Part shown: one piece after another, positions 1-64,000 of the stretch
Position numbering within the stretch: position 1 is the first letter of the stretch
How the letters are laid out: each line of letters begins with the position of its first letter
Assembly: GCF_036588685.1 (NCBI RefSeq)
Contig: NC_086385.1
Coordinates: 32,821,216-32,885,215, forward strand
From: Mytilus trossulus
Lineage: Eukaryota
DNA: 64,000 nucleotides
Reading direction: 5' to 3'
Notes under the pieces: generated by a model
What the model was told of the DNA's origin: nothing
Seen by the model: only the letters and a program-made list of their open reading frames with translations
The model's database searches: none
Translations under genes and position numbers: made by a program

Positions 1-309
1 ACAAATTAAAAAGACACCTAAGTACAGAACTGAGAATACTTGCAGTTATTGATAGGAAAGCCACTTACAACTAAAAAAAAAAAAAAAAAATATGCATCCA
101 ATTGTTTCTCATTTGCGTTTTTTATATAGATTAGACCATTGGTTTTCCCATTTTATTTGATTAATTGGTGAATGCTGCCAGAAACCTCTTGTAAAGCAGT
201 TTTGAATACAAACACTCTGAATTTTCATGCCCCACCTAGGAGCATTGTTTTTGGTCAGTGCCTATGTTTATTCGTTCATCTTTCCCACTTCAAGTTTGTG
301 GCCAGAAAT

Positions 310-900
310 GTTAAAAATAGAAAAAATATGGAGAATTGAAAAAAAAAAGGAAGAAAAGATAATAATGGGCAAAAACTAAGAAGGAAAGAAAACAATGGGC
401 AAATAAAAAGAATAGATAACACTGGGCAACAAATATAGAGAGTAGATAACAATGGGCAACAAAATAAGAAGAATAGATAACAAAGGACAAAAAAGTTAAC
501 AATGGGCAAAAATATTAAGAATCAATAACATTGCTCAACACATATGAAGAATAGATAACAATGGGTGAAAAAGATATGAACAATAGACAAAAAATTTGAA
601 GAAAAAGATAACAATGGGCAAATGAATATGAAAAATAGAGAATAATGGCTTACAAATATGAAAAATAGGTAACAATGGGTTACAAAATATGAAGAATAGA
701 TAAAAATGGACAAACAATAAGAAGAAAAGAGAAAAATGGTGAAAAAAATATGAAGAATAGAGAACAATGGACAAAAAGTAAGAAGAAAAGATAACAATGG
801 GGAAAAAAATATGAAGAATAGAGAACAATGGGCAACAAAATATGAAGAAAAGATAACCATGGGCTACAAATATGAAAAATGAATAAAAATATGTAAGAAT
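310..900 (+). repeat. Purine-rich minisatellite, about 30-33 bp unit
   Basis: aaaatatgaagaatagataacaatggg.. repeated about 18 times, degenerate. Confidence 0.9.
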
Positions 901-1393
901 ACAGAAATTTCATTCTTGAGGAAAATTTAATCTCCGTGCAGACTCACATAAGATGAATGCCAGCAGGTTGTTGGGACATCTTTATTTTGGTATTTGGTTG
1001 TCTGTGTCCCGGCCGTTATTGAAATTCTTGACAAATACCATACGGAGGGGAACAACCTAGGTTTCTGGAGACTGTTGACCCTGATGATAAACAATATCAA
1101 AATATGAGATGAATGAAATGTTCACCTTTTGATTGTGAGGTCACTTTGCCGTAGTCCAGAAGCTATTTATAGACTTGCTTGGTTCTTAGTTGCTATCTGG
1201 ATGATACATTTTGATCCATAATTTCAGTTGATACCCAAGATAACTCGGTAATTGCACATGACATGTGATAAAAAAAAAAGATGCAACTAACTTCTTTTAA
1301 AGTCGCTAGGTCAAAGATCAGGGTAACACCAGCAATGTGTAAGCTTCCAGGAAACAGTGTAAACTATTGGTGTAAAGCTTTATATATATGTTA

Positions 1394-3019
1394 CAGTAAA
1401 TAGGTGAAATTAGGAATTACATGTAATTACTAAAATTTAGGAATTACAGGTAATCCCCAATGCACTTAGTTAATACAAGTAATTCCTGAAACAGCCCAGT
1501 TATTACCAGTAATTACTAATTTTAAAATGAGTTTTTACACCTATTTACTGACTGCTAAAACAATGTTGTATTATGGTCAGATGATCAAAAGTTATGGTAA
1601 TACTAACTAGAAGATCAGTTAGTACTCTTAAACTATTGAATGGTTGATTTGTATTCAAAATATTTTGAATAAATATGGACTTTCAAATATTTGGTTGAAT
1701 CAGAGAAACTTTAGTTTTAATCCGAAATGGTTAAAGTTGAGCATAATATACAGATAATTTTTGACCAATTTCAGCAGACATGGAAATCAGAAATGGAAAA
1801 TTCTCCAAAAAACATTATGTTTTAACTTTTTTTCAAAAAACATTGAGTTTGAAGAATATTTAGACTTATTACCTTATAAAGATCAGATAATGTTGTGAAT
1901 GCTAAGAACTGGAATTAACTGTTATGTGCGTTTATACTAGCTTCGAGATATGAAAAAAATTAAATATATATTTTTGTTGTTGTTAAATCATTAATAAAAA
2001 TGATATAAAGTGAAATTATAGTTCACTGTTAATAGCCAATCTAGTTCTATTTTGTTAAATTCGCTGATAAACAAAGTTGATGAGTTGTGCACTTGCGAGT
2101 GAATGTTTGGACCTCATTGAATACGTATTCATGTGACCTTCAATTCAACCTCTAGCTGAAGATCAGTTATCGATGTATTAAGCTATTAACATTGTAAGGG
2201 TTTTGCAGAACAAATAGTCTCGCCTACTTTTGATGTTAATCGATGTTAATCGCAGGCTCAACAAAAATGAGGAAAAAATCAAAAAAAAATCCTCTAGATA
2301 CTATCTTTTGACTAGTACTATATAAAGAAGCTTCTGTCAAAATTGGGTAAAAATCCAGGATGGTTTATAAAATCTAATGTTTTAAAAACTTTAACTGCAG
2401 AGTGTATGTAATGTTAACTGGGAAAAAAACTAGTCCATTTATCATGTATAATATAAGTAATATAGGAAAAAAGGATTTTTTTTACAATCTTTACTTTCGG
2501 ATATTATCTTATACTCATAAACATTTAGCTTCTGTCCATGTTTGATAGAAATATAAGATATCTGGAGAAAGTTATTTTAAAGTTTTAAACCACAATGCAT
2601 GATTGAGATTTTAGTTTAACAAAATTATGAAAATCAATTTTGGATTGATATCATTGTCTTGCATGCATATATTTACGGAGTTTCAAGACCTATAAAACAA
2701 CCATTTTCCAGTTTCAATTCACAAACACTAAAGAGTGTGCACTTTTGATGTGCCTTATAGACCTACATCCTCAAGTAAGTTTCCTTAAAATCCCTACCCC
2801 TTTACTTTCTTATTTGGTATCTTGAATTATGTTTTTAATTTTTAAACAAAAACATCACGTTAGTAAATAGCTGTAAAAATGACAAAAAAAAATCAGTAAT
2901 TACCAGTAATCACTGAAACAACTAGTAAATACATGTAATTACTAAATTAGCTAGTAATTACAGGTATTTACTGAAATGTTTAGTAATTACGTGTAATTCC
3001 TAATTTCACCTATTTACTG
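1394..3019. mobile_element. Non-autonomous DNA transposon with CAGTAAATAGGTG TIRs (Tc1/mariner-type ends)
   Basis: About 40-bp inverted repeats CAGTAAATAGGTGAAATTAGGAATTAC, TA flanks, subterminal gtaattac repeats. Confidence 0.75.
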
Positions 3020-3059
3020 TAACATATATACCAGAAGGTAAAAGGCCTGAGTGAATTTC

Positions 3060-4130
3060 ATCTGTTATATATCCATTGTTCTTGATCTTTGTTTCATGGT
3101 TCAGTGACTGAAATTTTGAACTCTTTTTGTCTTGTGAAAATAGTAGTAGCTTAGGTATGTGGGTTCATTGTAAGGAATACATATCTGATAGACATTAGAC
3201 ACTTGACCTCAACCTCGTATATAAATTGTATATGGTGTACTAATCTGACATGTCTGACTGTCTGGTTTCATCTGACCTTGACCTTATTTCATTACTGGGT
3301 ATATTTCAGTTGATAATGTTTAGTTTTTGTGGTTTTAGCCTATTTCTCAAATAATTGAACCAATTGGGGCCCGATATTAATTTATGTATTGTATTGACGT
3401 ATGATTGCAAAGTGTACATGTCCAAGTAACAGGTTCACCTAACCTTGACCTTATTTCCTGGTTATTGGACATTTTTTTTTTAAAGTTTGGTCTATTTCTC
3501 ATGTATTTCATAAAAAGGATTTTTTGTCATAATTAAAGAAATTACTAATAAAAAATTCATTAGGAACTAGCTTCGAATCATTTCTATTTGTAGCAGTAAA
3601 CAACAATACCGGTAATATACTTTTGGCGGGAAATCATCTTTACGTCATTTTTATCAAGAGTAAACTTAACAATTATTACATGCTGAGTGTTTTATCTGAC
3701 CTTGACCTCACTTCCTGATTATTAAACAAGTCGAGTTTTGTGGTTTGGTCTATTTCTAAATTACTTGGAACAAATAGGGCCACAACATTTTATATATGTA
3801 ATGGCTGTAAGATGAACATGTCTGTCTCACAGTTTTTATATGACCTTGACTTCATTTTAACGGATCAGTCAATGTTTTCGTGTTTTTGTCTGATTATCCT
3901 ATACAATAACAAAAATGTCAACAAACTCTTGTGTATAACTGATTGTAAGGGGTACATTTTACTGTTTGGCAGGGTTTATATAAACTTTTTTAATGATTTA
4001 TTCGTCAGTGTTGATTTTTGGTGTTTTGGTCTGTGGTCTGTTTTTCATAAGGACCACTATATTTGGTGAAGGATATGACTGTAAGGAGTGCATGTTAGTC
4101 TGACAGCATGGTATTAAAGCTGGCCTTGAA
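3060..4130 (+). repeat. Degenerate Helentron-associated (HINE-like) internal repeats with TGACCTTGACC motifs; related pieces at 24490-24770, 36270-36345, 54071-54285
   Basis: Recurrent tgaccttgacct about every 170-260 bp. 54071-54285 has a subTIR plus (gtc)n head; 24738 has a caggtgagcgac tail. Confidence 0.5.
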
Positions 4131-4436
4131 CTCCTATGCACTTTTGTTTGTTAAAGATGTGGAATAACCAGTCGTGAGAATAAATCCACTTTATTTTGAA
4201 GGTCAAGATCGCACAAATTCATACCCTAAAATTTGGACAAATATTTTGTTCCCAGTTTTTAAAACTTCACACGTCACGGTGCAGAAATAAAGAATAATGA
4301 AATAAAAGTTTAGTTTTTTAAGATATTTTAAGAATTTTTAACCTTCATCAATGTTTATCAGAGGCAAAAAGAGGAACCAATATGTAACCAACACCAACAA
4401 AATTATTGTAATGCATAGCCGAAACTTGTATATCGA

Positions 4437-5594
4437 TGGTTTATTCCTTCAGTGCCAACATCCTTTGATCTACCGACAATTTACCTGTGAAATAATGTTG
4501 GCGTTCGAGGAATAGGTGCAAAAAGTTTAATAATGGTATATATCTTTATTCTCATAAAGCCAATGCATTACATCGGTACAGAGATAACAAATACAACAAT
4601 AAATGTTTACAATATGTACAAAACAAGCGAGAGAGGTTACAAAAGTTACAAGCCAGGAGTACACACACAAGTATTTATATTTTTTTTATAAAAGAACAAA
4701 GCTTCTTCAGAACTGGTTTTCTTGTACTTATCTTATCAGAGAATTTAACTGTATTTGTCGTTTTGTAAAATATGCAGTTAAAAACTCTTTCCGTTTTTGA
4801 TGGAAAAAATTGCATTCAAATATAAAATGATATTCGTCACCTATTTGTCGATTGTTACATAGACTGCAAAGGCGGTTTTCTCTGATCACGTTTTGCCATC
4901 TTCCTGTTCCAATCGGCAACTTAGTATTAGTCGTTCGAAATCGACAAAAAACAATAGCGTCTTTGAAGTCCAAAATGTTAAAATATTCTTCGAATTCCAA
5001 GTTTTTCTTAATTTTTTTGTAGTTTATACCTTTTGGTGAATTTTGAATGAGGGAATTCCAGTTCTGAATATATTGATCTAACAATTTCTGCTTTATAATA
5101 GTTTTAAACCATTCTTTATTAAATTGTGTGACTCCCATATGTATGAGAAAAATTGTTCAATCAAAATATTCATATAATTCAAGTATATACTTAACAAAAT
5201 AATATTTAAAATAATATGGAACTAAATAAATCTCTTATATCCTCTTTTAGTTTGAAATAGTTGTATTTCAACTAAATATATATTATATTTATATATATGT
5301 CTTATGTTGGTAAAACTTTTTCATTCCCAAATTTATTTATTTTTTAATAAATAGTAAAAACAAATCATTTTCTTTTTATCTTTATATTCATCATTATTTA
5401 ACCCTTAAATTTTGCTACTTTTCTGATTAAAATGTGATAAAATGTTACAATTTCATCAATTTCATTAATTATTTTTTACAGTTAAATACTTATAAAAACA
5501 CCTATTCTTATTATATAAACATCCATTGAAATATTTTTGTTGGCAGTCAAGGAATAGGTAACATATAAAATGTTGGCATTCGAGGAAGACACCA
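4437..5594. mobile_element. Non-autonomous TIR element with 6-bp TSD, interrupted by a LINE
   Basis: TIR TGGT..TTCCT....TGCCAACA at both ends. TATCGA duplicated at 4431-4436 and 5595-5600. Confidence 0.65.
4541..5140 (-). mobile_element. 5'-truncated LINE 3' end (RTE-X-like ORF2 C-terminus with CCHC motif)
   Basis: ORF 4728-5138 contains LPIGTGRW...RLCSLC...GDEYHFIFEC, followed by a 3'UTR with AATAAA. Confidence 0.85.
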
Positions 5595-6378
5595 TATCGA
5601 CATGTTTTAATCTCATCTTGTCTTGATTATCAAATTGTGCGATGTACATGTATATTATTATATGTCTGTCTGACAGGTCTAGGGTTCGGTTCGTCTTGCC
5701 ATGGCCTTACTGACATGAATCAAATTAACGAGATACGTGTACCTGCCTGTGTAGTAAGAAAGGGATTTTTTTTAAATCAATATATTTATACCATAGATAT
5801 TTTTCGAAGGATGTTAACTCTGATCCTGTGCATTTTTTCTTAAGAACTTTAAATTTGACCTAGGCCCATTTTTTAAGAATAACAAACATGAAAGAACATG
5901 ACTCTAAATAGACATACATGTATTTAAATTAGATTGACGTTATAATTTTTTGGAACTTCGGTCATTCTTGAAAATTGAAAAAAATCAAAAATAATAAAAT
6001 TTCGTGCGTCTGATGCGATTTTCTGCCTTGAAAAGTTGTTTAAAAGATTGAAAACTATAGAAATGAAGGATTCCTATCCATATCCACTTAGATTACCGTA
6101 ATCGTGAACATTCTACATGTACCACTGATCTAGCAGTGACCTCTATTTACCATTCAAATAATATTTATACCGTAATTGTGAACATTTTACATATATATTT
6201 TACATATGTATAATACGTTTACCTCTGATATAGCAACGAAAAACTCAAATCAGATCTTAAAACACCAGTGACTTCTCTATTTACTATTTATTTGTATAAA
6301 ATACAATATGGAATTATATACACATGGTCTAATTTACAATACTTGTTTTTATTAATACTTTATACAGTTATATTATTC

Positions 6379-6418
6379 TCGATTAATATAATCTACTAAA
6401 ATATTCCGTAACTCGGAG
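6379..6418 (-). promoter_or_regulatory. Conserved 3'UTR tandem stem-loops (CDE-like), paralog A
   Basis: UCCG-AGUUA-CGGA followed by GAUUA-UAU-UAAUC. The 16-mer GTAGATTATATTAATC is identical in paralog B. Confidence 0.6.
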
Positions 6419-6445
6419 AGTTTGTTATAGTTAATAAATTGTTCA

Positions 6446-6787
6446 CTACATATTGGCTTGCATGGCTTCGTAAGAAACAAGTAAAGATTTTAATGTTAAA
6501 ACAACATCCTTGATTATGATGTAATCACATGAATATCTGTATCTTCTGTCGGTAATCGGCGATTGGTTTGACATGATATCACGTGATTGATATTTCTCTA
6601 TGACAGCATCTGATTGGACGATGGCCATTTGAACATGACACAGCACATCATACAGTTTATTTTCAATGTCAATTATATCCGCTGAAAAGGCACCGTGGTC
6701 GTGCACGTTTTCATTGTTTTTAATCTGTTCCAGGAAAACTGCAGCTGTCGACAACTGTGCGTATGATTCCAAGAATGTTACGGTTAC
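6446..6787 (-). CDS. Paralog A exon 4 (helices B-D, stop)
   Basis: tttttttacag|GTA acceptor. VTVTFLESYAQLSTAAVFLEQ...LYDVLCHVQ...SRDIMSN...DYIIIKD...ANM*. About 35% identical by manual alignment to 27213-27569. AATAAA at 6353-6348. Confidence 0.92.
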   Translation of the reverse strand, partial: VTVTFLESYAQLSTAAVFLEQIKNNENVHDHGAFSADIIDIENKLYDVLCHVQMAIVQSDAVIEKYQSRDIMSNQSPITDRRYRYSCDYIIIKDVVLTLKSLLVSYEAMQANM

Positions 6788-7189
6788 CTGTAAAAAAATA
6801 TAAGTTGAATTATAATGCAACATCGTTTTTAACGTTCATTTTGATTGGATAAAGTCAACTATTTTCATGAAAAATGAAAGTACAAATCTGTATTCGGATA
6901 ATGAACTTTACTTTGACCCAAAACAAAATAGTTACTATCGATATCATCCTATTGTCAACTAGTAAACAGTGGCGGATCCAAAAAAATCATAAGTGGGGGC
7001 CCACTGACTGCCTAAGAGGGGGCTCAGTCCAGTCACGCTTCAGTGATTCCCTATATAAGCAACCAAATTTTTTCCCAAAAAGGAGGGGTCCCGGGCACCC
7101 TGCTCCCCCTAAATCCGCCTCTTGTAACTGAAATGAGAAGTCACATATGCAGTTTCAATTGCAAATGAACACAATAAAGCACAACCTTC

Positions 7190-7425
7190 ATTCTCAATAG
7201 ACAATGCAATATAAAGCAAAACTTATTATTTCTCAATAGCCAATGAAACAACACATACATTTTCAAAAGCCAATGACGTAAAACTTATTATTTCTCAAAC
7301 CCAATGTAAAACGTATATTTTTAATAGCCAATGAAATAAAACTTACATTTTCAATAGTCAATGAAACAAAAATCGCATTTTTAATAGCCAATGAAATAAA
7401 ACTTACATTTTTAAACACCAATGAA
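7190..7425 (+). repeat. About 30-bp tandem repeat overlapping the paralog A exon 3 donor
   Basis: aatagccaatgaaataaaacttacattt-like units, about 7 copies. Confidence 0.8.
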
Positions 7426-7520
7426 GCGTTCTTTTCTGGCATGTGTTCTACTTTGAAACCATCCAAATGTACTCGATCTAACCTACGTCTAATTGCTTGA
7501 ACAATGATTCTCTCATTTGC
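7407..7520 (-). CDS. Paralog A exon 3 (AB loop)
   Basis: tttttcttag|GCA ... AAT|GTAAGT, 114 nt, phase 0-0: ANERIIVQAIRRRLDRVHLDGFKVEHMPEKNASLVFKN. Same length and phase as paralog B exon 3. Confidence 0.88.
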
Positions 7521-9363
7521 CTAAGAAAAAGAAGAATAACACAAAATAAAATTTTTATGTTTGTTGTTTACTATTAAAAAGTAAGAAAATTACACACGTG
7601 CTGACTATATTCAGAATTCAGACGAATCGTAAAAAGAGGTAATATGTATACATGGGAAATTACTGCGCATATACCCTACCAAGACATTATATTGAAGTAA
7701 CCACTCTTTAATCGCTATCTTTAATAAAAGGGTTATTAAAACACCTTCAACTAGGTGCTGCTCACATATTACAGTGGGACTAATGCACCCCTTCTGTCAC
7801 CATTACTATAGAACTCTTTCATATATACATCGACCATTAATCTTTTATTGTTTTCTGTGGTTTTGGTGAGAGTGAGTGCTTGGTTTATTTTCAAACACTT
7901 TGCTCGAATCTACATGTCTTGAATTGTAAATATATATTAAATTCATTTACACTATTCCGAAAGATGTTCCAAGCGCATTTAAGAGAAAGGATTCTAACTT
8001 TGGCTAGTATTATATTTTAAGACATTATGTTACAACCTAGTTATATGTTTGCTTTTTGTGAGTTTGTAAATTAGGGGGTGGGGTGGGGCAACTTCCGAAG
8101 CAAAGTTGTCGGCTCTCCGGACATTCCCGAAGTCCTGCGTTGATTGCCGAGTTTATGAGCTTCAGTCCTTGCTTGGAAGTTGGGGTGGGGTAGGGGTTCT
8201 GGATGGGGTTCTTAAAATCAAGAAATGTCGACCAAGTGAACAGAAAAAAGGGGGAAAATATACCATAAAGTAAAAAATATGACTGGCGGAAAAGAATCAA
8301 TAGTTTTACCGTGCTTAAAATTATAAAGAAGAGAGCATAGTGGGAAAGTAAAATGAAATATATAGTGAAATTTCACAAAAAAATACAAAATATACAGAAA
8401 TGGCCACCTTATACAGACACTTTCTACGGCTTTCTTTTTGTATTACAGTTAAATAAGTTTTCTATAACGATGGTCTTATAGCATTTGTAAATTGTGCCAC
8501 TTGCTGGAGGATGAAAAACACTTCATCCTTGAATGTAAAATAAGCTAAGGGATAATCTATTTGAAAATTGTTTACCTTCTGATAATTGTATGTCTCTTAC
8601 CAAAGATAAAAAGAAAAGAAAAGAATAGCTTAACCGATCTATCATGGAACATGTTAAAAATTTTGGTTCCTTTATAAAATAGTAATTAGTCACCACTACT
8701 GGTGTTTGACGACCTTGACTTGCTGTCGGTACATTGGTCAGAAATAAGGGCAGAAGTCTTATCATTTTTTTTCATGTGTTGATTTCTTTTATTTTTTATT
8801 TATTTATTTGCTATATTATATAAAAAAAGAAGATGTGGTATGATTGCCAATAACAGCACTCTCCACAAGAGACCAAAATGAAACAGAAATTAGCAACTAT
8901 ATGTCACCTTACGGCCTTTAACAAGGAGAAAAGCCCATACCGCATATGTTTGTTTTTATTATAAAATATTTGTTTTTGTCACAATCTAATTATGTTAATA
9001 TGACGGTCAAGATATCATTATATAACACGTGATTAACTTATATAAAATAGGAGGAATAAACAACAGTTACAATACGAGAAGGATATCCTTAATAATATTA
9101 AGAAAATTAATAAAAGTAAATAAACAACAATTATTAATCAATTGAATCCCAACTCTTTTATCTTTATTTTCTTTGAACAAGGTTTAAAGATTGAGTTCCC
9201 CTGTTGTCAGACACTTGTTATAAAATATACGATTTCAGATACTTTTTGTAATATATAATTACTAAACACAGTAATATACAAATAATGAGTCGGACTACGT
9301 CTTTTTTTACAGCTTAGCTAACATCTGAATCTTTTTTTTTAAAAGAAAGATATTTGTACATAC

Positions 9364-9542
9364 GTATTTAATTCTCAGGTTGGTTGCTATGTCGTCTGCT
9401 TCTCGGAGTCTGACGATCAGATCAGAGATTATTTCCGGCTGAGGGGGTAGAGGTGGGCGTAACGTAGAAGATCCACATGGATGTCGCCATCTTTCATTTC
9501 CTGCTGGGAAACAGTCGATGTTACTCACCAAGGAAACAATCG
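9364..9542 (-). CDS. Paralog A exon 2 (end of signal peptide, WRHPCG motif, helix A)
   Basis: Acceptor tatttcag|CG and donor TAC|GTATGT (phase 0). Translates AIVSLVSNIDCFPAGNERWRHPCGSSTLRPPLPPQPEIISDLIVRLREADDIATNLRIKY. Homologous to 28904-29052. Confidence 0.9.
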
Positions 9543-9794
9543 CTGAAATATTAATAAGATTTGATGAAATATCTTATAAGAATTAATGTTAATCATGGTG
9601 GAAACAATCGCTGAAATCAAATGATTAATAATAATTGATGATATATAAAGGAAAACAATTGTCGTAAATCATCGAGGAAACAACAGCTGAAGTATTTAAA
9701 TAGAAATGATAAATTATTAAAATTTATCATATACTTAGATTAGTCAATAAAGTTAAATGTATGTACAATCATATGACAATCAATGATAATTGTT

Positions 9795-9975
9795 TTGTAT
9801 TTAAGTCATCGATGATGGTATCGATATAAGTAATCGATCAATATCATTCATCGACGATACTATCGATGATGGTATTATTATCAGCCATCGAAAATGGTAT
9901 CGATGATGGTATGAATATCAGTCATCGAAAATGGTATCGATATAAGTAATCGATAATGGTAACGGTATCAGTTAT
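9795..9975 (+). repeat. Degenerate atcgatgatggtat tandem repeat in paralog A intron 1
   Basis: Repeated atcgat/ggtat units. Confidence 0.75.
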
Positions 9976-10607
9976 CCTTAATACAAAGACAATAAAATAT
10001 CATCATAAAAAAATCATATATTTTAGACATAATAGTTTTGGTAAATGTTCAGAGGTTGTCGTTTGTTTGTTTGGTTCATAAGTGTTTCTCTTTTTTATAA
10101 AGATAAGACCGTTGGTTTTCTTGTTTAAATGGTTTAACACTAGTAATATTTGGGCCCCTTCATAGCTTGCTGTTTGGTGTGAGCCTAGGCTCCGTACTGA
10201 AGACCGTAAATTAACCTATAATGGTTTACTTTTATAAATTGTGACTTGGATGGAGAGTTGTCTCATTGGCACTCATACCACATCTTCCTATATCTATGAA
10301 ATAAATGACACGCTTTATTTTTCCGGGGAACTTCTAAAATCTTGTAACACTCTCTCAATATCACCGCCTTATTTCATGTTGGAATTGACTCGTAGAATGG
10401 GTTGATAAAAAGTATGAAAGAGGCGAAATATAAGTTGTGGTGGTGGGGTGTGGTGTTGTGGGACTCAGTACTACCATAAGGATTTACATATAGGATAAAT
10501 GCATATACTTTTTGCAAGCATCAGTCCAAACGCCTCTTTAAGAACACGTCTGCATGGTAATTGGTTATAGATGAATGCTTTTGAATAATTAATATATAAA
10601 TACATAC

Positions 10608-10641
10608 CCAAAACCATTAAAATGACCGACTGAAGGTACAT
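10608..10641 (-). CDS. Paralog A (Unpaired/IL-6-like helical cytokine), exon 1: signal peptide start MYLQSVILMVL
   Basis: ATG at 10641, 11 mostly hydrophobic codons plus G, then GTATGT donor (phase 1). Joins exon 2 to give MYLQSVILMVLAIVSLVSNIDC/FP. TATATATA lies about 80 nt upstream. Confidence 0.85.
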
Positions 10642-10689
10642 TATTGCTTGTTTGTTTACTTTTGTTTGATTACTTATATCTTAAAACTG

Positions 10690-10955
10690 TAATTAAAAAA
10701 CTAAAACCAAACTTATGATATATATACATACCTGAAAACTTTCATTAAAAAAAAATTAAAAAGGGGCTTATGCCATAAATGAAGAAATGACTAAGATACA
10801 AGTGACTAGGAACTTGCTATACCACATCATCTCTAATTGTATTCATTAACAACAATAGAGGTTGACGGAAGATACATTTGACGTCATTCTCATCAAATGA
10901 AATCTTAAAACAATGAAGGAAGAAATTAAATAAATCGGACATCCTTTCGGAAACA
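10690..10955 (-). promoter_or_regulatory. Paralog A proximal promoter: TATA box and CRE
   Basis: TATATATA at 10726-10719, Inr-like TTACAGTT about 30 nt downstream, perfect TGACGTCA at 10879-10886. Segment 10831-11030 is duplicated at 11611-11790 with the CRE retained. Confidence 0.6.
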
Positions 10956-11034
10956 AATTTTAACTTTGTCATTGTAGTAACTTTAGTAGTATCCTTTTCA
11001 TGCTTTTTTAATAGTTTTTAAAAGTTATGCTGTT

Positions 11035-11444
11035 TAAAAATACGTCCCCCAAACGTAACAAATATGTTGTCAATAAAAAAATCAAGCATCTTGATAATGT
11101 CCGTTTCAGAGATTTGTTTGAATCAAATTTTTGCAAAGTAGGATTTATCCCTCCCTTAGACAAGATATATACTTGTATCTACGTTGATCATTCTTTTTGA
11201 AATGGAACAAAGCAATACCAACTCTTTCGATTAGTCATTTATTTTGGAATTTGGAATATTTGTGTTAAAAGTGTAGAAAGGTGCTTTATTTCTATTGCAA
11301 GATGAAAGAGTCTTAGATTGAAAGTATTCTAAAAGATCTTTGGATTTTTTAAGCATCCACATCTGATTCACAATACCTATAGAATAGACAGTTTCACCAT
11401 AGCTTATATTAGAAGCCTGGCTTTGATTGCTAATAAAACTGATC
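11035..11444 (-). mobile_element. Second fragment of the same Penelope-like RT
   Basis: Homologous to 14115-14760 (atccacatctgatt, gtaggat.tatccct, tacttgtatctacgtt). Confidence 0.75.
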
Positions 11445-11813
11445 AGTGTACGGATTCAGAACTTTTCATAAAGGGGGTGCTGATTGACATAAGGGGAAGT
11501 GTGCCGCTCCACCCATGCTCCCTATATAATCAACAAAAAAAATTCACACTAAAGGGGGCCGGGCCCCCCAGGCCCCCCTGGATACGCCTATGCTGATGTT
11601 GATAATTCCTCTCTAATTGTAGTCATTAACAACAATACATAATGACGGAAGATCAATTTGACGTCAAATCTTAAAACAATAAAGGAAGTAATTAAAAATT
11701 AAAATCGGACATCCTTTCGGAAATAAATTTTTACTTTGTCATTTAAGTTAAAGTATTCTTTTTGAATAATTTTAAACAGTGATGCAATTTTTACATATTT
11801 TACCTACATGTCA

Positions 11814-11992
11814 CAGTGAAACCTGTTTAAACCGAGCCTCTTTGGGACGGCTTAATATTTTGTTCGATTTTGGCCGATGTTCGGTTTTATCATGTCAACA
11901 ACGCATACAATTTGATATGACGGTTCTTAAGAACATGTTTGGTTAAATAGATTTTTGTTTTATGCGGGATTCGGTTAGGCCAGGTTTCACTG
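11814..11992. mobile_element. MITE CAGTGAAACCTG (second copy 45518-45694)
   Basis: Terminal inverted repeats, TA flanks, two homologous copies of about 180 bp. Confidence 0.8.
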
Positions 11993-13289
11993 TATCTATA
12001 AATAATTGAATAGGATTGGTAGTTAGATTTTCCCCTTGGTTTACACACCGATAAACCATGTTGCCAATTACAATTGTTTTTTTTCTTATTCTACGTGATT
12101 TGTCCACATTTTTTACACGTTAAGATCACTTACAATATCTCGTTGAGGGCTCCGTAGGTGCATGGATGGCCTGTTGCAATGGTACATTTCTGTCTATATC
12201 CATATGTACATGTATCCTTATTTGCACGCGTACATGGCGTACCAAATTTCCTAAATTTTCATTCCGGACAGCCTCTATTACAGGACCTACATATTGTATT
12301 TGTTGGTAATTAGTTCTCGTCTTGAATATGTATACATGAAATATTTGCCACTGGATTTTTTTTTAACAACCAAATATGAATCGGTCTATACATATATGAT
12401 ATTGTAGGTCCATATTGTTAGATTTTAACGTTTCTAGAGAATATTTTTTCTTGTAAGTATTCGGCGATATAAAAGGTTGAAAGAAAACACTATGGACGAA
12501 GTCTTATATTATACATCGTAGAACTTCCTAGTATGTAATTCATTCATAGATATAAGAAGATGCGATATGAGTGTCAATGAGACAACTTTCTATCCAAGTC
12601 ACAATCTGTCAAAGTAGACCATTAAAGGTCAAAGTACGGCCTTCAACATTGAAGTCTTAGCTCACATCAAATGTACTCGTTATCCTTGGGTTACTAAGAT
12701 ATATAAATGAAAACTAACAATCTAATTAAAATATTGATCTCTGATTACGTTATACTACATATGAGTAGTATAACGTGATCTCTGAGAGATTGGAAAACTA
12801 AAATAAAGACAAAAACATCAGAATTGTGTGTTTTGTAGAGAATGAAAATCAAATAATCTTTTTAGAGGGTCTATTGGGTATGTATTAAAATAGAGAATAC
12901 TGTGAAAATTTAACAGAAAATGGACCCCAAATAATAAAGTATAGACTGGGACAATTGACATACAAATTAAAGAACACAGAATTGAAAGACCTTATCAAGG
13001 TCGTCTTTTATAGTCAAAAAGTTAATTCAGTCTTATTCAAACTTATTTTCTGTTTATAGGTGATATTCATTTACTGCAACTGTCATTCTTGCTTTTCTCT
13101 GACTGTTTATGAAGACTTTACACAAAATCCATTGGATTTTGGATGTGTACTGATGGAAAATTTAATCAAGAGAGCATGTACGAGCTTTTTTCTTTTAATA
13201 ATTGTTGCTATGTTACATATTTGTTTAGGTGCCATTTTTTTCTATTAGTTGTTATTGACTATGAAATAGCTGTCAGTAAAAGTGGCTAA

Positions 13290-14960
13290 ATAGGAAAACA
13301 TACGAATAACAGTACACAAGACACAACATAAAAATAAGGACTACGCAACACAAACCCTACTAAAAACGGGGTGGTCCCAGCTGCTCCGGAAAGGTAAGCA
13401 GATCCTGCTCCACATGTGATACCCGTCGTGCTACAAACCCGGTAAATAGTCTTGTTCGGTAAGTCACATTCGTAAATAGTGAAGTTACGACACAAGGAAC
13501 ATCTCCGATAGCATCTGTGAAACTGATACTTAGTACTCCATAACGGTCAACCAACTCGCTATGGCGTCCGTACAATTTACGAAGAGATGATTTCAAATTT
13601 AACATTCGGAACTCTTGGTTTAAAAACTTCCTTTTAAGTATCAACCCGCTATCAAGGAAACTGGGATAAGAAGGCAAGCCCGAGAATATCGTATCAATTG
13701 TGAGATACATGTATATAATATTCCGTATGCAGGTGTATGCTGGAATGTTGCTATATAGCAATGGAAAGTTCACAATTAGAAAGCTGAAATCATCTGTTTT
13801 ATCGTAAAGTTTTGTTTTCAAGCAACCCTTATTGTCAATTTCTAGATGTAAGTCAAGATAAAGGGCAGGTTTTACTGTATCTGTTGTATCCTTTACCTCT
13901 AGTGTGATGGAATCGATGCGTACAACATAGTCACCCAGTGTTTTATCATTTAGTCAGAGATCATCTATATATCGGAATGTAAGGTTAAAGAATAAAGCTT
14001 ACTTCTTTTCTTTCTTTTTAGAAGTTCATGTTTGAAGTCAGCCTAATAAGAATAAAGAAACAAATCGGCTAGAAGAAGGGCACAGTTGTTTCCCATTGGA
14101 ATGCCGATGGTTTGTTGAAAAAAAAACGTCCTCCAAACATTTTACTAGTATCACGCATTTTGATAATGTCAGTTTTAGAGAATTTTTTGTTTGAATCAGT
14201 GTGAATTTTTACAAAGTAGGATGTATCCCTTCCTAATATAAAAAGAAGATGTTATATGATTGCCAATGAGACAACTCTCCACAAGAGACCGAAATGACAC
14301 AGACATTAACAACTATAGGTCACGATACTTGTATCTACGTTTGTTGTTCTATGTAAGAAACAAAGCAATACCAACTCTTAAGCCTCAGTTTCAGAAACTA
14401 GAGGACTATTGGTAATCTCATTGTTCGTACACCTAAATGAACATAACATTACGTCATTGGTTGCATTTCATTTGTTTAGAACGTTTTTAACCAATCACAA
14501 CGTTGTGATGTACGCTTTTCCATATATTACCCATAGTGCATTATATTTTGAAACGGCGAATTTGTCATTTAGTATGGAATGGGAATACTTGTGTAAAGTG
14601 TGAAATGTAAAAATACTTTTGCAAGATGAAAGAGTCCGGCTTAGATTGTATGTATCTTTGGATTTTTTTAGTATCCACATCTGATTTATACCATCCTCTA
14701 TAATAGGCAGTTTCACAATAAGTTTTAAGCCCGGCTTTGATTTCTGTTAAAATTGATGCTTAGAAAGAGATTTCGTCGAACACTTACATGTAGAAGACTC
14801 AGCAATATAGCTTTGTTTGCAAGGACACTTATGAAATAAAGATACCCAATAAGTGATGGAAGATCCATGCAGTTCATCTTTGGTTGTCGAACTTGAAATT
14901 TTAAAGGCACATAGAACAGTATGTCTGCTATTGCCACGAATACAAATAAAACAAATCATC
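13290..14960 (-). mobile_element. Penelope-like retroelement RT, degenerate, with nested insertions
   Basis: Frameshifted motifs NQMWILK, GIPMGNNCALLLADLFL, FRYIDD, KLYDKTDDFSFLIVNFP, LRKLYGRH. Insertions at about 14235-14325 and 14380-14545. Confidence 0.85.
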
Positions 14961-15261
14961 CTTAACCATTCAACTACTGGATATTATATCTATGGAAAAT
15001 ACTGATTACTAGTACATACACCTGTACATATATGACACAAAGAGTAAGCTTGATTTGTCAGAAAGCAATGAAAGGGTAACATTTAAGTTTTTTAAAAGTC
15101 AAAACTTTTTTAATCGATTTATCATTATGAGTTTCTACTGACTCTAATTATTTTTTTTAATGTTATCGTTAATAATGAAAAAGTAATTAGTTTCTAATGT
15201 ATTTTAAATGTATTTTTGGTGTTTAATAGACTTACAAAAATGTATATAAATATAATCTTCG

Positions 15262-15902
15262 TTTTTCGTAATTTGACATTGTTGTTAGTATTTTCGTTAT
15301 TTGACATTGTCGTTAGTTTTTTTTCGTAATTTGACATTGTTGTTAGTTTTTTTTCGTAATTTGACATTGTTGTTAGTTTTTTTCGTAATTTGACACTGTT
15401 GTTAGTTTTTTCGTAATTTTACATTGTTGTTAGTATTTTCGTAATTTGACATTGTTGTTAGTTTTTTTGTAATTTAACATTGTTGTTATTTTTTTCGTAT
15501 TTTGACATTGTTGTTATTTTTTTCGTAATTTGACATTGTTGTTAGTTTTTTCGTAATTTGACATTGTTGTTAGTTTTTTCGTAATTTGACATTGTTGTTA
15601 GTATTTTCGTAATTTGACATTGTTGTTAGTTTTTTTTCGTAATTTGACATTGTTGTTAGTATTTTCGTAATTTGACATTGTTGTTATTTTTTTTCGTAAT
15701 TTGACATTGTTGTTATTTTTTTTCGTAATTTGACATTGTTGTTATTTTTTTTCGTAATTCGACATTGTTGTTAGTTTTTTCGTAATTTGACATTGTTGTT
15801 ATTTTTTTCGTAATTTGACATTGTTGTTTTTTTTTTCGTAGTTTGACATTGTTGTTAGTTTTTTCGTAATTTGACATTGTTGTCATTTTTTTCGTAATTT
15901 GA
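15262..15902 (+). repeat. Minisatellite, about 31-33 bp unit
   Basis: ttttcgtaatttgacattgttgttagt repeated about 20 times. Confidence 0.95.
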
Positions 15903-17176
15903 GATTTGAAAGTCCCTTTTGTAACTCCAGCCTCTTTTTCGTGTGCTTCTTTAAATGTGTTTCTTATATTCCAGAGTTTAAGGAGGAGGATGATATACTT
16001 CGATGTATAGTTTGTTAATGCGGGTCTAGATTCGTTGTCCTTCATTTCTCTTTTCTTAAAGGTGCACTGCATGGCTACGAAATATTAAAAAAAATCAAAA
16101 AATGTTTTTTTTTATGTTTTATTATTAATAAAAGAGAAATAATGAAATAATAATTCGCTTTAAGCAGCCAGTATGGTTATGTTTTTTTTCAAAATAAAAT
16201 AAGAAACGACGATGATGAATCATTCATTTGCAAGTTATTCGACTTCGTTGAATCCATATATGCATATCAACTTCAATCAATCCCTTAACTAATTCTGTCT
16301 TATTTTTATTCAAAACTTCTGCCCTGTCTTTTTTCCCAAATTTCATCCTATATTGAACGAATCAAGCTTGAATTTATTTATTAATTTTACTTATACAAAA
16401 ATTTCATAAGATTCTGAGTTTCGGGTGGCATCTTAATACTATATTTCGCTCTCAATTATTTCTATCGCCCGGGATATCTGGGTATTTCTTGACCGTATAA
16501 AGTTTATTTGACCTTTGATCAATAAATCAAAATTTTGGTAAACTTAAACGTATTCTACTTATCTAAATAAGCCTATCAATATACAGTTCAGTAACACTTA
16601 ATCAGGAAAATTACATCTTAGCAGTAAATTGAGGAAGTTTCCAATCCGATTTTTCACCCACACCGGAAATCTGCTCTTTATTGATTGTAATTACACGTGG
16701 TTCTCTAATCATTGAAGTACCACGATAACGAAATACTTCTTCTTTCTTCTTCTTTAGTTTAAAAAACCCATTAACATACTGATGTTTACTTTCCGGCGCA
16801 TGCCTGGTATAATTTTGCAAATTTATGTATTTATAAATATAGTTTAACATGTATATGTATTCCATATTTTTGTACTTGTACATGTACATACATACATTTT
16901 TCCTCCCGAAGTAAACGCAAAATGGTTAACTGGATTTAGGAGAGAAAAAAAGACGTGCCTCTGAATTATTACTCAGTTGATTAATTTCAACGATATGTGC
17001 TCTGGGGCTATTATACTAGTAGTTAATATAATAATTCCAGATTTGCTACATTTTATATCGTGGGAAACAGCTTCTCTAATCGGCGATCCTCGGGTAAATC
17101 CGCTACTCTTCGAGTATATATATTTGCGAAAGCAAATTTACAGATCTAACATTGTTTGGTTGATGTTTAGACGAGT

Positions 17177-17178
<2 letters not shown>

Positions 17179-17231
<53 letters not shown>
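17179..17231 (+). repeat. (TA)n(GA)n compound microsatellite
   Basis: Seen directly. Confidence 0.95.
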
Positions 17232-17236
<5 letters not shown>

Positions 17237-18069
17237 AGGCCGAGTTGTGACAAATGCAACTTTTCTATTGATAGATTAAGTAAGACTATCCCCCCCCCCC
17301 CCCAAGAGTCCCGCTCACCTACACCAGGAACACTGATAATCCTTTTGAATTAAGATTGCAGTCTAACACTCGCAACCTTCGAGTTGATTATCTGTATTGT
17401 CTGTGGTCAATCATCTTTGACCAAGCGGCCACAGAGGCCTTATTACGAGGGTCTGGGTCTGGATTGGGTCTTTCATTTCAATAGTCTTCAACTTTAAGAT
17501 CAATGTTTTTTCTCAGTCTTCATAAATTTTGCCTGTTATTCCCTATTCTTTATCTTGAAACACCCCTTTATTTGCTATTCTATTTTTTTCTCTATTCATT
17601 ATAATTTGGCTTTGCACTTAATTTTGATTATTTTTTTTATTATATTTCATTATACTAGAATTTTTATTTTTTTTGCGCTATAAACCCCCCTCCCCACAAT
17701 TCTCTTTCCATAGATCTATTCATTTCATATTATTTTTCATTGTGTTTGCATTATGTTCAGTTTTCAGTGGCAAATATGCCATGTTTTCTTAAAAAATAAA
17801 CTCTACGAATCTGAAAAAAACTCTCTACTCTACAACTGCAGTTCATTCAATCTTTGTAAATTATGATTTTTTACGGATGAATTACAGTCCTAGCTTTGGG
17901 ATCCGATTTGTATTATGACTTACTTTCTAAGAGTTATATGGTTGTATATAGTTTAAAAAAAGCAACGCATATTTTACTTATCATATAATTAAATGATGCA
18001 GTTTTTTTAGTGTTGGTATAAAAAAATGTTTTTTTGATTATCCTGAATGCATTGTATGAAGTGACAGGA

Positions 18070-18335
18070 TGCAGCCATTTCGCGTTTTCTCTTCTTTTTT
18101 TTCAAGCGAAATCGGGAAATTGGGAAATTGGGAAATCGGGAAATCGGGAAATCGAAAAATGAAGAAGTCAACAAAGCAAAATGGGAAATAGATTTCTCGA
18201 TTTCGCGTTTTCGCGCTTTCTCGCATTCTCGCGATTTCTCAATTTCTCGATTTTTTGATTTCCCGATTTCCCGATTTTTTTATTTCTGGTTTTCGCGAGT
18301 GCAAAGTGAAAGAAGTCAACGCAAAATCGGGACAC
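18070..18335. repeat. Inverted aaatcggg/cccgattt 8-mer arrays (MITE-like)
   Basis: gaaatcgg units at 18108-18155 mirrored by cgatttc units at 18195-18280. Confidence 0.65.
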
Positions 18336-18355
18336 TTAATATATGATTCAATAGA

Positions 18356-19917
18356 TTTGAACAAGTGAGGTGACCCCAGTGCATATCTTATCAAATTTGA
18401 CTTTTTTTCCGTGTTACGGACGAAAAATTCGGCCTTTAAGAATACTTACCCCAGAAATTCTTTACCCTCACGTTGTAGTACTGTCCAAAAACTACTCATG
18501 AGAGCAGCTGCTGTAATGCCTAGCCATAAAGAACTACCGAAACAATGGGCCGGAAAGTGGGCGCCCCAAATGCGTATTTTATCGAATTAAGGCTTATTTC
18601 CGTATTTCGGACGCAATTTTCGTCCTTTAGGAATGCTTACCCAATAAATTATTTGCCCCCTCGTTGTAGTACTATCCAATAGCTATTTGTAACAGCAGAG
18701 TGTATAATCCCTAGCCATAAAGAACTGCCGGGGCAATGGGTTTGAACAAGTGAGGTGACCCCAGTGCATATCTTATCAAATTTTACTTTTTTTCCGTGTT
18801 ACGGACGAAAAATTCGGCCTTTAAGAATACTTACCCCAGAATTTTTTTACCCTCACGTTGTAGTACTGTCCAAAAGCTACTCATGAGAGCATCTGCTGTA
18901 ATGCCTAGCCATAAAGAACTACCGAAACAATGGGCCGGAAAGTGGGCGCCCCCAATGCGTATTTTATCGAATAAAGGCTTATTTCCGTTTTTCGGACGCA
19001 ATTTTCGTCCTTTAGGAATGCTTACCCAATAAATTATTTGCCCCCTCGTTGTAGTACTATCCAATAGCTATTTGTTACAGCAGAGTGTATTATCCCTAGC
19101 CATAAAGAACTGCCGGGGCAATGGGTTTGAACAAGTGAGGTGACCCCAGTGCATATCTTATCAAATTTGACTTTTTTTCCGTGTTACGGACGGAATATTC
19201 GGCCGTTAAGAATACTTACCCCAGAAATTCTTTACCCTCACGTTGTAGTACTGTCCAAAAGCTATTCATAAGAGCAGCTGGTGTAATACCTAGCCATAAA
19301 GAACTACCGAAACAATGGGTCGGAAAGTGGGCGCCCCCAATGCGTATTTTATCGAATAAAGGCTTATTTTCGTATTTCGGACGCAATTTTCGTCCTTTAG
19401 GAATGCTTACCCCAGAAATTCTTTGCTCCCTCCTTGTAGTACTATCCAATGGCTATTTGTTAGAGCAGAGTGTATAATCCCTGGCCATAAAGAACTGTCG
19501 GGGCAATGGGTTCGAACAAGTGAGGTGACCCCAGTGTATATCTTGTCAAATTTTACTTTTTTTCCGTGTTACGGACGAAAAATTCGGCCTTTAAGAATAC
19601 TTACCCCAGAAATTCTTTACCCTCACGTTGTAGTACTGTCCAAAAGCTATTCATAAGAGCAGCTGGTGTAATGCCTAGCCATAAAGAACTACCGAGACAA
19701 TGGGTCGGAAAGTGGGCGCCCCCAATGCGTATTTTATCGAATTAAGGCTTATTTCCGTATTTCGGACGCAATTTTCGTCCTTTAGGAATGCTCACCCCAG
19801 AAATTCTTTGCCCCCGCGTTGTAGTACTATCCAATAGCTATTTGTTAGAGCAGAGTGTATAATCCCTAGCCATAAAGAACTGCCGGGACAATGGGTTTGA
19901 ACAAGTAAGGTGACCCT
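18356..19917 (+). repeat. 385-bp dimeric tandem repeat, 4 copies
   Basis: tt(t/c)gaacaagt(g/a)aggtgaccc starts at 18356, 18741, 19126, 19511 and 19896. Each unit is two diverged subunits of about 190 bp. Confidence 0.95.
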
Positions 19918-20438
19918 GTTTAAAAAGTTGTGTTGTGGGTACTAGTTTAGTATATCATGACAAGTTTATTTTACATCAACATTCTATTCTTGGTCGTTAA
20001 TATGAGTTTTGAAAACCATAAATGTGGATTAAACATGCGTTCATCACATCTGAACTTAACAGATAATTGAATTGTCATCATGATATTATGGTAAATGCTA
20101 ATTACAAAACTGTAAATATGTATTGAGTTAGAAATTTGCAAATTTAATTTTTGTTAATTGGATATAAAACTTTATTTATTTTCTATAAAAATCTTGCAGT
20201 GAACAAAAAAGTAAAAAACTATGAAAGGGAAAAAAATTGTCGCTCAAGTAGTTTACCAAACGCAATTGCAGGATGACGAATTGCAGGATAGATTTTTATA
20301 AACAGAATTGCAGGATAGCTTGACACTAGTGAAATTGTCCTAGGTTAAGATAGTACCTGGGAAATCCACTAATAAAAATAAGTGTACCAATTTATGATTG
20401 ACCCTTGTGGAAATTTTATTTGTGGTCAGCATAAGTTG

Positions 20439-23400
20439 TAGTCTCGATAACCCAGACGCATATTTAAATATAGCGTCTGGGGTGATTAACCGGACTGGTC
20501 AGATATTTATAGGGGGCGTAACAAATAATTAAATATAGAACATATCTATAAATAGCACTTCCGGTATCCCCATTCTATTTAAAAATAATTAATACAAAGT
20601 AACGTTACATGTTAAAAGAACGATCGAAAACTGTAATTGATAGCGGTGGTCTTTTTTCCTGAATTTTGTGACACATGTAAAGAGAAAATAATTAAAAATT
20701 AAGACAGAATTTTTTTTCGTGGGAAAAATTTGGCTGATTATATAAAGAAACAATGTAGCATGACTGTAGAGTGCCCTCATTATAACAAGGTCTGGATCAG
20801 CCACTGTTTGTGTATAGGGGGTATGCGCTAAGAGAGCCCAGGGATCCGTATAGGTGGACCGTTGTACATAAAGCCATACAATATACCCTAATTTTCTGGT
20901 GAGTTATATTTTCTCCGACATGTATCCCGAACGGCCTATAATCTAGGACCTCATCTTTATATTTATTGTCATTTTTTCAGTCCTGAACATTTAATACCAA
21001 TATTTACCACAAGACGATAACCAAGCAACCCAAAATCAATCTTTTTTGTATATTATAACACACCACGTTTAATATCCTCTTATCTTCATACTTAAAATGT
21101 CATTTTTCTATATTTTTGTATTATAGCATACTCTCTATTCTATGAAATATTTGCCACTTGACGTTATAAGCAACCAACAGTCGGTATATTGATCTATATT
21201 TTATTCACATTAGTCTGAATTCTTTATTTTCCCCCTTTTTTCTTAGTTTTGTGTCGTTATTCTTAATATTTCTGTAAATCCTTGTTATAATTTATGCTTT
21301 CCTTTTTATATAATCTTTCAGATAACTGACGCACTTACCTTACTCGAAAAGCACACATCAAGTTGCGTTTATGGAAAGAAAAACAACTCATACAAATCAT
21401 GACTAAGATTTCAATGTAGAAAATCCTCCATAACAACTTATTACTGGCAGATCAGTGAGATCATACAATAAGCCAACTTTTCATTTACAAAATTAACTGA
21501 TCTTAAAATTGCAAACGACAGAATAGTCTGAATGTTTCACAATAATCTATATCGCTTAATCCTTTTGGGAAGAAAACATTTAGGGACCAATCTTCACACA
21601 ATACCACTTTGTCAGTCTCTGTGTCCATGAAGAAATACATAAGTTAACCAGTCATTCATGAAACCCAATTTAATACTCCTTGAAAACATGTTTGAATCAT
21701 TCACATGGAAAAGATGGAATGGGATGTGTCCTATACTGCAGAAAAAATAACTGAAAAGTGTATTCTCCTACTACAAACTATTATGCTGAGTTCACAAGTA
21801 ATACTTATTTGATTCCAATATCCATCATGTATTTAAGGGCAGCTTCATAAAAATTCTCCTGTACATGTGAACCTTTATATAAAATAAGGAGATTGGTATG
21901 GTTGCTGATGAGGCAACAACCTAGCAAAGTTCAAATGACATGGATGTTCGCAAATATAATCACTGCTCGACCTTCAATATTAAGAAAACTCCATACCATA
22001 TAAATAACTGAGAATGGCCATCATGTAACTGAGATACAATTCAAACGTGAAAACTGTTAAATTTCTTATATGATTTTTAATTTGTTTAATTTCTCTGACA
22101 TATCTGACAACAATGTGATTCTTGATTTTTGTTTTATTTACTTAATGAATGTCTGTGTACCTTTTTTCGCTTTATGGTTGCTGTCAGAATAATGTTTATA
22201 CTGTGATTATAATGATTGCTGGCAGCTTCAGTAATTCAAAACAAATCTTTGAATCTTATTTTTCCTTATAAAATTGAAGCTGTTTATGATACAATGAAAT
22301 TTCAAGTATTATAGATTTTTTTTTAATTCTTCACATTTTACACATAATATCTGTGTCAAGAAATCTTCATTGGTTTGTCTACAAAAGAAAGTAAATGTTA
22401 AAATTATATTAATTTTTGGTCACCAGCATAGCATATATGAAAAACAAAATGTTTGGAAAAAACATCATATATAAATATAAATTTTAAAATGTCTTGGTGC
22501 AAGCTGAATCTCGCTACGGCAGGCGAGATTATCTCGCAGTGTTGATGACACAACCCATGGGTGGCATTGGGTTGTTTCCTGTTCTTTTGTCGGGTTGATG
22601 TCTCTTTGACACATTCCCTGTTTGTATTCTCTATCAAAATCATGCATGAACTTTTATCATTATTGAAGGCCATACAGTTGCCTATAAGTGCTCACATCCA
22701 CCTTGTTTGAACTTGGGGTGGATAACTGTCTCATTGGTATTCATACCGCGTCTTCTTATTTGTATAATGTTGACCTTTTGGTACTTTTATTCTCATTTTT
22801 TGTTTAAGTCAACAGTATGTCTTCTTCATTATGTTGATGTCTACTTTTGGTAATGTATATCACTGGGATCAGTCACCGGTTATTGCCTCATTGAGACCTC
22901 CTTTCATTGATGCTGGATCTATTGTTTTGCATCAAATCGAATTTTCATTGTTTTTCTCATGCCATGGTTTTATTTTAAGGTTTAGAAAGCCAATTGGTAT
23001 ATATTCACCGACAACATTGCATGTATTCTTTTATGATTTTTTTTTAGTGTAGAAAAAATGTCTTTTAAAAGTGCAAAAAAAGTATTGTCCAGTTGACCAG
23101 TTCAGACTTTGTTTACTAACAGTATATCTAAATTACTTTTTATAACAACGTGTCCCACTTCTTCTATGTTTGTAGAAGCTAAATGCATTTGTTTTAAAAA
23201 AAATCGAGCACAAATCATTTTCACCGTTTGGTGTATGTTCAAATTGGCATCTTCTAGATATATTTTGTTTGGTTTTCTTCTGCTAATGGTTTTGGATTGC
23301 GTTCCCTCTTTTAAATGTGTACAACATTGCGCATCATTCCTTCCCTCCCTTTTTTTTAACACATATCAAAATGCGAACTCCATTATACAATGCAGACAGA

Positions 23401-24002
23401 TATAAAAAAACTTATCCTGGATGAAGTTCATATTTCATAGCACTTTTCAATAAAGTATTTATAAAGTTAAAGATACTACAAATCAACCACAAAATGTATT
23501 TATAGCGTACACACGACTGTTCGAGTGGTCCCAGTCAATACAAAAATTGCCATTTATTATATATTATTAACTTGCTTACGTAGCACGGACATGCATGAAA
23601 GAATATAACTACTCGGTGTTTCAGGTTGTATTAAAATTTATGTAACAGTTTGTGTTGTGTTATATCATGATTATATCTTACCAAAGTTTGATGTGCTGTT
23701 ATTTTCCTTGCGGTGATGGAAGCCATGCTGTCTGGTATTTTCCACGACTTGTATGTCGTCACAGAAAAATATAAATAGCTTTAAACAACAATCGGTACAC
23801 TCGGGCTTTTCAATAGTATTATCGTAATATAATTTCTTCCGAAGTCAATAACCAACTTCTTGGTTATTCGTCTTGGACATTATCTTTAAATACAAGCTAA
23901 AAATTCCGATACTATTCCGAATGTCATAAATTACCATTTTTATATCACTTGTCATCCAGACGCTCTACTTTGAAAAATAAAGCGGCTGGATGATCGAGAC
24001 TA
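20439..24002. mobile_element. Degenerate DNA transposon, Academ(H)-like, 9-bp TSD
   Basis: TIRs TAGTCTCGAT...CCAG(A/C)CGC at both ends and a perfect TSD CATAAGTTG (20430-20438, 24003-24011). Subterminal CCAGACGC...GCG(T/G)CTGG hairpins, decayed coding-like interior, nested repeats. Confidence 0.75.
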
Positions 24003-25264
24003 CATAAGTTGACCAGTAAAACTTACAACAATTTGAATTTAGTGATAAGAAAATTTTACATCTTTATTTAGACATCCTTTGATCAGTACGCCACAAAATA
24101 AATCCTATGTCATTTGGTCTTTTGTGAAGCATTGTCTCATTGATATGGCAAACATACCACACGTTTTTCATATTAATCATACATATGCATAACAAGACAA
24201 CTGAACTGCAAATAATATAAAACAATTCTCGAAATAAAAGTTATAACGATAAATGTAAACAGTTGAGTTAAGCTGATACCGAAAATAAAATGCTGCCCTT
24301 GAAATGGTAATTTTAAGGACATTTTGAAATTTTTGGTTATATACCCTGAATATTATTACAGATATAGAAAACTGTGCATATATTGCAATACTGTTCAGCA
24401 AATAAAGATATACAATTAAGTCAGCATGATCAAAATTGTCAATTGACCACTGATTGAGTTATTGCCATTAAAGTCATTTTTTTTAACTTTTTTTCGTAAA
24501 AATTTCTTTTCACAAAAATCTCTGAATCTACTGAGACAAATTTAACCAAAAAAGATCACAATCATCATTATGGTATTTATTTTAAAAGTGTGTTCGATGA
24601 CCACAACTTACATGGTAGACATGGCTACAAATAGAGCATAGCGGTAACGCAGTTTTTGGCTTATATCTTTGAATGAAACTAGGGAAAAGTATAATGGTTG
24701 CATTATTTCATGCATCAATTGTAATAAAAAAAAATATCAGGTGAGCGACACATTCTCAATGGCTCTCTCGTCAAACGATTTATACGTTAACGTGTTTAGA
24801 GCTAGACTGAACAAAAATGGCCATCTCAAGTGAAACAATTCAAGAGAGAATAAGTTCGATTGCGTGACCTATAAAGTATTGCGAAATCCAATGTGGAGAT
24901 TGACCTCTGTTGAACTTTATTTGAGGTCATTCCAATCTAATTAAAACCCGATCCCTAGTCGCTCCGTCACGACATATCTCAAGATGTGAGATTGGGTTTT
25001 AATCCGATTGTGGTCACCTGATAACTGAATTGACCAACAGACTTTACAACGATTTAAGATTAGGTAGACTATATTTATATGAAAATTCCCTTTGAAATAC
25101 TTTTATCAGCCTGACTTAGCTTATCAATGCTGTCATATCTTTATTAAATTACGAAAAGTTTACATGCTAACTTTGACATCCTTAACTTTGTAAAATTTAA
25201 CAACAGATATAAAAATCTATCATGATTAAGAAGGTCTGGCTGGATGTTACAAAATAGAGAATAA

Positions 25265-25542
25265 GGGAGCTACCATTTGATTGTTATGGGTTGGCTAGGA
25301 TGAAAAATTTTGTCCTGCATTTTTTTTAGCTGTTATCTCTGTCCTGCCTTTTTATTTTTCACTCTGTTCGGTCCTGCCCTTTTTTCCCCAGTTTATCCTG
25401 ACTTTTTTTTACCTAAATTGTCGTCCTGACTTTTTTTTTTGCAGGTGTCTCATTCTGCCTTTTTTTTCACTCAAAATTCCTGTCCTGCCTATTTTTTTCA
25501 AATTTCATCCTAGCCTCCAATAAAGATCAAATGGTAGCTCCC
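25265..25542. mobile_element. Harbinger/Tourist-like MITE GGGAGCTACCATTTG (also 32901-33178, 57133-57378, partial 53540-53606 and 56090-56163)
   Basis: Perfect TIR, TAA flanks, internal tcctgcc repeats. Confidence 0.8.
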
Positions 25543-26479
25543 TAACTGTTACAGGCAAAATAAATATAAGAAGATTGGATATGAGTGCCAATGAGACAAA
25601 GTCACAATTTCACTTCAAAAGGGGAGAGGTTGTTCTTTTTGAATTCCGAGTAAGAGTTTTCTTTTTCTAGTTTTTCGACGCTATCAATCAAATTATTTTA
25701 TTCACAATATAACATTATAAAAGTATGGGGAAAACCAGGATTCAGAATATATTTTTTGTCATTTGCTTGAAAACAATATTTTTTATCAAATTGGTAATCA
25801 TAACATTTTCTAGGGAAAACAATAACCACACCCCCGTAAAGTTAAATGGTCGTTCGTTAACCAATATAAAAATATGTGGTATGATTTTCAATGGTGCAAC
25901 TCTCCACAATATGCCAACATGACATAGGAATTACCAACTACAGGCCAACATGCGGCCTTCAACAATGAGCAAAGCCCATTCCGCATAGTTAGCTATAGAA
26001 ATCCACGAAATGGAAAATGTAAAACAATATTAATTCAAACGGGAAAAGTAGCAGCCTAATTTACGCACAAAAAATGAACACACTTGTATATGTAATACAG
26101 CAACAAATAATAACCACTGAATTACATGTGTACACTATTGCACAATTCCTTGTGCATGTTGAGTTGAAATCGAGACAGAGAAATATCTATTGTACCGTAT
26201 AGAAACAACCCCATTTTTTAAATTGCAATCGGGGACAGAGATTTTCAGATAATTGGGTTAACTTTTTTAAAATAAGGTTTTGTGAAACAACAATCGACAA
26301 ACATCGGGTGTCTCCGCTTCTCTCCGTCTATCCGTTTGATGGAAGTACGGAATCGACCGAGTTGTGACGAATGACTTTACTAGCAATCGGCAATACTCGG
26401 GTAAATCCGCTTCTCTCAATCGATCGATCTATCCGTAAGATGGAGGTACGGAATAGAACGAGTTGTGACGCATGGCGAA

Positions 26480-26956
26480 ACAGAACATAACATAGTAAAA
26501 AATATAAACATTTATTACAAAAGTATAAAATTCATACAAAAATGTGAGCATTATATATAAATATATATATACATAAACATTCTTTATCAAATAAACGTTT
26601 TCGATTAATATAATCTACCCTTTGATATATCCATAAACTTGGACGTTTTAAAATAATGAATTGTAAACTCTTTGGTAAACAGGAATAAATGAATTAATTG
26701 AATAAAATATGTCTTTCACAATAATGTAGTCACGTGAATGCAAAAAGCTGTAATTGTCAATTGAATGTATTTGATTGGACATGATATCACGTGATGGAAC
26801 ATTGTCAACAACTCTGCCAAGTTGAGATAAAGCTGCTTGAATTTTACAAAGTACACTATGTATATAATGTTTTATCCATTTTTGTAAATTCTCCAATAAA
26901 CGTATTCTCGTGAGTCTGATGATACATCGTTTCGTTATCAATAACTTGTTCTAGGT
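26480..26956 (-). pseudogene. Tandem duplicate of paralog B terminal exon (5'-truncated, frameshifted) plus 3'UTR
   Basis: Close copy of about 27056-27515. It starts mid-exon at LEQV without the native acceptor and has a 4-nt insertion near 26859-26862 (ctatgtatata versus ctatata). Confidence 0.9.
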
Positions 26957-27167
26957 AAACTTTACTAGGAATCGGTAATCCTCGAGTGTCTCCGGTTCTC
27001 TCCATCTATTCGTTAGATGGAGATACGGAATCAACCGAGTTGTGACAAATGCCAAAACTGAACATAACATGGTAAAAAATATAAACATTTATTACAAAGT
27101 ATAAAATTCATACAAAAATATTAACATTATATTTACATAAACATTCTTTATCAAATAAAACTTTTTT

Positions 27168-27209
27168 GATTAATATAATCTACCCTTTGATTTATCCATA
27201 AACTTGGAC
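27168..27209 (-). promoter_or_regulatory. Conserved 3'UTR tandem stem-loops (CDE-like), paralog B
   Basis: UCCA-AGUUUA-UGGA followed by GAUUA-UAU-UAAUC. Also kept in the duplicate at 26603-26644. Confidence 0.6.
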
Positions 27210-27212
27210 GTT

Positions 27213-27569
27213 TTAAAAAAATGAATTGTAAACTCTTTGGTAAACGGGAATTAATGAATTAATTGAATAAAATATGTCTCTTACAATTATATAGTCACGT
27301 GAATGCAAAAAGCTGTAATTGTCAACTGAACGTAATTCATTGGACATGATATCACGTGATGGAACATTGTCAACAACTCTGCCAAGTTGAGATAAAGCTG
27401 CTTGAATTTTACAAAGTACACTATATAATGATTTATCCATTTTTGTAAATTCTTCAATAAACGTATTCTCGTGAGTCTGATGATAAATCGTCTCGTTATG
27501 AATAACTTGTTCTAGGAAGACAGCAGCCGAAGAAATTACATTATACGATTTTATGTGCCACGATGCCAC
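27213..27569 (-). CDS. Paralog B exon 4 (helices B-D, stop)
   Basis: tttttacag|GTG acceptor. VASWHIKSYNVISSAAVFLEQ...LYSVLCKIQ...SRDIMSN...RDYIIVRD...NSFF*. AATAAA at 27093-27088. Confidence 0.92.
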   Translation of the reverse strand: MASWHIKSYNVISSAAVFLEQVIHNETIYHQTHENTFIEEFTKMDKSLYSVLCKIQAALSQLGRVVDNVPSRDIMSNELRSVDNYSFLHSRDYIIVRDIFYSINSLIPVYQRVYNSFF

Positions 27570-28261
27570 CTGTAAAAATAAAATGATTATTTTATAATGT
27601 GTCTTCTTTTATCTATCTGATATAAATTAAAGCTACTTAAATATTTAAACAATTACATCTTTAAATACTTTAATTAGCTTAGAATTGAGCCAATAGATTC
27701 TAGAAACATATCTAAAAACATGTATGAATAATTTTGTGGATGTTTTAAGATACTAACTGGCCTAAATTTGATCAATTGATTTTCTGCGTAAAAAGGGTCA
27801 TGAAATAAATAAATAACATATTTATGCGTAGAACCTAAGAAATTATATTGTAAATGTTCAATGTAGAACAGTTCAGTGAGATTATTAAACAGTTTGTCTA
27901 GATCAGGAATATTTAATTAGCTAAATTCGTACGCCGATTTCTTGTTGATCTTCAAATATTTTTTTCATGTAATTTTTGTTTATCGTGTTTTAGTCGGTAT
28001 GAATGATTGAATCAATACTTTATTTGCGAAAGCATAAATAATATGCTATGGCAATACATAAACAAGTATATACAATGTGACAAAACATCAGATAGCAGGG
28101 AACAATACATAATATAATAAAGGTACAATTAATTCACAATACATGATCTAATTTTCCAAGCATATTTCAGATAGTTACAAAGTTTAATTGTGATTGATTT
28201 TGATTTTGCTTGAATTAAATGAAAAAGTTTAGGTTGGTGGCGTATAACTATATTCACTTAC

Positions 28262-28375
28262 ATTATTGATAGCTGACGTAATGTTATCAGTAAAATTTTC
28301 TGGTTTCAGGCCAGGAAAAGGCCCAGCACCATTCAGTGAAGCAATTATGGCTGAATTGCCTATTCTTTTCTCCGC
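28262..28375 (-). CDS. Paralog B exon 3 (AB loop)
   Basis: atatttag|GCG ... AAT|GTAAGT, 114 nt open: AEKRIGNSAIIASLNGAGPFPGLKPENFTDNITSAINN. Not in the ORF track. Confidence 0.9.
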
Positions 28376-28903
28376 CTAAATATTGAACAAAAACAAATTT
28401 TTATTTTCTCATTGACATACATGTAGATCTAATTTTTTTTTATCATCAAAACAATTTAAATTATACAAATGAATATTAGAACATTCAGGATTTATGAGGA
28501 CATATGACTAACAATTAAAAGAAACATTTGTATCACTACAACGCCTTGGAAATACCATTAGAGTCCATGTTTCCCACATAATAAAATATGCAGTTGAATC
28601 GTTCAATTACTACCAAAATGAGGCTGAAAAATACTTTTTTCAATACTATGTTCGTATTTGTTTGAAATGTTTTCTTTTGAGCTCGAAATCCCTCTAAAAA
28701 TATTATTGTTCTTCTGTCCCCGTGGGATGGATAGTATAATGGAGAAAAGAAACGGGATATTTTGAAAATGAATGTTATTGAACGTAATTTATATTTGAGT
28801 GAAACACTCATTACCCCAGCAACCAACAGATAATCCGTGTATTACATTGGCGTGTAAACTTTAAAAAGCCTGAGCGCATCTTTTGATTACATTTTTTACT
28901 TAC

Positions 28904-29052
28904 ATAATTTACTCGTGTTTGATTGGTCAATTTAACAGCATCCTGTAATTTCGATATCACTTCTAGTATGAGTTGACTTTGATTACCGCAAGGGCTTCTC
29001 CATTTCTCAGCCACAGGAAAAGAACTGATTTTGTGTATCATGGCTATAAAAG
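28904..29052 (-). CDS. Paralog B exon 2 (WRSPCG motif, helix A)
   Basis: ttttttacag|CT (phase 1) and TAT|GTAAGT. Translates FIAMIHKISSFPVAEKWRSPCGNQSQLILEVISKLQDAVKLTNQTRVNY. Confidence 0.9.
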
Positions 29053-29099
29053 CTGTAAAAAATGAAACAGTTGAAAGTTAATGACATTTTACAGACTCA

Positions 29100-29499
29100 T
29101 CAAGGTATAAGACTCGGACTTCTCTTGAACTGAATTTTAATGTGCGTATTGTTATGCTTTACTTTTCTACATTGGTTAGAGGTATAGGAGGAGGGTTGAG
29201 ATCTCACAAACATGTTTAACCCCGCCGCATTTTTGCGCCTATCCCAAGTCAGGAGCCTCTGGCCTTTGTTAGTCTTGTATTATTTTAATTTTAGTTTCTT
29301 TTGTACAATTTGGAAATTAGTATGGCGTTCATTATCACTGGACTAATATATATTTGTTTAGGGGCCAGCTGAAGGACGCCTCCGGGTGCGGGAATTTCTC
29401 GCTACATTGAAGACCTGTTGGTGACCTTCTGCTGTTGTTTTTTATTTGTTCGGGTTGTTGTCTCTTTGACACATTCCCCATTTCCATTCTCAATTTTAT
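29100..29499 (-). repeat. Abundant Mytilus-type interspersed repeat family B (gagaatggaaatggggaatgtgtcaaagagac); other copies 22530-22640, 41619-41985, 53056-53310, 55213-55335, 55590-55850, 60316-60566
   Basis: Multiple homologous copies in both orientations within the window. Confidence 0.85.
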
Positions 29500-29929
29500 T
29501 ACAACATTTGTTACCCTCTCTCAAAGGGGGATAAACTGTTGTTACTCGGCCTCAAAGGGAGTTAATTTTAGTTGAAACCCGCTCTAGCATATATGGTATA
29601 CCACTTTCTTCCCATTAAAAACGATATCGCTTAGTTCTGTACATGCAACCCAATTTCAAAGGCATAAACATGGCTTTATAATAGCAAAAACGAATGGATA
29701 ATCATATTGCTAACCAACACAATAAATATAATTGAAATAATTTAAGATTTTTTTTTAGATACACTTCAATCATGTTTAACAAGAATGCTTGTCAATACAA
29801 AATTCTTCGATAATTGTTATTAAAACTGTCTTCAAAAAAAATGTAGAGTACTTTAAAAAGCATAAAAGACGTGACGTGGTAAAATCCGAAAATTGTTAAA
29901 CCAGAATTTAAATGTAAATGGTTTTATTT

Positions 29930-30670
29930 ATAATACTAAAATTACGAGGTCCAATTTGTCAGCCGTCATCACGTAAAAACGACGAATCAAAGAATTCAAC
30001 TTTATATATAACTAATATAGTACAAAAGTGTAGATTAAAAATTACACCACTCCAGGCCCTTTTGTTTTCCACGTAATTAATATTGCCAATAATTAAGAAG
30101 TTCCGGGTCGAGTCCGATACCGATACCAATAGTATATTCACCTGTTACCTATTACCTTATCTGTATGTTCCGCATCTGACAAGCGCACCACCAAACAGTG
30201 TATTTAGGATTAATATGCTATATACACGGGTCATAATCACAGGGTTGACACTACTAAATTTAATCAGTAAGACTTTCTAAGATAACAATACGAATACTAA
30301 AATCTGGACTAAAAAGAAGACGTATAGGTACAGTTTTCAATTTGTTAGCGGGCATGACGTAAAACAGTGAATCAAAGAATTCAACTTTATTTATAACTAT
30401 ATAGGACAATGCTGTTGATTAAAAAATACTTCATTCCAGGACCTTTTGTTTTCTAAATAATTTCAGTGATCAATATAATCAATAATTGATAAGTTTCAGT
30501 TCGCCGTGACGGGTTCAAACAGAAAGCCGATTTGAAAGCAGAGAAAACTGCGTATCTTATAATCGGTATGACATTATCAGATGACTATACTTATACAAAA
30601 ATAAGACTTGCGCATAGTAAAACACTTTAATTCAATCACGGACCCGCAATATCACGGGTGTGTGTTAGTA
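29930..30670 (+). mobile_element. Non-autonomous Helitron-like element in paralog B intron 1
   Basis: Internal duplicated block (gaatcaaagaattcaacttta twice). 3' hairpin ACCCGC-AATATC-ACGGGT followed by TTAGT (CTAG-like terminus). Confidence 0.55.
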
Positions 30671-32464
30671 TACTATATACATTAGCGACGTTCCATTATT
30701 ATGTAAAATTGGTGATGATCGAATGAAACAAAACAGCGTGAAATAATTTAAGGGAAATTAGTCGTCTCTTTTAATATTCTCACCATCCGGTCACATGCAT
30801 GGTCAAAAGAATGTTACACAAACTAAACATTTATATGAACTAAAAACCAAGGATAATTTAGACAAAGAGACATGATAGAGGTATAAAATCTAAATTTGCA
30901 ACTCAATTAAGTCTATGAATTACAACATTCTAGAAAGAAAAGAAGAATTTCGTTGTTTTTTTTACTTTCCCTGACGTGTAACCGCTTTCGTTTTTGTTTC
31001 TCTCTCTGACGTGAAACGAAATCATCCAAACAAAAGGTGAGTTTCAGTTTTTCACAATTATATTAAATTTATTACTGCTTTATTGCTATTTGTGTAATAT
31101 AATAAAGATAACTATTTCAATATGATGAACTAACGATTGCAGTAACTTTTGAAAATATTGTCATAAAATAATGCTTAAACAAATGAAAAGAAAAGTAACG
31201 GTTTTATTTTGTTTTTATGATTTAATGCGGCAATACACCATTTTCCGTATTTTATATATATCCCGAATCATCTTATTTATTTTTGAATTTATTAATTAAA
31301 TGATATACATTCTGTTTCTGAAAACTATTAATTATTATTTTTCATATTTTTGTAATGAGATTCTGTTTATTGTCCTAATAAAAGTCTCAAAAACATATAG
31401 CGTTGTAAACAGTTCATTCTAACTGACATGTAGTTCTATATAATGGCATTTTATTTATAAATTACACGTCACATTAACATTACCATGATACATGTTTTTC
31501 ATTCTATGAGGCTCCTAATGGTGTTCTTCATTTTTAGATACTTTAAATTTGTAAGCCATGGTATCTCTATTTCTTAATTAGTTTTGCCTTTTTTTTCTAT
31601 TTTTTCTATTTCAACACCACAGAATGGCATTATTTATTGATAATTATTTCTTTTTGCTTTTTTTGTTTATTCCTATTTTTTGTGCCTTATTTTGCACGTT
31701 TTGTCAATTATTCTCTGAGAACCACACATATCCTCTCCTAAATCTTCGTGTGATGCCTAAATGCTAAGTATATCCTATACTATATTTTTTGCATTACAAC
31801 AATCCGATGTACGTACCTAAGGAAGCGATATAGTGGGCTGCTACTTGTTTCATTTTGACTTTTACGTTGTTTTAAATTCTTTGTCCAGTGTATCAAGAAT
31901 ATTTATACTGATAAACATTGATGCATATTCTTTTATATATTCTATTAGGAATCCCAAAACGAAGATTTTGATAATATGTACTATATATATATTAATAATT
32001 TAATTACTAGGTATTTCCTCTGATCTTATGAGACTCTTAGAGAATGAAAGTAGCGAGCGGCTAAATATTTATAATCAACTTATCCAATAATCAAGAAACA
32101 GGGTATTCAGGAAGTTTCAAGTGGTCTGAAATGGAAAAAAAACTTCTATTTTTAGAAAGATGTACATTTAGTGTTTGCGGTAGAATGCGGAAGTGATGAT
32201 GTCATTTTCTCACGGTTGTTACTGAATTTGATGAATGGATTTAAACTTTTCTTCAACGTATGTAGTTACGATATTGTCGAAAGAAACAGATTAATTTGTT
32301 TCGGTTTATCGACTTTATATTTGATTTCTTCCATTAGATATGTTCTCTTTTAATTCCTTTAAAAAAATTTACGACGATAATTAATAAAAGATCTGGTTCA
32401 TAAAAGTTAATTTTTTGAAAGCGAACACTTTCTAGGTTATTAAATCCCGAATACACCTACATAC

Positions 32465-32480
32465 ATAAAATTAAAGTCAT
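32465..32480 (-). CDS. Paralog B candidate exon 1 (MTLIL)
   Basis: ATG ACT TTA ATT TTA T|GTATGT, phase 1, giving MTLILSFIAMIHKISS/FP. TATATATA at 32577-32570; TATA-to-donor spacing of about 113 nt versus about 119 nt in paralog A. Confidence 0.55.
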
Positions 32481-32539
32481 ATGACTAAGCCTTTTAACCT
32501 TACTATTTTGTTATGAATTAGAATTTGACAGAATACGTG

Positions 32540-32580
32540 ACAGAACATTAAACATGTAGCCCATAGTAATATATATACCG
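32540..32580 (-). promoter_or_regulatory. Paralog B candidate TATA box/core promoter
   Basis: GGTATATATATT about 90 nt upstream of the candidate ATG, with spacing like paralog A. Confidence 0.45.
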
Positions 32581-33296
32581 CCTCAGCATGAGCATATTGC
32601 AATATTGAATGTTGAGAAATTCATGTATTATATTTATGTAGGTATTTATTTATCTGTTTATGAATAAAATATTGTTTACACTAACCAACACCATCAATTT
32701 ACTTGAAATAATTAAAGATTTTATTCTTGAGATAAACTTCAATTATGTTTGATATTAAATGTCCGTCAATACCCTTTGGTAATTGATATTAAAACTGTCT
32801 TCAAAAGCAACATAAAGTACTTCATAGTATTAAAGATGGGACAAGGTAAAAATCCAAAATGTAAAAAAAAAACGTCGTAGATAGAGCTCATTTCTACTTT
32901 AGGGAGCTACCATTGGATTTTTTTCATAAAAAAAGGCAGGACAGGAGATTTGAGTATAAAAAGACGGGCTGGATAAGCAACTTTGTATAACAAAAAAAAA
33001 AAGGGCAGGATGTCAGAGTCAATTTATGTAAAAAATGGCAGGATAAAACTAATGATCGGACCGAAAAGAGTGAAAAATAAAAAGGCAGGACAGAGATTAT
33101 AACTAAATGAAATGCAGGACAAAAGTTTTCATCCTAGCCCCCCCTTTTCCCCCCTAACAATCAAATAGTAGCTCCTTTAATCTCTCGAAGTCTTACAAAC
33201 ATCCAAAGCTGATGAAGGACGTCAATGACTGAATCATGTGTATAATTATGCAGCCACGTCCAGTCAGAATATATGACCTTATCGGTCGTCCCACTG

Positions 33297-33447
33297 CAGG
33301 GGCGGATGCAGGAATTTTCGATAGGGGGGTGCTTACCCAGGGCAAAGGGGGGGGGGGGCAAAACATATGTCCCGATACAAATGCATTGATCGGCAAAAAT
33401 AAAGGGGGGTGCGCACCCCCGGAACCCCCCCTCTGGATCCGCTACTG
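33297..33447. mobile_element. CAGGGGCGGATCC-type MITE family with 5-bp TSD (also 6967-7123, 11445-11592, 53856-54016, 56399-56527)
   Basis: TIR CAG(G/T)GGCGGAT. TSDs CACTG/CACTG here, CTGAT/CTGAT at 11445, GTAAA/GTAAC at 6967. Confidence 0.8.
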
Positions 33448-33620
33448 CACTGTCTATATCACTCTGTTCAGCTCTTAATATTATTCCGTATCATGTCTTT
33501 GTGACGTCAAATACGTTGACCCGGCCTTAATAACTTTGACCCGGACTTATCAAGTCATCTTTTGTGTGCTGGAGAAACAAAGAAAACACTTCTTAACCAC
33601 GCAAATATAGCCCGATAAAT

Positions 33621-33782
33621 TGATTATCAGGTTATCTGCATATTGATATTGTAAAATATCAGCTCCTTGACATAAAATGAAGGCTTTTTGATCTCGTTCG
33701 CTACGCTCACTCGACAAAAAGCTTCATATTATGTTTCGCAGCTGATATTTTGCGATATCAACATGCAGATAACCTGATAATC
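33621..33782. mobile_element. Palindromic foldback element (similar hairpins at 38112-38245, 40722-40838, 48880-49000)
   Basis: Arms of about 75 bp (gattatcaggttatctgcat...atgcagataacctgataatc) around a cgctacgctcactcg centre. Confidence 0.7.
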
Positions 33783-34929
33783 GGTACTAACTTTGTTAAT
33801 TCTCGTAAATGGTGAGTATAAAGTTTTCTGTGCATTTACTACTTGAAGGGCTCGTGACCTATGGACAAGCAGTGTTGCTCATATTAACATGGAAATATAT
33901 TATATTTGTTAACCATTTAAAGATATTGACAAATATAATGCATACTCATTTTAAAATGAGCAAAGAGCATGGCATGAACATACAATTTCTTAATCATATA
34001 AACTTTGATAATAAACAAATATTTTCCTTATTGCAAAACCATTTTTTGGCCATAGCAATACAGACATAAAACAAACTAAAAAAAACCTCAGACATAATAA
34101 CATGCATGTTAAGGTGGTACGAAAACAATTGACTAAAATTTATTTAGCCCGTCCAATTTTCATTAAATTTTGACAAAATATTTAATTTCAGCCTTTGACA
34201 AAAATATAAAAATTTCAAAAAACTTGAACCATCATTCCTGGAAAACAGTCATTGGATATATAGCAGTTTGGCAAACACTTACTTTGATCATATTGAGAAG
34301 CTTAATATTTCCTTAAAAATAAATGATAATATGCATTTTAAAACAGTTTTGGTATCTTTTTCTCAGTAACAACGTTTTTATAAACGAAACGACTGATTTT
34401 ATATCAATTTTGTGTTAATGGATAAAGTGTAATCGCTAGTTTATCAGTTAAGCTAAGTGTATTAAAATGACACATTTCGCGATATGATATTTAAAAAGGT
34501 TTCTCTATATTTTTTTTTCTTTTTTTTTTTATTAATTTCATATTTAAATTAAAGTAAAAATAAAATTCATCATATAAGATATTACAATTTTTACTAGCTA
34601 TATACAATGCAGACTTCTGATCCACAAGCATATGCGTAGGGTACGAATTTCTTTTTAATGCTGCATTTGATAAGGTCATTCAATTTCATTTCCCTTGGCA
34701 ATCGTTTTCATTTCCAAACTGTTTCTAACCCTCACCTATAAGCTTCCTCCCTCAGAAAAACTTAAATGGATATCACCTTAACTCTTCACATTATTATTTT
34801 TAATAATTTTCATGTACTATTAAAAACTAAAGCTGTGTCATAACTCTTTATTGTATAAGAGCACATTTTTCCTCGCAGAACGTGATGAAAAAGTAGCGTG
34901 CATTATTCTATATGATATTGCACTACTAA

Positions 34930-35305
34930 ATAAATAAACTCATCATAGATACCAGGATTGAAATTTTGTATTTACGCCAGACTTCAAAAGACTCATCATT
35001 GACGCTGGAATAAGTGCAAATTTGAAGAGCATTGTGGACCAAATACAGCTGAAAATACAGCTTCTAATCATGCAAGAATAACAGTTAATGGGTTATTTCA
35101 TGAATGTTTGTAGATTGTATTCATTGACTCGTTTTGTCTACAAAAGACTCACCATTGACGCTGGAATAAAGTACGAAGTTGTAGAGCATAATCCTTTGGG
35201 GACCCAAATTTTCAAAAGTGTTGCCAAATACAGCTGAAAATACAGACGAATTACAGTTAATGGGTTATTTCATGAATGTTTGTAGATGTATTCATTGACT
35301 CGAAG
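34930..35305 (-). repeat. Two degenerate tandem copies of the hammerhead-bearing repeat family
   Basis: gataccaggatt...tacgccagac...aaaagactcatcattgacgct and cgttttgtctacaaaagactcaccattgacgct are reverse complements of the 59265-59350 element. The catalytic core is decayed. Confidence 0.6.
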
Positions 35306-37625
35306 AATATTTACTCCATTTTCAAATTGGTGCATTATTTAAAAAAATGAAATAACTTAAGTATTGATGTCATTCTCCAGCTGTCCAAAAACTAGGTCGA
35401 CATGTTAAAAAATAAAACATTCATTATTATCACCCACATCAATGAACGGATATAGAAATACGCAAATACATAAAGTTTAAAAAGATTAAACAGTTAAAAT
35501 GATTGTATTCGACGAACAGGTGAAACATCTAAAATTACACCTTTGCGGTTTCGTTGTAATTTCTGTTATACCACTTTAATAACAAATAAATTTACTATAA
35601 TGGATAGCTTTTAGAAAAGCGCAATTTGGGAACCCCGTTTGATCTAAGACGTACCTCACTTTCACATAATTTACTTTGCGTTTCATTTAACTTTTATGGA
35701 ATATACGAAACTACTGCATACAAAGGCTTTAATCTTTTTATTGCATTGTAACAGTAGCATGAGTAGTTGCCTCTACGAAGGCATCACAAAAAAATAATTA
35801 AAAAAACCCTTAAAAAACTCAATATAAAAATCGTTTATAATTTGTTATCAAGAAAAAACACAAAAATCATGTGTATCGAAATTGAAATAGATCTAAAAGT
35901 ATGACTTAATAAACACAAAGTATTCTCTTAGTTCCTTTGTCAAATCCCGGTCTCTTTTTTTTTCGAAGATCCGGTATGTATCAGCCTTAATTTCTATGTA
36001 AAAAAAACAAGTTTTGGTATGGGAAACACACAAAATCATTAATGATATAAAATGAGAGTCCCTTATTTTAAACGAGCGAGGGAAAAAGGGGGATAGGGTA
36101 TAATCAAAGAACGAATTTAAGAATAGACGTTAGAATCTTACTCTCAGAATAGGTGGAGAAAATGTAACTCATTAGGCCAGAGGCGCCACTTGACTATTTT
36201 CCATATTTTATACAGAAAAAAATATTCTGGTATAACAATACACTGATGGAGGAACAAGAAAATAAACCATAACAAGAATGTGTCCAAAGTACACGGATGT
36301 CCAACGTGCACTATCAATCTCCATGTCCGTGAAAACGGACAAAAAAGCAAAATGAACCCCTCCAAAATCTTGGGTTAGTCTCAGTGACTCTCAAAAGCGT
36401 AAACAGAACCTGCTGCACATGTGGTTTTTAAAGTATTGACAACTCAAACTCATTAATTTTGAAGAAATTCTAGTTGAACAGGGATAAGGTTATAGACCTC
36501 TACATACGTTTTTTAAGGGTGATTTTAATATAATTTCAACCGTGAAAGTCGAAATGTCATTTTTATAATTATAAATAAAAATTTAAAACAACAAAAATCA
36601 CTGTCAAGATTTTCACCAAAGATGAGAGTGAATCTTTTGGAACTTTTCATTGTAACCTCCTTAAAGATGTCTTGACCAATCACAACGTTTAAAATATGAT
36701 GTGTTGACAAATCACAACGCTTAAAATAAAACGTTCTTACGATGCATATTTATTTTCAATTTCAGACAAAATGATAAGTATATGATGGTATGTATGACAG
36801 GAAAACACAATGAACCTATCTTATAATATTGTTTAAGAGCTTATTCGATGTGTAGGTCAAGTATTTTTAAAGAGGGTCAACACACTATTATTGTTTAATT
36901 TATTTTTTTGATTTGCGGGGGTGATGAATACGAAAAACAAACATATACATAGAAGAAAAGACAGATATATAAGCAAGGGTCTGTCTGAGGCGTATGTTTA
37001 CTATTTATATCCTAATACCGCATAAAAAATAAGTTCGAAAATGAAAATTAAGCATTTAAAATCTCATGCAGACATGTTTACGTTTAAAGTTGTTAGTTCT
37101 AATATAGATTTTTGACATCTTAAGAGTTTTCCTTAAATGGATGTTTTTGATAACACTCTGTAAATATCAAACCAATTGGGCAATAGGGTATCTTTTGATG
37201 AAAAAAATATTTATAGATATATCCCCATTATTTGTATCTAGACGTTTGTTTTTTTTATTATCTATTTTCACCGATTTACTTAAACTTAACTTTGTTTTTA
37301 TTGAAAAATAAGATTTTGACTTAATTGACATACTCAATCTAGAAGCTAGAGAGATCGCAACAACATAATACCACCTTCTTGACAGTATAATATGGTGTAG
37401 CATTCAACTATTCTACTATTTTCATTGGATATTACGATCATGTGTTTCGAAGGCTATTTTACGTATCTCTTTCTACTTATATCTAGATCGACGCTATGTT
37501 TCTATTTTTACGTATATGAGTGGTCAATATATAAACATCTTAGATTTATGACGTCATGACGTCTCTCATAACAACCATAGAGGAAGCGCCGACGTTTATC
37601 ATGATATTTCAAGAATTTCTTTTAA

Positions 37626-37952
37626 GGTAGATTCATGGTGTACAGTCACCTTTGATTGAATAATTACAGTACAAAACCATTTTTATTTTTATTTTCTCAA
37701 AACATATTATGAAACCTATCGTCTCACAATTTATTTCAAAATTCTATCTCATAGAACTTTTTATATGCACACTAATGTGTTTTTTCATGAACAAACAAAC
37801 CAAATTTTGGCAATTTTCAACGACTCATAGCTTGAAAAATAGCACGGTGACCCATACTTTTTAATAAATTTTCGAAAAAAGCATAGTTAAATCTTCATTT
37901 TGGCAAATTCTAAGAAAATTCTGTCTCAAAAAATATATACTTATGATCTACC
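37626..37952. mobile_element. TTAA-flanked non-autonomous element (Kolobok/piggyBac-like); similar TTAA-ended pieces at 34111-34320 and 44080-44475
   Basis: ttaaGGTAGAT...ATCTACCttaa. Confidence 0.6.
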
Positions 37953-40900
37953 TTAAATGCAGATGCTCAGAATACAAGAAAGATATTACAACAAAGTATT
38001 TGAAGTTGTTAAAAAATATTAAATTTCTTGCAAAATACAATTGAGAAATACAAAGAAAGATCATTGAATGCCATTTTCCTAACACATCATTAACATATAT
38101 GTAATATATGAATTAAGGACTTTCACTCAGTCAATACTTTATATATGGACCTGTTAGATTATATTGACACTCGGATTTCGTACTCGGACAATATAATCTG
38201 AACAGGTCTATATATAACATATTAACCTCGTGAAAAGTCCATAATTAATAAATAATTACGTTCTCATGATACAACATCATTTGCAAATATACATAAAAAT
38301 GGTAAGTATGAGTGGTTATGTTTAACAGCAAAACTTATAAATGATGTTATTCAAAAGTAAATTCGATGGATCAACAAAATAGCCAAACATGATTCGAAAC
38401 GTCTCTGAATACGTGAATGTAAATTAATTTAATGAATATTGCCAAAGAAATTATATTGATTATTATGTTAAGTGCAAAGACGTGCTTGGCCGTAAATGAG
38501 GAAATATTTAGTAATACATGTATATAAACTTAACCAAGTGTTATCACTTCAAAACTTCAATTCTTAACATCTTATCGTCGAAATGAAAATTCTCACTTTT
38601 TGATAAGGGTATCTTGTTATGGTAAGATTGTCTAATTCATTCACATTGATGAAAATTTGAGATACACATCATAAGGATTTATAATACCTCACACGAATAG
38701 AAGCTAAGAAAAAAACACCTTTGTACGATTTGATCTTAATATTTCATCAGAAACAAATTACATTGTCGAAATATTTCGATCGAGAAAGTGGAAGCAGGAA
38801 TATCTTTAAATGAATGCGAGTAAAATCTTTCTATCACTATTAGTTGATTTTGTGTTCTAAGACCGATTTGATAACTCTAGTCTATCCAAATGATACGTAT
38901 TACTTGCAGTATGTTTCTTTCTATGACCTGCGTGTACTTGGATTTTTTGTAATATAATGTTGTCATTTTAGTGGTAAGTTTACCATTGCAATAAAAGCGC
39001 GCGGTTTGACTAGCCACAAAACCAGGTTCAACCTACTTTTTCTCTCTTAAAAAATCCTGTACCAAGTCGGGAAAATGGCAGTAGTTATTTTATAGTTTTT
39101 GTCTGTGTGTGTTGCATTATCGGTTGATTTCGCTGAACTTCAGTGTTTTAGTTCTTTTGATGATTTGTTCTTAAAGTTGATGTGTTTCCCTTGGTTGTAG
39201 TTTGTAAATGAAATCTGTTTGCGGTCAATCGATTGATGACTTTTGAACAGCGGTATACACTGTTACCTTTACTTTTACATTCCGTTCTTAATGAATATTG
39301 TCATATACAAACGATTTCACGCCAATCGAGGTTTCGTCGAAAATAATTTATTGAACAGAATAGCATTCATAACTTGATATATTAGAATATCATATTTTTA
39401 GATTGAAGATTTTTATATATGTATATTTTCTATCATTTATCGGAGTTTTGACAACCATGCAGCATGCACATTTATTTTTCATTACTTACCACTAAACTGA
39501 TCATTACGATTTCTCATCCTACATTGTTTCTTGCTTTAATCATGCATCATTCAGACAATTAAAACAATTGAGACAGCTCTTATATCCATATATATCGGCA
39601 TAGCGAAGAAGAGCATATATTGTTATATTCACTGTTGAATCACCGTGCCATGTTATGAGGTGATTTGACACTTATATGTCTTAACCAATATGTAACATCT
39701 GCTCTAGTGTCAGTTCAAAGTTAGGAAACTGTAGTACAGTGTGTTTCGTTTATTGTGTCTGCTATAATTGCTGTCTTCATAAGCTACCTTTGTAACAGCA
39801 GGCCATTGATTTTGAATATTTGAATACAAACAACGAACACACAAGTAAGACGAACTACACAAACATACTAGTTTATACAATATGCTTAGTAATTATGCAT
39901 AATCTGATACAATGTGCTTAAAAAAATATAAAAAAAACTTAACGAATATCTATTCCTTTAAAAACTAGCTTGCGTTTTGTTTAAAAACAAATATTGAGGT
40001 ATTTCTTCTTGTAAAAATCATATGGACAGAGCACGATTTGTCCGAGGCACATACATATTTCCCTTGTATCATATGACCTAAGAAAAAAGCAATTTTTGTG
40101 AGTTGCTTTTAAAACTTTAATGTAGTTTCTTGACAAGTTCTGACTTTTTTTTTTATAGATTCTATTTATTTATTGACAAAATGCACATTTATATCAGGAC
40201 GAAATGCATATATGATCAAGATAAATTACAAGATTAAAAAGAAAAAAACCCATAAAAGTATCATTTTACACCGGTTGTTAATAAAAAAAAAAAATAATGT
40301 AGGTGAAGCGTCGACCATGAATGATCATTTTTATTGATTTAAAATATTTAAATGTATTATCACGTATGATCTGATTTGTGACGTTTTACTTCTGTATTTA
40401 ATTCAAATTACTGTTTAACAAATTTAAAGTAAATGTAACTTTTATCCTGTGAACAAATATTGTTAATTTTAGAATAAATGTAGAGTGAAACAAATATTCC
40501 TTTTTAGTTTCTTGTATTCAAACAAATGGCTTGAAAACATTATAAGTGCTGATACAGATCGAAGGGTGATACCCGGCCGATATAAAAAAATGTAATAATA
40601 TTAATATGATAAACTGCCAATGCAACCTATATAAACCCGACCACATGACGTCACATAAGGCTATTATCAGTGACAAAATATCTTCGGGACAAGTTTATGC
40701 TTTGTATGCGTTAAATGGGTCATGCATGAATATTTGTGAATTGTATCACTCGTAACATGTATATTATACCAGTTACATGTACATCTAAATACGTGTGGCA
40801 CAATATCTCAGCACAATATAATCATAAATATTCATGCAATTGCCCTACATTATAATGTTGATTCCGAGATAAGTTGACAACCACAATCTATTACCACCTA

Positions 40901-42689
40901 CAACACACACACACACTATACAATGATGAATGAATATCGATATACACAAATACGTGCTATGTTAGTAGCAATTCAATAGAATGATTTTATTCGACGAATA
41001 CTACAGGTGAAACCTTTAAAATTTAAAACGATGCAGTTTCGTTGACAATTTCTGTTTATCCGTTTTAATGACATTTAAATTTTATTATATAGGGTAACTT
41101 TTAGAAAATGGAAGTTTGGAAACCCTGTTTGCAACATTGATTCCCAAAACTTAAGGTTTGTAATGGATCTTTGACAACACTTTCGCATCCTTTCGCTTTG
41201 CATTATATTATTTTGAAATATATGAAACGACTGCAAAAGATTGACGTTTTTACTGCATTATATACAGTATTTATCTTTACGCTGAACATCAATCTATATA
41301 GCCTTGTGTTTTCCTGGCACTCATAATTAAATCAAGTTGCATTCTTTAGTTTGATGATGGTATCATCTGTTTGTATTGCAACAAACGAGAATATATTAAG
41401 ACAGTTAAGCTCGCAAGTAGATCTCTCATTTTTTGCTATCATGAAAACCCTAAAAGTACTTAAGATTTTCTGGTGAATTTTATCAAGTTTCAGTCTCGTG
41501 TTTAAGAAGAGATCCGGGATACCAACATTCATCCCCTTTTCTGTGTCAAAAACCAAAATTGATGCAGAAGGCTTTCCGATAACTAAAACTATGTATAGGC
41601 GTCTACAATCGATATAATAGAGAATGGAAAAGGGGAATAGGGGAATGGAACACCAACCGATAAAAGAGTAGAAAAACAACCGAAGCCCATCAATGGATCT
41701 TTAACACAGTGAGAAAATCCCGCACCAGAACGCAGATTTCAGCTACCTTCTTAACCAAAATATGAACGAGTACAACAAATATGGACGTCATACTATACTC
41801 TAAAAAATATATAAAAAAATATACGAACAAAGTGAGGGGTTGCAAATATAAAAAGTGAGCAAACAAACGAATATTATTTTGAGAACAGGTGTAGAAAATT
41901 AAAAGGTCTGAGGTGCCGTTTTTGTCCCGCCCTTCGACAATTTCGACCACTCTCAAGCTCAGGGAAAACATTTATTGCACTGGGAAAAAGATGAGGTCCA
42001 TCCAGTGTATTCATGACTTTTGAAAGATTTCAACAGAGAGAGTCGAAAATTTCGTCTTTATGACAAACAAACTAAAACAACAAAGACCACTCGAGATTTT
42101 CATCGCAATGAAACTTGTTCTCTTTAAAGACGTCTTTACCACAACGTTTCAAATATGTTGTCTTGACCAATCATAACGTTTAATAGATAGTTACACTACA
42201 ACAATGCATATCCATTTCCGAATTCAGACAGTATGCTAGTTATATGGTCATGTATGACAGGAAAACACAATAATGCTATAAAAAATATATATATATCATA
42301 TGTATTATTGTTTAAAAAGTAATTCGTTGAATAGGTCAAGTGGGGCAACAAATATAACGACAAATTATTTAAAACGTCCTTTACAAGGTTAATTTAGTGG
42401 ACCAATTCAATACATTTGGTTATAGTGTTGGGTACATAGATGTGCTTGAAGTAAATGAGGAAATGTTAAGTAAAATATAAACTTAAATACCTGCTTAAAT
42501 CTCAACACCTTAATGGCAAAATAAAATTTCTAACTTGTATATAGGACCATATGAGTATCTCCTTCGTTCATTTTGGTAAAAAAATATATATATACCCACT
42601 ATAACGATTAGAAAAAAATAGTTTAGTTTAGTTTAATCGTTGAATCAAAGAAAAAAAGTCCTACACGTCATATATAGTGTCTTCATTTT

Positions 42690-43275
42690 TTGTTTTCTTT
42701 TTGTGTTGAGTTTCGATGTGTTTACTCTTATCTTCTATTTAAACAATTAAAACTGTGTTTTTTTTGTATTTCCTATTTCATGTCTGAGCATGCTTTCAAG
42801 GTTTCAATGAGTTTTTCTTTAAATGTGTTGTCCGATGATATTGTTGTCGGTAGCTTATTCCCATCCCTGATGACCCTTGGGAAGTTAAATTGACCGTAGT
42901 CAACTGTACTGGTTACTTCTTCGTAGAAGCGGGTTCTTTTTATATCTGTTGTTCTGGTTATCGTTTTGGATTAAATACTGTTGACGATCTTTGTTAATCA
43001 TGCTGGATCTTAAATACCATGTACGTATAATCTGTTTGCTATCATTTGTTCTTCGAGGATTTCCATTGTAATGTCTTAACCATATGTGTGACTCAGTCCA
43101 GTGCTCCGTCTGTGCTACTCTTCTCTGTACTTGTTCTATTGCCGTATTTGCTGTTTTAATTCGTCAAATCCCATACTGTGCATGCATATTCCACTGCAGG
43201 TATTTAAGTTACCATGGATACATATGCAGCCGCTTCTGCGGGCCTTGTTCAATCTTTTAGATTTTTGCTGATGAT
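42690..43275 (-). mobile_element. Degenerate CR1/L2-type LINE RT C-terminus
   Basis: Minus-strand remnants EYACTVWD, IEQVQRRVA, FPRVIRDGNKLP, with stops and frameshifts. Confidence 0.75.
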
Positions 43276-44511
43276 TCTTAATGTTCTCTTTTATTTGCCA
43301 ACTTTATTATCGAGTTTGTTTACTTCAAGTAAGACGGCTACTGATTAGGACTTCTAGATATTCATGGCTTCAACTGTCTCTATTGTACGACAATATAGTT
43401 GTTGTAAGTTGTTATTATCACCTCACTATTTTTATTTTGTTATATTCTTGTTACGCATTTAGTTATCAATATGCTAGAGCTTGATTAAATAAAACCAAAG
43501 AATGGAACAGGTTCCTTGGAATCCTTAATGTTTTTAAAACTTCGTTAATAATATCTATATGAAAAGTATCATACACACATCTGACGGGATTTAACCTTCC
43601 GTAATTTTCCGATTTGTTTACGTTTACATTTTACAGTTTTGAAATTGACATCATTACATGTAACTTAAGGTTAAATTTCATTTAAAATAGTTTTATTTCA
43701 CAGGTCTTAATTTTTGCTTGAAACATTACATCACTGAATAAACATATACAAGACAACGCCTCCATGGGTACATTTGTATCTTACACTTGCGCTTTCATTT
43801 TATCTTTGCGGTCTATTTATTATGCTATTTATCTTTTTATTTTTACTTTTATCGATCTTTAAAATTGACTTAATCAAATTAATGTATTTACCCATCTAAA
43901 ATTTTTTCATTAACAAAGACTAGTGACATAATTATATAAAGTTCATAGACAAAAATCCCTTTTTGAAGTCTATCAGACGATAGACTTAATTAAAGAAAGA
44001 TAACTAATTAACCATGCAAATGCAAAAATTGTTGAATAACAAGAATAAGAAATGATATTGTAAGGAAGATTAATCAATATAAGGAAGTACGCTTGTCTTG
44101 TTTTGGGATTGATATCAGATTTTCGGAATCCTCTGGTTTTATCCATTTGAATGCCTTAAAAAACTTGGCCCATTGACCCCTATTTTTCTTTTAATAAATC
44201 GTTTACCTGTATAATGATAAGCCATCTGTAAAAGTCTTATAACATTTTAATTATTTTTTAATAGTTTTCGAGAACTTTAACTTGACAATGATAAAAGCTA
44301 AGAAAAGACAAGAGAGAATATTTTCCGGCCAAAATTTCATTGGCTAATATCTAGAAAACGAACACATTGACAAATATATTTTTGTTGCTCTTTTGATTTT
44401 TTTTAATCCCCTATCAATATAAACTAGTGTTTTGAAAAGTTGATTATTTTGAAACTGAGAAGCAAACTCCCTTAAAAATATATTATTATTCCTATTATAA
44501 GACCTATGATA

Positions 44512-44750
44512 AGGCAAAAAAAAAAAGCATGTGTGTTTCCTGTTTCCCTACCTACCCTATATTTTAAGCTTAGAAATAGCCTACCCTAAAGTTTTTTTGG
44601 TCATTTTTCAATAAGCACTGTTAAAGTCAGGATTTCTCTCCCATAGACTCAATGTAAAACAAAATGGTAAAATAAAAAAAAATCCCTACCTACCTACCCT
44701 ATTTTTTTCAAAGAGGAAACAGGAAACACACATATTATTTTATTTGGCCT
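44512..44750. mobile_element. MITE AGGCCAAATAAAA (second copy 49308-49551, opposite orientation)
   Basis: TIRs, TA/TAA flanks, internal cctacc repeats, two homologous copies. Confidence 0.75.
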
Positions 44751-44821
44751 AAGCACAGTTATGTATTACAATACTTTCTTATATATCAAATCAATGCAAA
44801 ATATACGATTTTAAGTTGATC

Positions 44822-45425
44822 TCACGAATCATATGAAAGCACTATTGTCAGTTCTTTTACATGGTTCGTAAGTCGGAAATCACGATCCATATGAAAGCAC
44901 TATTGTCAGTTCTTTTACATGGTTCGTAAGTCGAAAATCACGATCCATATGAAAACACTATTGTCAGTTCTTTTACATGGTTCGTAAGTCGGAAATCACG
45001 ATCCATATGAAAACACTATTGTCAGTTCTTTTACATGGTTCGTAAGTCGGAAATCACGATCCATATGAAAGCACTATTGTCAGTTCTTTTACATGGTTCG
45101 TAAGTCGGAAATCACGATCCATATGAAAACACTATTGTCAGTTCTTTTACATGGTTCGTAAGTCGAAAATCACGATCCATATGAAAGCACTATTGTCAGT
45201 TCTTTTACATGGTTCGTAAGTCGAAAATCACGATCCATATGAAAACACTATTGTCAGTTCTTTTACATGGTTCGTAAGTCGGAAATCACGATCCATATGA
45301 AAGCACTATTGTCAGTTCTTTTACATGGTTCGTAAGTAGGAAATCACGATCCATATCAAAGCACTATTGTCAGTTCTTTTACATGGTTCGTAAGTAGGAA
45401 ATCACGATCCATATCAAAGCACTAT
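44822..45425 (+). repeat. 58-bp tandem array, about 10.4 copies
   Basis: tcacgatccatatgaaagcactattgtcagttcttttacatggttcgtaagtcggaaa starts every 58 nt from 44822 to 45402. Confidence 0.95.
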
Positions 45426-45517
45426 CAGTGACCATAGTGCTTTCATATGGTTCATGATTTCCGACTTAAAATTTTATTTTTTAGTTTTGCATATTTAATT
45501 AAGAATAAAAGTCAATA

Positions 45518-45694
45518 CAGTGAAACCTGTTTAAACCGAACCTCTTCGGGACTTAAGATTTTGTTCAGTTTTGGCCGATGTTCGGGTTTATCAGGTTCAC
45601 AACCCATCCAATTTGATATGACGGTGCTTAAGAACATGTTTGCTTTATACAGGTTTTCGGTTTATGCAGGATTTGGTTTACTTAGGTTTCATTG
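45518..45694. mobile_element. MITE CAGTGAAACCTG, copy 2
   Basis: Homologous to 11814-11992, TA TSD. Confidence 0.8.
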
Positions 45695-48600
45695 TAATTT
45701 CAAAAAGATAAACGGATATTACTGCCTTACTATGATTATTATTTGTTTCGGCCGTGCACGTGACCGGTTGTTTGAGGTAAATGTATCACTTTTTACGTTT
45801 ATAAAATCTTGATAACTTTTATTTCCTTTAAATTGTATTTACAGGTATAAATTAAGTTTATTATGTCAATTCCGATTTTTCTTTTAATCTAATTTTAAAA
45901 CGTAAACAATTGTAAAACGGTAAATCTACTATGTACTGAATATATTATAGAAAATCATGAATTCATTGAAGTACCACACCTGAACCTATATGCATAAAAA
46001 CCACTTAAATTCGGAAATCCAATCGTAATACTAAGTTTTTGTTAGACATGTATAAAAATCCGTCTGATTCGAACACATCTTAACCTAAGTAGTTTTAATG
46101 CATACGGGCCCTGGATTTTAACTTTCATTGATTTTTTTTTAATTATCACATCTGAAAAGCTTTGTAACTTTTTTTTATATAATTACTCCAAAATTGTTGT
46201 GTTTGCAAATTTTATCCAGGTCCCTGGTTCATTAAAAGTAACAGTTTGATCTTCAATCATGTACCGAGATATTCGTCGATTTAAATTTGAATACAAATTG
46301 AAAAAAAAATCCAACTTTATTTTTAGGGACCAGGGTATATGGTTTGAAGGAAAGAACAAACTACCTTAAACTTAAAAATTTTCGCGAGTGATTTTTTTTC
46401 GAGACTTTCGCGCAGTAACGCGAATAAAAATCGTCGCGGAAATTAAAACTTGTATCTACTCTTATCTTGTTTTAAAAATCAACTAAATTTGAAAATTGCG
46501 AAATAAAATGCCGCGAATTAAGCTGCACAGTGCTAACCGCGAAATAAAGTTTTCACAAAAGTAAGTTGGTTTACAGTATACATTATCAAACCACTTTGAT
46601 TTTAACAAATGTAAACACACTGACATCATAATCTTAACAACAATATAGACTTAAAATTCATCAAATTGCCACCAAAATAGAATAAAATATAAATACACAT
46701 GGTATTTGTTCATGTTCATCTCTTTCTATAATTTAAATATCTATAAATAAAGTTTTATAAATAGACGATTATTAAGATCATTCATTTTACATAATACTAA
46801 GGAGGTCACAAGACTTAAAGACACTTGCAATACTGTGTTTCTTGTTTTGAAATGGTTTTTAGGGAGAGGAGGGTTGCGGATATAACAAATATGATGTCTT
46901 GACCAATCAAATAGTATAAAATAGTTACTTTCTCACAATGTAGCATCATTTGTAAAAACACAATGTTACAGACAAACATAATTATGGTTATACATTTTAT
47001 GACATGCAAGCAGAATTATCCTGTTTTATAATAATATTGTTTAAGAGTTTGTTAAGTTAGTATGTCAAGAGGGTCACATATATTACTATAAACTATTTAA
47101 AACGTCCTTTTGATACCTAAAACAAAATGCATTCATTAGTATGTCACATGTACAATGATGTAACGTAAGGAAATAAATAAACATAAACATAGTCATGTTC
47201 CCATGAGGTAACATCATTTGTGAAAATAGGCATACATGTAATCCTAAGTGTATGGTTTAAAATACTATGAATAATTGATACAGAAAATACAATAGACTTG
47301 TCAAGAGTTTGTATTCTGTGTGAAGGTCAAAAGGGGCACTAATATAACTACAAATTAAGTCAAACGTCTGTTTAAAGCGTAAATCTAAATCACGAATTCA
47401 ATAAATTTAGCAAAACAAATAGATATTGGTTATCATATTAAGTACATGTAAGTGCATGAACGTAAGGAAATATTTAGTAATAAATAAACTTAAACACCTG
47501 TTATCACTTTAAAATGTCAATATTCAACAACTATACCGCAAAATGAAAATTCACACTGTTGATAAGACAATTGTAAGTTAAGATTGTGTAATTCATTCAT
47601 AATTGTGAAAAATTTGGAGACGCCCATAACACTTAAAAAAATCCTCACAAATATGGGAATCTAAGAAAAGAAACTTCGTACTATTTCATCAGAAATAAAT
47701 TACACGGCCAAACTGATCAATCGATCCATCAAATTGGATCTTCAGAGAACAAAAAACTAAACATAAATACTAAAAACAAAAAGATAAAATAAAATATATA
47801 TTTCAAATAAATACCTGAATAAACAAAACACCTTTCCCAGCTATAATACAATTACACGAATGATTTGCCATGGCTTTGTCAGTTTATTTTCAATCTATGA
47901 GTTTGACTGTCTGTTTAGTATCTGTCGTCCTCTCTTAAAGAGACAGTAACCCAGCTTATTATATTTGTTGGTTGAAAGGTGTCGATTCCCTTTTGATTGT
48001 ATCTCGGAACCTCAATTGTATTTGTAAAGTTATATTTACATGATTTAATAGCAAACAGATTGTTGCCATTGTATACTAATAAAATACCATATCATCAACG
48101 TATCATATCATATAATATCATAAATTGTATACATGCATAAACGAAACAAAATTAGAGAAAATTAGAGCTTTAAGTAAATATAAGTATACTCATATGCATT
48201 TTAATGTAATTTAGTATATATACGTAAAGTGCAGGAGGTTTCATCTTTTACGGAAAAATTATTCAATGGAAAACAAATTTCTAACGTTATACTAATAGGT
48301 ACATTATTAAATACTATAAAAAATGATAAATGAATTTCATACAATCATAAAACGTTTGTTAGAGGCTATATTCATGTTGCAATTTTAGCCATATAAACCA
48401 TTTTTGTCCTTAGGTCCACTCTGTTGATTCACATATATTGAATAGGTGTAGTTAATAACTGCATGCTATATATTATAATATTATTGATTCGTATATTTTA
48501 ACAAATTTAATTCGTTTAGGGATAGTCACATGTTAAACTATATTTTCGAAGGTAGAGAAAAACGGCGGATAGCAAAAAGCATATTGCACAGAGCATAATG

Positions 48601-51600
48601 CACGGTTATTTTTAGAATATCTAAAACCCGATTTACTTTGTGACGTCATGTAATGAATTTCAGGATATCGTTGAACGTTTTGAAACAAATGATATCTGTG
48701 ATCGATTATTTGACGAAATAATCTTCAAATGCATAAGATATCAAACAAACCAAAAAAAGTAAATTAAAAAACAACTAATATGTTGTTATTGTCAAGGAGA
48801 CAATATGATATCTATAAAATTCAAAAAAAATCAAATGACGATTTTGATACAAATATGCATAATGGTCTGAAATTAATAATAACAAATATAGCCTCTGTAT
48901 GAGGTCAATACAGGATATATCGACTTCGTCCTCAGTCAATATACTTCTTTCAGGTCAATATATCCTTGTATCGACCTCAAACAAAGTCTATATTTGTATA
49001 GTATTTGGTTCCAATCTATCTAACCTATCTAATATAGTTTTATGATTTTGCTATACTCTGTATTCACACAAGTTAATTGAATCATGGAAGTATTATATTG
49101 TCAATATAATACTTCCATGATTTGATCAAAATTTTAATCAGATCGGTTCGAAAATTTTTAATACGGATTTATTTATCCATTATTGCATATTTTATTGAAT
49201 TATCGGTTAAAATAAATAAAGTGAGTTTTTTGGCCTTCCTTCATAAACCAAAAGAATGGAATATGGTCCATGGAGCTACGTGCTGTCTTTATATAATTTG
49301 GACCATTAGGCCAAATAAATAATATGTTTGTTTCCTATTACATCATTGAAAAAAGGGTAGGTAGGTAGGGAATATTTTTTATTTTACATTTTTTTTACAT
49401 TGAGTCTATGCGAGAGAAGTTCTTACTTTTACGGTGCTTATGTGGAAAAATGACCCCCACCAAATAAAACCACTTTAAGGTAAGTTATTTCTAAGCCTAA
49501 AATATAGTGTAGGTAGAGAAATTGAAAACACGCATATTTTATATTTGGTCTTAGTTTAAAATTATACATGTGATTAACCCTTCGTAACTGGTGGTGTTTA
49601 ACGATCTTGACTGGCTGGTATGCCCCGCACGGTCCGCTCAGTGCCCGAGGCGTTCGGTGAGCTCTTACATATTTTGTTGCGTAACGATGAAAAGTTGGAA
49701 AGGACGGACGCATATTTGGTTTTGTTAAGATCTTTTGATATGTTGACTGTTTTGTCGTTGTTTACTGCCTTCACAAAGGTGTTTTCAGAGCCAGATTTGT
49801 CAGCTGTGCAGCCCGCTAACCAAGTACTGGTCGATGAGACTCGAACATAGTTTTAACGATGACAGGAAGCATTATCAGGACCAAAGTCGTCAGATTAAAA
49901 TAGCGCCCCATTATCTTACACAAAGAATACAGACCCTCGGACGTAAGTCAGCATAACAATCGGCAATTCTCGGGTGACTCCGCTAATGTTAATTTCATTT
50001 GACATCATTTATTTCACAGGCATACATTTGGTACATTATTAAATTATTATTCATCATTTCAATTCCAGAAACCGTGATTTCCTTCATAAAAGGTGTAAAT
50101 TGGACGATAATACAAGGTCCATGCATTGCATCGCTTAAAGTGGGGGAGGGGGTATATTTATTTTTATTCTTAAAAGAAAAACATATTTCTGAATACCGAT
50201 TTGATGAAAAAAAAGAGTAATGGTCAAGCAGATGAAAAACAATATGCTAAATCCAGATTTTCCCTATTTATAGTTTTAAATTTTGAAAATATAATTTTAT
50301 TGATTGAGTCGAAAAACTAAAAAAAAACTATAAAACAAACCTTCACGATTTGCGCGAAAAATGCTCTCCGCCTCCGACAAAAAAACAAATAGCCTCCTTA
50401 ATTTTAGGTAGAAATATTGGAATAAAAATACATATTTAAATAATTTTATGTATATAAATAATAATAAATAATATCATTTTATTCCAAAAATCATGAATTA
50501 AGGGTTTAAAGCGTAAATTCCATGGAGATTGTAAAACTAGTGTCATGAACACGCTCCCTCTGTGTGTGAGTTGACTGTGTTTTTTTTTAAGTTATGCCAT
50601 CGTCATTTTTCTCCTTTGTCTCATTTTCAATAAAAAATAGGCATTTTGTTCACTTTCCTTGTAAATTTTTTTTAATATATAAAGACAGACTATAAATCGA
50701 TTTCGCCGAGCACGTGATCGGTATAGTTTCGGTGAACAGTAAATTCATCGCTTGCAAATTTTAGTTTACAAAATTTATTACTATGCCTTGATCATTGTTG
50801 ATAGCTTTACATTTCTTTTTAATTAATTTCAACAGGTAGATATTTTATGTTTTTTTTTATTTATTACTTTCATTCCGGAAAAATAAACTAACTGAAATAC
50901 TATTTACTCGTTTAATTTTTAAAAATCTTTTTCTCATTGAAGTGAAACATATTTGAATGTTTTCCCGATCGGATTTGTAGTTTTTTCTTTGTAATCACCT
51001 CAAAATTGCTATTTTAAATTAATCAAATTTACCAAAATCCCTCTCCACGTGCAATGAACAACATCTAACTTTACCAGCCTCCATTTTCTTTTATTATGAC
51101 AGCACTGAATGTTCATTTCCATTTGCGCGAGTAATACGACATTTTCCTCTTTAATCGCAGATTCGGATGCACGATTAAGAAAAAGGACATGGGGAGATAA
51201 ACTAGGCAATGGTAGGAGTGAACCACGTAAAAATCTGCAGTAATCACAAATTCAATGTAATTAAAATATGGATACCTGATTACATTGAACCCATATCACA
51301 AAAATAACGCCATATCAATATTTATATAATTTGATTATATCTATTTGTGCATGCATTTGGATACAGAAATGGAGCCTTCTCCAGGCCTCCTAAATTCGAC
51401 TCTCGAACAATACAAGACAGTTTGTTGTCCCTTCATAAATAAACTGATGACAAACGTCACGGCCAAATAAAAAAAAAAGCACAAAACAAACAAACAAAGA
51501 ACAGTTCACAAACCAACATAATAAACCAAAGTCTGAGCAACACGTACCCAACCAAAAACTGGGAGTGATATTTTGCGCTCCGAACTGAAAAGCAGACATG

Positions 51601-51826
51601 GCCTTGAAGGCATAAAACTTTGCTCAGTGCTTTGAGCACAAATATCATGATCGAAACATGAAATCAAGCAAATTTGATTGGTTGATTTTCGAGTCTGAGT
51701 ACAACAGCATGCTCGAAAGTTTAAGACCGTGAGGGCTGTTACATAGTGACAGCCGTCGTGTTGCTCGTGAAAGTAGAAACCCGGTGATAAGTCTCTAATA
51801 TTCAGTAGGTTATATCCGGGGGAATA

Positions 51827-54800
51827 GCGATGTTGTCATCGAAATAATTTCTCAAGAAAAGGAGTACATAATAATTAATTACAATTTCATACTGACGAAT
51901 TACTTTCTTCATTTTTTAAATTCAAAATATTCTTGAGAAATTAAATCATTCCGTTTCTATTATTAATCATTGATTCACCTGCATGTGTACGTCAATTATT
52001 TCCTTAAGTTTAACCATTCTTCTCTATTATTCATTTATTGATGTTTAGCGACCCTTATTTCCTATTCCTTCTTAATGCCTATTTTTTTTTTCTCTTTTTC
52101 TCTTATTTTTTGGTTCATTTTTCTGCAATATTTGCTTATTATTCTCTATACTGTAAACCCATCTGGACCCTCTAATTTACCTTTCATGTATAAAACTTTA
52201 TATGTGACTACACGTACATATATACCTTGTTTTGTTTTTGTTTTGGTATACAAAATTTCTGACGTTAGAATACATTTGCATAGTAATTTCACAATCCAAT
52301 CGAACCACAGTGCATTGTGGTTTACATGAGTTTACTTTCACTTTAGAACACGAAGGATTCTGGCTGAATGTTTTGAATTGTTTGACAGAATGACATTTTT
52401 GACTTTGTCGGTCATCTACTATAATATATATAATACATGTCTTGAAAATGTACATCTACAGCCTACTCTTCACTGTCCCAGGTTAGGGGGAGGGTTGGGA
52501 TCCCGCTGACATTTTTAACCCTGCCACATTATTTATGTATGTGGCTGTCCCAAGTCAGGAGCCTGTAATTCAGTGGTTGTCGTTTGTTTATGTGTTAATA
52601 TTTGTTTTTTTTTATCATTTTGTTTTTTTACATAAATGAGGCCGTTAGTTTTCTCGTTTGAATTGTTTTACATTGTCTTATCAGGGCCTTTTATAGCTGA
52701 CTATGCGGTATTGGCTTTGCTCATTGTTGAAGGCCGTACGGTGACCTATAGTTGTTAATGTTTGTGTCATTTTGGTCTTTTGTGGATAGTTATCTCATTG
52801 GCAATCATACCACATCTTCTATTTTATATCTCCAATTTGCACGATACGAATTACTGGTTTCGACTTTTTTAAAGACCTGTCAAAGTAAGATAAACCAAGT
52901 TTTATCTAATATCATGCTCTGTACCTTTGCATTTACTGCACGTGATATTATTTAGTATAAAAAAAAGATGTTGAATAATAATACTACAATTTCGATTAAT
53001 TATAGGCCACCATACGGCCTTCAACAATGATGCAAAAACATTTACTGTATAGAATAGAGAATGGAAATGGGGAATGTGTCAAAGAGACTACAACCCAACT
53101 AGAAAGCAGAAATCAGCACAAAACCACTTATGTGTCTTCAGCGTGAAAATATTACACCGGAGTCATGCTTTATAACTGGTCCATTAACAAAAAAGCGTAA
53201 TAGTTCAGTGGTAATGTACGTCCCACTAAACTCCAAAACATATAAATGAACTATAAGTAAAAAACTTAATGTCAGAGGCTCCTGACTACAAATAGGCGCA
53301 AAAATGCAACGTATAATCACCAATAAAAGGCCCCGATATGAAAAATGTGAATCTACAAACGAGAAAAATCAACGGCTTAATCTATGACAAAATAATTTAC
53401 AAAAACAAATATGGCAGGCATGAACCAACGAAAACAATTTAACTACATGATCCTGACTTGGGAGGCACACGCAGAATGTGGCAGGGTTAAACAGGTTTGA
53501 ATGCACACAACACATCGTAATGGAAAACTATGTCTGCATTTTATGTCAAATTTCATCCTAGCCCTCCCCTTCCCCCACTCCATAATAATCAAATGGTTGT
53601 TCCTTTAAGAGCCAATGAAAGGGCTTTGTACGGGTTCAGCACGATGCATGACGTACACACTCCCCAGTACACGCTTCATTTCGACTAGCTGTGGTTACGT
53701 ATTTATATATCCCGTACAGAGACAAACTGCGACAATATTTATTTAGGTAAAACAGCCGGGTTGTAGGAGATACAACTTTTGTTTACACACCAACCTTTAT
53801 AAATCAAAAGAAATAGCGGGGAAAAAAGCTCTGTGCGATGTACATACAATAAATTCAGGGGCGGATCCAGTCATTTTCAAAAGGTGTGTGGTGTGGGGGT
53901 TGCGGGATGGGTGGGGTGGTACCAACCGTATGTCCCTATGCATTCAACTGCATTGGTTGTCCATAAAAAATAGGGTTACAACCCCCGAAACCTCCCCCTT
54001 CCTTTATCCGACACTGAAATGAAATTGATTTTGAGAAATTTTATATCTTTTGCAAACGGTTTTGGAATATGTTTTTTGTCGAGCCTTCGACTTTTGTCGA
54101 AAAAGCGACACTAAGCGATCCTACATTCCGACGTCGTCGGTGTCGTCGTCGTCGGTGGCGTCCACAAATATTCACTCTGTGGTTAAAGTTTTTCAAATTT
54201 TAATAACTTTCTTAAACTATACTGGATTACTTCCAAACGTGGACAGAAGCTTGTTTATGATCACAAGATAGTATCCAGAAGTAAAAGTAAAACTCATAAA
54301 TCTAAAACAAACTGAGAACGCCATGGCTAAAGATGAAATTTAAAAAACAAACAGAAAAACAATAGTACACATGACACAACATAGAAATCTAATTAAAAGA
54401 ATAAACAACACGAACTCCAACAAAAACTAGGGGTGCTCTTGACGTTTTCGCTAAGAATAAAGCACACAGCAAATAAATTACCCGAATGGCGATGTTGTCA
54501 TATAGAAATATTTTCTCAAGAAAAGGAGTACATAATAATTAATTACAATTTCATACTGCCGAATTACTTTCTTCATTTTTTAAATTCATTCTATTTTTGA
54601 GAAATCAAATTATTCCGCTTCTATTAATAACCATTGATTCACCTGTGTACGTCAATTACTTCCATAACGGAAATGTAACTTTCACCTTATTTGAGGGTCT
54701 TGACCGGGTTTCACTCAACTAATTTTCTTGGTCCATAATATAGTATTCCGTAAGATTTTACGCCATTCCCCCTATTCGTTTTAGAGTTTAACCATTATTC

Positions 54801-57028
54801 TCATTATAGATATTAAGCGACCTCTCATTCCCTATTCCTTTTTAATGCCTTTTTTTCTTCTCTTTTTCTCTTATTTTTGGTTCATTTTTCTGCAATGTTT
54901 GCTTATTGTTCTTTTTACTGTAAACCCCATCTGGACCCACTAATTTACCTTTCATGTATAAAACTTTATATGTGACTACACGTACATACATGTATATACC
55001 TTATTTTTATTTTTTTTGGTATACAAAATTTCTGACGTCAGAATACAATAGCATATTAATTTCACAATCCAATCGAACCACAGTGCATTGTGGTTTACAT
55101 AAGTTTTACTTTCACTTTAGAACACGATGCATTCTGGGTGAATGTTTTGAATTGTTCAGAATGACATGTTTGACTTTGTCGGTCATCTTCTATAATATAT
55201 ATAATAAATAAAATAAAATTGAGAATGGAAATGAGGAATGTGTCAAAGAGACAACAACCCGACAAAAGATAAAAACAACAGCAGAAGGTCACCAACAGGT
55301 CTTCGATGTAGCGAGAAATTCCCGCACCCGGAGGCTTGTACATCTATAGCATACTCTTCAATTTGCATGATACGAATTACAGTACTGGTTTCAACTTTTT
55401 AAAAACCTGTCAAAGTAAGATAAACCCAGTTTTATCTATTATTATGCTCTGTATCTTTGCATTTACTGCACTGATACTTTTAAGTATAAAAATAAAAAGA
55501 TGTTGAATAATAATACTACAATTTCAATTAAATATAGGCCCCCATACGGCCTTCAACAATGATGCTAAAACATTTACTGTATAGAATAGAGAATGGAAAT
55601 GGGGAATGTGTCAAAGAGACTACAACCCAACTACTAAGATAGCAGAAATCAGCACAAAACCACTTTTAAAATGTGTGTCTTCAGCGAGAAAATATTACAC
55701 CCGGAATCATGCTTTATAACTGGTCCATCAACAAAAATGAATAATAATGCATTGGTAATGTACGTCCCACTAAACTCCAAAACATATAAATGAACTAAAA
55801 TTTAAAAACTTGCAAAGGTCAGAGGTTCCTGACTTCGAATAGGCGCAAAAATGCCATGTATAGTCACAAATAAAAGGCCCCGATATGAAAAACGTGAATC
55901 AATATTTATTAAAACGAGAAAAACAAACGACTTAATTTATGACAAAAAAGTTTACCAAAACAAATATGACAGGCATGAACCAACGAAAACAACTTAACTA
56001 CATGATCCTGACTTGGGAGGCACACGCAGAATGTGACAGGGTTAAACAGGTTTGAATGCACACAACACATCGTACTGGAAAATCCTGTCTGCATTTTAAG
56101 TCAAATTTCATCCTAGTCCTCCCCTCCCCCACTCCATGATAACAATCAAGTGGTAGTTCCTTTAAGAACGTATAAAAGGGCTTTGTACGGGTTTAGCACG
56201 ATGCATGAAGTACACACTCCCTACACGTTTTATTTCGACTAGCTGTGGTTACGTATTTATATATCCCGTACAGAGACAAACTGCGACAATATTTACTTAG
56301 GTACAACAGCCGGGTTGTAGGAGATACAACTTTTGTTTACACACCAACCTTTATAAATCAAAAGAAATAGCGTGAAAAAAAGTTTTACGATGTATATGTA
56401 TGGGCGGATCCAGCCATTTTCAAAAGGTGTGTGGGAGTGGAGGAAGGGGAGGGTGGTACCAACCGTATTTCCCCATTTAACTGCATTGGTCGTCCAAAAA
56501 AACCTCCCCTTCCCTGATCCGAAACTGAAATGAAATTGATTTTGAGAAATTCATTATCTCTCGCAAAACGTTTTGGATTGGGTTTTTTTTACAAGTCGGA
56601 AAAATATTGTTTAATTACTTCCGCTTATTAAACTATATATAGTCAACCGGTTCGTCACCCTAATTGGTTTACGAGATTTGGACGAGATTTGGACAGCGGA
56701 GACTACTCTTACTTAAGTTATAATTCGTTAGTATTATTAAATGCAGTGCGGGGACTTTTTTTCTAATTCTAGCAGCGACTAAGCCACATGAGGATTGAAT
56801 TTCACTTAAAAATCACTCTTGTTGGTGTTAAGTGATTTAGATTCACTGCATGTTCACAGGGTGATTGCTGTTTATTGGAAGACATACGTTTACGACCCTG
56901 TCTTTGTTACCTATTCAAAAACACAGAGTGAATCGCCCACAATCACACCAGATTTCAGTTTGAATGTTATATGCATGCTGTTTGTCATGTTCTTGACGTT
57001 TTCGCTAAGAATAAAGCACACAGCAAAT
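51827..57028 (+). repeat. About 2.6-kb tandem segmental duplication (51827-54478 and 54487-57028)
   Basis: Collinear high similarity from gcgatgttgtcat to ttgacgttttcgctaagaataaagcacacagcaaata, with copy-specific repeat insertions. Confidence 0.9.
52470..52825 (-). repeat. Abundant Mytilus-type interspersed repeat family A (aagatgtggtatgattgccaatgagac); other copies 8826-8945, 10050-10295, 12550-12720, 14240-14325, 21885-22055, 22650-22765, 25865-26130
   Basis: Multiple homologous copies in both orientations within the window. Confidence 0.85.
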
Positions 57029-57545
57029 ATAACAAAATTTGAAAATAATTCGATGTTTACAATTTGCTTCGAAATCAGCATCTAGATGTGCATGTTATTG
57101 ACCATTTGTTTCAAATATGATCTTGAATTAAGGTACCTATACCATTTGATTATTATGGAGAAGAGCTATGATGATATTTGAAAAAAAGTTAGGAGTTTGA
57201 GTTACATGTAAAAAAAAATCCAGATGACAATTTATGTAAAAAAAGTAATGATAAAATAATAAAAAGGCAGGACCGAGTAGAGTTAAAAACAAAAAGGAAT
57301 GACATAGGTTACAAAAAAAATGCTGAACACATTATTTTTCATTCGAGCCCCCTCTAAAAAAACAAATAGTAGCACCATAAGTCAGTGGCCTATATTTCTT
57401 TCGCTAAGCGACTCTGGAGATTTGCATCAAAATACTTAAGAATTAAATTTGCACGCGTTTGGCGCGAAAAATATACTCCGACTTAGAAAAAATCATAAAC
57501 CCTTTAAAGTTAAATGGTTGCTCCCTAAACGAAAAATACGCACCG

Positions 57546-57954
57546 TCATGTGTTTTTTTTCTCTCATTGGAATAAAAAGTCAATTGACATATCAATTTCT
57601 TTATAATACAAAATATAATGCATATACATGCAGTTTCATATTAAAGTCACCGTGTAAAACGCAACATGTGGGGTGATGGATATGTTTGATACGAGGTGGC
57701 AGTTTTCCGAAGATGAGAAAAGGCGACTTATGTATAAAACTACAGTTTCCAATTTATTTTTTGAGATTTTTTAGCAACACATATTGGACTGCACGGAAGG
57801 AACCGAACCATAATCTATTCACAGCAAGCAAAACAAACATTTAAAGAGCTCCATTTTTTCAAAAAAACACCTCTCCCTAGTTTTGAGAAATATTCTGAAG
57901 CTTCAGGAAAAAACACTAAATCTTTTTCGGTTTTCCGTAGGATTTACTATCACT
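57546..57954 (-). pseudogene. Possible decayed copy of a paralog C-like terminal exon and 3'UTR
   Basis: 57546-57645 is a clear diverged copy of the paralog C 3'UTR (58386-58478). Upstream are an acceptor-like ttattttaatttccag (57955) and frameshifted QYVLLKNLK/KLETVVLYISRLFSSSENCH, weakly like helix D ...YNCH. Confidence 0.35.
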
Positions 57955-57969
57955 CTGGAAATTAAAATA

Positions 57970-58312
57970 AAATAATTTCTATCATAGAATTGAATCAAAT
58001 ACCAGCTTCTTAGTTAAAACGTATTGATTTAAAAGTATATTTTTCATCGAAAGGTAATGTGTCGCTCATTTGTCAGTCATTCCTTAAACCTAGTTTTTAT
58101 ATGCTTGTAATTCTGTCTATCTAATAAATCCTTGTTTTAATAAATGCCTCACCACCTTGAGCGACACATTACATTTCGATAAAACATGAATTTCACTTTT
58201 AAACCAATACATTTCACTTTTAAACCAATACATTTCACTTTAAACCAATACATTTCAATCTACATGTAAGAAGCTGGCATTTGTTTTAATTCTTTGGTAT
58301 GAAATCATTTTT
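57970..58312. mobile_element. Long-arm foldback/MITE with an internal 22-bp x3 repeat
   Basis: 57970-58070 is the imperfect reverse complement of 58158-58312. tttcacttttaaaccaataca occurs three times. Confidence 0.65.
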
Positions 58313-58499
58313 ATATAAATCAAACGGGAAAATATCGCAATAGTAATAATTGAAATATATGTGTAGTAAGCAAAAAAACACCCCCTCATGCGTTTTCTTT
58401 TTCAATTGAATATTAAGTTAACTGACATATCAATTTCTTTATATAAATAAATACAATAATTATACAGTTTCATATACAAGTGTTGTGTCACGAACCTAT

Positions 58500-58991
58500 C
58501 TATAACAGCGCAGATTTCATTGGATGACAATTATATAATAGCTCGTAATTATATCGCTCTCTATCTAATATTAGTTTAATTTTATACAACTTAATAAAAT
58601 CTTTTTGCCAACGACCACATCTATCTTTAGAACGGTATTTCATTTCGTCGTCTCTTTTATCCTCCACTTCATCTTTACTTTCATCTTCTGTATCAGAACT
58701 TGATGAGCTACTTTCACTTTCATCATCAAAACTATTTCTGGCATGATCGATTTCGTCGGAGATTTTAGTAGTGTAAGTTTCAGCAGAAATGCTTTCATTG
58801 ATAAATTTTCTTCTCGTATTTGATTGGTCGATAGCAATGTCAAGGTCTTGTAGAATGGAATTTACTTTTGGCAGCAGATCGTTAAATCTGGTTTCAACGT
58901 TTAGAAACTCGGTTTCGTTTTTGTAAACATTCATCAGAACACGTTTCGTTCTGGTAAACCGTTTGTGGGATCTTAAAAACCTTACATGAAG
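58500..58991 (-). CDS. Paralog C terminal exon (helices B-D with acidic CD-loop insert)
   Basis: tttttttgcag|CTT acceptor, 163 aa open. KVNSILQDLDIAIDQSN matches KLYDVLCHVQMAIVQSD; QKDFIKL matches SRDYIIV; D/E/S-rich insert between them. Confidence 0.85.
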   Translation of the reverse strand, partial: LHVRFLRSHKRFTRTKRVLMNVYKNETEFLNVETRFNDLLPKVNSILQDLDIAIDQSNTRRKFINESISAETYTTKISDEIDHARNSFDDESESSSSSSDTEDESKDEVEDKRDDEMKYRSKDRCGRWQKDFIKLYKIKLILDRERYNYELLYNCHPMKSALL

Positions 58992-59271
58992 CTGCAAAAA
59001 AATTAAAAACAAAATTAACAGATTCAAACAATCATGATAATTAATTATCTGTGATAATAATCCCATAGATGTAAATACCTTTATCTATGATAATACTGAA
59101 TAAAAATATAAATAAGAGTACTTCTAATAACATTGAAAATAAGAACTAGTATTTGTTTCGATCACTCTGTTTCCTATGAATTTAGATTTTATAAGTTTTG
59201 CATTAAATAGTATTTATTATGTTTTTTACGTTTTTAAATCTTCATTTAGCCGTAATAAATGTTCGTTTCGA

Positions 59272-59315
59272 GCGTCACTGATGAGTCCTAAGTAGACGAA
59301 ACGCGCGGCTGGCGC
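59272..59315 (+). ncRNA. Minimal type I hammerhead ribozyme motif, cleavage triplet mutated
   Basis: Stem I GCGTCA/TGGCGC, core CTGATGA (59278-59284), stem II GTC/GAC, GAAA (59298-59301), palindromic stem III CGCGCG. GUC is replaced by GGC (G59308). Confidence 0.75.
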
Positions 59316-59373
59316 AATTACAATTTTTAATCCTGGTATCTTTGAGGAGTTTGTTTCGAATATGACTTGATAC

Positions 59374-59481
59374 CTTTTTAAGTGCCTTCTGTACCCTGCT
59401 TTCATCAAGTTTCTTTACTCTGCATTTTACAGATGCTGATAGCATATGAATCATCCTACGACTCTGTAGTTTCTGTAAACC
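59374..59481 (-). CDS. Paralog C exon (AB loop)
   Basis: attttctag|GGT ... AAG|GTATCA, 108 nt, phase 0-0, open: GLQKLQSRRMIHMLSASVKCRVKKLDESRVQKALKK. Position and size match exon 3 of A and B. Confidence 0.7.
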
Positions 59482-60146
59482 CTAGAAAATATTTTTATTT
59501 TTTAGAATAATGAACATTTCAAATGAAAAATATTTTTCATACTTATTATGGCAGCAGATAAATAAATAAATAAATGTAAATGTTGAGATAAAACAGTTAA
59601 TCGATTGAATGAAGATTATTAAATATCTATCATTAACAAATGTTTCCCAAATAGGACAAAACTATTTCGTTCGATCTCATTCGCATTTAAATGTATTCTT
59701 TAGTTTTGCTTTGAAATCCTCACCGCGACATCGAGATGAGTAACTGATAACAAATTATTTCATACTCCTTCTGAATTCTTTCAATATCATTGTTGATAGT
59801 TGAACGTCCAGTTGCAAATATTTTATGGATATTCAGGAAAAAGGTATTTTTTCAATGTAGATATTCTGCATGATATATGTTAACCTGGACGGCGGACAAG
59901 AAATTTGGACAGGAATTTATGAAAAAAAACCGTCAAGTTTGATCGTCGCAACGTTAACAGACGTACAACCTAGATACACCAGTATTGTTTACAATGATAA
60001 GTAAAGAGACTATGGCTCTCACCTTACACATGCAGGGCATGTGAATTACATGTTCTTTTGACCGGACATGGCCGCGTATTCATACATGCAATACTGATGT
60101 ACACGTATATATATATTTATAATTATGAACATTTTATTCAACATAC

Positions 60147-60280
60147 AAAATTTCTTTGCACCTCGTCTATGTAATCTGAACCTTCTTGTAGTTTTATTTT
60201 CAATCCTCGAAGGATGTCAATTATTGGTGTCATAGGCGGGAAGTTTTCCATGCTCAGTTTCTGTTTTTGTCAAATATCAC
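60147..60280 (-). CDS. Paralog C exon (helix A); in-frame TGA at 60272-60270, ATG at 60251
   Basis: aatattccag|GT acceptor and TTT|GTATGT donor. Reading frame xDI*QKQKLS-MENFPPMTPIIDILRGLKIKLQEGSDYIDEVQRNF aligns with PPQPEIISDLIVRLREADDIATNLRIKY of paralog A. Confidence 0.75.
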
Positions 60281-60707
60281 CTGGAATATTAAAAATAGTT
60301 TGAAAAATACATCATATTGTTATGCGTTTACTTTTCTACATTGGCTAGAGGTATAGGGGGAGGGTAGAGATCTCACAAACATGTTTAACCCAAGTCAGGA
60401 GCCTGTGGTCTTTGTTTAATAGTCTTGTATTATTTTAATTTCAGTTTCTTGTGTGCGGGAATTTTCGCTACATTGAAGACTTATGGGTGGCCTTCGGTTG
60501 TTGTCTGCTCTATGGTAGGGTGGTTGCCGCTTTGAAACATTCATCATTTCCTTTCTCAATTTTATTTTTAAAAATACATCATACATTAAAGAGGGTCTAG
60601 TTCTTATAAATGGGGGTCGTGGTGGTGGAGGGGTTTAGGTGGTGATAATGGGGGTGTTTTTCATTTCTGCATTCTTTATTTATTTGAGCCATATTTCTTT
60701 CTCTTAA

Positions 60708-61666
60708 TGCGGGGTTCACACATTGCCGATTTTTGCTCCCGTTTGAGATCAGACAGCAATACGACACGAAAAGTGAAAAAGTCGGATTAGTATCCTCAAT
60801 TATCTGGAATGTCCTATCATTGTCTGAACGCATTCGTTTTAGTTCGTAACAGATTCCTACGGACCGGGACGGGTTCGATTAGTTCGGCAAAGCATCCCGA
60901 CAGTTAGGTGCGTCCCGTAACATTCTGGGCAATTCAGCCGATTTTGTCTAGTCGGATTACAATCGTGGCTATGTCGTGACAGATTCTGCTGTATCGGATC
61001 GAATTCCGACCAATGTCTTGTGTATTCTGGACGGTGTCCTGTGGAACGGGAATGATCCGGAGTAATTTTTCATAGCTGTTTTTCTGCCGATTGAGTCCAG
61101 ATTGCATTCAGATCTTGTCGATTGCGAACCGTTTTTTGCCGAAACCGTTCCGAAACAGTCCCGTTATTAATACGAAATTCGTCAATACAATACGACTGAG
61201 ACCAGACAAAGCCGTTTGCAATGCGATAGAGCGGACCGTGATAGGATTACATTCCGACAGTACCTGATCATCCCGAATATGCCGACAGTTTTCGAACGGA
61301 TAACTTCCGTCAGCGTCGGTTCACTGTCTGGTCATTGTCTGATCTCAGTCGGATTACATTCGGTAGAGTCGTGACGCAGTCGTGACAGACTCGGTCGACT
61401 TTTACCTGGCGAAAAATACGAATCGGATTAGAAGCGGATTCAGAACGGGATTATCGGGACTAATTCGTTTAGAAACTGTTGAATATCGGTGCTTCCTGAA
61501 AACTATCTGATTGTTGTCGTGATCAAATTATTTTTTTTATAAATTTTAATTTAAGTTTGAATTTCCATTCACGATTCACAAGATCTTGATCAGACTTTTA
61601 ATAAATTTTAATCGGGTAGGTCCTGTCAAGAACGGTAGTAAAAATCGTGAATGTGTGACCCCAGCT
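60708..61666. mobile_element. PIF/Harbinger-type non-autonomous element
   Basis: TIRs (T/A)GC(G/T)GGG(T/G)TCACACATT...CGATTTTT, TAA/TTA flanks, GC-richer interior. Confidence 0.75.
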
Positions 61667-62986
61667 TTACATTTTGTATACTGTTATCTATTCTATACAT
61701 TTAAGAATCAATTTAATATCTTTTGTTTTTTTCGGCCTATTTTTTCTATCTTTTTTTATCATTATTCTGAAGTATGATTAATTCAGACCCGAATTTACAT
61801 TTATCGAAGACTCACGTACAGTTTTAGAATAAGAATATATATATATATACTGTTAATGCGCAAGAAAATGCGTCGTCAGCCAAAGCAACGACATACAACA
61901 GTATCTCGGCTGTCGTAACTGATTTAAAAAAAATAATTACAAAAAATCTTGACATCTGTGAAGTGGAACATTTCGGGAAGAGTTTATTTTGAAAGTCAAA
62001 TGACATCCGAAATTTTTTCCTCATAAAAGTTTGAAATCGATAAATTTTAAACTAAAAAAGGGTGATATGCAGCATCAAAAGTGAACTATTTGCTACTGGA
62101 CACACGAGCTGGTCATGAAACTGATTGAACCGGCCATAATTATCGATACACAATCGCCAATCGCTTTAGCTGTCATCATCATTTTTAAAAAAGACTATAA
62201 ATGAAAATCTAATTAATTATCTTCCTTTCATGATAGATTGAACCAAAGTTATCTAATTGTTATCACAGAGAGGGACTAGCAAGCAATTTTTAATTGAAGC
62301 GTATTTAACGTTAAAACAATTTTTCCACTATAAACAAATGTTACTTTATACAAATACATGTATAAGGACTTTGTTACCTGAATCTACACATTTTATGAAT
62401 TTTTATTACAATAGATTAATATTATGCTATATCATACAGGTAGATATTAATTTAAATACAGAGAAACATTTATTTCCATATTAGAAGATAATAAATTTCA
62501 TAATGGAAGTTGATAATTTCCATATTGGAGGTTAATAATTTCTATATTGTAGGTATTAGTTTCCATATAAGAAGATAGTCATTTTTATATAGGGAGTTTA
62601 ATTTCGTCGATAATATTTTTGATAGTACACGGAAGATAACACCACTTGAAATAGCATCCTGCGACAGGAAGTTATTCAAGTCTCAATACTTTTGTTTAAG
62701 TGTAATTTTAAAATGAAAATCAGCTGTATTTTTAGAAAATCGAAAGCTACGTGCAAATATTTATTTCAATGTGAAGGTTTTCTATACTACTACTGCAAAC
62801 AAACAAAAAAAGAACACAAAAAAACCTCCTTCCTTAAAAAAATACATAAAAATACATTTTTTAGTAAGATTCTCCGTCATAAATTCGTCCGGATTTAAAG
62901 CATTTTTAATCTATCTACATGGCTACAAAAGATGCAATCATAATGTAATCTTTGTTTGCTTGCAGTAACTTATTATTGTCTGTGCT

Positions 62987-63612
62987 ATCCTGTACGAACT
63001 GTGACGCCCGTATATGACACGGAAACCAGGCGTAAAAATCATACTTTAACCTGGCGGCATTGCAGTGTTTACAAAATGCATATCCAGGCGTCAACCAGGC
63101 GTCAACCAGGCGTAAATTAGGCGTAACTAAGGCGTAAACCAGGCGTAAAATTAGGCGTAATATTTAAATTCACAATTTTCATTAATTTATTTGATTCAGT
63201 ATTTCCAATTTCAGATTCTTCCAAAAAGCACAAAACAAGCAAATTATCCCTGAATATATGTAGCTGACATGTGTCCAACTCTAGCAAACTAAAATCAAAG
63301 AGGCAAATTTTGAAAAAAAATCCCATGATCCTTTGCACAAAGCATTATGGGTATTTTTATTTACGCCATACCAGCAGTTTTACGCCCGTAAGAAAATTTA
63401 CGCCTTGCTTATTTCTATTTACGCCCGTAAGAAAACTTACGCCTTGCTTATTTCAATTTACGCCAGGTTAAGTTCTTTTTTCTACGCCCGTCAGGACTAC
63501 AAATTTACGTTTCCTGCTCCCTTACGCTTGGATCTAGACACGTAACTACCACTTACGCCTGGTTTACTCCTTATTTCCAGGCGTAATACGCCTTATAATT
63601 TCGTACGGGATA
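62987..63612. mobile_element. MITE with TCC(C/T)GTACGAA TIRs and inverted GGCGTAA/TTACGCC microrepeats
   Basis: tatcctgtacgaa ... ttcgtacgggata, with many ggcgtaaa copies on the left and tttacgcc copies on the right. Confidence 0.7.
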
Positions 63613-64000
63613 CAACATTTAATAACGATAATAAGAATAAGAACATTACAAACTCTCTCAACGAAAATACATCTTGCTATTCTATACTGAATCATCATAC
63701 TATAATGCAATTAATATACTATGCAGAACGTGTTGTACTGTGAAGTTACTGTGGCCACCTAGATTCATACTATACAAGTATCGGACAAATATATGACTTT
63801 AGAACCTCACCGTAATATTTACCGCCTTAGAAATGCCCGTGCAGTACTAACCAAAGATTTATAATCATATTACTATCAGACTATTTCTAAAACCTTATTC
63901 CACAGTTACTAAAGAGAGAAATATATTAGAGAAAATACAAATATAACGGAATAGAAATGTACTAACATGTATATGTCTATATCTCATCATAAATATGATC

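What the first reader, a model, noticed from the sequence alone, without database searches (positions are those of the whole stretch)
6379..27209. Identical Roquin/Regnase-type triloop hairpin in the 3'UTRs of two ~35%-identical paralogs
Seen: the UTRs of A and B are otherwise hard to align, yet both carry GUAGAUUAUAUUAAUC (6396-6381, 27183-27168, also 26618-26603). It folds as a 5-bp stem GAUUA/UAAUC with a UAU triloop. A second hairpin just upstream shows a compensatory change (UCCG/CGGA versus UCCA/UGGA). Established: Roquin and Regnase-1 destabilise vertebrate cytokine mRNAs (TNF, IL6, ICOS) through short stems with Py-Pu-Py triloops. Inference: an ancient post-transcriptional decay circuit for cytokines is conserved in molluscs, which independently supports the cytokine call.
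Basis: partly seen in the sequence, partly recalled or inferred. Interest (0 to 1): 0.8.

Follow-up and report, generated by a model that had tools for sequence, protein, structure and literature searches.

The report
Conserved 3'UTR module in mussel cytokine-like genes
Four anciently diverged mussel genes for IL-6/Unpaired-like secreted proteins carry the same two-part RNA element just after their stop codons, which looks like a preserved switch for controlling these messages, but whether the vertebrate Roquin/Regnase decay machinery reads it is unproven.

Summary
The 16-mer GTAGATTATATTAATC occurs exactly six times in the 1.3-Gb genome. Every copy lies in sense orientation downstream of a last exon of one gene family: A, B and pseudo-exon B' in the window, and D1, D2 and E on another contig. 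Between the A/B and D/E clades the flanks are 32-40% identical and coding DNA shares runs of at most 9 nt, yet the 16-mer is invariant.

Eight to eleven nt upstream lies a stem-loop whose stem differs between paralogs but stays paired: 3 of 5 pairs changed on both sides. Spliced contigs place A's copy in a mature 173-nt 3'UTR. The public protein for A folds as a long-chain four-helix cytokine.

The Roquin/Regnase reading is only partly supported. For it:
- UAU triloop closed by A-U
- tandem loop layout
- ROQ and Zc3h12a genes present in the genome

Against it:
- the stem is 5 bp, and the relaxed CDE consensus needs 6-8
- predicted folding is 0.7-2% in A and B
- the stem never covaries
- the upstream loops are not U-rich ADE loops

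Most likely this is a family-specific, two-part post-transcriptional control element whose 16-18-mer is read base by base. No UTRs from distant species could be fetched.

The parts
6381..6396 (-). Invariant 16-mer GUAGAUUAUAUUAAUC of gene A. It could form a 5-bp stem with a UAU triloop. The conserved block extends to 6379 (R-A).
6405..6417 (-). Upstream stem-loop (hairpin 1) of A: UCCG-AGUUA-CGGA, 8 nt before the 16-mer.
6276..6448 (-). 3'UTR of gene A: stop TAG at 6446-6448, AATAAA at 6287-6292, and the furthest RNA contig ends at 6276.
6449..6787 (-). Coding part of A's last exon (113 codons), 100% identical to the C-terminus of XP_063412529.1 (Mytilus trossulus).
7407..7519 (-). Preceding coding exon of A, joined to the last exon in spliced contigs. 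The intron is 6788-7406, GT..AG on the minus strand.
9363..9548 (-). Upstream coding exon of A (signal peptide end and helix A) as far as contigs reach. The intron is 7520-9362.
27168..27183 (-). Invariant 16-mer of gene B, 32 nt after the first base of the stop TAA (27213-27215).
27194..27209 (-). Hairpin 1 of B: GUCCA-AGUUUA-UGGAU, 10 nt before the 16-mer (11 nt if the outer G.U pair is not counted).
27216..27569 (-). Coding part of B's last exon (118 codons).
26603..26618 (-). 16-mer of B', the truncated duplicate of B's last exon. It is not an independent copy.
26629..26644 (-). Hairpin 1 of B', identical to B's.
26651..26955 (-). B' pseudo-exon. It lacks the acceptor and the first part of the exon, and a 4-nt insertion near 26870 breaks the frame.

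Best explanation
This is a family-specific, two-part cis-regulatory RNA element in the 3'UTR of one subfamily (A, B, D, E) of secreted IL-6/Unpaired-like four-helix genes of Mytilus.

Part 1 is a stem-loop of 4-7 bp. Its loop begins R-G-U. Its stem sequence is free to change as long as it stays paired.

Part 2 lies 8-11 nt downstream. It is an invariant 16-18-mer, GUAGAUUAUAUUAAUC-R-A, that can close into a weak AU-rich triloop hairpin.

My reading is that a trans-acting factor recognises the 16-18-mer base by base. That factor could be an RNA-binding protein or a small RNA. Hairpin 1 would act as a structural partner, and the pair would set the stability or translation of these cytokine-like mRNAs.

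Shown:
- presence in a mature mRNA (gene A only)
- strict association with the family
- invariance across deep paralog splits
- compensatory changes in hairpin 1

Inferred:
- that a factor binds
- that the output is decay or translational control
- that the readout is sequence-specific rather than shape-only

I put the general claim, a selected RNA-level regulatory element, at about 0.8. I put the specific claim, base-specific readout not explained by Roquin shape recognition alone, at 0.55.
For: Distribution:
- There are 6 exact copies in 1.3 Gb and 0 of the reversed control pattern. All six are in sense orientation downstream of family last exons.
- One-mismatch variants are at background level: 107 hits including the 6 exact, against 119 for the control.
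- A covariance model of the module finds only the six seeds genome-wide. In the window plus five other loci, including those of paralogs F, G and H, it also finds only seeds, and the next best hit scores 17.7 bits.
- Chance 18-mer matches in metagenomes score 21-44 bits, against 64-78 for the seeds. None of those 80 loci encodes a family exon.

Selection:
- Between the A/B and D/E clades the flanks are 16-19 of 47-53 identical.
- Coding DNA is 55-57% identical, with longest shared runs of 6-9 nt.
- The 16-mer is 16 of 16 identical.
- Protein path lengths between lineages are 1.0-1.6 substitutions per site.

Structure of hairpin 1:
- 3 of 5 pairs changed on both sides and 90% of cells are paired.
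- Versions with the 3' partner slid by 1-3 columns pair in 12-55% of cells.
- RNAalifold predicts both hairpins without guidance.
- The chance of such a stem at that distance is 0.079 for 4 bp or more and 0.008 for 6 bp or more.

Expression: spliced contigs in 3 of 4 runs laid carry A's UTR through to 6276, and no difference is listed inside 6381-6417.
Against: - Only four independent lineages from one genome carry the module, so no formal covariation test such as R-scape is possible.
- D and E share nearly the same hairpin 1 (15 of 16 columns). The covariation therefore rests essentially on A versus B versus D/E.
- In A, an alternative local fold (AACUC/GAGUU) competes with the homologous hairpin 1.
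- In E the module lies 1073 nt after the stop. No RNA data show that it is part of E's mRNA.
- Paralogs F, G, H and C lack the module.
- No trans-factor, complementary small RNA or effect on mRNA level has been shown.
- The other Mytilus runs are only about 2-3% diverged, so they add little power. One difference each in X1 and X2, and three in X22, were not listed.
Confidence: 0.55

Rival explanations
1. The 16-mer is a Roquin/Regnase-type constitutive decay element, and hairpin 1 acts as an ADE-like partner. The mussel ROQ domain recognises the stem-loop shape and recruits deadenylation, or a Zc3h12a RNase cleaves the RNA. On this model an ancient cytokine-mRNA decay circuit is conserved in molluscs.
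For: - The loop is UAU (Y-R-Y) with an A-U closing pair. This YAU plus A-U combination is reported for the CSF3 and UCP3 CDEs.
- UCP3 CDE I is made of A-U pairs only, and any Watson-Crick closing pair works (PMC6294493, passages).
- A hexaloop stem-loop lies 5' of a triloop stem-loop in Ox40 (PMC5603727, passages).
- An ADE stem-loop sits next to a second, cleaved stem-loop in C. elegans ets-4 and is read by the RLE-1 ROQ domain (PMC9371910, passages).
- Regnase-1 prefers YRY-loop stem-loops (PMC13732794, passages).
- The genome has one ROQ-domain locus (95.6 bits). A 60-residue stretch of it aligns almost identically to human Roquin-2. It also has two Zc3h12a RNase loci.
- In D1 and D2 the hairpin gains 3 bp beyond a 1x1 mismatch and is predicted to form with probability 0.83-0.89.
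- The host genes look like IL-6/IL-11-type cytokines.
Against: - The contiguous stem is 5 bp. The relaxed consensus is 6-8 bp, and a 5-bp stem already repressed significantly less.
- The TNF core UCYRYGA and the three Y-R pairs are absent.
- Predicted fold probability is 0.02 in A, 0.007 in B and 0.25 in E. The high-confidence CDE set used a cut of more than 5%.
- Roquin binding is described as essentially sequence-independent. Yet 5 of 5 stem pairs, the loop and three 5' flanking bases never vary, while the adjacent stem changed 3 of 5 pairs over the same history.
- The hairpin 1 loops are AGUUA, AGUUUA, GGUAAA and GGUAAU. They are not GUUUUA/GUUCUA. [quoted passage not shown] G at position 2 in all four loops, and A at position 5 in D/E (equivalent to U13), fall outside that.
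- Every metazoan has Roquin, so its presence shows only feasibility.
Confidence: 0.2
2. This is a DNA-level element. The inverted repeat GATTA-TAT-TAATC would be a binding site for a dimeric DNA-binding protein, for example a homeodomain-type factor. It would act as a downstream enhancer, silencer or terminator for these genes.
For: - The arms are a perfect 5-bp inverted repeat rich in TAAT/ATTA cores.
- Invariance of every base suits a DNA-binding protein.
Against: - The adjacent element evolves by compensatory double changes that keep pairing. That is a signature of single-stranded folding, not of a duplex site.
- Conservation is asymmetric: GUA lies 5' of the repeat and R-A 3' of it.
- In A, B and D1/D2 (three of the four lineages) the module sits 32-52 nt after the stop, inside the transcribed UTR.
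- No factor was tested. The homeodomain resemblance is recalled from memory, not taken from any call.
Confidence: 0.07
3. The element has no function of its own. The shared 16-mer would be a leftover of common descent, or would have been spread by gene conversion among paralogs.
For: - All six copies are homologous by position.
- B/B' and D1/D2 are recent duplicates, with flanks 47 of 53 and 52 of 53 identical.
Against: - Between clades the flanks sit at 32-40% identity, and no coding run exceeds 9 nt, yet the 16-mer is intact.
- The clusters lie on two different contigs, C13 and C4.
- A conversion tract of under 20 bp without flanking identity, repeated across four loci, is implausible (inference).
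Confidence: 0.05
4. The motif is coding. In one frame it reads V-D-Y-I-N in all copies, so it could belong to a small overlapping or alternative C-terminal peptide.
For: The frame translation gives VDYIN followed by a stop within 3-6 codons in A, B, D and E.
Against: - The frame relative to the main ORF differs: offset 52 in A and D against 32 in B.
- Stops lie 6-9 codons upstream in D and E.
- The RNA contigs show no splice joint inside A's UTR.
- A chance bacterial ORF also reads KVDYINQ.
Confidence: 0.02

Closest known systems
Roquin constitutive decay element (CDE): TNF, CSF3 and UCP3 type
   Same: - A short stem capped by a Y-R-Y triloop in the 3'UTR of a cytokine-type mRNA.
- YAU loop with an A-U closing pair, as in CSF3 and UCP3.
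- An AU-only stem, as in UCP3 CDE I.
- It occurs in tandem with a second stem-loop.
   Different: - 5 contiguous bp instead of 6-8.
- No UCYRYGA core.
- Low predicted folding in two of four lineages.
- The stem sequence is frozen rather than free to covary.
- Three 5' bases and two 3' bases outside the stem are conserved as well.
- No ROQ binding has been shown.
Ox40 ADE-like plus CDE-like tandem, and C. elegans ets-4 ADE plus RCE
   Same: - The architecture matches: a 5-6-nt-loop stem-loop immediately 5' of a second small stem-loop in a 3'UTR.
- The nematode case shows that ROQ-dependent stem-loop control exists outside vertebrates.
   Different: - The ADE loops are U-rich (GUUUUA/GUUCUA). 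Here the loops are AGUUA, AGUUUA, GGUAAA and GGUAAU, and only R-G-U is shared.
- The spacer here is 8-11 nt.
Regnase-1 target stem-loops (for example the Il6 3'UTR)
   Same: A YRY triloop stem-loop in the 3'UTR of an IL-6-family-like gene. Zc3h12a-type RNase genes are present in the genome.
   Different: No cleavage has been shown. Regnase-1 shows little sequence preference in vitro (PMC9371910 introduction), which does not explain an invariant 16-mer.
Sequence-specific 3'UTR sites (miRNA target sites, linear RBP motifs)
   Same: Base-by-base invariance over 16-18 nt and a fixed position in the UTR.
   Different: - No antisense exact copy exists in the genome (all 6 copies are sense).
- I could not match any known motif or miRNA. 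That comparison was from memory only and no database was available.
- A covarying structured partner is attached, which is unusual for a plain linear site.

Membership tests
Roquin CDE (relaxed consensus, Braun et al. 2018) | Lies in the 3'UTR of a mature mRNA | tested here: met
   Spliced contigs of 3 runs cover 6276/6325/6344-6783 of gene A. For B, D and E this rests only on position and poly(A) signals.
Roquin CDE (relaxed consensus, Braun et al. 2018) | Tri-nucleotide loop Y-R-N, with U preferred at position 3 | tested here: met
   The loop is UAU in 6 of 6 copies. Consensus taken from passages of PMC6294493.
Roquin CDE (relaxed consensus, Braun et al. 2018) | Stem of 6-8 Watson-Crick base pairs | tested here: not met
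   There are 5 contiguous pairs (GAUUA/UAAUC), and the sixth position is an A x R mismatch. D1 and D2 add 3 bp beyond the mismatch. E may also (by eye). A and B add 1.
Roquin CDE (relaxed consensus, Braun et al. 2018) | Appreciable folding probability in context (more than 5% used for the high-confidence set) | tested here: inconclusive
   A 0.02, B 0.007, B' 0.11, D1 0.89, D2 0.83, E 0.25.
Roquin CDE (original TNF-type consensus) | Core UCYRYGA with three Y-R pairs in the upper stem | tested here: not met
   The core here is UAUAUUA, and the upper pairs are A-U, U-A, U-A.
Roquin CDE | Shape rather than sequence is what is conserved, so the stem tolerates or shows compensatory change | tested here: not met
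   5 of 5 pairs never vary. The neighbouring helix has 3 of 5 pairs with changes on both sides.
Roquin CDE | Bound by the ROQ domain, with Roquin-dependent decay | not testable with these tools
   Only feasibility is shown: one ROQ locus (95.6 bits), nearly identical to human Roquin-2 over 60 residues.
Roquin ADE (hexaloop) | U-rich hexaloop GUUUUA/GUUCUA on a 5-8-bp stem | tested here: not met
   The loops are AGUUA (5 nt), AGUUUA, GGUAAA and GGUAAU, on stems of 4-7 bp. Consensus.
Regnase-1 target stem-loop | Stem-loop with a Y-R-Y loop, cleaved by a Zc3h12a RNase | tested here: inconclusive
   The loop criterion is met (UAU). Cleavage cannot be tested. Two Zc3h12a loci are present.
Any curated RNA family (Rfam 15) | Match to a covariance model | tested here: not met
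   0 matches at E up to 10 on A's UTR. On D1's UTR there are 2 sub-threshold snoRNA hits on the opposite strand, at 12.6 and 15 bits against gathering scores of 40 and 39.
Long-chain class I helical cytokine (host gene, not the RNA element) | Secreted four-long-helix up-up-down-down bundle resembling IL-6, IL-11, CNTF or LIF | tested here: met
   AlphaFold2 model of the public protein for gene A: pLDDT 89.8, pTM 0.83. All of the 46 Foldseek rows shown (ranks 1-50) are long-chain helical cytokines or hormones or engineered variants of them, but with weak E-values of 0.05-0.6. TM-score normalised to target is mostly 0.6-0.79. Sub-threshold Pfam hits: IL11 in 2 of 45 and Unpaired in 1 of 45 members. 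Receptor binding was not tested.

The most novel reading that the evidence does not exclude
The module is a lophotrochozoan counterpart of the vertebrate ADE-plus-CDE tandem. On this reading mussel Roquin, and/or a Zc3h12a RNase, binds the two stem-loops and keeps IL-6/Unpaired-like cytokine mRNAs short-lived. Helical cytokines and their stem-loop decay circuit would then have been coupled before protostomes and deuterostomes split. The frozen stem sequence would reflect a second, overlapping reader, as described for AU-rich CDEs that double as AREs.
Probability: 0.17. Interest if true: 0.85.

Novelty: new variant of a known kind. Interest (0 to 1): 0.55.

Why it matters
Almost nothing is known about how invertebrates restrain cytokine messages. 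The ligands of the mollusc gp130/IL6R-JAK-STAT axis are themselves undescribed. One 2026 survey reports IL6 only in vertebrates but IL6R back to Mollusca (PMC13203501, abstract seen in the listing).

This finding offers a compact, 40-nt, experimentally tractable RNA element attached to four IL-6/Unpaired-like genes. One half is constrained by structure and the other by sequence. It makes a concrete question testable: is stem-loop-mediated decay of cytokine mRNAs, by Roquin/Regnase or something else, older than vertebrates?

It also gives a handle for pulling down the responsible factor from mussel haemocytes.

Tried and rejected
- **UTRs from other species.** A protein scan of metagenome contigs with A's last exon found no relative. 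An exact 18-mer scan of metagenomes gave at least 119 stretches, of which 80 were fetched. All 80 look like chance: covariance-model scores were 21-44 bits, no family exon was found by tblastn, and the best hit lies inside a bacterial-type ORF. No distant ortholog UTR was seen.
- **Diverged copies in the genome.** The covariance model found only the seeds (with 150 of 890,110 candidates scored, so this is a lower bound). One-mismatch variants are at control level. I read the one near the F/G/H cluster (C4:78323627). It has no family exon and no hairpin 1.
- **A transposon in E's 1-kb gap.** Rejected, because the 1028 nt are single-copy. Two GTAGA-like stretches inside the gap were seen by eye and not pursued.
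- **Trimmed alignment for the model.** MAFFT misplaced hairpin 1 in alignment A4, so I used A2. In A2, A's 3' arm is shifted by one column because its loop is 5 nt. This causes the 3 unpaired cells counted.
- **Pfam on the last exons and on full-length relatives.** Nothing reached threshold.
- **Known RNA-binding or splicing motifs.** I compared against SECIS, Pumilio, Musashi, ARE, CPE, Smaug, CFIm UGUA and splice-site readings from memory only. None fits all copies, and no tool tested them.
- **Papers.** No paper on Roquin targets in molluscs was found. One search was badly framed. One search found 28 papers holding both words, and none of the 12 listed was relevant by title. No paper on a bivalve Unpaired-like ligand was found.
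- **Supplements.** They were closed and not requested. Braun et al.'s supplementary CDE lists might show whether 5-bp or mismatched stems occur among validated CDEs.
- **Joined exons.** Searches used single exons. The fold used the public RefSeq protein for gene A that one search returned.

Full report
**Observation.** The 16-mer GTAGATTATATTAATC is present exactly at 6381-6396, 26603-26618 and 27168-27183, all on the minus strand. One search found 3 matches at up to 2 mismatches, and none of 100 shuffles reached 3. Each copy follows a stop codon of a paralogous last exon. The motif starts 52 nt after the first base of A's TAG, and 32 nt after B's and B''s TAA. The copy at 26.6 kb is not independent. 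It belongs to B', a tandem duplicate of B's last exon that lacks the acceptor and the first part of the exon and carries a 4-nt frame-breaking insertion. A and B last exons are 35-38% identical as protein. The upstream hairpin and its compensatory difference are also as described: UCCG/CGGA in A and UCCA/UGGA in B.

**The UTR is real.** I laid contigs of four coded public runs on window 6100-9900. Three small runs (X1, X2, X3) each hold one contig that joins 9363-9517/9548, 7403/7405-7519 and 6276/6325/6344-6781/6784. The skipped parts end CT..AC on the plus strand, which is GT..AG on the gene's strand. These runs therefore contain spliced RNA of gene A. The motif sits in a mature 3'UTR of about 173 nt. 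The furthest contig ends at 6276, 11 nt past AATAAA at 6287-6292. Nine UTR positions differ in one or more runs, and none of the listed differences falls in 6381-6417. For X3 all 11 differences of the contig are listed. For X1 and X2 one each is unlisted, and for X22 three. These runs are only about 2-3% diverged, so this adds little power. No RNA evidence was obtained for B, D or E, because the single read-laying run was used on A.

**Genome-wide picture.** The assembly is 1.3 Gb in 541 contigs, and the window is C13:32821216-32885215. It holds six exact copies of the 16-mer and none of the reversed control pattern. The other three copies are on contig C4.
- Two follow the last exons of near-identical tandem paralogs D1 and D2, again 52 nt after the stop.
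- One lies 1073 nt after the stop of paralog E.
- The intervening 1028 nt of E is single-copy, so it is not an obvious transposon.

A profile of seven last exons finds 8 intact family last exons in the genome (A, B, D1, D2, E, F, G, H), plus B' and one fragment with a stop. The module follows 5 of the 8, which is 4 of 7 distinct lineages. F, G and H lack it within 1.5 kb. The distant window paralog C also lacks it. One-mismatch variants occur at background level: 107 hits including the 6 exact, against 119 for the control. I read the only one near a family cluster, and it is unrelated. A covariance model of the module (R1) recovers only the six seeds genome-wide. That is a lower bound, because 150 of 890,110 candidates were scored.

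**Anatomy.** Eight to eleven nt upstream of the 16-mer, every copy has a stem-loop.

| Copy | 5' arm | Loop | 3' arm |
|---|---|---|---|
| A | UCCG | AGUUA | CGGA |
| B | GUCCA | AGUUUA | UGGAU |
| D | UCUUGA | GGUAAA | UCAAGA |
| E | UUCUUGA | GGUAAU | UCAAGAA |

- On alignment A2, 3 of 5 pairs of this helix changed on both sides and 90% of cells are paired. The unpaired cells come from A's shorter loop, which shifts its 3' arm by one column.
- Versions with the 3' partner slid by 1-3 columns pair in 12-55% of cells.
- RNAalifold predicts the same two helices without guidance.
- In random sequence of the same composition, a Watson-Crick stem with a 5-6-nt loop ending 8-11 nt before a fixed point appears with probability 0.079 for 4 bp or more and 0.008 for 6 bp or more. 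These settings were chosen after seeing the data, so the numbers are only indicative.
- Only the loop's R-G-U and one U-A pair are constant.

The second helix, inside the 16-mer, never varies, so it gives no evidence for or against pairing. The conserved block runs on as R-A, making 18 nt.

**Selection.** Between the A/B and D/E clades the 47-53 alignable flank columns are 32-40% identical. The coding DNA of the last exon is 55-57% identical, with longest shared runs of 6-9 nt. The 16-mer is 16 of 16. It is therefore the longest stretch of identity these genes share, coding sequence included. In a tree of 26 C-terminal domains the supports were:
- A with B: 94/89
- D with E: 95/90
- F, G and H together: 100/98
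- D/E weakly with two scallop proteins: 83/83

Path lengths between the four lineages are 1.0-1.6 substitutions per amino-acid site. The tree used 7 window exons and 19 database proteins. The other hits were left out. Retention by descent without selection, or by conversion tracts under 20 bp between two contigs, is implausible. That last step is inference.

**The genes.**
- A's last exon is 100% identical to the C-terminus of XP_063412529.1, an uncharacterised 222-aa protein of Mytilus trossulus. This also identifies the genome.
- A profile search found 328 clusters at E up to 1e-3.
- The 20 clusters I looked up are all unnamed proteins. They come from four Mytilus species, three oysters, a scallop, an ark clam, two gastropods, two beetles, a planthopper, a bee and an amphipod. 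Two clusters had no source name.
For the fold I used that public protein with 44 relatives.
- The model has pLDDT 89.8 and pTM 0.83, with four long helices after a signal-like helix.
- All of the 46 Foldseek rows shown (ranks 1-50) are long-chain helical cytokines or hormones or engineered variants of them: IL-11, IL-6, CNTF, prolactin, GH, LIF, G-CSF, IL-27 and OSM. E-values are weak (0.05-0.6), and TM-score normalised to target is mostly 0.6-0.79.
- Pfam gives only sub-threshold hits: IL11 in 2 of 45 members (best 2.7e-5) and Unpaired in 1 of 45 (8.8e-4).

The cytokine call is supported by the predicted fold, not by the UTR motif.

**Comparison with Roquin/Regnase elements.** I read passages, not whole papers.

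From Braun et al. 2018 (PMC6294493):
- The TNF-derived consensus is a YRY loop with three Y-R pairs.
- The relaxed consensus is a 6-8-bp stem with a YRN loop.
- A 5-bp stem already repressed significantly less.
- Any Watson-Crick closing pair works.
- UCP3 CDE I is all A-U.
- CSF3 and UCP3 prefer YAU with an A-U closing pair.
- Binding is 'essentially sequence-independent'.

From the other papers:
- Janowski et al. 2016 (PMC5603727): ADE hexaloops are GUUUUA/GUUCUA, G9, U11 and U13 are critical, and the Ox40 ADE-like stem-loop lies 5' of a CDE-like stem-loop.
- PMC9371910: in C. elegans ets-4 an ADE stem-loop, bound through the RLE-1 ROQ domain, sits next to a second stem-loop that REGE-1 cleaves.
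- PMC13732794: Regnase-1 prefers YRY-loop stem-loops, and the TNF CDE core is UCYRYGA.

Against this background the mussel element matches on four points:
- location in a 3'UTR
- loop type (UAU)
- closing pair (A-U)
- tandem layout

It fails on stem length and on the TNF core. Predicted folding is mixed: A 0.02, B 0.007, B' 0.11, E 0.25, D1 0.89 and D2 0.83. D gains 3 bp beyond a 1x1 mismatch. The hairpin alone has -1.3 kcal/mol. The upstream loops do not fit the ADE.

The most telling point is evolutionary. Two small stems sit side by side and share the same history. One drifted through compensatory changes, as a shape-read element should. The other, together with its loop and flanks, did not change at all. 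That argues for base-specific reading of the 16-18-mer, or for a second overlapping reader.

The genome does encode the candidate factors. There is one ROQ-domain locus (95.6 bits), and a 60-residue stretch of it aligns almost identically with human Roquin-2. There are also two Zc3h12a RNase loci. This shows feasibility only.

**Other checks.** Rfam has no match at E up to 10 on A's UTR, and only two sub-threshold hits on the opposite strand of D1's UTR. The motif reads VDYIN in one frame in all copies. However, the frame offset to the main ORF differs between paralogs, and upstream stops intervene. No paper on Roquin targets in molluscs or on a bivalve Unpaired-like ligand was found.

**Verdict.** This is a genuine, selected, two-part 3'UTR element private to one subfamily of mussel IL-6/Unpaired-like genes. 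It works most plausibly as a docking site that controls mRNA stability or translation. It resembles the Roquin/Regnase tandem stem-loop systems in layout and loop type. It is not a member by the tested criteria, and Roquin remains one candidate reader at about 0.2.

**Limits.**
- All evidence comes from one genome and four independent lineages.
- RNA evidence exists for A only.
- Paper supplements were closed.

Noticed in passing
window 26488-27215 (minus strand): B's last exon is followed 565 nt downstream by the truncated, frameshifted duplicate B', which has its own module and AATAAA. A read-through transcript of B would carry two modules.
   Followed up: partly
L011:413-1485 (minus); G000:C4:81637698-81638725: In paralog E the module lies 1073 nt after the stop, across a single-copy 1-kb stretch. 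That stretch contains two further GTAGA-like AU-rich stretches and an AATAAA about 560 nt after the stop. It is unclear whether E's mRNA includes the module.
   Followed up: partly
L014 and L015, first ~100 nt after the stops of paralogs G and H (C4:78.34-78.36 Mb): G and H lack the module. Each has a different 6-bp hairpin with an 11-nt loop right after the stop (AAUGCA/UGCAUU and GCAAAC/GUUUGC), followed by AU-rich stretches vaguely like the 16-mer core. This may be a separate or degenerate UTR element.
   Followed up: no
window 6987-7115 and 8767-9020 (introns of gene A): Contig depth runs from dozens (X2) to hundreds of thousands (X22), with many loose ends. These are high-copy repeats inside A's introns.
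   Followed up: no
whole family (proteins P0002-P0151): The gene family is widespread in molluscs and arthropods: 328 clusters at E up to 1e-3. All 18 named clusters among the 20 looked up are uncharacterised proteins, and two had no source name. The family has an IL-6/IL-11-like predicted fold and sub-threshold IL11 and Unpaired Pfam hits. It is a candidate protostome gp130-type ligand family.
   Followed up: partly
window 10609-10641 (minus): By comparison with XP_063412529.1, A's start codon and first 11 residues (MYLQSVILMVL) appear to lie in a separate small exon about 1 kb upstream of the 9.5-kb exon. The contigs laid did not reach it.
   Followed up: no
G000:C4:6300661-6304057: A one-mismatch variant of the 16-mer (GTAGATTATATTGATC) recurs 12 times within 3.4 kb. 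This looks like a tandem repeat array unrelated to the gene family.
   Followed up: no
G000:C13:33770150-33770329 (L026): A weak family-like fragment (E 9.2e-4, one TAA inside) lies about 0.9 Mb from the window on the plus strand. It may be a decayed paralog.
   Followed up: no

What the first reader, a model, noticed from the sequence alone, without database searches (positions are those of the whole stretch)
6446..60280. Cluster of three Unpaired/IL-6-like four-helix cytokine genes in a bivalve-like genome
Seen: three co-oriented spliced genes with matching exon architecture. A and B have a signal peptide, W-R-x-P-C-G, amphipathic helical segments, a helix-C VLC motif and a helix-D (R/C)DYII motif. 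B has six N-glycosylation sequons (NQS, NQT, NFT, NIT, NET, NYS). Established: class I helical cytokines such as IL-6, GH, EPO and LIF have a short first exon with a phase-1 intron followed by phase-0 introns. As I recall, insect Unpaired proteins have an N-terminal W-x-N-P-C and a helix-C LC motif and occur as a tandem trio in Drosophila. Molluscs have Domeless/gp130-like receptors, JAK and STAT, but their ligands are poorly defined. Inference: these are candidate molluscan JAK/STAT ligands, hard to see by ORF calling or simple BLAST.
Basis: partly seen in the sequence, partly recalled or inferred. Interest (0 to 1): 0.9.

Follow-up and report, generated by a model that had tools for sequence, protein, structure and literature searches.

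The report
Mussel IL-6-like helical cytokine genes
Two, perhaps three, neighbouring mussel genes encode secreted four-helix proteins whose predicted fold matches vertebrate IL-6-type cytokines, which makes them the first concrete candidates for the missing JAK/STAT ligands of molluscs.

Summary
The window is Mytilus trossulus chromosome DNA. Genes A and B are real, intact, co-oriented paralogues on the minus strand. Each has four exons, with intron phases 1, 0, 0. Both carry a signal-peptide-like start, W-R-x-P-C-G, a 38-residue third exon, a helix-C "VLC" and a helix-D "(C/R)DYII".

Gene A's exons match the public protein LOC134695241 (222 aa, "uncharacterized") exactly. Its AlphaFold2 model is confident (pLDDT 89.6, pTM 0.83). 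The best structural matches are IL-11, CLCF1, OSM, CNTF, IL-27p28, LIF and IL-6 (Z 16-19, near full length). Unrelated helix bundles score 8 or less.

The family has at least six members in this genome. It also occurs in other bivalves, a gastropod, many insects, crustaceans, a centipede and a springtail, unnamed everywhere.

The link to Drosophila Unpaired is weak. No mussel protein matches Pfam Unpaired, and one beetle homologue reaches only E 8.8e-4, below the cut-off.

Gene C shares the exon layout and a helix-A-like exon. It lacks the leader, both conserved cysteines and any significant profile match, so its membership is unproven.

Receptor binding and STAT activation are inferred, not shown. 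The scan holds only two notes, both on gene C in this same window; it had not found this family on other DNA.

The parts
10608..10641 (-). Gene A exon 1: start codon and first part of the signal peptide (11 codons plus 1 base; phase-1 donor GTATGT)
   Evidence: matches residues 1-11 of public protein P0006
9364..9542 (-). Gene A exon 2: rest of the signal peptide, W-R-H-P-C-G, Pro-rich linker, helix A; phase-0 donor
   Evidence: family HMM E 1e-8 to 1e-12
7407..7520 (-). Gene A exon 3: 38 codons, A-B loop with a short helix
   Evidence: model residues 72-109
6446..6787 (-). Gene A exon 4: most of helix B, helix C (VLC), C-D loop, helix D (CDYII), stop codon
   Evidence: HMM E about 1e-32 to 1e-38
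31817..31853 (-). Gene B exon 1 (found here): start codon, 12 codons plus G, donor GTACGT
   Evidence: first six residues equal those of M. edulis B-like protein P0012
28904..29052 (-). Gene B exon 2: phase-1 acceptor, W-R-S-P-C-G, helix A, sequons NQS and NQT
28262..28375 (-). Gene B exon 3: 38 codons, sequons NFT and NIT
27213..27569 (-). Gene B exon 4: helices B to D, VLC, RDYII, sequons NET and NYS, stop codon
26651..26966 (-). Degenerate, frame-shifted extra copy of gene B's last exon, downstream of B (pseudo-exon)
60147..60280 (-). Gene C exon 2-like: helix-A-like segment; TGA at 60270-60272 in the phase-1 frame; ATG at 60249-60251; no WxxPCG
   Evidence: family HMM E 0.25
59374..59481 (-). 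Gene C exon 3-like: 36 codons, phase 0 on both sides
58500..58991 (-). Gene C terminal exon: helical, with an acidic Ser/Asp/Glu insert; no VLC or RDYII

Best explanation
Genes A and B encode secreted, glycosylated, long-chain four-helix-bundle cytokines of the IL-6/gp130-ligand structural type. They belong to a fast-evolving, unnamed family found in molluscs and arthropods.

Shown here:
- intact spliced genes with a conserved exon and phase layout;
- an N-terminal hydrophobic leader;
- a confident up-up-down-down helical model that matches IL-11, CLCF1, OSM, CNTF, LIF and IL-6 over nearly its whole length;
- two nearly invariant cysteines, one in the N-terminal W-x-x-P-C motif and one in helix C.

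Inferred:
- the two cysteines form a disulfide that pins the N-terminus to helix C;
- the protein is secreted and bridges class I cytokine receptor chains of the Domeless/gp130 type through helix faces A/C and A/D;
- this activates JAK and STAT, the pathway whose molluscan ligand is unknown.

The family is probably the non-dipteran counterpart of insect Unpaired, but that link is weak. Gene C is most likely a strongly diverged, leaderless offshoot of the family. It has lost both cysteines and may no longer act as a secreted cytokine.
For: - Gene models and A/B homology.
- P0006 is gene A's product and a RefSeq protein of M. trossulus.
- AF2 with a 71-sequence alignment: pLDDT 89.6, pTM 0.83. 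Helices are 46-75, 100-138, 144-167 and 190-221, with long A-B and C-D loops and a short B-C loop.
- Foldseek against PDB: the listed top-50 matches are all long-chain class I cytokines, TM by target up to 0.80.
- VIA-align against 48,161 chains: IL-11 Z 18.9 (rmsd 2.1, 164 of 165 residues), CLCF1 18.2, OSM 17.2, CNTF 16.8, IL-27p28 16.7, LIF 16.5, IL-6 16.3. The first non-cytokine is at Z 8.3.
- ESM Atlas: the nearest clusters are a mollusc cluster in which 11% of members carry Pfam IL6, then GH, LIF, IL-11, IL-6 and G-CSF (scores 0.93-0.96). The beetle homologue behaves the same way, by features and by structure.
- Family breadth and conserved W..PC, AVxLEQ, LC and RDxxI columns.
- Pfam Unpaired is the best Pfam hit among cytokine families for any member (E 8.8e-4, beetle), and there are two weak IL11 hits.
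- A STAT DNA-binding domain is present in this genome.
- The literature states that molluscs have receptor, JAK and STAT but no known IL-6-like ligand (PMC13203501).
Against: - No mussel member reaches any cytokine Pfam family.
- Pfam Unpaired is sub-threshold (19.4 against 27 bits) and seen in only 2 of about 80 members scanned.
- There is no sequence-level hit to any solved cytokine.
- A shared fold does not prove function.
- No RNA evidence, receptor, binding or signalling test was possible.
- The signal peptide was judged by eye only.
Confidence: 0.62

Rival explanations
1. A and B are helical cytokines, but their receptor is not Domeless/gp130-like. It could be the orphan class I receptor CRLF3, whose natural ligand in invertebrates is unknown, or a GH/prolactin-type hormone receptor.
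For: Fold matches to placental lactogen (Z 16.7) and GH (Z 14.3) are almost as good as those to IL-6-type cytokines. Atlas neighbours include Hormone_1 clusters. No dipteran turned up among the 108 hits listed in the arthropod profile search. The literature notes that CRLF3 ligands are unidentified (abstract of PMC8063046, listed).
Against: The nine best structural matches are all gp130-family ligands. The only cytokine Pfam hints are Unpaired and IL11. The hit list was capped, so missing taxa mean little.
Confidence: 0.15
2. A and B are secreted four-helix proteins with a non-signalling role, for example a lineage-specific effector or carrier. On this reading the resemblance to cytokines is only a shared fold.
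For: Sequence identity to solved cytokines is 8-14%. There is no significant sequence link to any vertebrate cytokine family. Helical bundles can score fairly high by structure alone (note).
Against: Z 16-19 with near-complete coverage, the correct loop topology and a cytokine-only top list lie well above the background for helical proteins. The family is conserved across protostomes with invariant surface motifs. Independent language-model neighbours are all cytokines or hormones.
Confidence: 0.13
3. Gene C is not a family member. It is either an unrelated helical gene that happens to lie nearby, or a decayed pseudogene copy.
For: Family HMM E is 0.25-6 and hhalign probability is 1-5%. There is an in-frame TGA in the phase-1 frame, and no leader, no WxxPC, no LC and no RDYII. 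The AF2 model of e4 has low confidence (pLDDT 61).
Against: C has the same strand and the same three-exon layout, with a 36-codon middle exon. Its helix-A exon resembles those of the chromosome-4 paralogues (pairwise E 3e-6 to 4e-5 in a tiny search space). The e4 similarity is in register (NET, AI.QS, KDFI). A second copy 2.36 Mb away keeps open frames, the same ATG position and an acidic insert, which argues for a maintained gene rather than decay.
Confidence: 0.35

Closest known systems
Vertebrate IL-6/gp130-family cytokines (IL-11, CLCF1, CNTF, OSM, LIF, IL-6, IL-27p28)
   Same: Long-chain up-up-down-down four-helix bundle of about 180 residues, with long A-B and C-D loops and short helices inside the loops. 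Secreted and N-glycosylated. Z 16-19. The short leader exon followed by an exon that ends at helix A recalls the LIF/OSM/CT-1 gene layout, and an N-terminus-to-helix-C disulfide recalls LIF and OSM. Both of these last points come from my own knowledge and were not tested here.
   Different: Only 8-14% identity, and the proteins tested here reach no Pfam cytokine family; 11% of the Atlas's nearest mollusc cluster carry Pfam IL6. The family has its own invariant motifs (W-x-x-P-C-G, AV.LEQ, LC, RD.II). It is confined to protostomes as far as seen. Receptor use is unknown.
Insect Unpaired (Upd1-3, Pfam PF15972) and the mosquito Upd-like protein
   Same: Secreted, glycosylated helical cytokine-like ligands of protostomes. 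A beetle member of this family gives the best cytokine Pfam hit to Unpaired (E 8.8e-4, residues 8-154 against profile 22-168). Upd-like proteins are likewise very divergent and were recognised late (bioRxiv 10.1101/2025.09.21.677592).
   Different: No member reaches the Pfam cut-off, and the mussel proteins give no hit at all. No Upd sequence was available, so no profile-profile test could be run. Arthropod members form one clade set apart from the mollusc sequences by a long branch (99/98).
Oyster interferon-like protein CgIFNLP
   Same: A molluscan helical-cytokine-like protein reported to act through a receptor on JAK/STAT-type reporters (PMC8218723, PMC9756803).
   Different: It is about 15 kDa. 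Its published primers encode peptides (start M-E-R-K-K-D-K) that match no family member. It has been compared with class II cytokines, not IL-6 type.
Growth hormone / prolactin / placental lactogen
   Same: Same long-chain fold (Z 14-17). Hormone_1 clusters are among the Atlas neighbours.
   Different: They rank below the gp130-family ligands and show no sequence link.

Membership tests
Long-chain class I helical cytokines (IL-6/gp130-ligand type) | Four-helix up-up-down-down bundle with long A-B and C-D crossover loops | tested here: met
   AF2 pLDDT 89.6 and pTM 0.83, helices 46-75, 100-138, 144-167 and 190-221. Foldseek's listed top-50 matches are all such cytokines. VIA Z 16-19 to IL-11, CLCF1, OSM, CNTF, LIF and IL-6.
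Long-chain class I helical cytokines (IL-6/gp130-ligand type) | Secretory signal peptide | tested here: met
   Hydrophobic N-termini span e1 and e2 of A and B. Judged by inspection only; no signal-peptide predictor was available. Not met for gene C.
Long-chain class I helical cytokines (IL-6/gp130-ligand type) | Sequence-profile match to a curated cytokine family (Pfam IL6, IL11, LIF_OSM, CNTF, Hormone_1) | tested here: not met
   No hit for the mussel proteins. Only two weak IL11 hits (E 0.075-0.098) in other family members. No hit to solved cytokines by profile. The Atlas says 11% of the nearest mollusc cluster carry Pfam IL6.
Long-chain class I helical cytokines (IL-6/gp130-ligand type) | Binds a class I cytokine receptor and activates JAK/STAT | not testable with these tools
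Only a STAT DNA-binding domain was confirmed in the genome.
Unpaired (Pfam PF15972) | Match to the Pfam profile above the gathering score (27 bits) | tested here: not met
   The best score is 19.4 bits, E 8.8e-4, in a beetle homologue. Only 2 of about 80 members scanned give any hit, and no mussel protein does. The six-frame scan of this genome found nothing, but that is uninformative exon by exon.
   The motifs are nearly invariant in this family. No Upd sequence could be obtained to compare them.
CgIFNLP (oyster interferon-like protein) | Same protein family as the published oyster protein | tested here: not met
   Peptides encoded by the published primers match no family member. This is a weak test, because no Crassostrea gigas member was in hand.
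This protostome family (gene C as a member) | Significant profile match plus the conserved Cys pair and motifs | tested here: inconclusive
   HMM E 0.25-6, hhalign P 0.002-0.02, and the motifs are absent. Against that, the exon layout and helix-A similarity fit, and a conserved sister copy exists.

The most novel reading that the evidence does not exclude
This unnamed family is the ancestral protostome IL-6-type cytokine. It would be orthologous to insect Unpaired and homologous to the vertebrate gp130 ligands, and its mussel members would be the natural ligands of the molluscan Domeless/gp130-like receptor. If so, the IL-6/JAK/STAT ligand-receptor pair predates the split of protostomes and deuterostomes. 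It would also supply the missing ligand in crustaceans, Hymenoptera and other groups where none is known.
Probability: 0.35. Interest if true: 0.9.

Novelty: new member of a known kind. Interest (0 to 1): 0.77.

Why it matters
Molluscs have class I cytokine receptors, JAK and STAT. A 2026 survey still reports no IL-6-like ligand outside vertebrates apart from insect Upd, and proposes unrelated activators instead (PMC13203501). Reviews also list Upd as missing or poorly known in Hemiptera, Hymenoptera, Lepidoptera, fleas and most mosquitoes (PMC13535093).

This locus provides concrete, intact, testable genes in an aquaculture-relevant bivalve. Through their homologues it also provides candidates in shrimps, crabs, bees, ants, beetles and others. 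That turns the open question of what activates JAK/STAT in these animals into a set of ordinary binding and signalling experiments. It also gives a new anchor for dating the origin of IL-6-type cytokines.

Tried and rejected
- Pfam scans of every exon and of about 80 family members gave no family above its cut-off.
- A six-frame scan of the genome with Pfam Unpaired and with IL6Ra-bind found nothing. This is uninformative for split exons.
- A family profile against all PDB sequences gave only chance hits.
- An exact look-up of gene C's ORF found it absent from the protein collection.
- AF2 of gene C's last exon alone, with a two-sequence alignment, gave pLDDT 61 and pTM 0.26, too poor to search with.
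- I considered that the repeat lying about 50 bases upstream of exon 2 in both B and C showed common descent. I rejected this because the same element has at least six more copies in the window.
- I considered that CgIFNLP might be a mis-called last exon of this family. I rejected it on the primer-encoded peptides.
- I left out the joined step for genes B and C. Their exons were searched and folded separately by reference only. The full-length protein used for gene A is the public one, P0006.
Full report
**Origin and setting**

The window is G000:C13:32821216-32885215 of a 1.3-Gb genome. The spliced product of gene A is identical to NCBI "uncharacterized protein LOC134695241 [Mytilus trossulus]" (P0006), so the genome is M. 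trossulus. The window is AT-rich (30-36% GC) and rich in repeats. No other ORF of the window that I scanned gave a Pfam match.

**Observation: genes A and B**

Both genes lie on the minus strand. I read the DNA and mapped public proteins back to it.

| Exon | Gene A | Gene B |
|---|---|---|
| e1 | 10608-10641 | 31817-31853 |
| e2 | 9364-9542 | 28904-29052 |
| e3 | 7407-7520 | 28262-28375 |
| e4 | 6446-6787 | 27213-27569 |

- In both genes e1 is an ATG, 11 or 12 hydrophobic-rich codons and one extra G, so the first intron is phase 1.
- e2 carries the end of the leader, W-R-(H/S)-P-C-G and helix A, and ends in phase 0.
- e3 is exactly 38 codons in both genes.
- e4 carries the remaining helices.
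- All junctions are GT-AG.

A scan for an ATG, a hydrophobic stretch and a phase-1 donor recovered A's true exon 1 as a control. For B it returned seven candidates, one of which starts with the same six residues as the M. edulis B-like protein P0012.

A and B are homologous far beyond chance. tblastn gives E 9e-22 for e4 and 1e-8 for e2. The family HMM gives E 1e-29 to 1e-40.

A frame-shifted extra copy of B's last exon lies at 26651-26966.

**What the family is**

A full HMMER search of 1.8 billion representatives with B's last exon gave 62 hits. Profile searches then extended the set. Named members are listed:
- Molluscs: Mytilus edulis, M. galloprovincialis and M. coruscus, a scallop, an ark shell, an oyster, a unionid and a deep-sea gastropod.
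- Insects: many Hymenoptera, beetles, a cockroach, a termite, a cricket, a katydid, a stick insect and a thrips.
- Other arthropods: a springtail, Daphnia, a copepod, decapods, amphipods, a mantis shrimp and a centipede.

Nearly all are called "uncharacterized" or "hypothetical" (two carry evidently wrong automatic names), and none has a cytokine Pfam domain on record (one shrimp entry carries a TGF-beta propeptide).

Nearly invariant columns are the P-C of the N-terminal motif, the "AV.LEQ" stretch of helix B, the L-C of helix C and R-D-x-x-I of helix D.

This genome holds further members with the same e2/e4 layout; a middle exon was detected only in the two copies at 81.595 and 81.603 Mb. 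They lie at C4:81.595, 81.603 and 81.639 Mb and at C4:78.364 Mb, and there is a fragment at C13:33.77 Mb.

In a tree of the C-terminal domain the arthropods form one clade (99/98). The fast-evolving mollusc copies are poorly resolved. The bivalve copies fall outside the arthropod clade, so "a trio as in Drosophila" is a coincidence.

**Fold**

AlphaFold2 on P0006 with a 71-sequence alignment gave pLDDT 89.6 and pTM 0.83. The model has four long helices at 46-75, 100-138, 144-167 and 190-221. The A-B and C-D loops are long and each holds a short helix. The B-C loop is short. This is the long-chain cytokine topology.

- Foldseek against PDB returned only long-chain class I cytokines in the listed top 50, with TM by target up to 0.80. 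E-values were weak, as is usual for all-helical proteins.
- The Foldseek-independent search of 48,161 chains gave IL-11 Z 18.9 (rmsd 2.1 over 164 of 165 residues), CLCF1 18.2, OSM 17.2, CNTF 16.8, IL-27p28 16.7, placental lactogen 16.7, LIF 16.5 and IL-6 16.3. The first non-cytokine (a zinc transporter) is at Z 8.3 and ferritin-like bundles at 8.0 or below.
- The ESM Atlas feature search puts P0006 next to a mollusc cluster in which 11% of members carry Pfam IL6, and then next to GH, LIF, IL-11, IL-6 and G-CSF clusters.
- The beetle homologue sits next to cardiotrophin-1, CLCF1, IL-11 and LIF, both by features and by the Atlas's own structure.

**Link to Unpaired**

This is the weak point.
- No mussel protein hits Pfam Unpaired.
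- Among about 80 members scanned, two give sub-threshold hits. The best is the beetle protein P0040, at E 8.8e-4 and 19.4 bits against a cut-off of 27. It is aligned from just before its W-I-N-P-C-G motif.
- Unpaired had been named in advance, and it is the best cytokine family hit of all these scans, so this is more than noise. It is not membership.
- I could not obtain a Upd sequence for a profile-profile test.

A recent review reports Upd in a cockroach and in thrips (PMC13535093). Both groups have members of this family. Whether these are the same genes was not checked.

**Gene C**

The exons are e2 60147-60280, e3 59374-59481 (36 codons) and e4 58500-58991.

Against membership:
- Read in the phase-1 frame of A and B, e2 has TGA as its fourth codon.
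- There is no leader, no W-x-x-P-C, no L-C and no R-D-Y-I-I.
- The family HMM is not significant and hhalign gives 1-5% probability, though the alignment is in register.

For membership:
- The helix-A exon resembles those of the chromosome-4 paralogues.
- The end of helix B (N-E-T), helix C (A-I-x-Q-S) and helix D (K-D-F-I) line up by eye.
- A sister copy at C13:35.237-35.240 Mb keeps open frames, an ATG at exactly the same distance before the conserved G-L-K-I-K-L, and an acidic insert.

Both C-type copies lack both cysteines of the conserved pair. That fits a leaderless, disulfide-free derivative better than a null allele. I put membership at about 65%. Folding e4 alone was uninformative.

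**Mechanism**

Shown: gene structure, homology and fold.

Inferred:
- secretion;
- a Cys34-Cys159 disulfide;
- binding to a Domeless/gp130-like class I receptor;
- JAK/STAT activation.

A STAT DNA-binding domain is present in the genome. The literature reports receptor, JAK and STAT in molluscs but no IL-6-like ligand (PMC13203501).

**Novelty**

Searches of the held literature found no description of an IL-6-like or Upd-like cytokine in molluscs. The oyster interferon-like protein CgIFNLP is a different protein, judging by its primer-encoded peptides. Even the mosquito Upd-like protein was recognised only in 2025. I file the finding as a new member of a known kind.

**Limits**

- The joined products of genes B and C were not built, searched or folded.

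Noticed in passing
window 7218-7425: A 30-base minisatellite (about 7 copies) begins inside the last 19 bases of gene A's exon 3 and repeats its donor region (AAAAAT|GTAAGT) in intron 3. This creates look-alike donor sites downstream of the real one.
   Followed up: partly
window 9531-9616: The acceptor region of gene A's exon 2 (…tttcag|cgattgtttcc…) occurs twice, about 68 bases apart. The upstream copy would shift the frame. M. coruscus P0063 reads like a mixture of the two versions.
   Followed up: no
window 29100-29560; also 60315-60566, 55212-55335, 55581-55854, 53049-53307, 52480-52564, 41612-41795, 22586-22634: An interspersed repeat of about 460 bases has at least eight copies in the window. 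Two of them lie about 50 bases upstream of exon 2 of genes B and C.
   Followed up: partly
window 18349-19916, 15262-15906, 44822-45425, 341-880: Large tandem arrays: 385 bases x 4.1 at 95% identity (it carries the repeated ORFs at 18.8-19.7 kb), 28 bases x 22.7, 58 bases x 10.4, and 31 bases x 17.
   Followed up: no
G000:C4:81595311-81597503, 81602695-81604922, 81638729-81641533; C4:78364404-78367018; C13:33770141-33770326: Further family members in this genome. They include a near-identical tandem pair that is orthologous to M. edulis and M. galloprovincialis 241-aa proteins (P0027 cluster), and a B-like last-exon fragment.
   Followed up: partly
G000:C13:35237266-35240176 (L019, L021): A sister copy of gene C lies 2.36 Mb away. 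It has the same exon types, the same ATG position, an acidic insert and no conserved cysteines.
   Followed up: partly
protein P0063 (Mytilus coruscus, 431 aa): This public model is a head-to-tail fusion of two A-like proteins. Gene A is therefore tandemly duplicated in M. coruscus and mis-annotated there as one gene.
   Followed up: no
proteins P0023, P0032, P0051, P0060 and most Hymenoptera hits: The long arthropod forms carry an N-terminal extension with a conserved R-D-Q-R-T-T-x-H-R motif and a hydrophobic segment ahead of the cytokine domain. They might be membrane-anchored precursors.
   Followed up: no
window 4728-5138 (-): A 136-aa ORF with a Cys/His-rich C-terminal motif reminiscent of the tail of non-LTR retrotransposon ORF2 proteins. 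It has no Pfam hit.
   Followed up: partly

What the first reader, a model, noticed from the sequence alone, without database searches (positions are those of the whole stretch)
60147..60280. Paralog C: in-frame TGA where a Cys is expected - leaderless cytokine, null allele or recoding?
Seen: after a good acceptor the phase-1 frame reads xDI-TGA-QKQKLS-M. The ATG at 60251 has a strong context (AGCATGG) and opens a 234-aa ORF without a signal peptide. The remaining Cys count is odd (VKC, RCG, YNC) and the helix-C Cys of A/B is replaced by Gln. Inference, three options. (1) A CNTF-like leaderless protein with a non-coding upstream exon. (2) A TGY>TGA nonsense change or assembly error: a Cys here would give four Cys, allowing N-terminus/C-terminus and AB-loop/helix-D pairs as in EPO and GH. 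(3) Selenocysteine or readthrough, although I saw no convincing SECIS.
Basis: partly seen in the sequence, partly recalled or inferred. Interest (0 to 1): 0.7.

Follow-up and report, generated by a model that had tools for sequence, protein, structure and literature searches.

The report
Leaderless IL-6-fold cytokine clade in mussels
The puzzling stop codon lies in the untranslated leader of an intact, spliced mussel gene whose protein has no signal peptide, is predicted to fold like the IL-6/CNTF cytokines, and would likely stay inside cells until damage releases it.

Summary
The TGA (60272-60270, minus strand) is real but ordinary: it lies in the 29-nt leader of exon 2. Transcript-type contigs from three studies join this exon to a short exon 8.3 kb upstream that encodes no signal peptide. 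The TGA is unchanged in the two contigs whose differences are all listed; no Cys allele or SECIS was found; and low-depth contigs carry frame-shifting indels between TGA and ATG. The 234-aa ORF is under constraint (pooled pN/pS about 0.27, 0 stops in 29 variants). Orthologs have 3, 2 or 0 Cys, so the four-Cys argument fails. What remains is interesting. C is homologous to secreted neighbours A/B (hhalign 96%), and its AlphaFold model (pLDDT 76) best matches long-chain class I cytokines (IL-27p28, OSM, CNTF, CLCF1; Z 13.7-14.7). C, a second gene D 2.35 Mb away and a third relative all start at the same place. They lack the WxxPCG motif and the helix-C Cys, have gained a basic AB/B region and an acidic CD loop, and form one side of a 100/100 branch. 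Damage-triggered release, as for CNTF, is inferred and untested.

The parts
60281..64000 (-). Intron 1 (8328 nt in all; runs past the window's end). Exon 1 lies OUTSIDE the window, 4609 nt beyond base 64000 (L003:4609 upward; 5' end not mapped). It is non-coding for the main ORF, holds a weak-context upstream ATG (L003:4645, T at -3) and ends in donor GTAAGT; a TATA-like run lies about 70 nt upstream of the donor.
   Evidence: Loose ends of X6, X7 and X20 behind 60280 match L003:4609-4630; sequence; frames; length
60252..60280 (-). 29-nt non-coding leader of exon 2. Indels at 60264-60266 in two low-depth X20 contigs (net -1 and +4 nt).
60270..60272 (-). The TGA: a 5' leader stop. In this allele it ends a 15-codon uORF that starts in exon 1, 18 nt before the main ATG.
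60147..60251 (-). Exon 2 coding part (35 aa: start ATG, Pro-rich start, predicted helix A). An alternative donor drops 60147-60161 (5 aa; 229-aa isoform).
   Evidence: joints skipping 665 and 680 nt; P0006, P0007
59374..59481 (-). Exon 3 (36 aa, predicted AB loop; part of a region of net charge +17, residues 36-95)
58500..58991 (-). Exon 4 coding part (163 aa + TAG: predicted helices B, C, D)
58635..58778 (-). Acidic Asp/Glu/Ser-rich CD loop (residues 143-190), predicted disordered; absent from secreted paralogs
58060..58499 (-). 3' UTR (end approximate; ATTAAA at 58290 and 58141); no SECIS found
   Evidence: X6 contig covers to 58301 with 241 more letters
6446..10641 (-). Secreted-type paralog A (4 exons, intron phases 1-0-0, signal-type N-terminus, WxxPCG, helix-C Cys); equals P0015
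27213..31853 (-). Secreted-type paralog B (4 exons, phases 1-0-0)

Best explanation
The TGA is a stop in the non-coding leader of an intact, spliced gene whose 234-aa protein has no signal peptide, is predicted to fold as a long-chain class I helical cytokine, and would likely be held in the cell and released on damage or by unconventional export. Shown: exon structure, upstream exon, TGA kept in other samples, open and constrained ORF, homology to secreted A/B, and a shared start point in C, D and P0024. Predicted: the fold. Inferred: (i) ribosomes scan past the weak upstream ATG (T at -3), or reinitiate after the 15-codon uORF, and start at the strong ATG 60251; (ii) an ancestor of C and D lost the signal peptide together with the N-terminal WxxPCG Cys and its likely helix-C partner, as expected on moving to the reducing cytosol, and gained a basic AB/B region and an acidic CD loop; (iii) release on injury and signalling through a class I cytokine receptor and JAK-STAT, as for CNTF. 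Odds: about 0.9 for 'intact leaderless gene, TGA is leader'; about 0.85 for the fold; about 0.45 for damage-released ligand.
For: Spliced joints across introns 2 and 3 in 4 of 4 runs laid, from 4 studies. The same upstream exon in 3 of 3 RNA-type runs laid, located. TGA unchanged in X6 and X2, whose only other letter is at 60174. Hydropathy of the first 35 aa (best 9-residue mean): 0.86-1.88 for 7 C-clade proteins and 0.92 for the uORF frame read through, against 2.57-3.66 for 3 A/B proteins. 14 synonymous, 15 missense and 0 nonsense variants; pN/pS 0.27. hhalign of the C clade vs A/B: probability 96.3, E 1.5e-9, 123 columns. Model pLDDT 76, helices 10-40, 72-100, 106-143, 183-225. The top 12 VIA rows are all long-chain class I cytokines, e.g. 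IL-27p28 Z 14.7 (rmsd 4.2, 164 aligned) and CNTF Z 13.7 (rmsd 3.1, 136 aligned); best non-cytokine Z 8.1. ESM features place A beside IL6/LIF/Hormone_1 clusters at 0.93-0.96. D's Met aligns with C's, and its leader is 22 nt, a different phase. Tree support 100/100. CNTF lacks a signal peptide and becomes available after cell damage or by an unknown route (PMC11039321, passage).
Against: No protein, localisation, ribosome or receptor data. X6, X7 and X8 are only guessed to be RNA, and all runs are contigs, so no start site was mapped. X7 and X20 contigs have unlisted other letters, so their TGA is not fully accounted for; the X20 indels rest on contigs of depth 2.9 and 4.2. In this allele the upstream ATG is in the main frame, and exon 1 gives 12 codons + 1 nt, the same length and phase as B's signal exon, which would fit a decayed signal exon. 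Foldseek found no match at E<=0.001, although its top 7 rows are prolactin, GH and G-CSF. The tool warns that Z under about 13 can be generic for helical bundles. The model was built on an alignment that included secreted paralogs. No Pfam cytokine family reached its cut-off. ESM features gave no usable hit for C.
Confidence: 0.8

Rival explanations
1. Same intact leaderless gene, but the protein works inside the cell (nuclear or chromatin-bound factor, or intracellular decoy) and is no longer a receptor ligand.
For: Net +17 over residues 36-95 and an acidic Ser-rich disordered loop; the basic region is shared by D and P0024 (+10, +9) but not A and B (+2, -1); very long stem branch (1.85 changes per column).
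Against: All four helices are kept and align over the full length with cytokines. IL-27p28, a working ligand, also has an acidic disordered C-D loop (PMC9597551, passages).
Confidence: 0.35
2. Null allele or assembly error: TGY>TGA in a formerly secreted gene.
For: The upstream ATG is in frame, and exon 1 has the length and phase of B's signal exon. Raw reads of the assembly itself could not be inspected.
Against: TGA kept in X6 (organism A) and X2 (organism B). Database proteins of four Mytilus species start at the same Met. Orthologs hold 0-3 Cys. A read-through frame would still lack a hydrophobic core (0.92). The helix-C Cys, present in all 14 secreted-type rows that cover that column, is absent in all 8 C-clade rows. 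The ORF is constrained.
Confidence: 0.03
3. Recoding: the TGA is read as selenocysteine or read through, adding 22 residues from the upstream ATG.
For: The uORF is in frame with the main ORF in this allele. TGA followed by C is a leaky context (recalled, from no call).
Against: No SECIS family among 5 weak Rfam hits at E<=10 over 56500-60400; 0 SECIS-like patterns in 57500-58499 by my own scan, which had no positive control. The frame is lost in X20 contigs and, by inference, in X6, where exon 1 differs by what looks like a 10-nt deletion (vs 101). No conserved Cys column lies here. D's leader has another phase.
Confidence: 0.02
4. A rarer isoform supplies a signal peptide through another first exon and an acceptor downstream of the TGA, so C can be both secreted and leaderless.
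For: AG dinucleotides lie between the TGA and the ATG. M. edulis has two accessions per isoform, which suggests 5' variants. Contigs drop rare forms.
Against: All 3 RNA-type runs that reach the exon edge use acceptor 60280 and the same exon 1. No database protein of the clade that I measured has a hydrophobic N-terminus (7 of 7).
Confidence: 0.06

Closest known systems
CNTF (and cardiotrophin-1): leaderless vertebrate IL-6-family cytokines
   Same: Predicted long-chain four-helix fold (CNTF Z 13.7, rmsd 3.1, 136 aligned); no signal peptide (CNTF: PMC11039321 passage; CT-1 recalled); no conserved Cys in the C clade.
   Different: 6% identity, and orthology was not tested. C's nearest relatives are secreted mussel paralogs, so the loss looks independent. 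C has a 48-residue acidic CD loop and a strongly basic AB/B region. Receptor unknown.
IL-27 p28
   Same: Best structural match (Z 14.7, rmsd 4.2, 164 aligned; tied within 1 Z with OSM, CNTF and CLCF1); acidic disordered stretch between helices C and D (PMC9597551 passages).
   Different: p28 has a signal peptide and pairs with EBI3 (signal peptide recalled); C's tract is Asp/Glu/Ser, not poly-Glu; 9% identity, probably convergent.
Secreted WxxPCG helical cytokine-like proteins of mussels (A, B and six partly read genes on contig C4)
   Same: Collinear homology; same exon layout, with intron phases 0-0 at matching places after exon 2; exons 2-3 of the C4 81.6-Mb genes resemble C and D closely.
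   Different: C, D and P0024 lack the signal peptide, the WxxPCG motif and the helix-C Cys, and have the acidic insert.
Drosophila Unpaired and insect 'invertebrate helical cytokine'
   Same: Invertebrate helical JAK-STAT ligands or candidates (Upd: PMC13203501 passage; the insect protein is seen only as a phrase count in a search listing).
   Different: Secreted (recalled). Only 1 of 28 alignment members touched Pfam Unpaired, at E 0.2, which is no evidence of membership.

Membership tests
Long-chain class I helical cytokines (fold class) | Four long helices with long AB and CD connections, matching solved members over the whole domain | tested here: met
   Predicted model, pLDDT 76, helices mostly about 90; top 12 of 48,161 chains are class I long-chain cytokines, Z 10.8-14.7, model range about 4-234. 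A prediction, not a solved structure.
Long-chain class I helical cytokines (fold class) | Binds a class I cytokine receptor and activates JAK-STAT | not testable with these tools
   No binding data; receptor searches in G000 were uninformative because their controls were silent.
Named vertebrate families (IL6, LIF_OSM, CNTF, Hormone_1, IL11 in Pfam) | Sequence match over the family's curated cut-off | tested here: not met
   0 of 28 alignment members and 0 of 6 pieces matched such a family at E<=0.5 or E<=1; so it is not filed under any named vertebrate family.
CNTF/cardiotrophin-1 type | No signal peptide | tested here: met
   Hydropathy and first-exon mapping; no dedicated signal-peptide predictor was available.
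CNTF/cardiotrophin-1 type | Orthology to CNTF/CT-1 and use of CNTFR/LIFR/gp130 | not tested
   No tree with vertebrate sequences was built; identity 6%.
CNTF/cardiotrophin-1 type | Cytosolic storage and release on damage | not testable with these tools
   Inference by analogy.
Selenoprotein (Sec recoding) | SECIS in the 3' UTR | tested here: not met
   (my own pattern scan lacked a positive control)
Selenoprotein (Sec recoding) | TGA aligned to Sec/Cys in homologs within a conserved frame | tested here: not met
   The leader does not align to a conserved Cys column and its frame varies.
Pseudogene / null allele | Disrupted or unconstrained ORF, or a lesion private to one haplotype | tested here: not met
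   ORF open in four species' proteins; pN/pS 0.27; TGA shared.

The most novel reading that the evidence does not exclude
Mussels evolved, independently of vertebrates, an old multi-gene clade of leaderless IL-6/LIF-fold 'alarmin' cytokines (C, D and relatives) out of their secreted WxxPCG cytokines. The clade is stored in cells, tethered by a basic face, released on injury and signals through the molluscan gp130/Domeless-like receptor. It would be an invertebrate counterpart of CNTF and a candidate for the ligand said to be missing from the molluscan IL6R-JAK-STAT module.
Probability: 0.4. Interest if true: 0.75.

Novelty: new variant of a known kind. Interest (0 to 1): 0.5.

Why it matters
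The TGA itself needs no exotic explanation. The gene matters because a 2026 survey found IL6-family ligands only in vertebrates although a receptor, JAK and STAT occur in molluscs (PMC13203501; abstract and passages read). This locus gives named, testable candidates: secreted A/B and leaderless C/D, with C predicted to have the long-chain cytokine fold. If C is released on damage, leaderless IL-6-fold signalling arose twice, and mussel wound and immune biology gains a concrete ligand to assay.

Tried and rejected
AlphaFold of A from 6 rows gave pLDDT 37; its Foldseek search was meaningless. Profile searches of A/B alignments against PDB sequences gave nothing relevant. Pfam gave nothing over cut-off. 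ESM Atlas for C gave no feature hit and only generic helical rows from a pLDDT-0.45 model. Receptor domains PF06328 and PF09240 were not found in G000, but the controls were silent, so there is no verdict. A scan of 60281-94000 for signal-type exons found 1 candidate (shuffle mean 0.78; phase 2) but missed A's exon 1 as positive control, so it is discarded. DNA likeness of C exon 1 to A or B exon 1 was not above shuffles (367 and 773 of 2000 reached the score), but A vs B was itself only borderline (63 of 2000), so a relic origin of the uORF is neither shown nor excluded. One search's A/B exon 2-3 boundaries were off by one and were corrected. In the tree the label 'secreted' was not verified for F1-F3 (no N-terminus read) or for the second half of P0028, and rests on exon-2 motifs for E1-E3; there is no outgroup, so the direction of loss is inferred. 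Earlier-findings look-ups returned nothing. Papers PMC9756803, PMC4929537, PMC7072680 and PMC8706492 (passages only) added nothing on this family.

Full report
OBSERVATION. On the minus strand an acceptor precedes 60280. The phase-1 frame holds a TGA at 60272-60270, six codons before an ATG at 60251 with A at -3 and G at +4. Exons 60251-60147, 59481-59374 and 58991-58500 encode 234 aa, identical to P0005, which its source names XP_063412121.1 of Mytilus trossulus. That record may come from this same assembly, so it is not independent. A stop in nine non-coding codons is expected: 45% of 27-nt windows in intron 1 have one.

TRANSCRIPT. Of 22 runs listed I laid five. In one search, contigs of X6, X7, X8 and X20 (4 studies; X20 on record as RNA, the others guessed) all join 58991 to 59374 across a GT-AG intron, and all join exon 3 to exon 2, at either of two donors 15 nt apart. 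The two donors match the 234- and 229-aa M. edulis isoforms. In one search, X6, X7 and X20 leave the window's sequence at 60280 with the same loose letters. These match L003:4609-4630, an exon ending in GTAAGT, 8328 nt upstream and outside the window. Contigs cannot show a transcription start, so the 5' end of this exon is unmapped.

THE TGA. In one search the X6 contig (60161-60280) and the DNA contig X2 of another organism code (60120-60312) each have exactly one other letter, at 60174, so both keep the TGA. No change is listed at 60270-60272 for X7 or X20, but their contigs have unlisted differences. Two X20 contigs carry indels at 60264-60266, between TGA and ATG, of net -1 and +4 nt (depth 2.9 and 4.2, under the tool's caution level of 5). 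In the window's allele exon 1 has an ATG 66 nt before the main ATG, in the same frame, with T at -3; it opens a 15-codon uORF that ends at this very TGA. The 30 printed letters of X6's loose end agree with the genome for 26 nt and then match it again after a 10-nt gap. I read this as a deletion that would move the upstream ATG to another frame (inference, one contig). Against a simple story: exon 1 from that ATG is 12 codons + 1 nt, the same as B's signal exon, so a decayed signal exon is conceivable; DNA likeness gave no support, but the test was weak. Even if the TGA were Cys, Sec or read through, the added 22 residues have no hydrophobic core (0.92 against 2.57-3.66 for A/B). Rfam over 56500-60400 gave five weak hits, none a SECIS, and my pattern scan of 57500-58499 found none (no positive control).

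THE ORF IS ALIVE AND NOT DISULFIDE-BASED. Database proteins from M. edulis, M. californianus and M. coruscus (81-94% identical) start at the same Met (these are annotations). They hold 2, 0 and 0 Cys against 3 here, so the proposed four-Cys pairing is not conserved. The 29 coding variants listed are 14 synonymous, 15 missense and 0 nonsense, over about 140 and 562 sites: pN/pS 0.27 (species pooled, uncorrected, and hid 10 rows).

A LEADERLESS CLADE. The own genome holds a second C-like gene, D, 2.35 Mb away. Its exon 2 has Met exactly where C does (49% identity over 35 aa), behind a 22-nt leader of a different phase. A profile search of 1.84 billion representatives returned only three proteins: the C ortholog P0004, the D ortholog P0023 and an unnamed P0024. 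P0024 also begins at the Pro-rich start of helix A. One D-cluster member, P0027, has 7 extra non-hydrophobic residues. The C-clade profile matches the A/B profile with probability 96.3, E 1.5e-9. Exon junctions fall at matching columns, and the intron phases are 1-0-0 in A, B and, counted from the uORF, C. Six further genes on contig C4 belong to the family. In alignment A5 all 14 secreted-type rows that cover helix C have its Cys, and the 9 with an N-terminal exon read have WxxPCG; all 8 C-clade rows have neither. I infer that these two Cys form a disulfide that was lost as a pair. C, D and P0024 also share a basic region after helix A (+17, +10, +9 against +2 and -1 in A, B) and an acidic CD insert. 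In a 15-row maximum-likelihood tree the six leaderless rows are one side of a branch with support 100/100 and length 1.85. The tree has no outgroup and some 'secreted' labels are unverified.

FOLD. With a 25-row alignment AlphaFold2 gave pLDDT 76, pTM 0.68, long helices at 10-40, 72-100, 106-143 and 183-225, and a disordered loop at 143-190. Against 48,161 chains the top 12 are long-chain class I cytokines: IL-27p28 Z 14.7 (rmsd 4.2, 164 aligned), OSM 14.1 (3.4, 157), CNTF 13.7 (3.1, 136), CLCF1 13.7 (3.6, 152), then placental lactogen, LIF, IL-11, GH and IL-6 among others. The best non-cytokine is 8.1. The first four are tied, so no closest family can be named. Foldseek reached no E<=0.001 but ranked prolactin, GH and G-CSF first. 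Separately, language-model features put A next to a mostly molluscan cluster (IL6 on 11% of members) and Hormone_1, LIF and IL-11 clusters at 0.93-0.96. Pfam gave no cytokine family over cut-off.

MECHANISM. Shown: gene structure, leader stop, open constrained ORF, clade. Predicted: fold. [quoted passage not shown] The main rival is a purely intracellular role (about 0.35). IL-27p28 shows that an acidic C-D loop is compatible with a ligand (PMC9597551, passages).

NOVELTY. The proteins are named only 'uncharacterized', 'unnamed' or 'hypothetical' in their sources. Six literature searches aimed at this family (listings only, open-access library, supplements not seen) showed no title describing molluscan leaderless helical cytokines; subscription papers are not covered. 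PMC13203501 (abstract and passages) reports IL6-family ligands only in vertebrates while IL6R-like receptor, JAK and STAT co-occur in molluscs. Insect helical cytokines are known (Upd; others recalled), so the kind is known and the leaderless mussel clade is a new variant of it.

VERDICT. Observation confirmed. The TGA is an ordinary leader stop; null allele about 0.03, recoding about 0.02. The gene is an intact member of a leaderless cytokine-fold clade. Interest 0.5.

Noticed in passing
window 59272-59315 (+), intron 3 of gene C: Rfam Hammerhead_1 match (25.1 bits, below the gathering score of 34; E 0.0057) inside a repeat with summed contig depth in the thousands in all four RNA-type runs; possibly a retrozyme or Penelope-type element. 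An 81-nt fold was not better than shuffles (z 0.48).
   Followed up: partly
window 60705-61669: Element bounded by 39-nt inverted repeats (82% complementary) in intron 1 of C; looks like a non-autonomous DNA transposon.
   Followed up: partly
window 28262-28375 (-): Exon 3 (AB loop) of paralog B is far more diverged from the M. edulis protein P0017 (61% in a gapped alignment) than exons 1-2 (56 of 62) and exon 4 (106 of 118); perhaps fast change at a receptor-contact loop, or exon exchange.
   Followed up: partly
window 26648-26950 (-): Partial tandem copy of B's last exon plus 3' UTR, apparently frameshifted at its start.
   Followed up: no
G000:C13 about 35.237-35.240 Mb (L002, L006, L007): Gene D, a second leaderless member with the same exon layout; its first exon was not found.
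   Followed up: partly
G000:C4 81.59-81.64 Mb and 78.33-78.36 Mb (L012-L021): Two further clusters of three family genes each; exons 2-3 of the 81.6-Mb genes resemble C and D.
   Followed up: partly
P0014, P0020, P0028: Database proteins of 395-431 aa that fuse two neighbouring cytokine genes; probably annotation artefacts. The second half of P0028 is a paralog not seen in my searches of this window.
   Followed up: no
window 63004-63584: Cluster of short inverted and direct repeats rich in a GGCGTAA-type unit in intron 1.
   Followed up: no
window 4728-5156 (-) and 13360-13953 (-): Open frames that look like retroelement fragments (likeness judged from recall, not searched).
   Followed up: no
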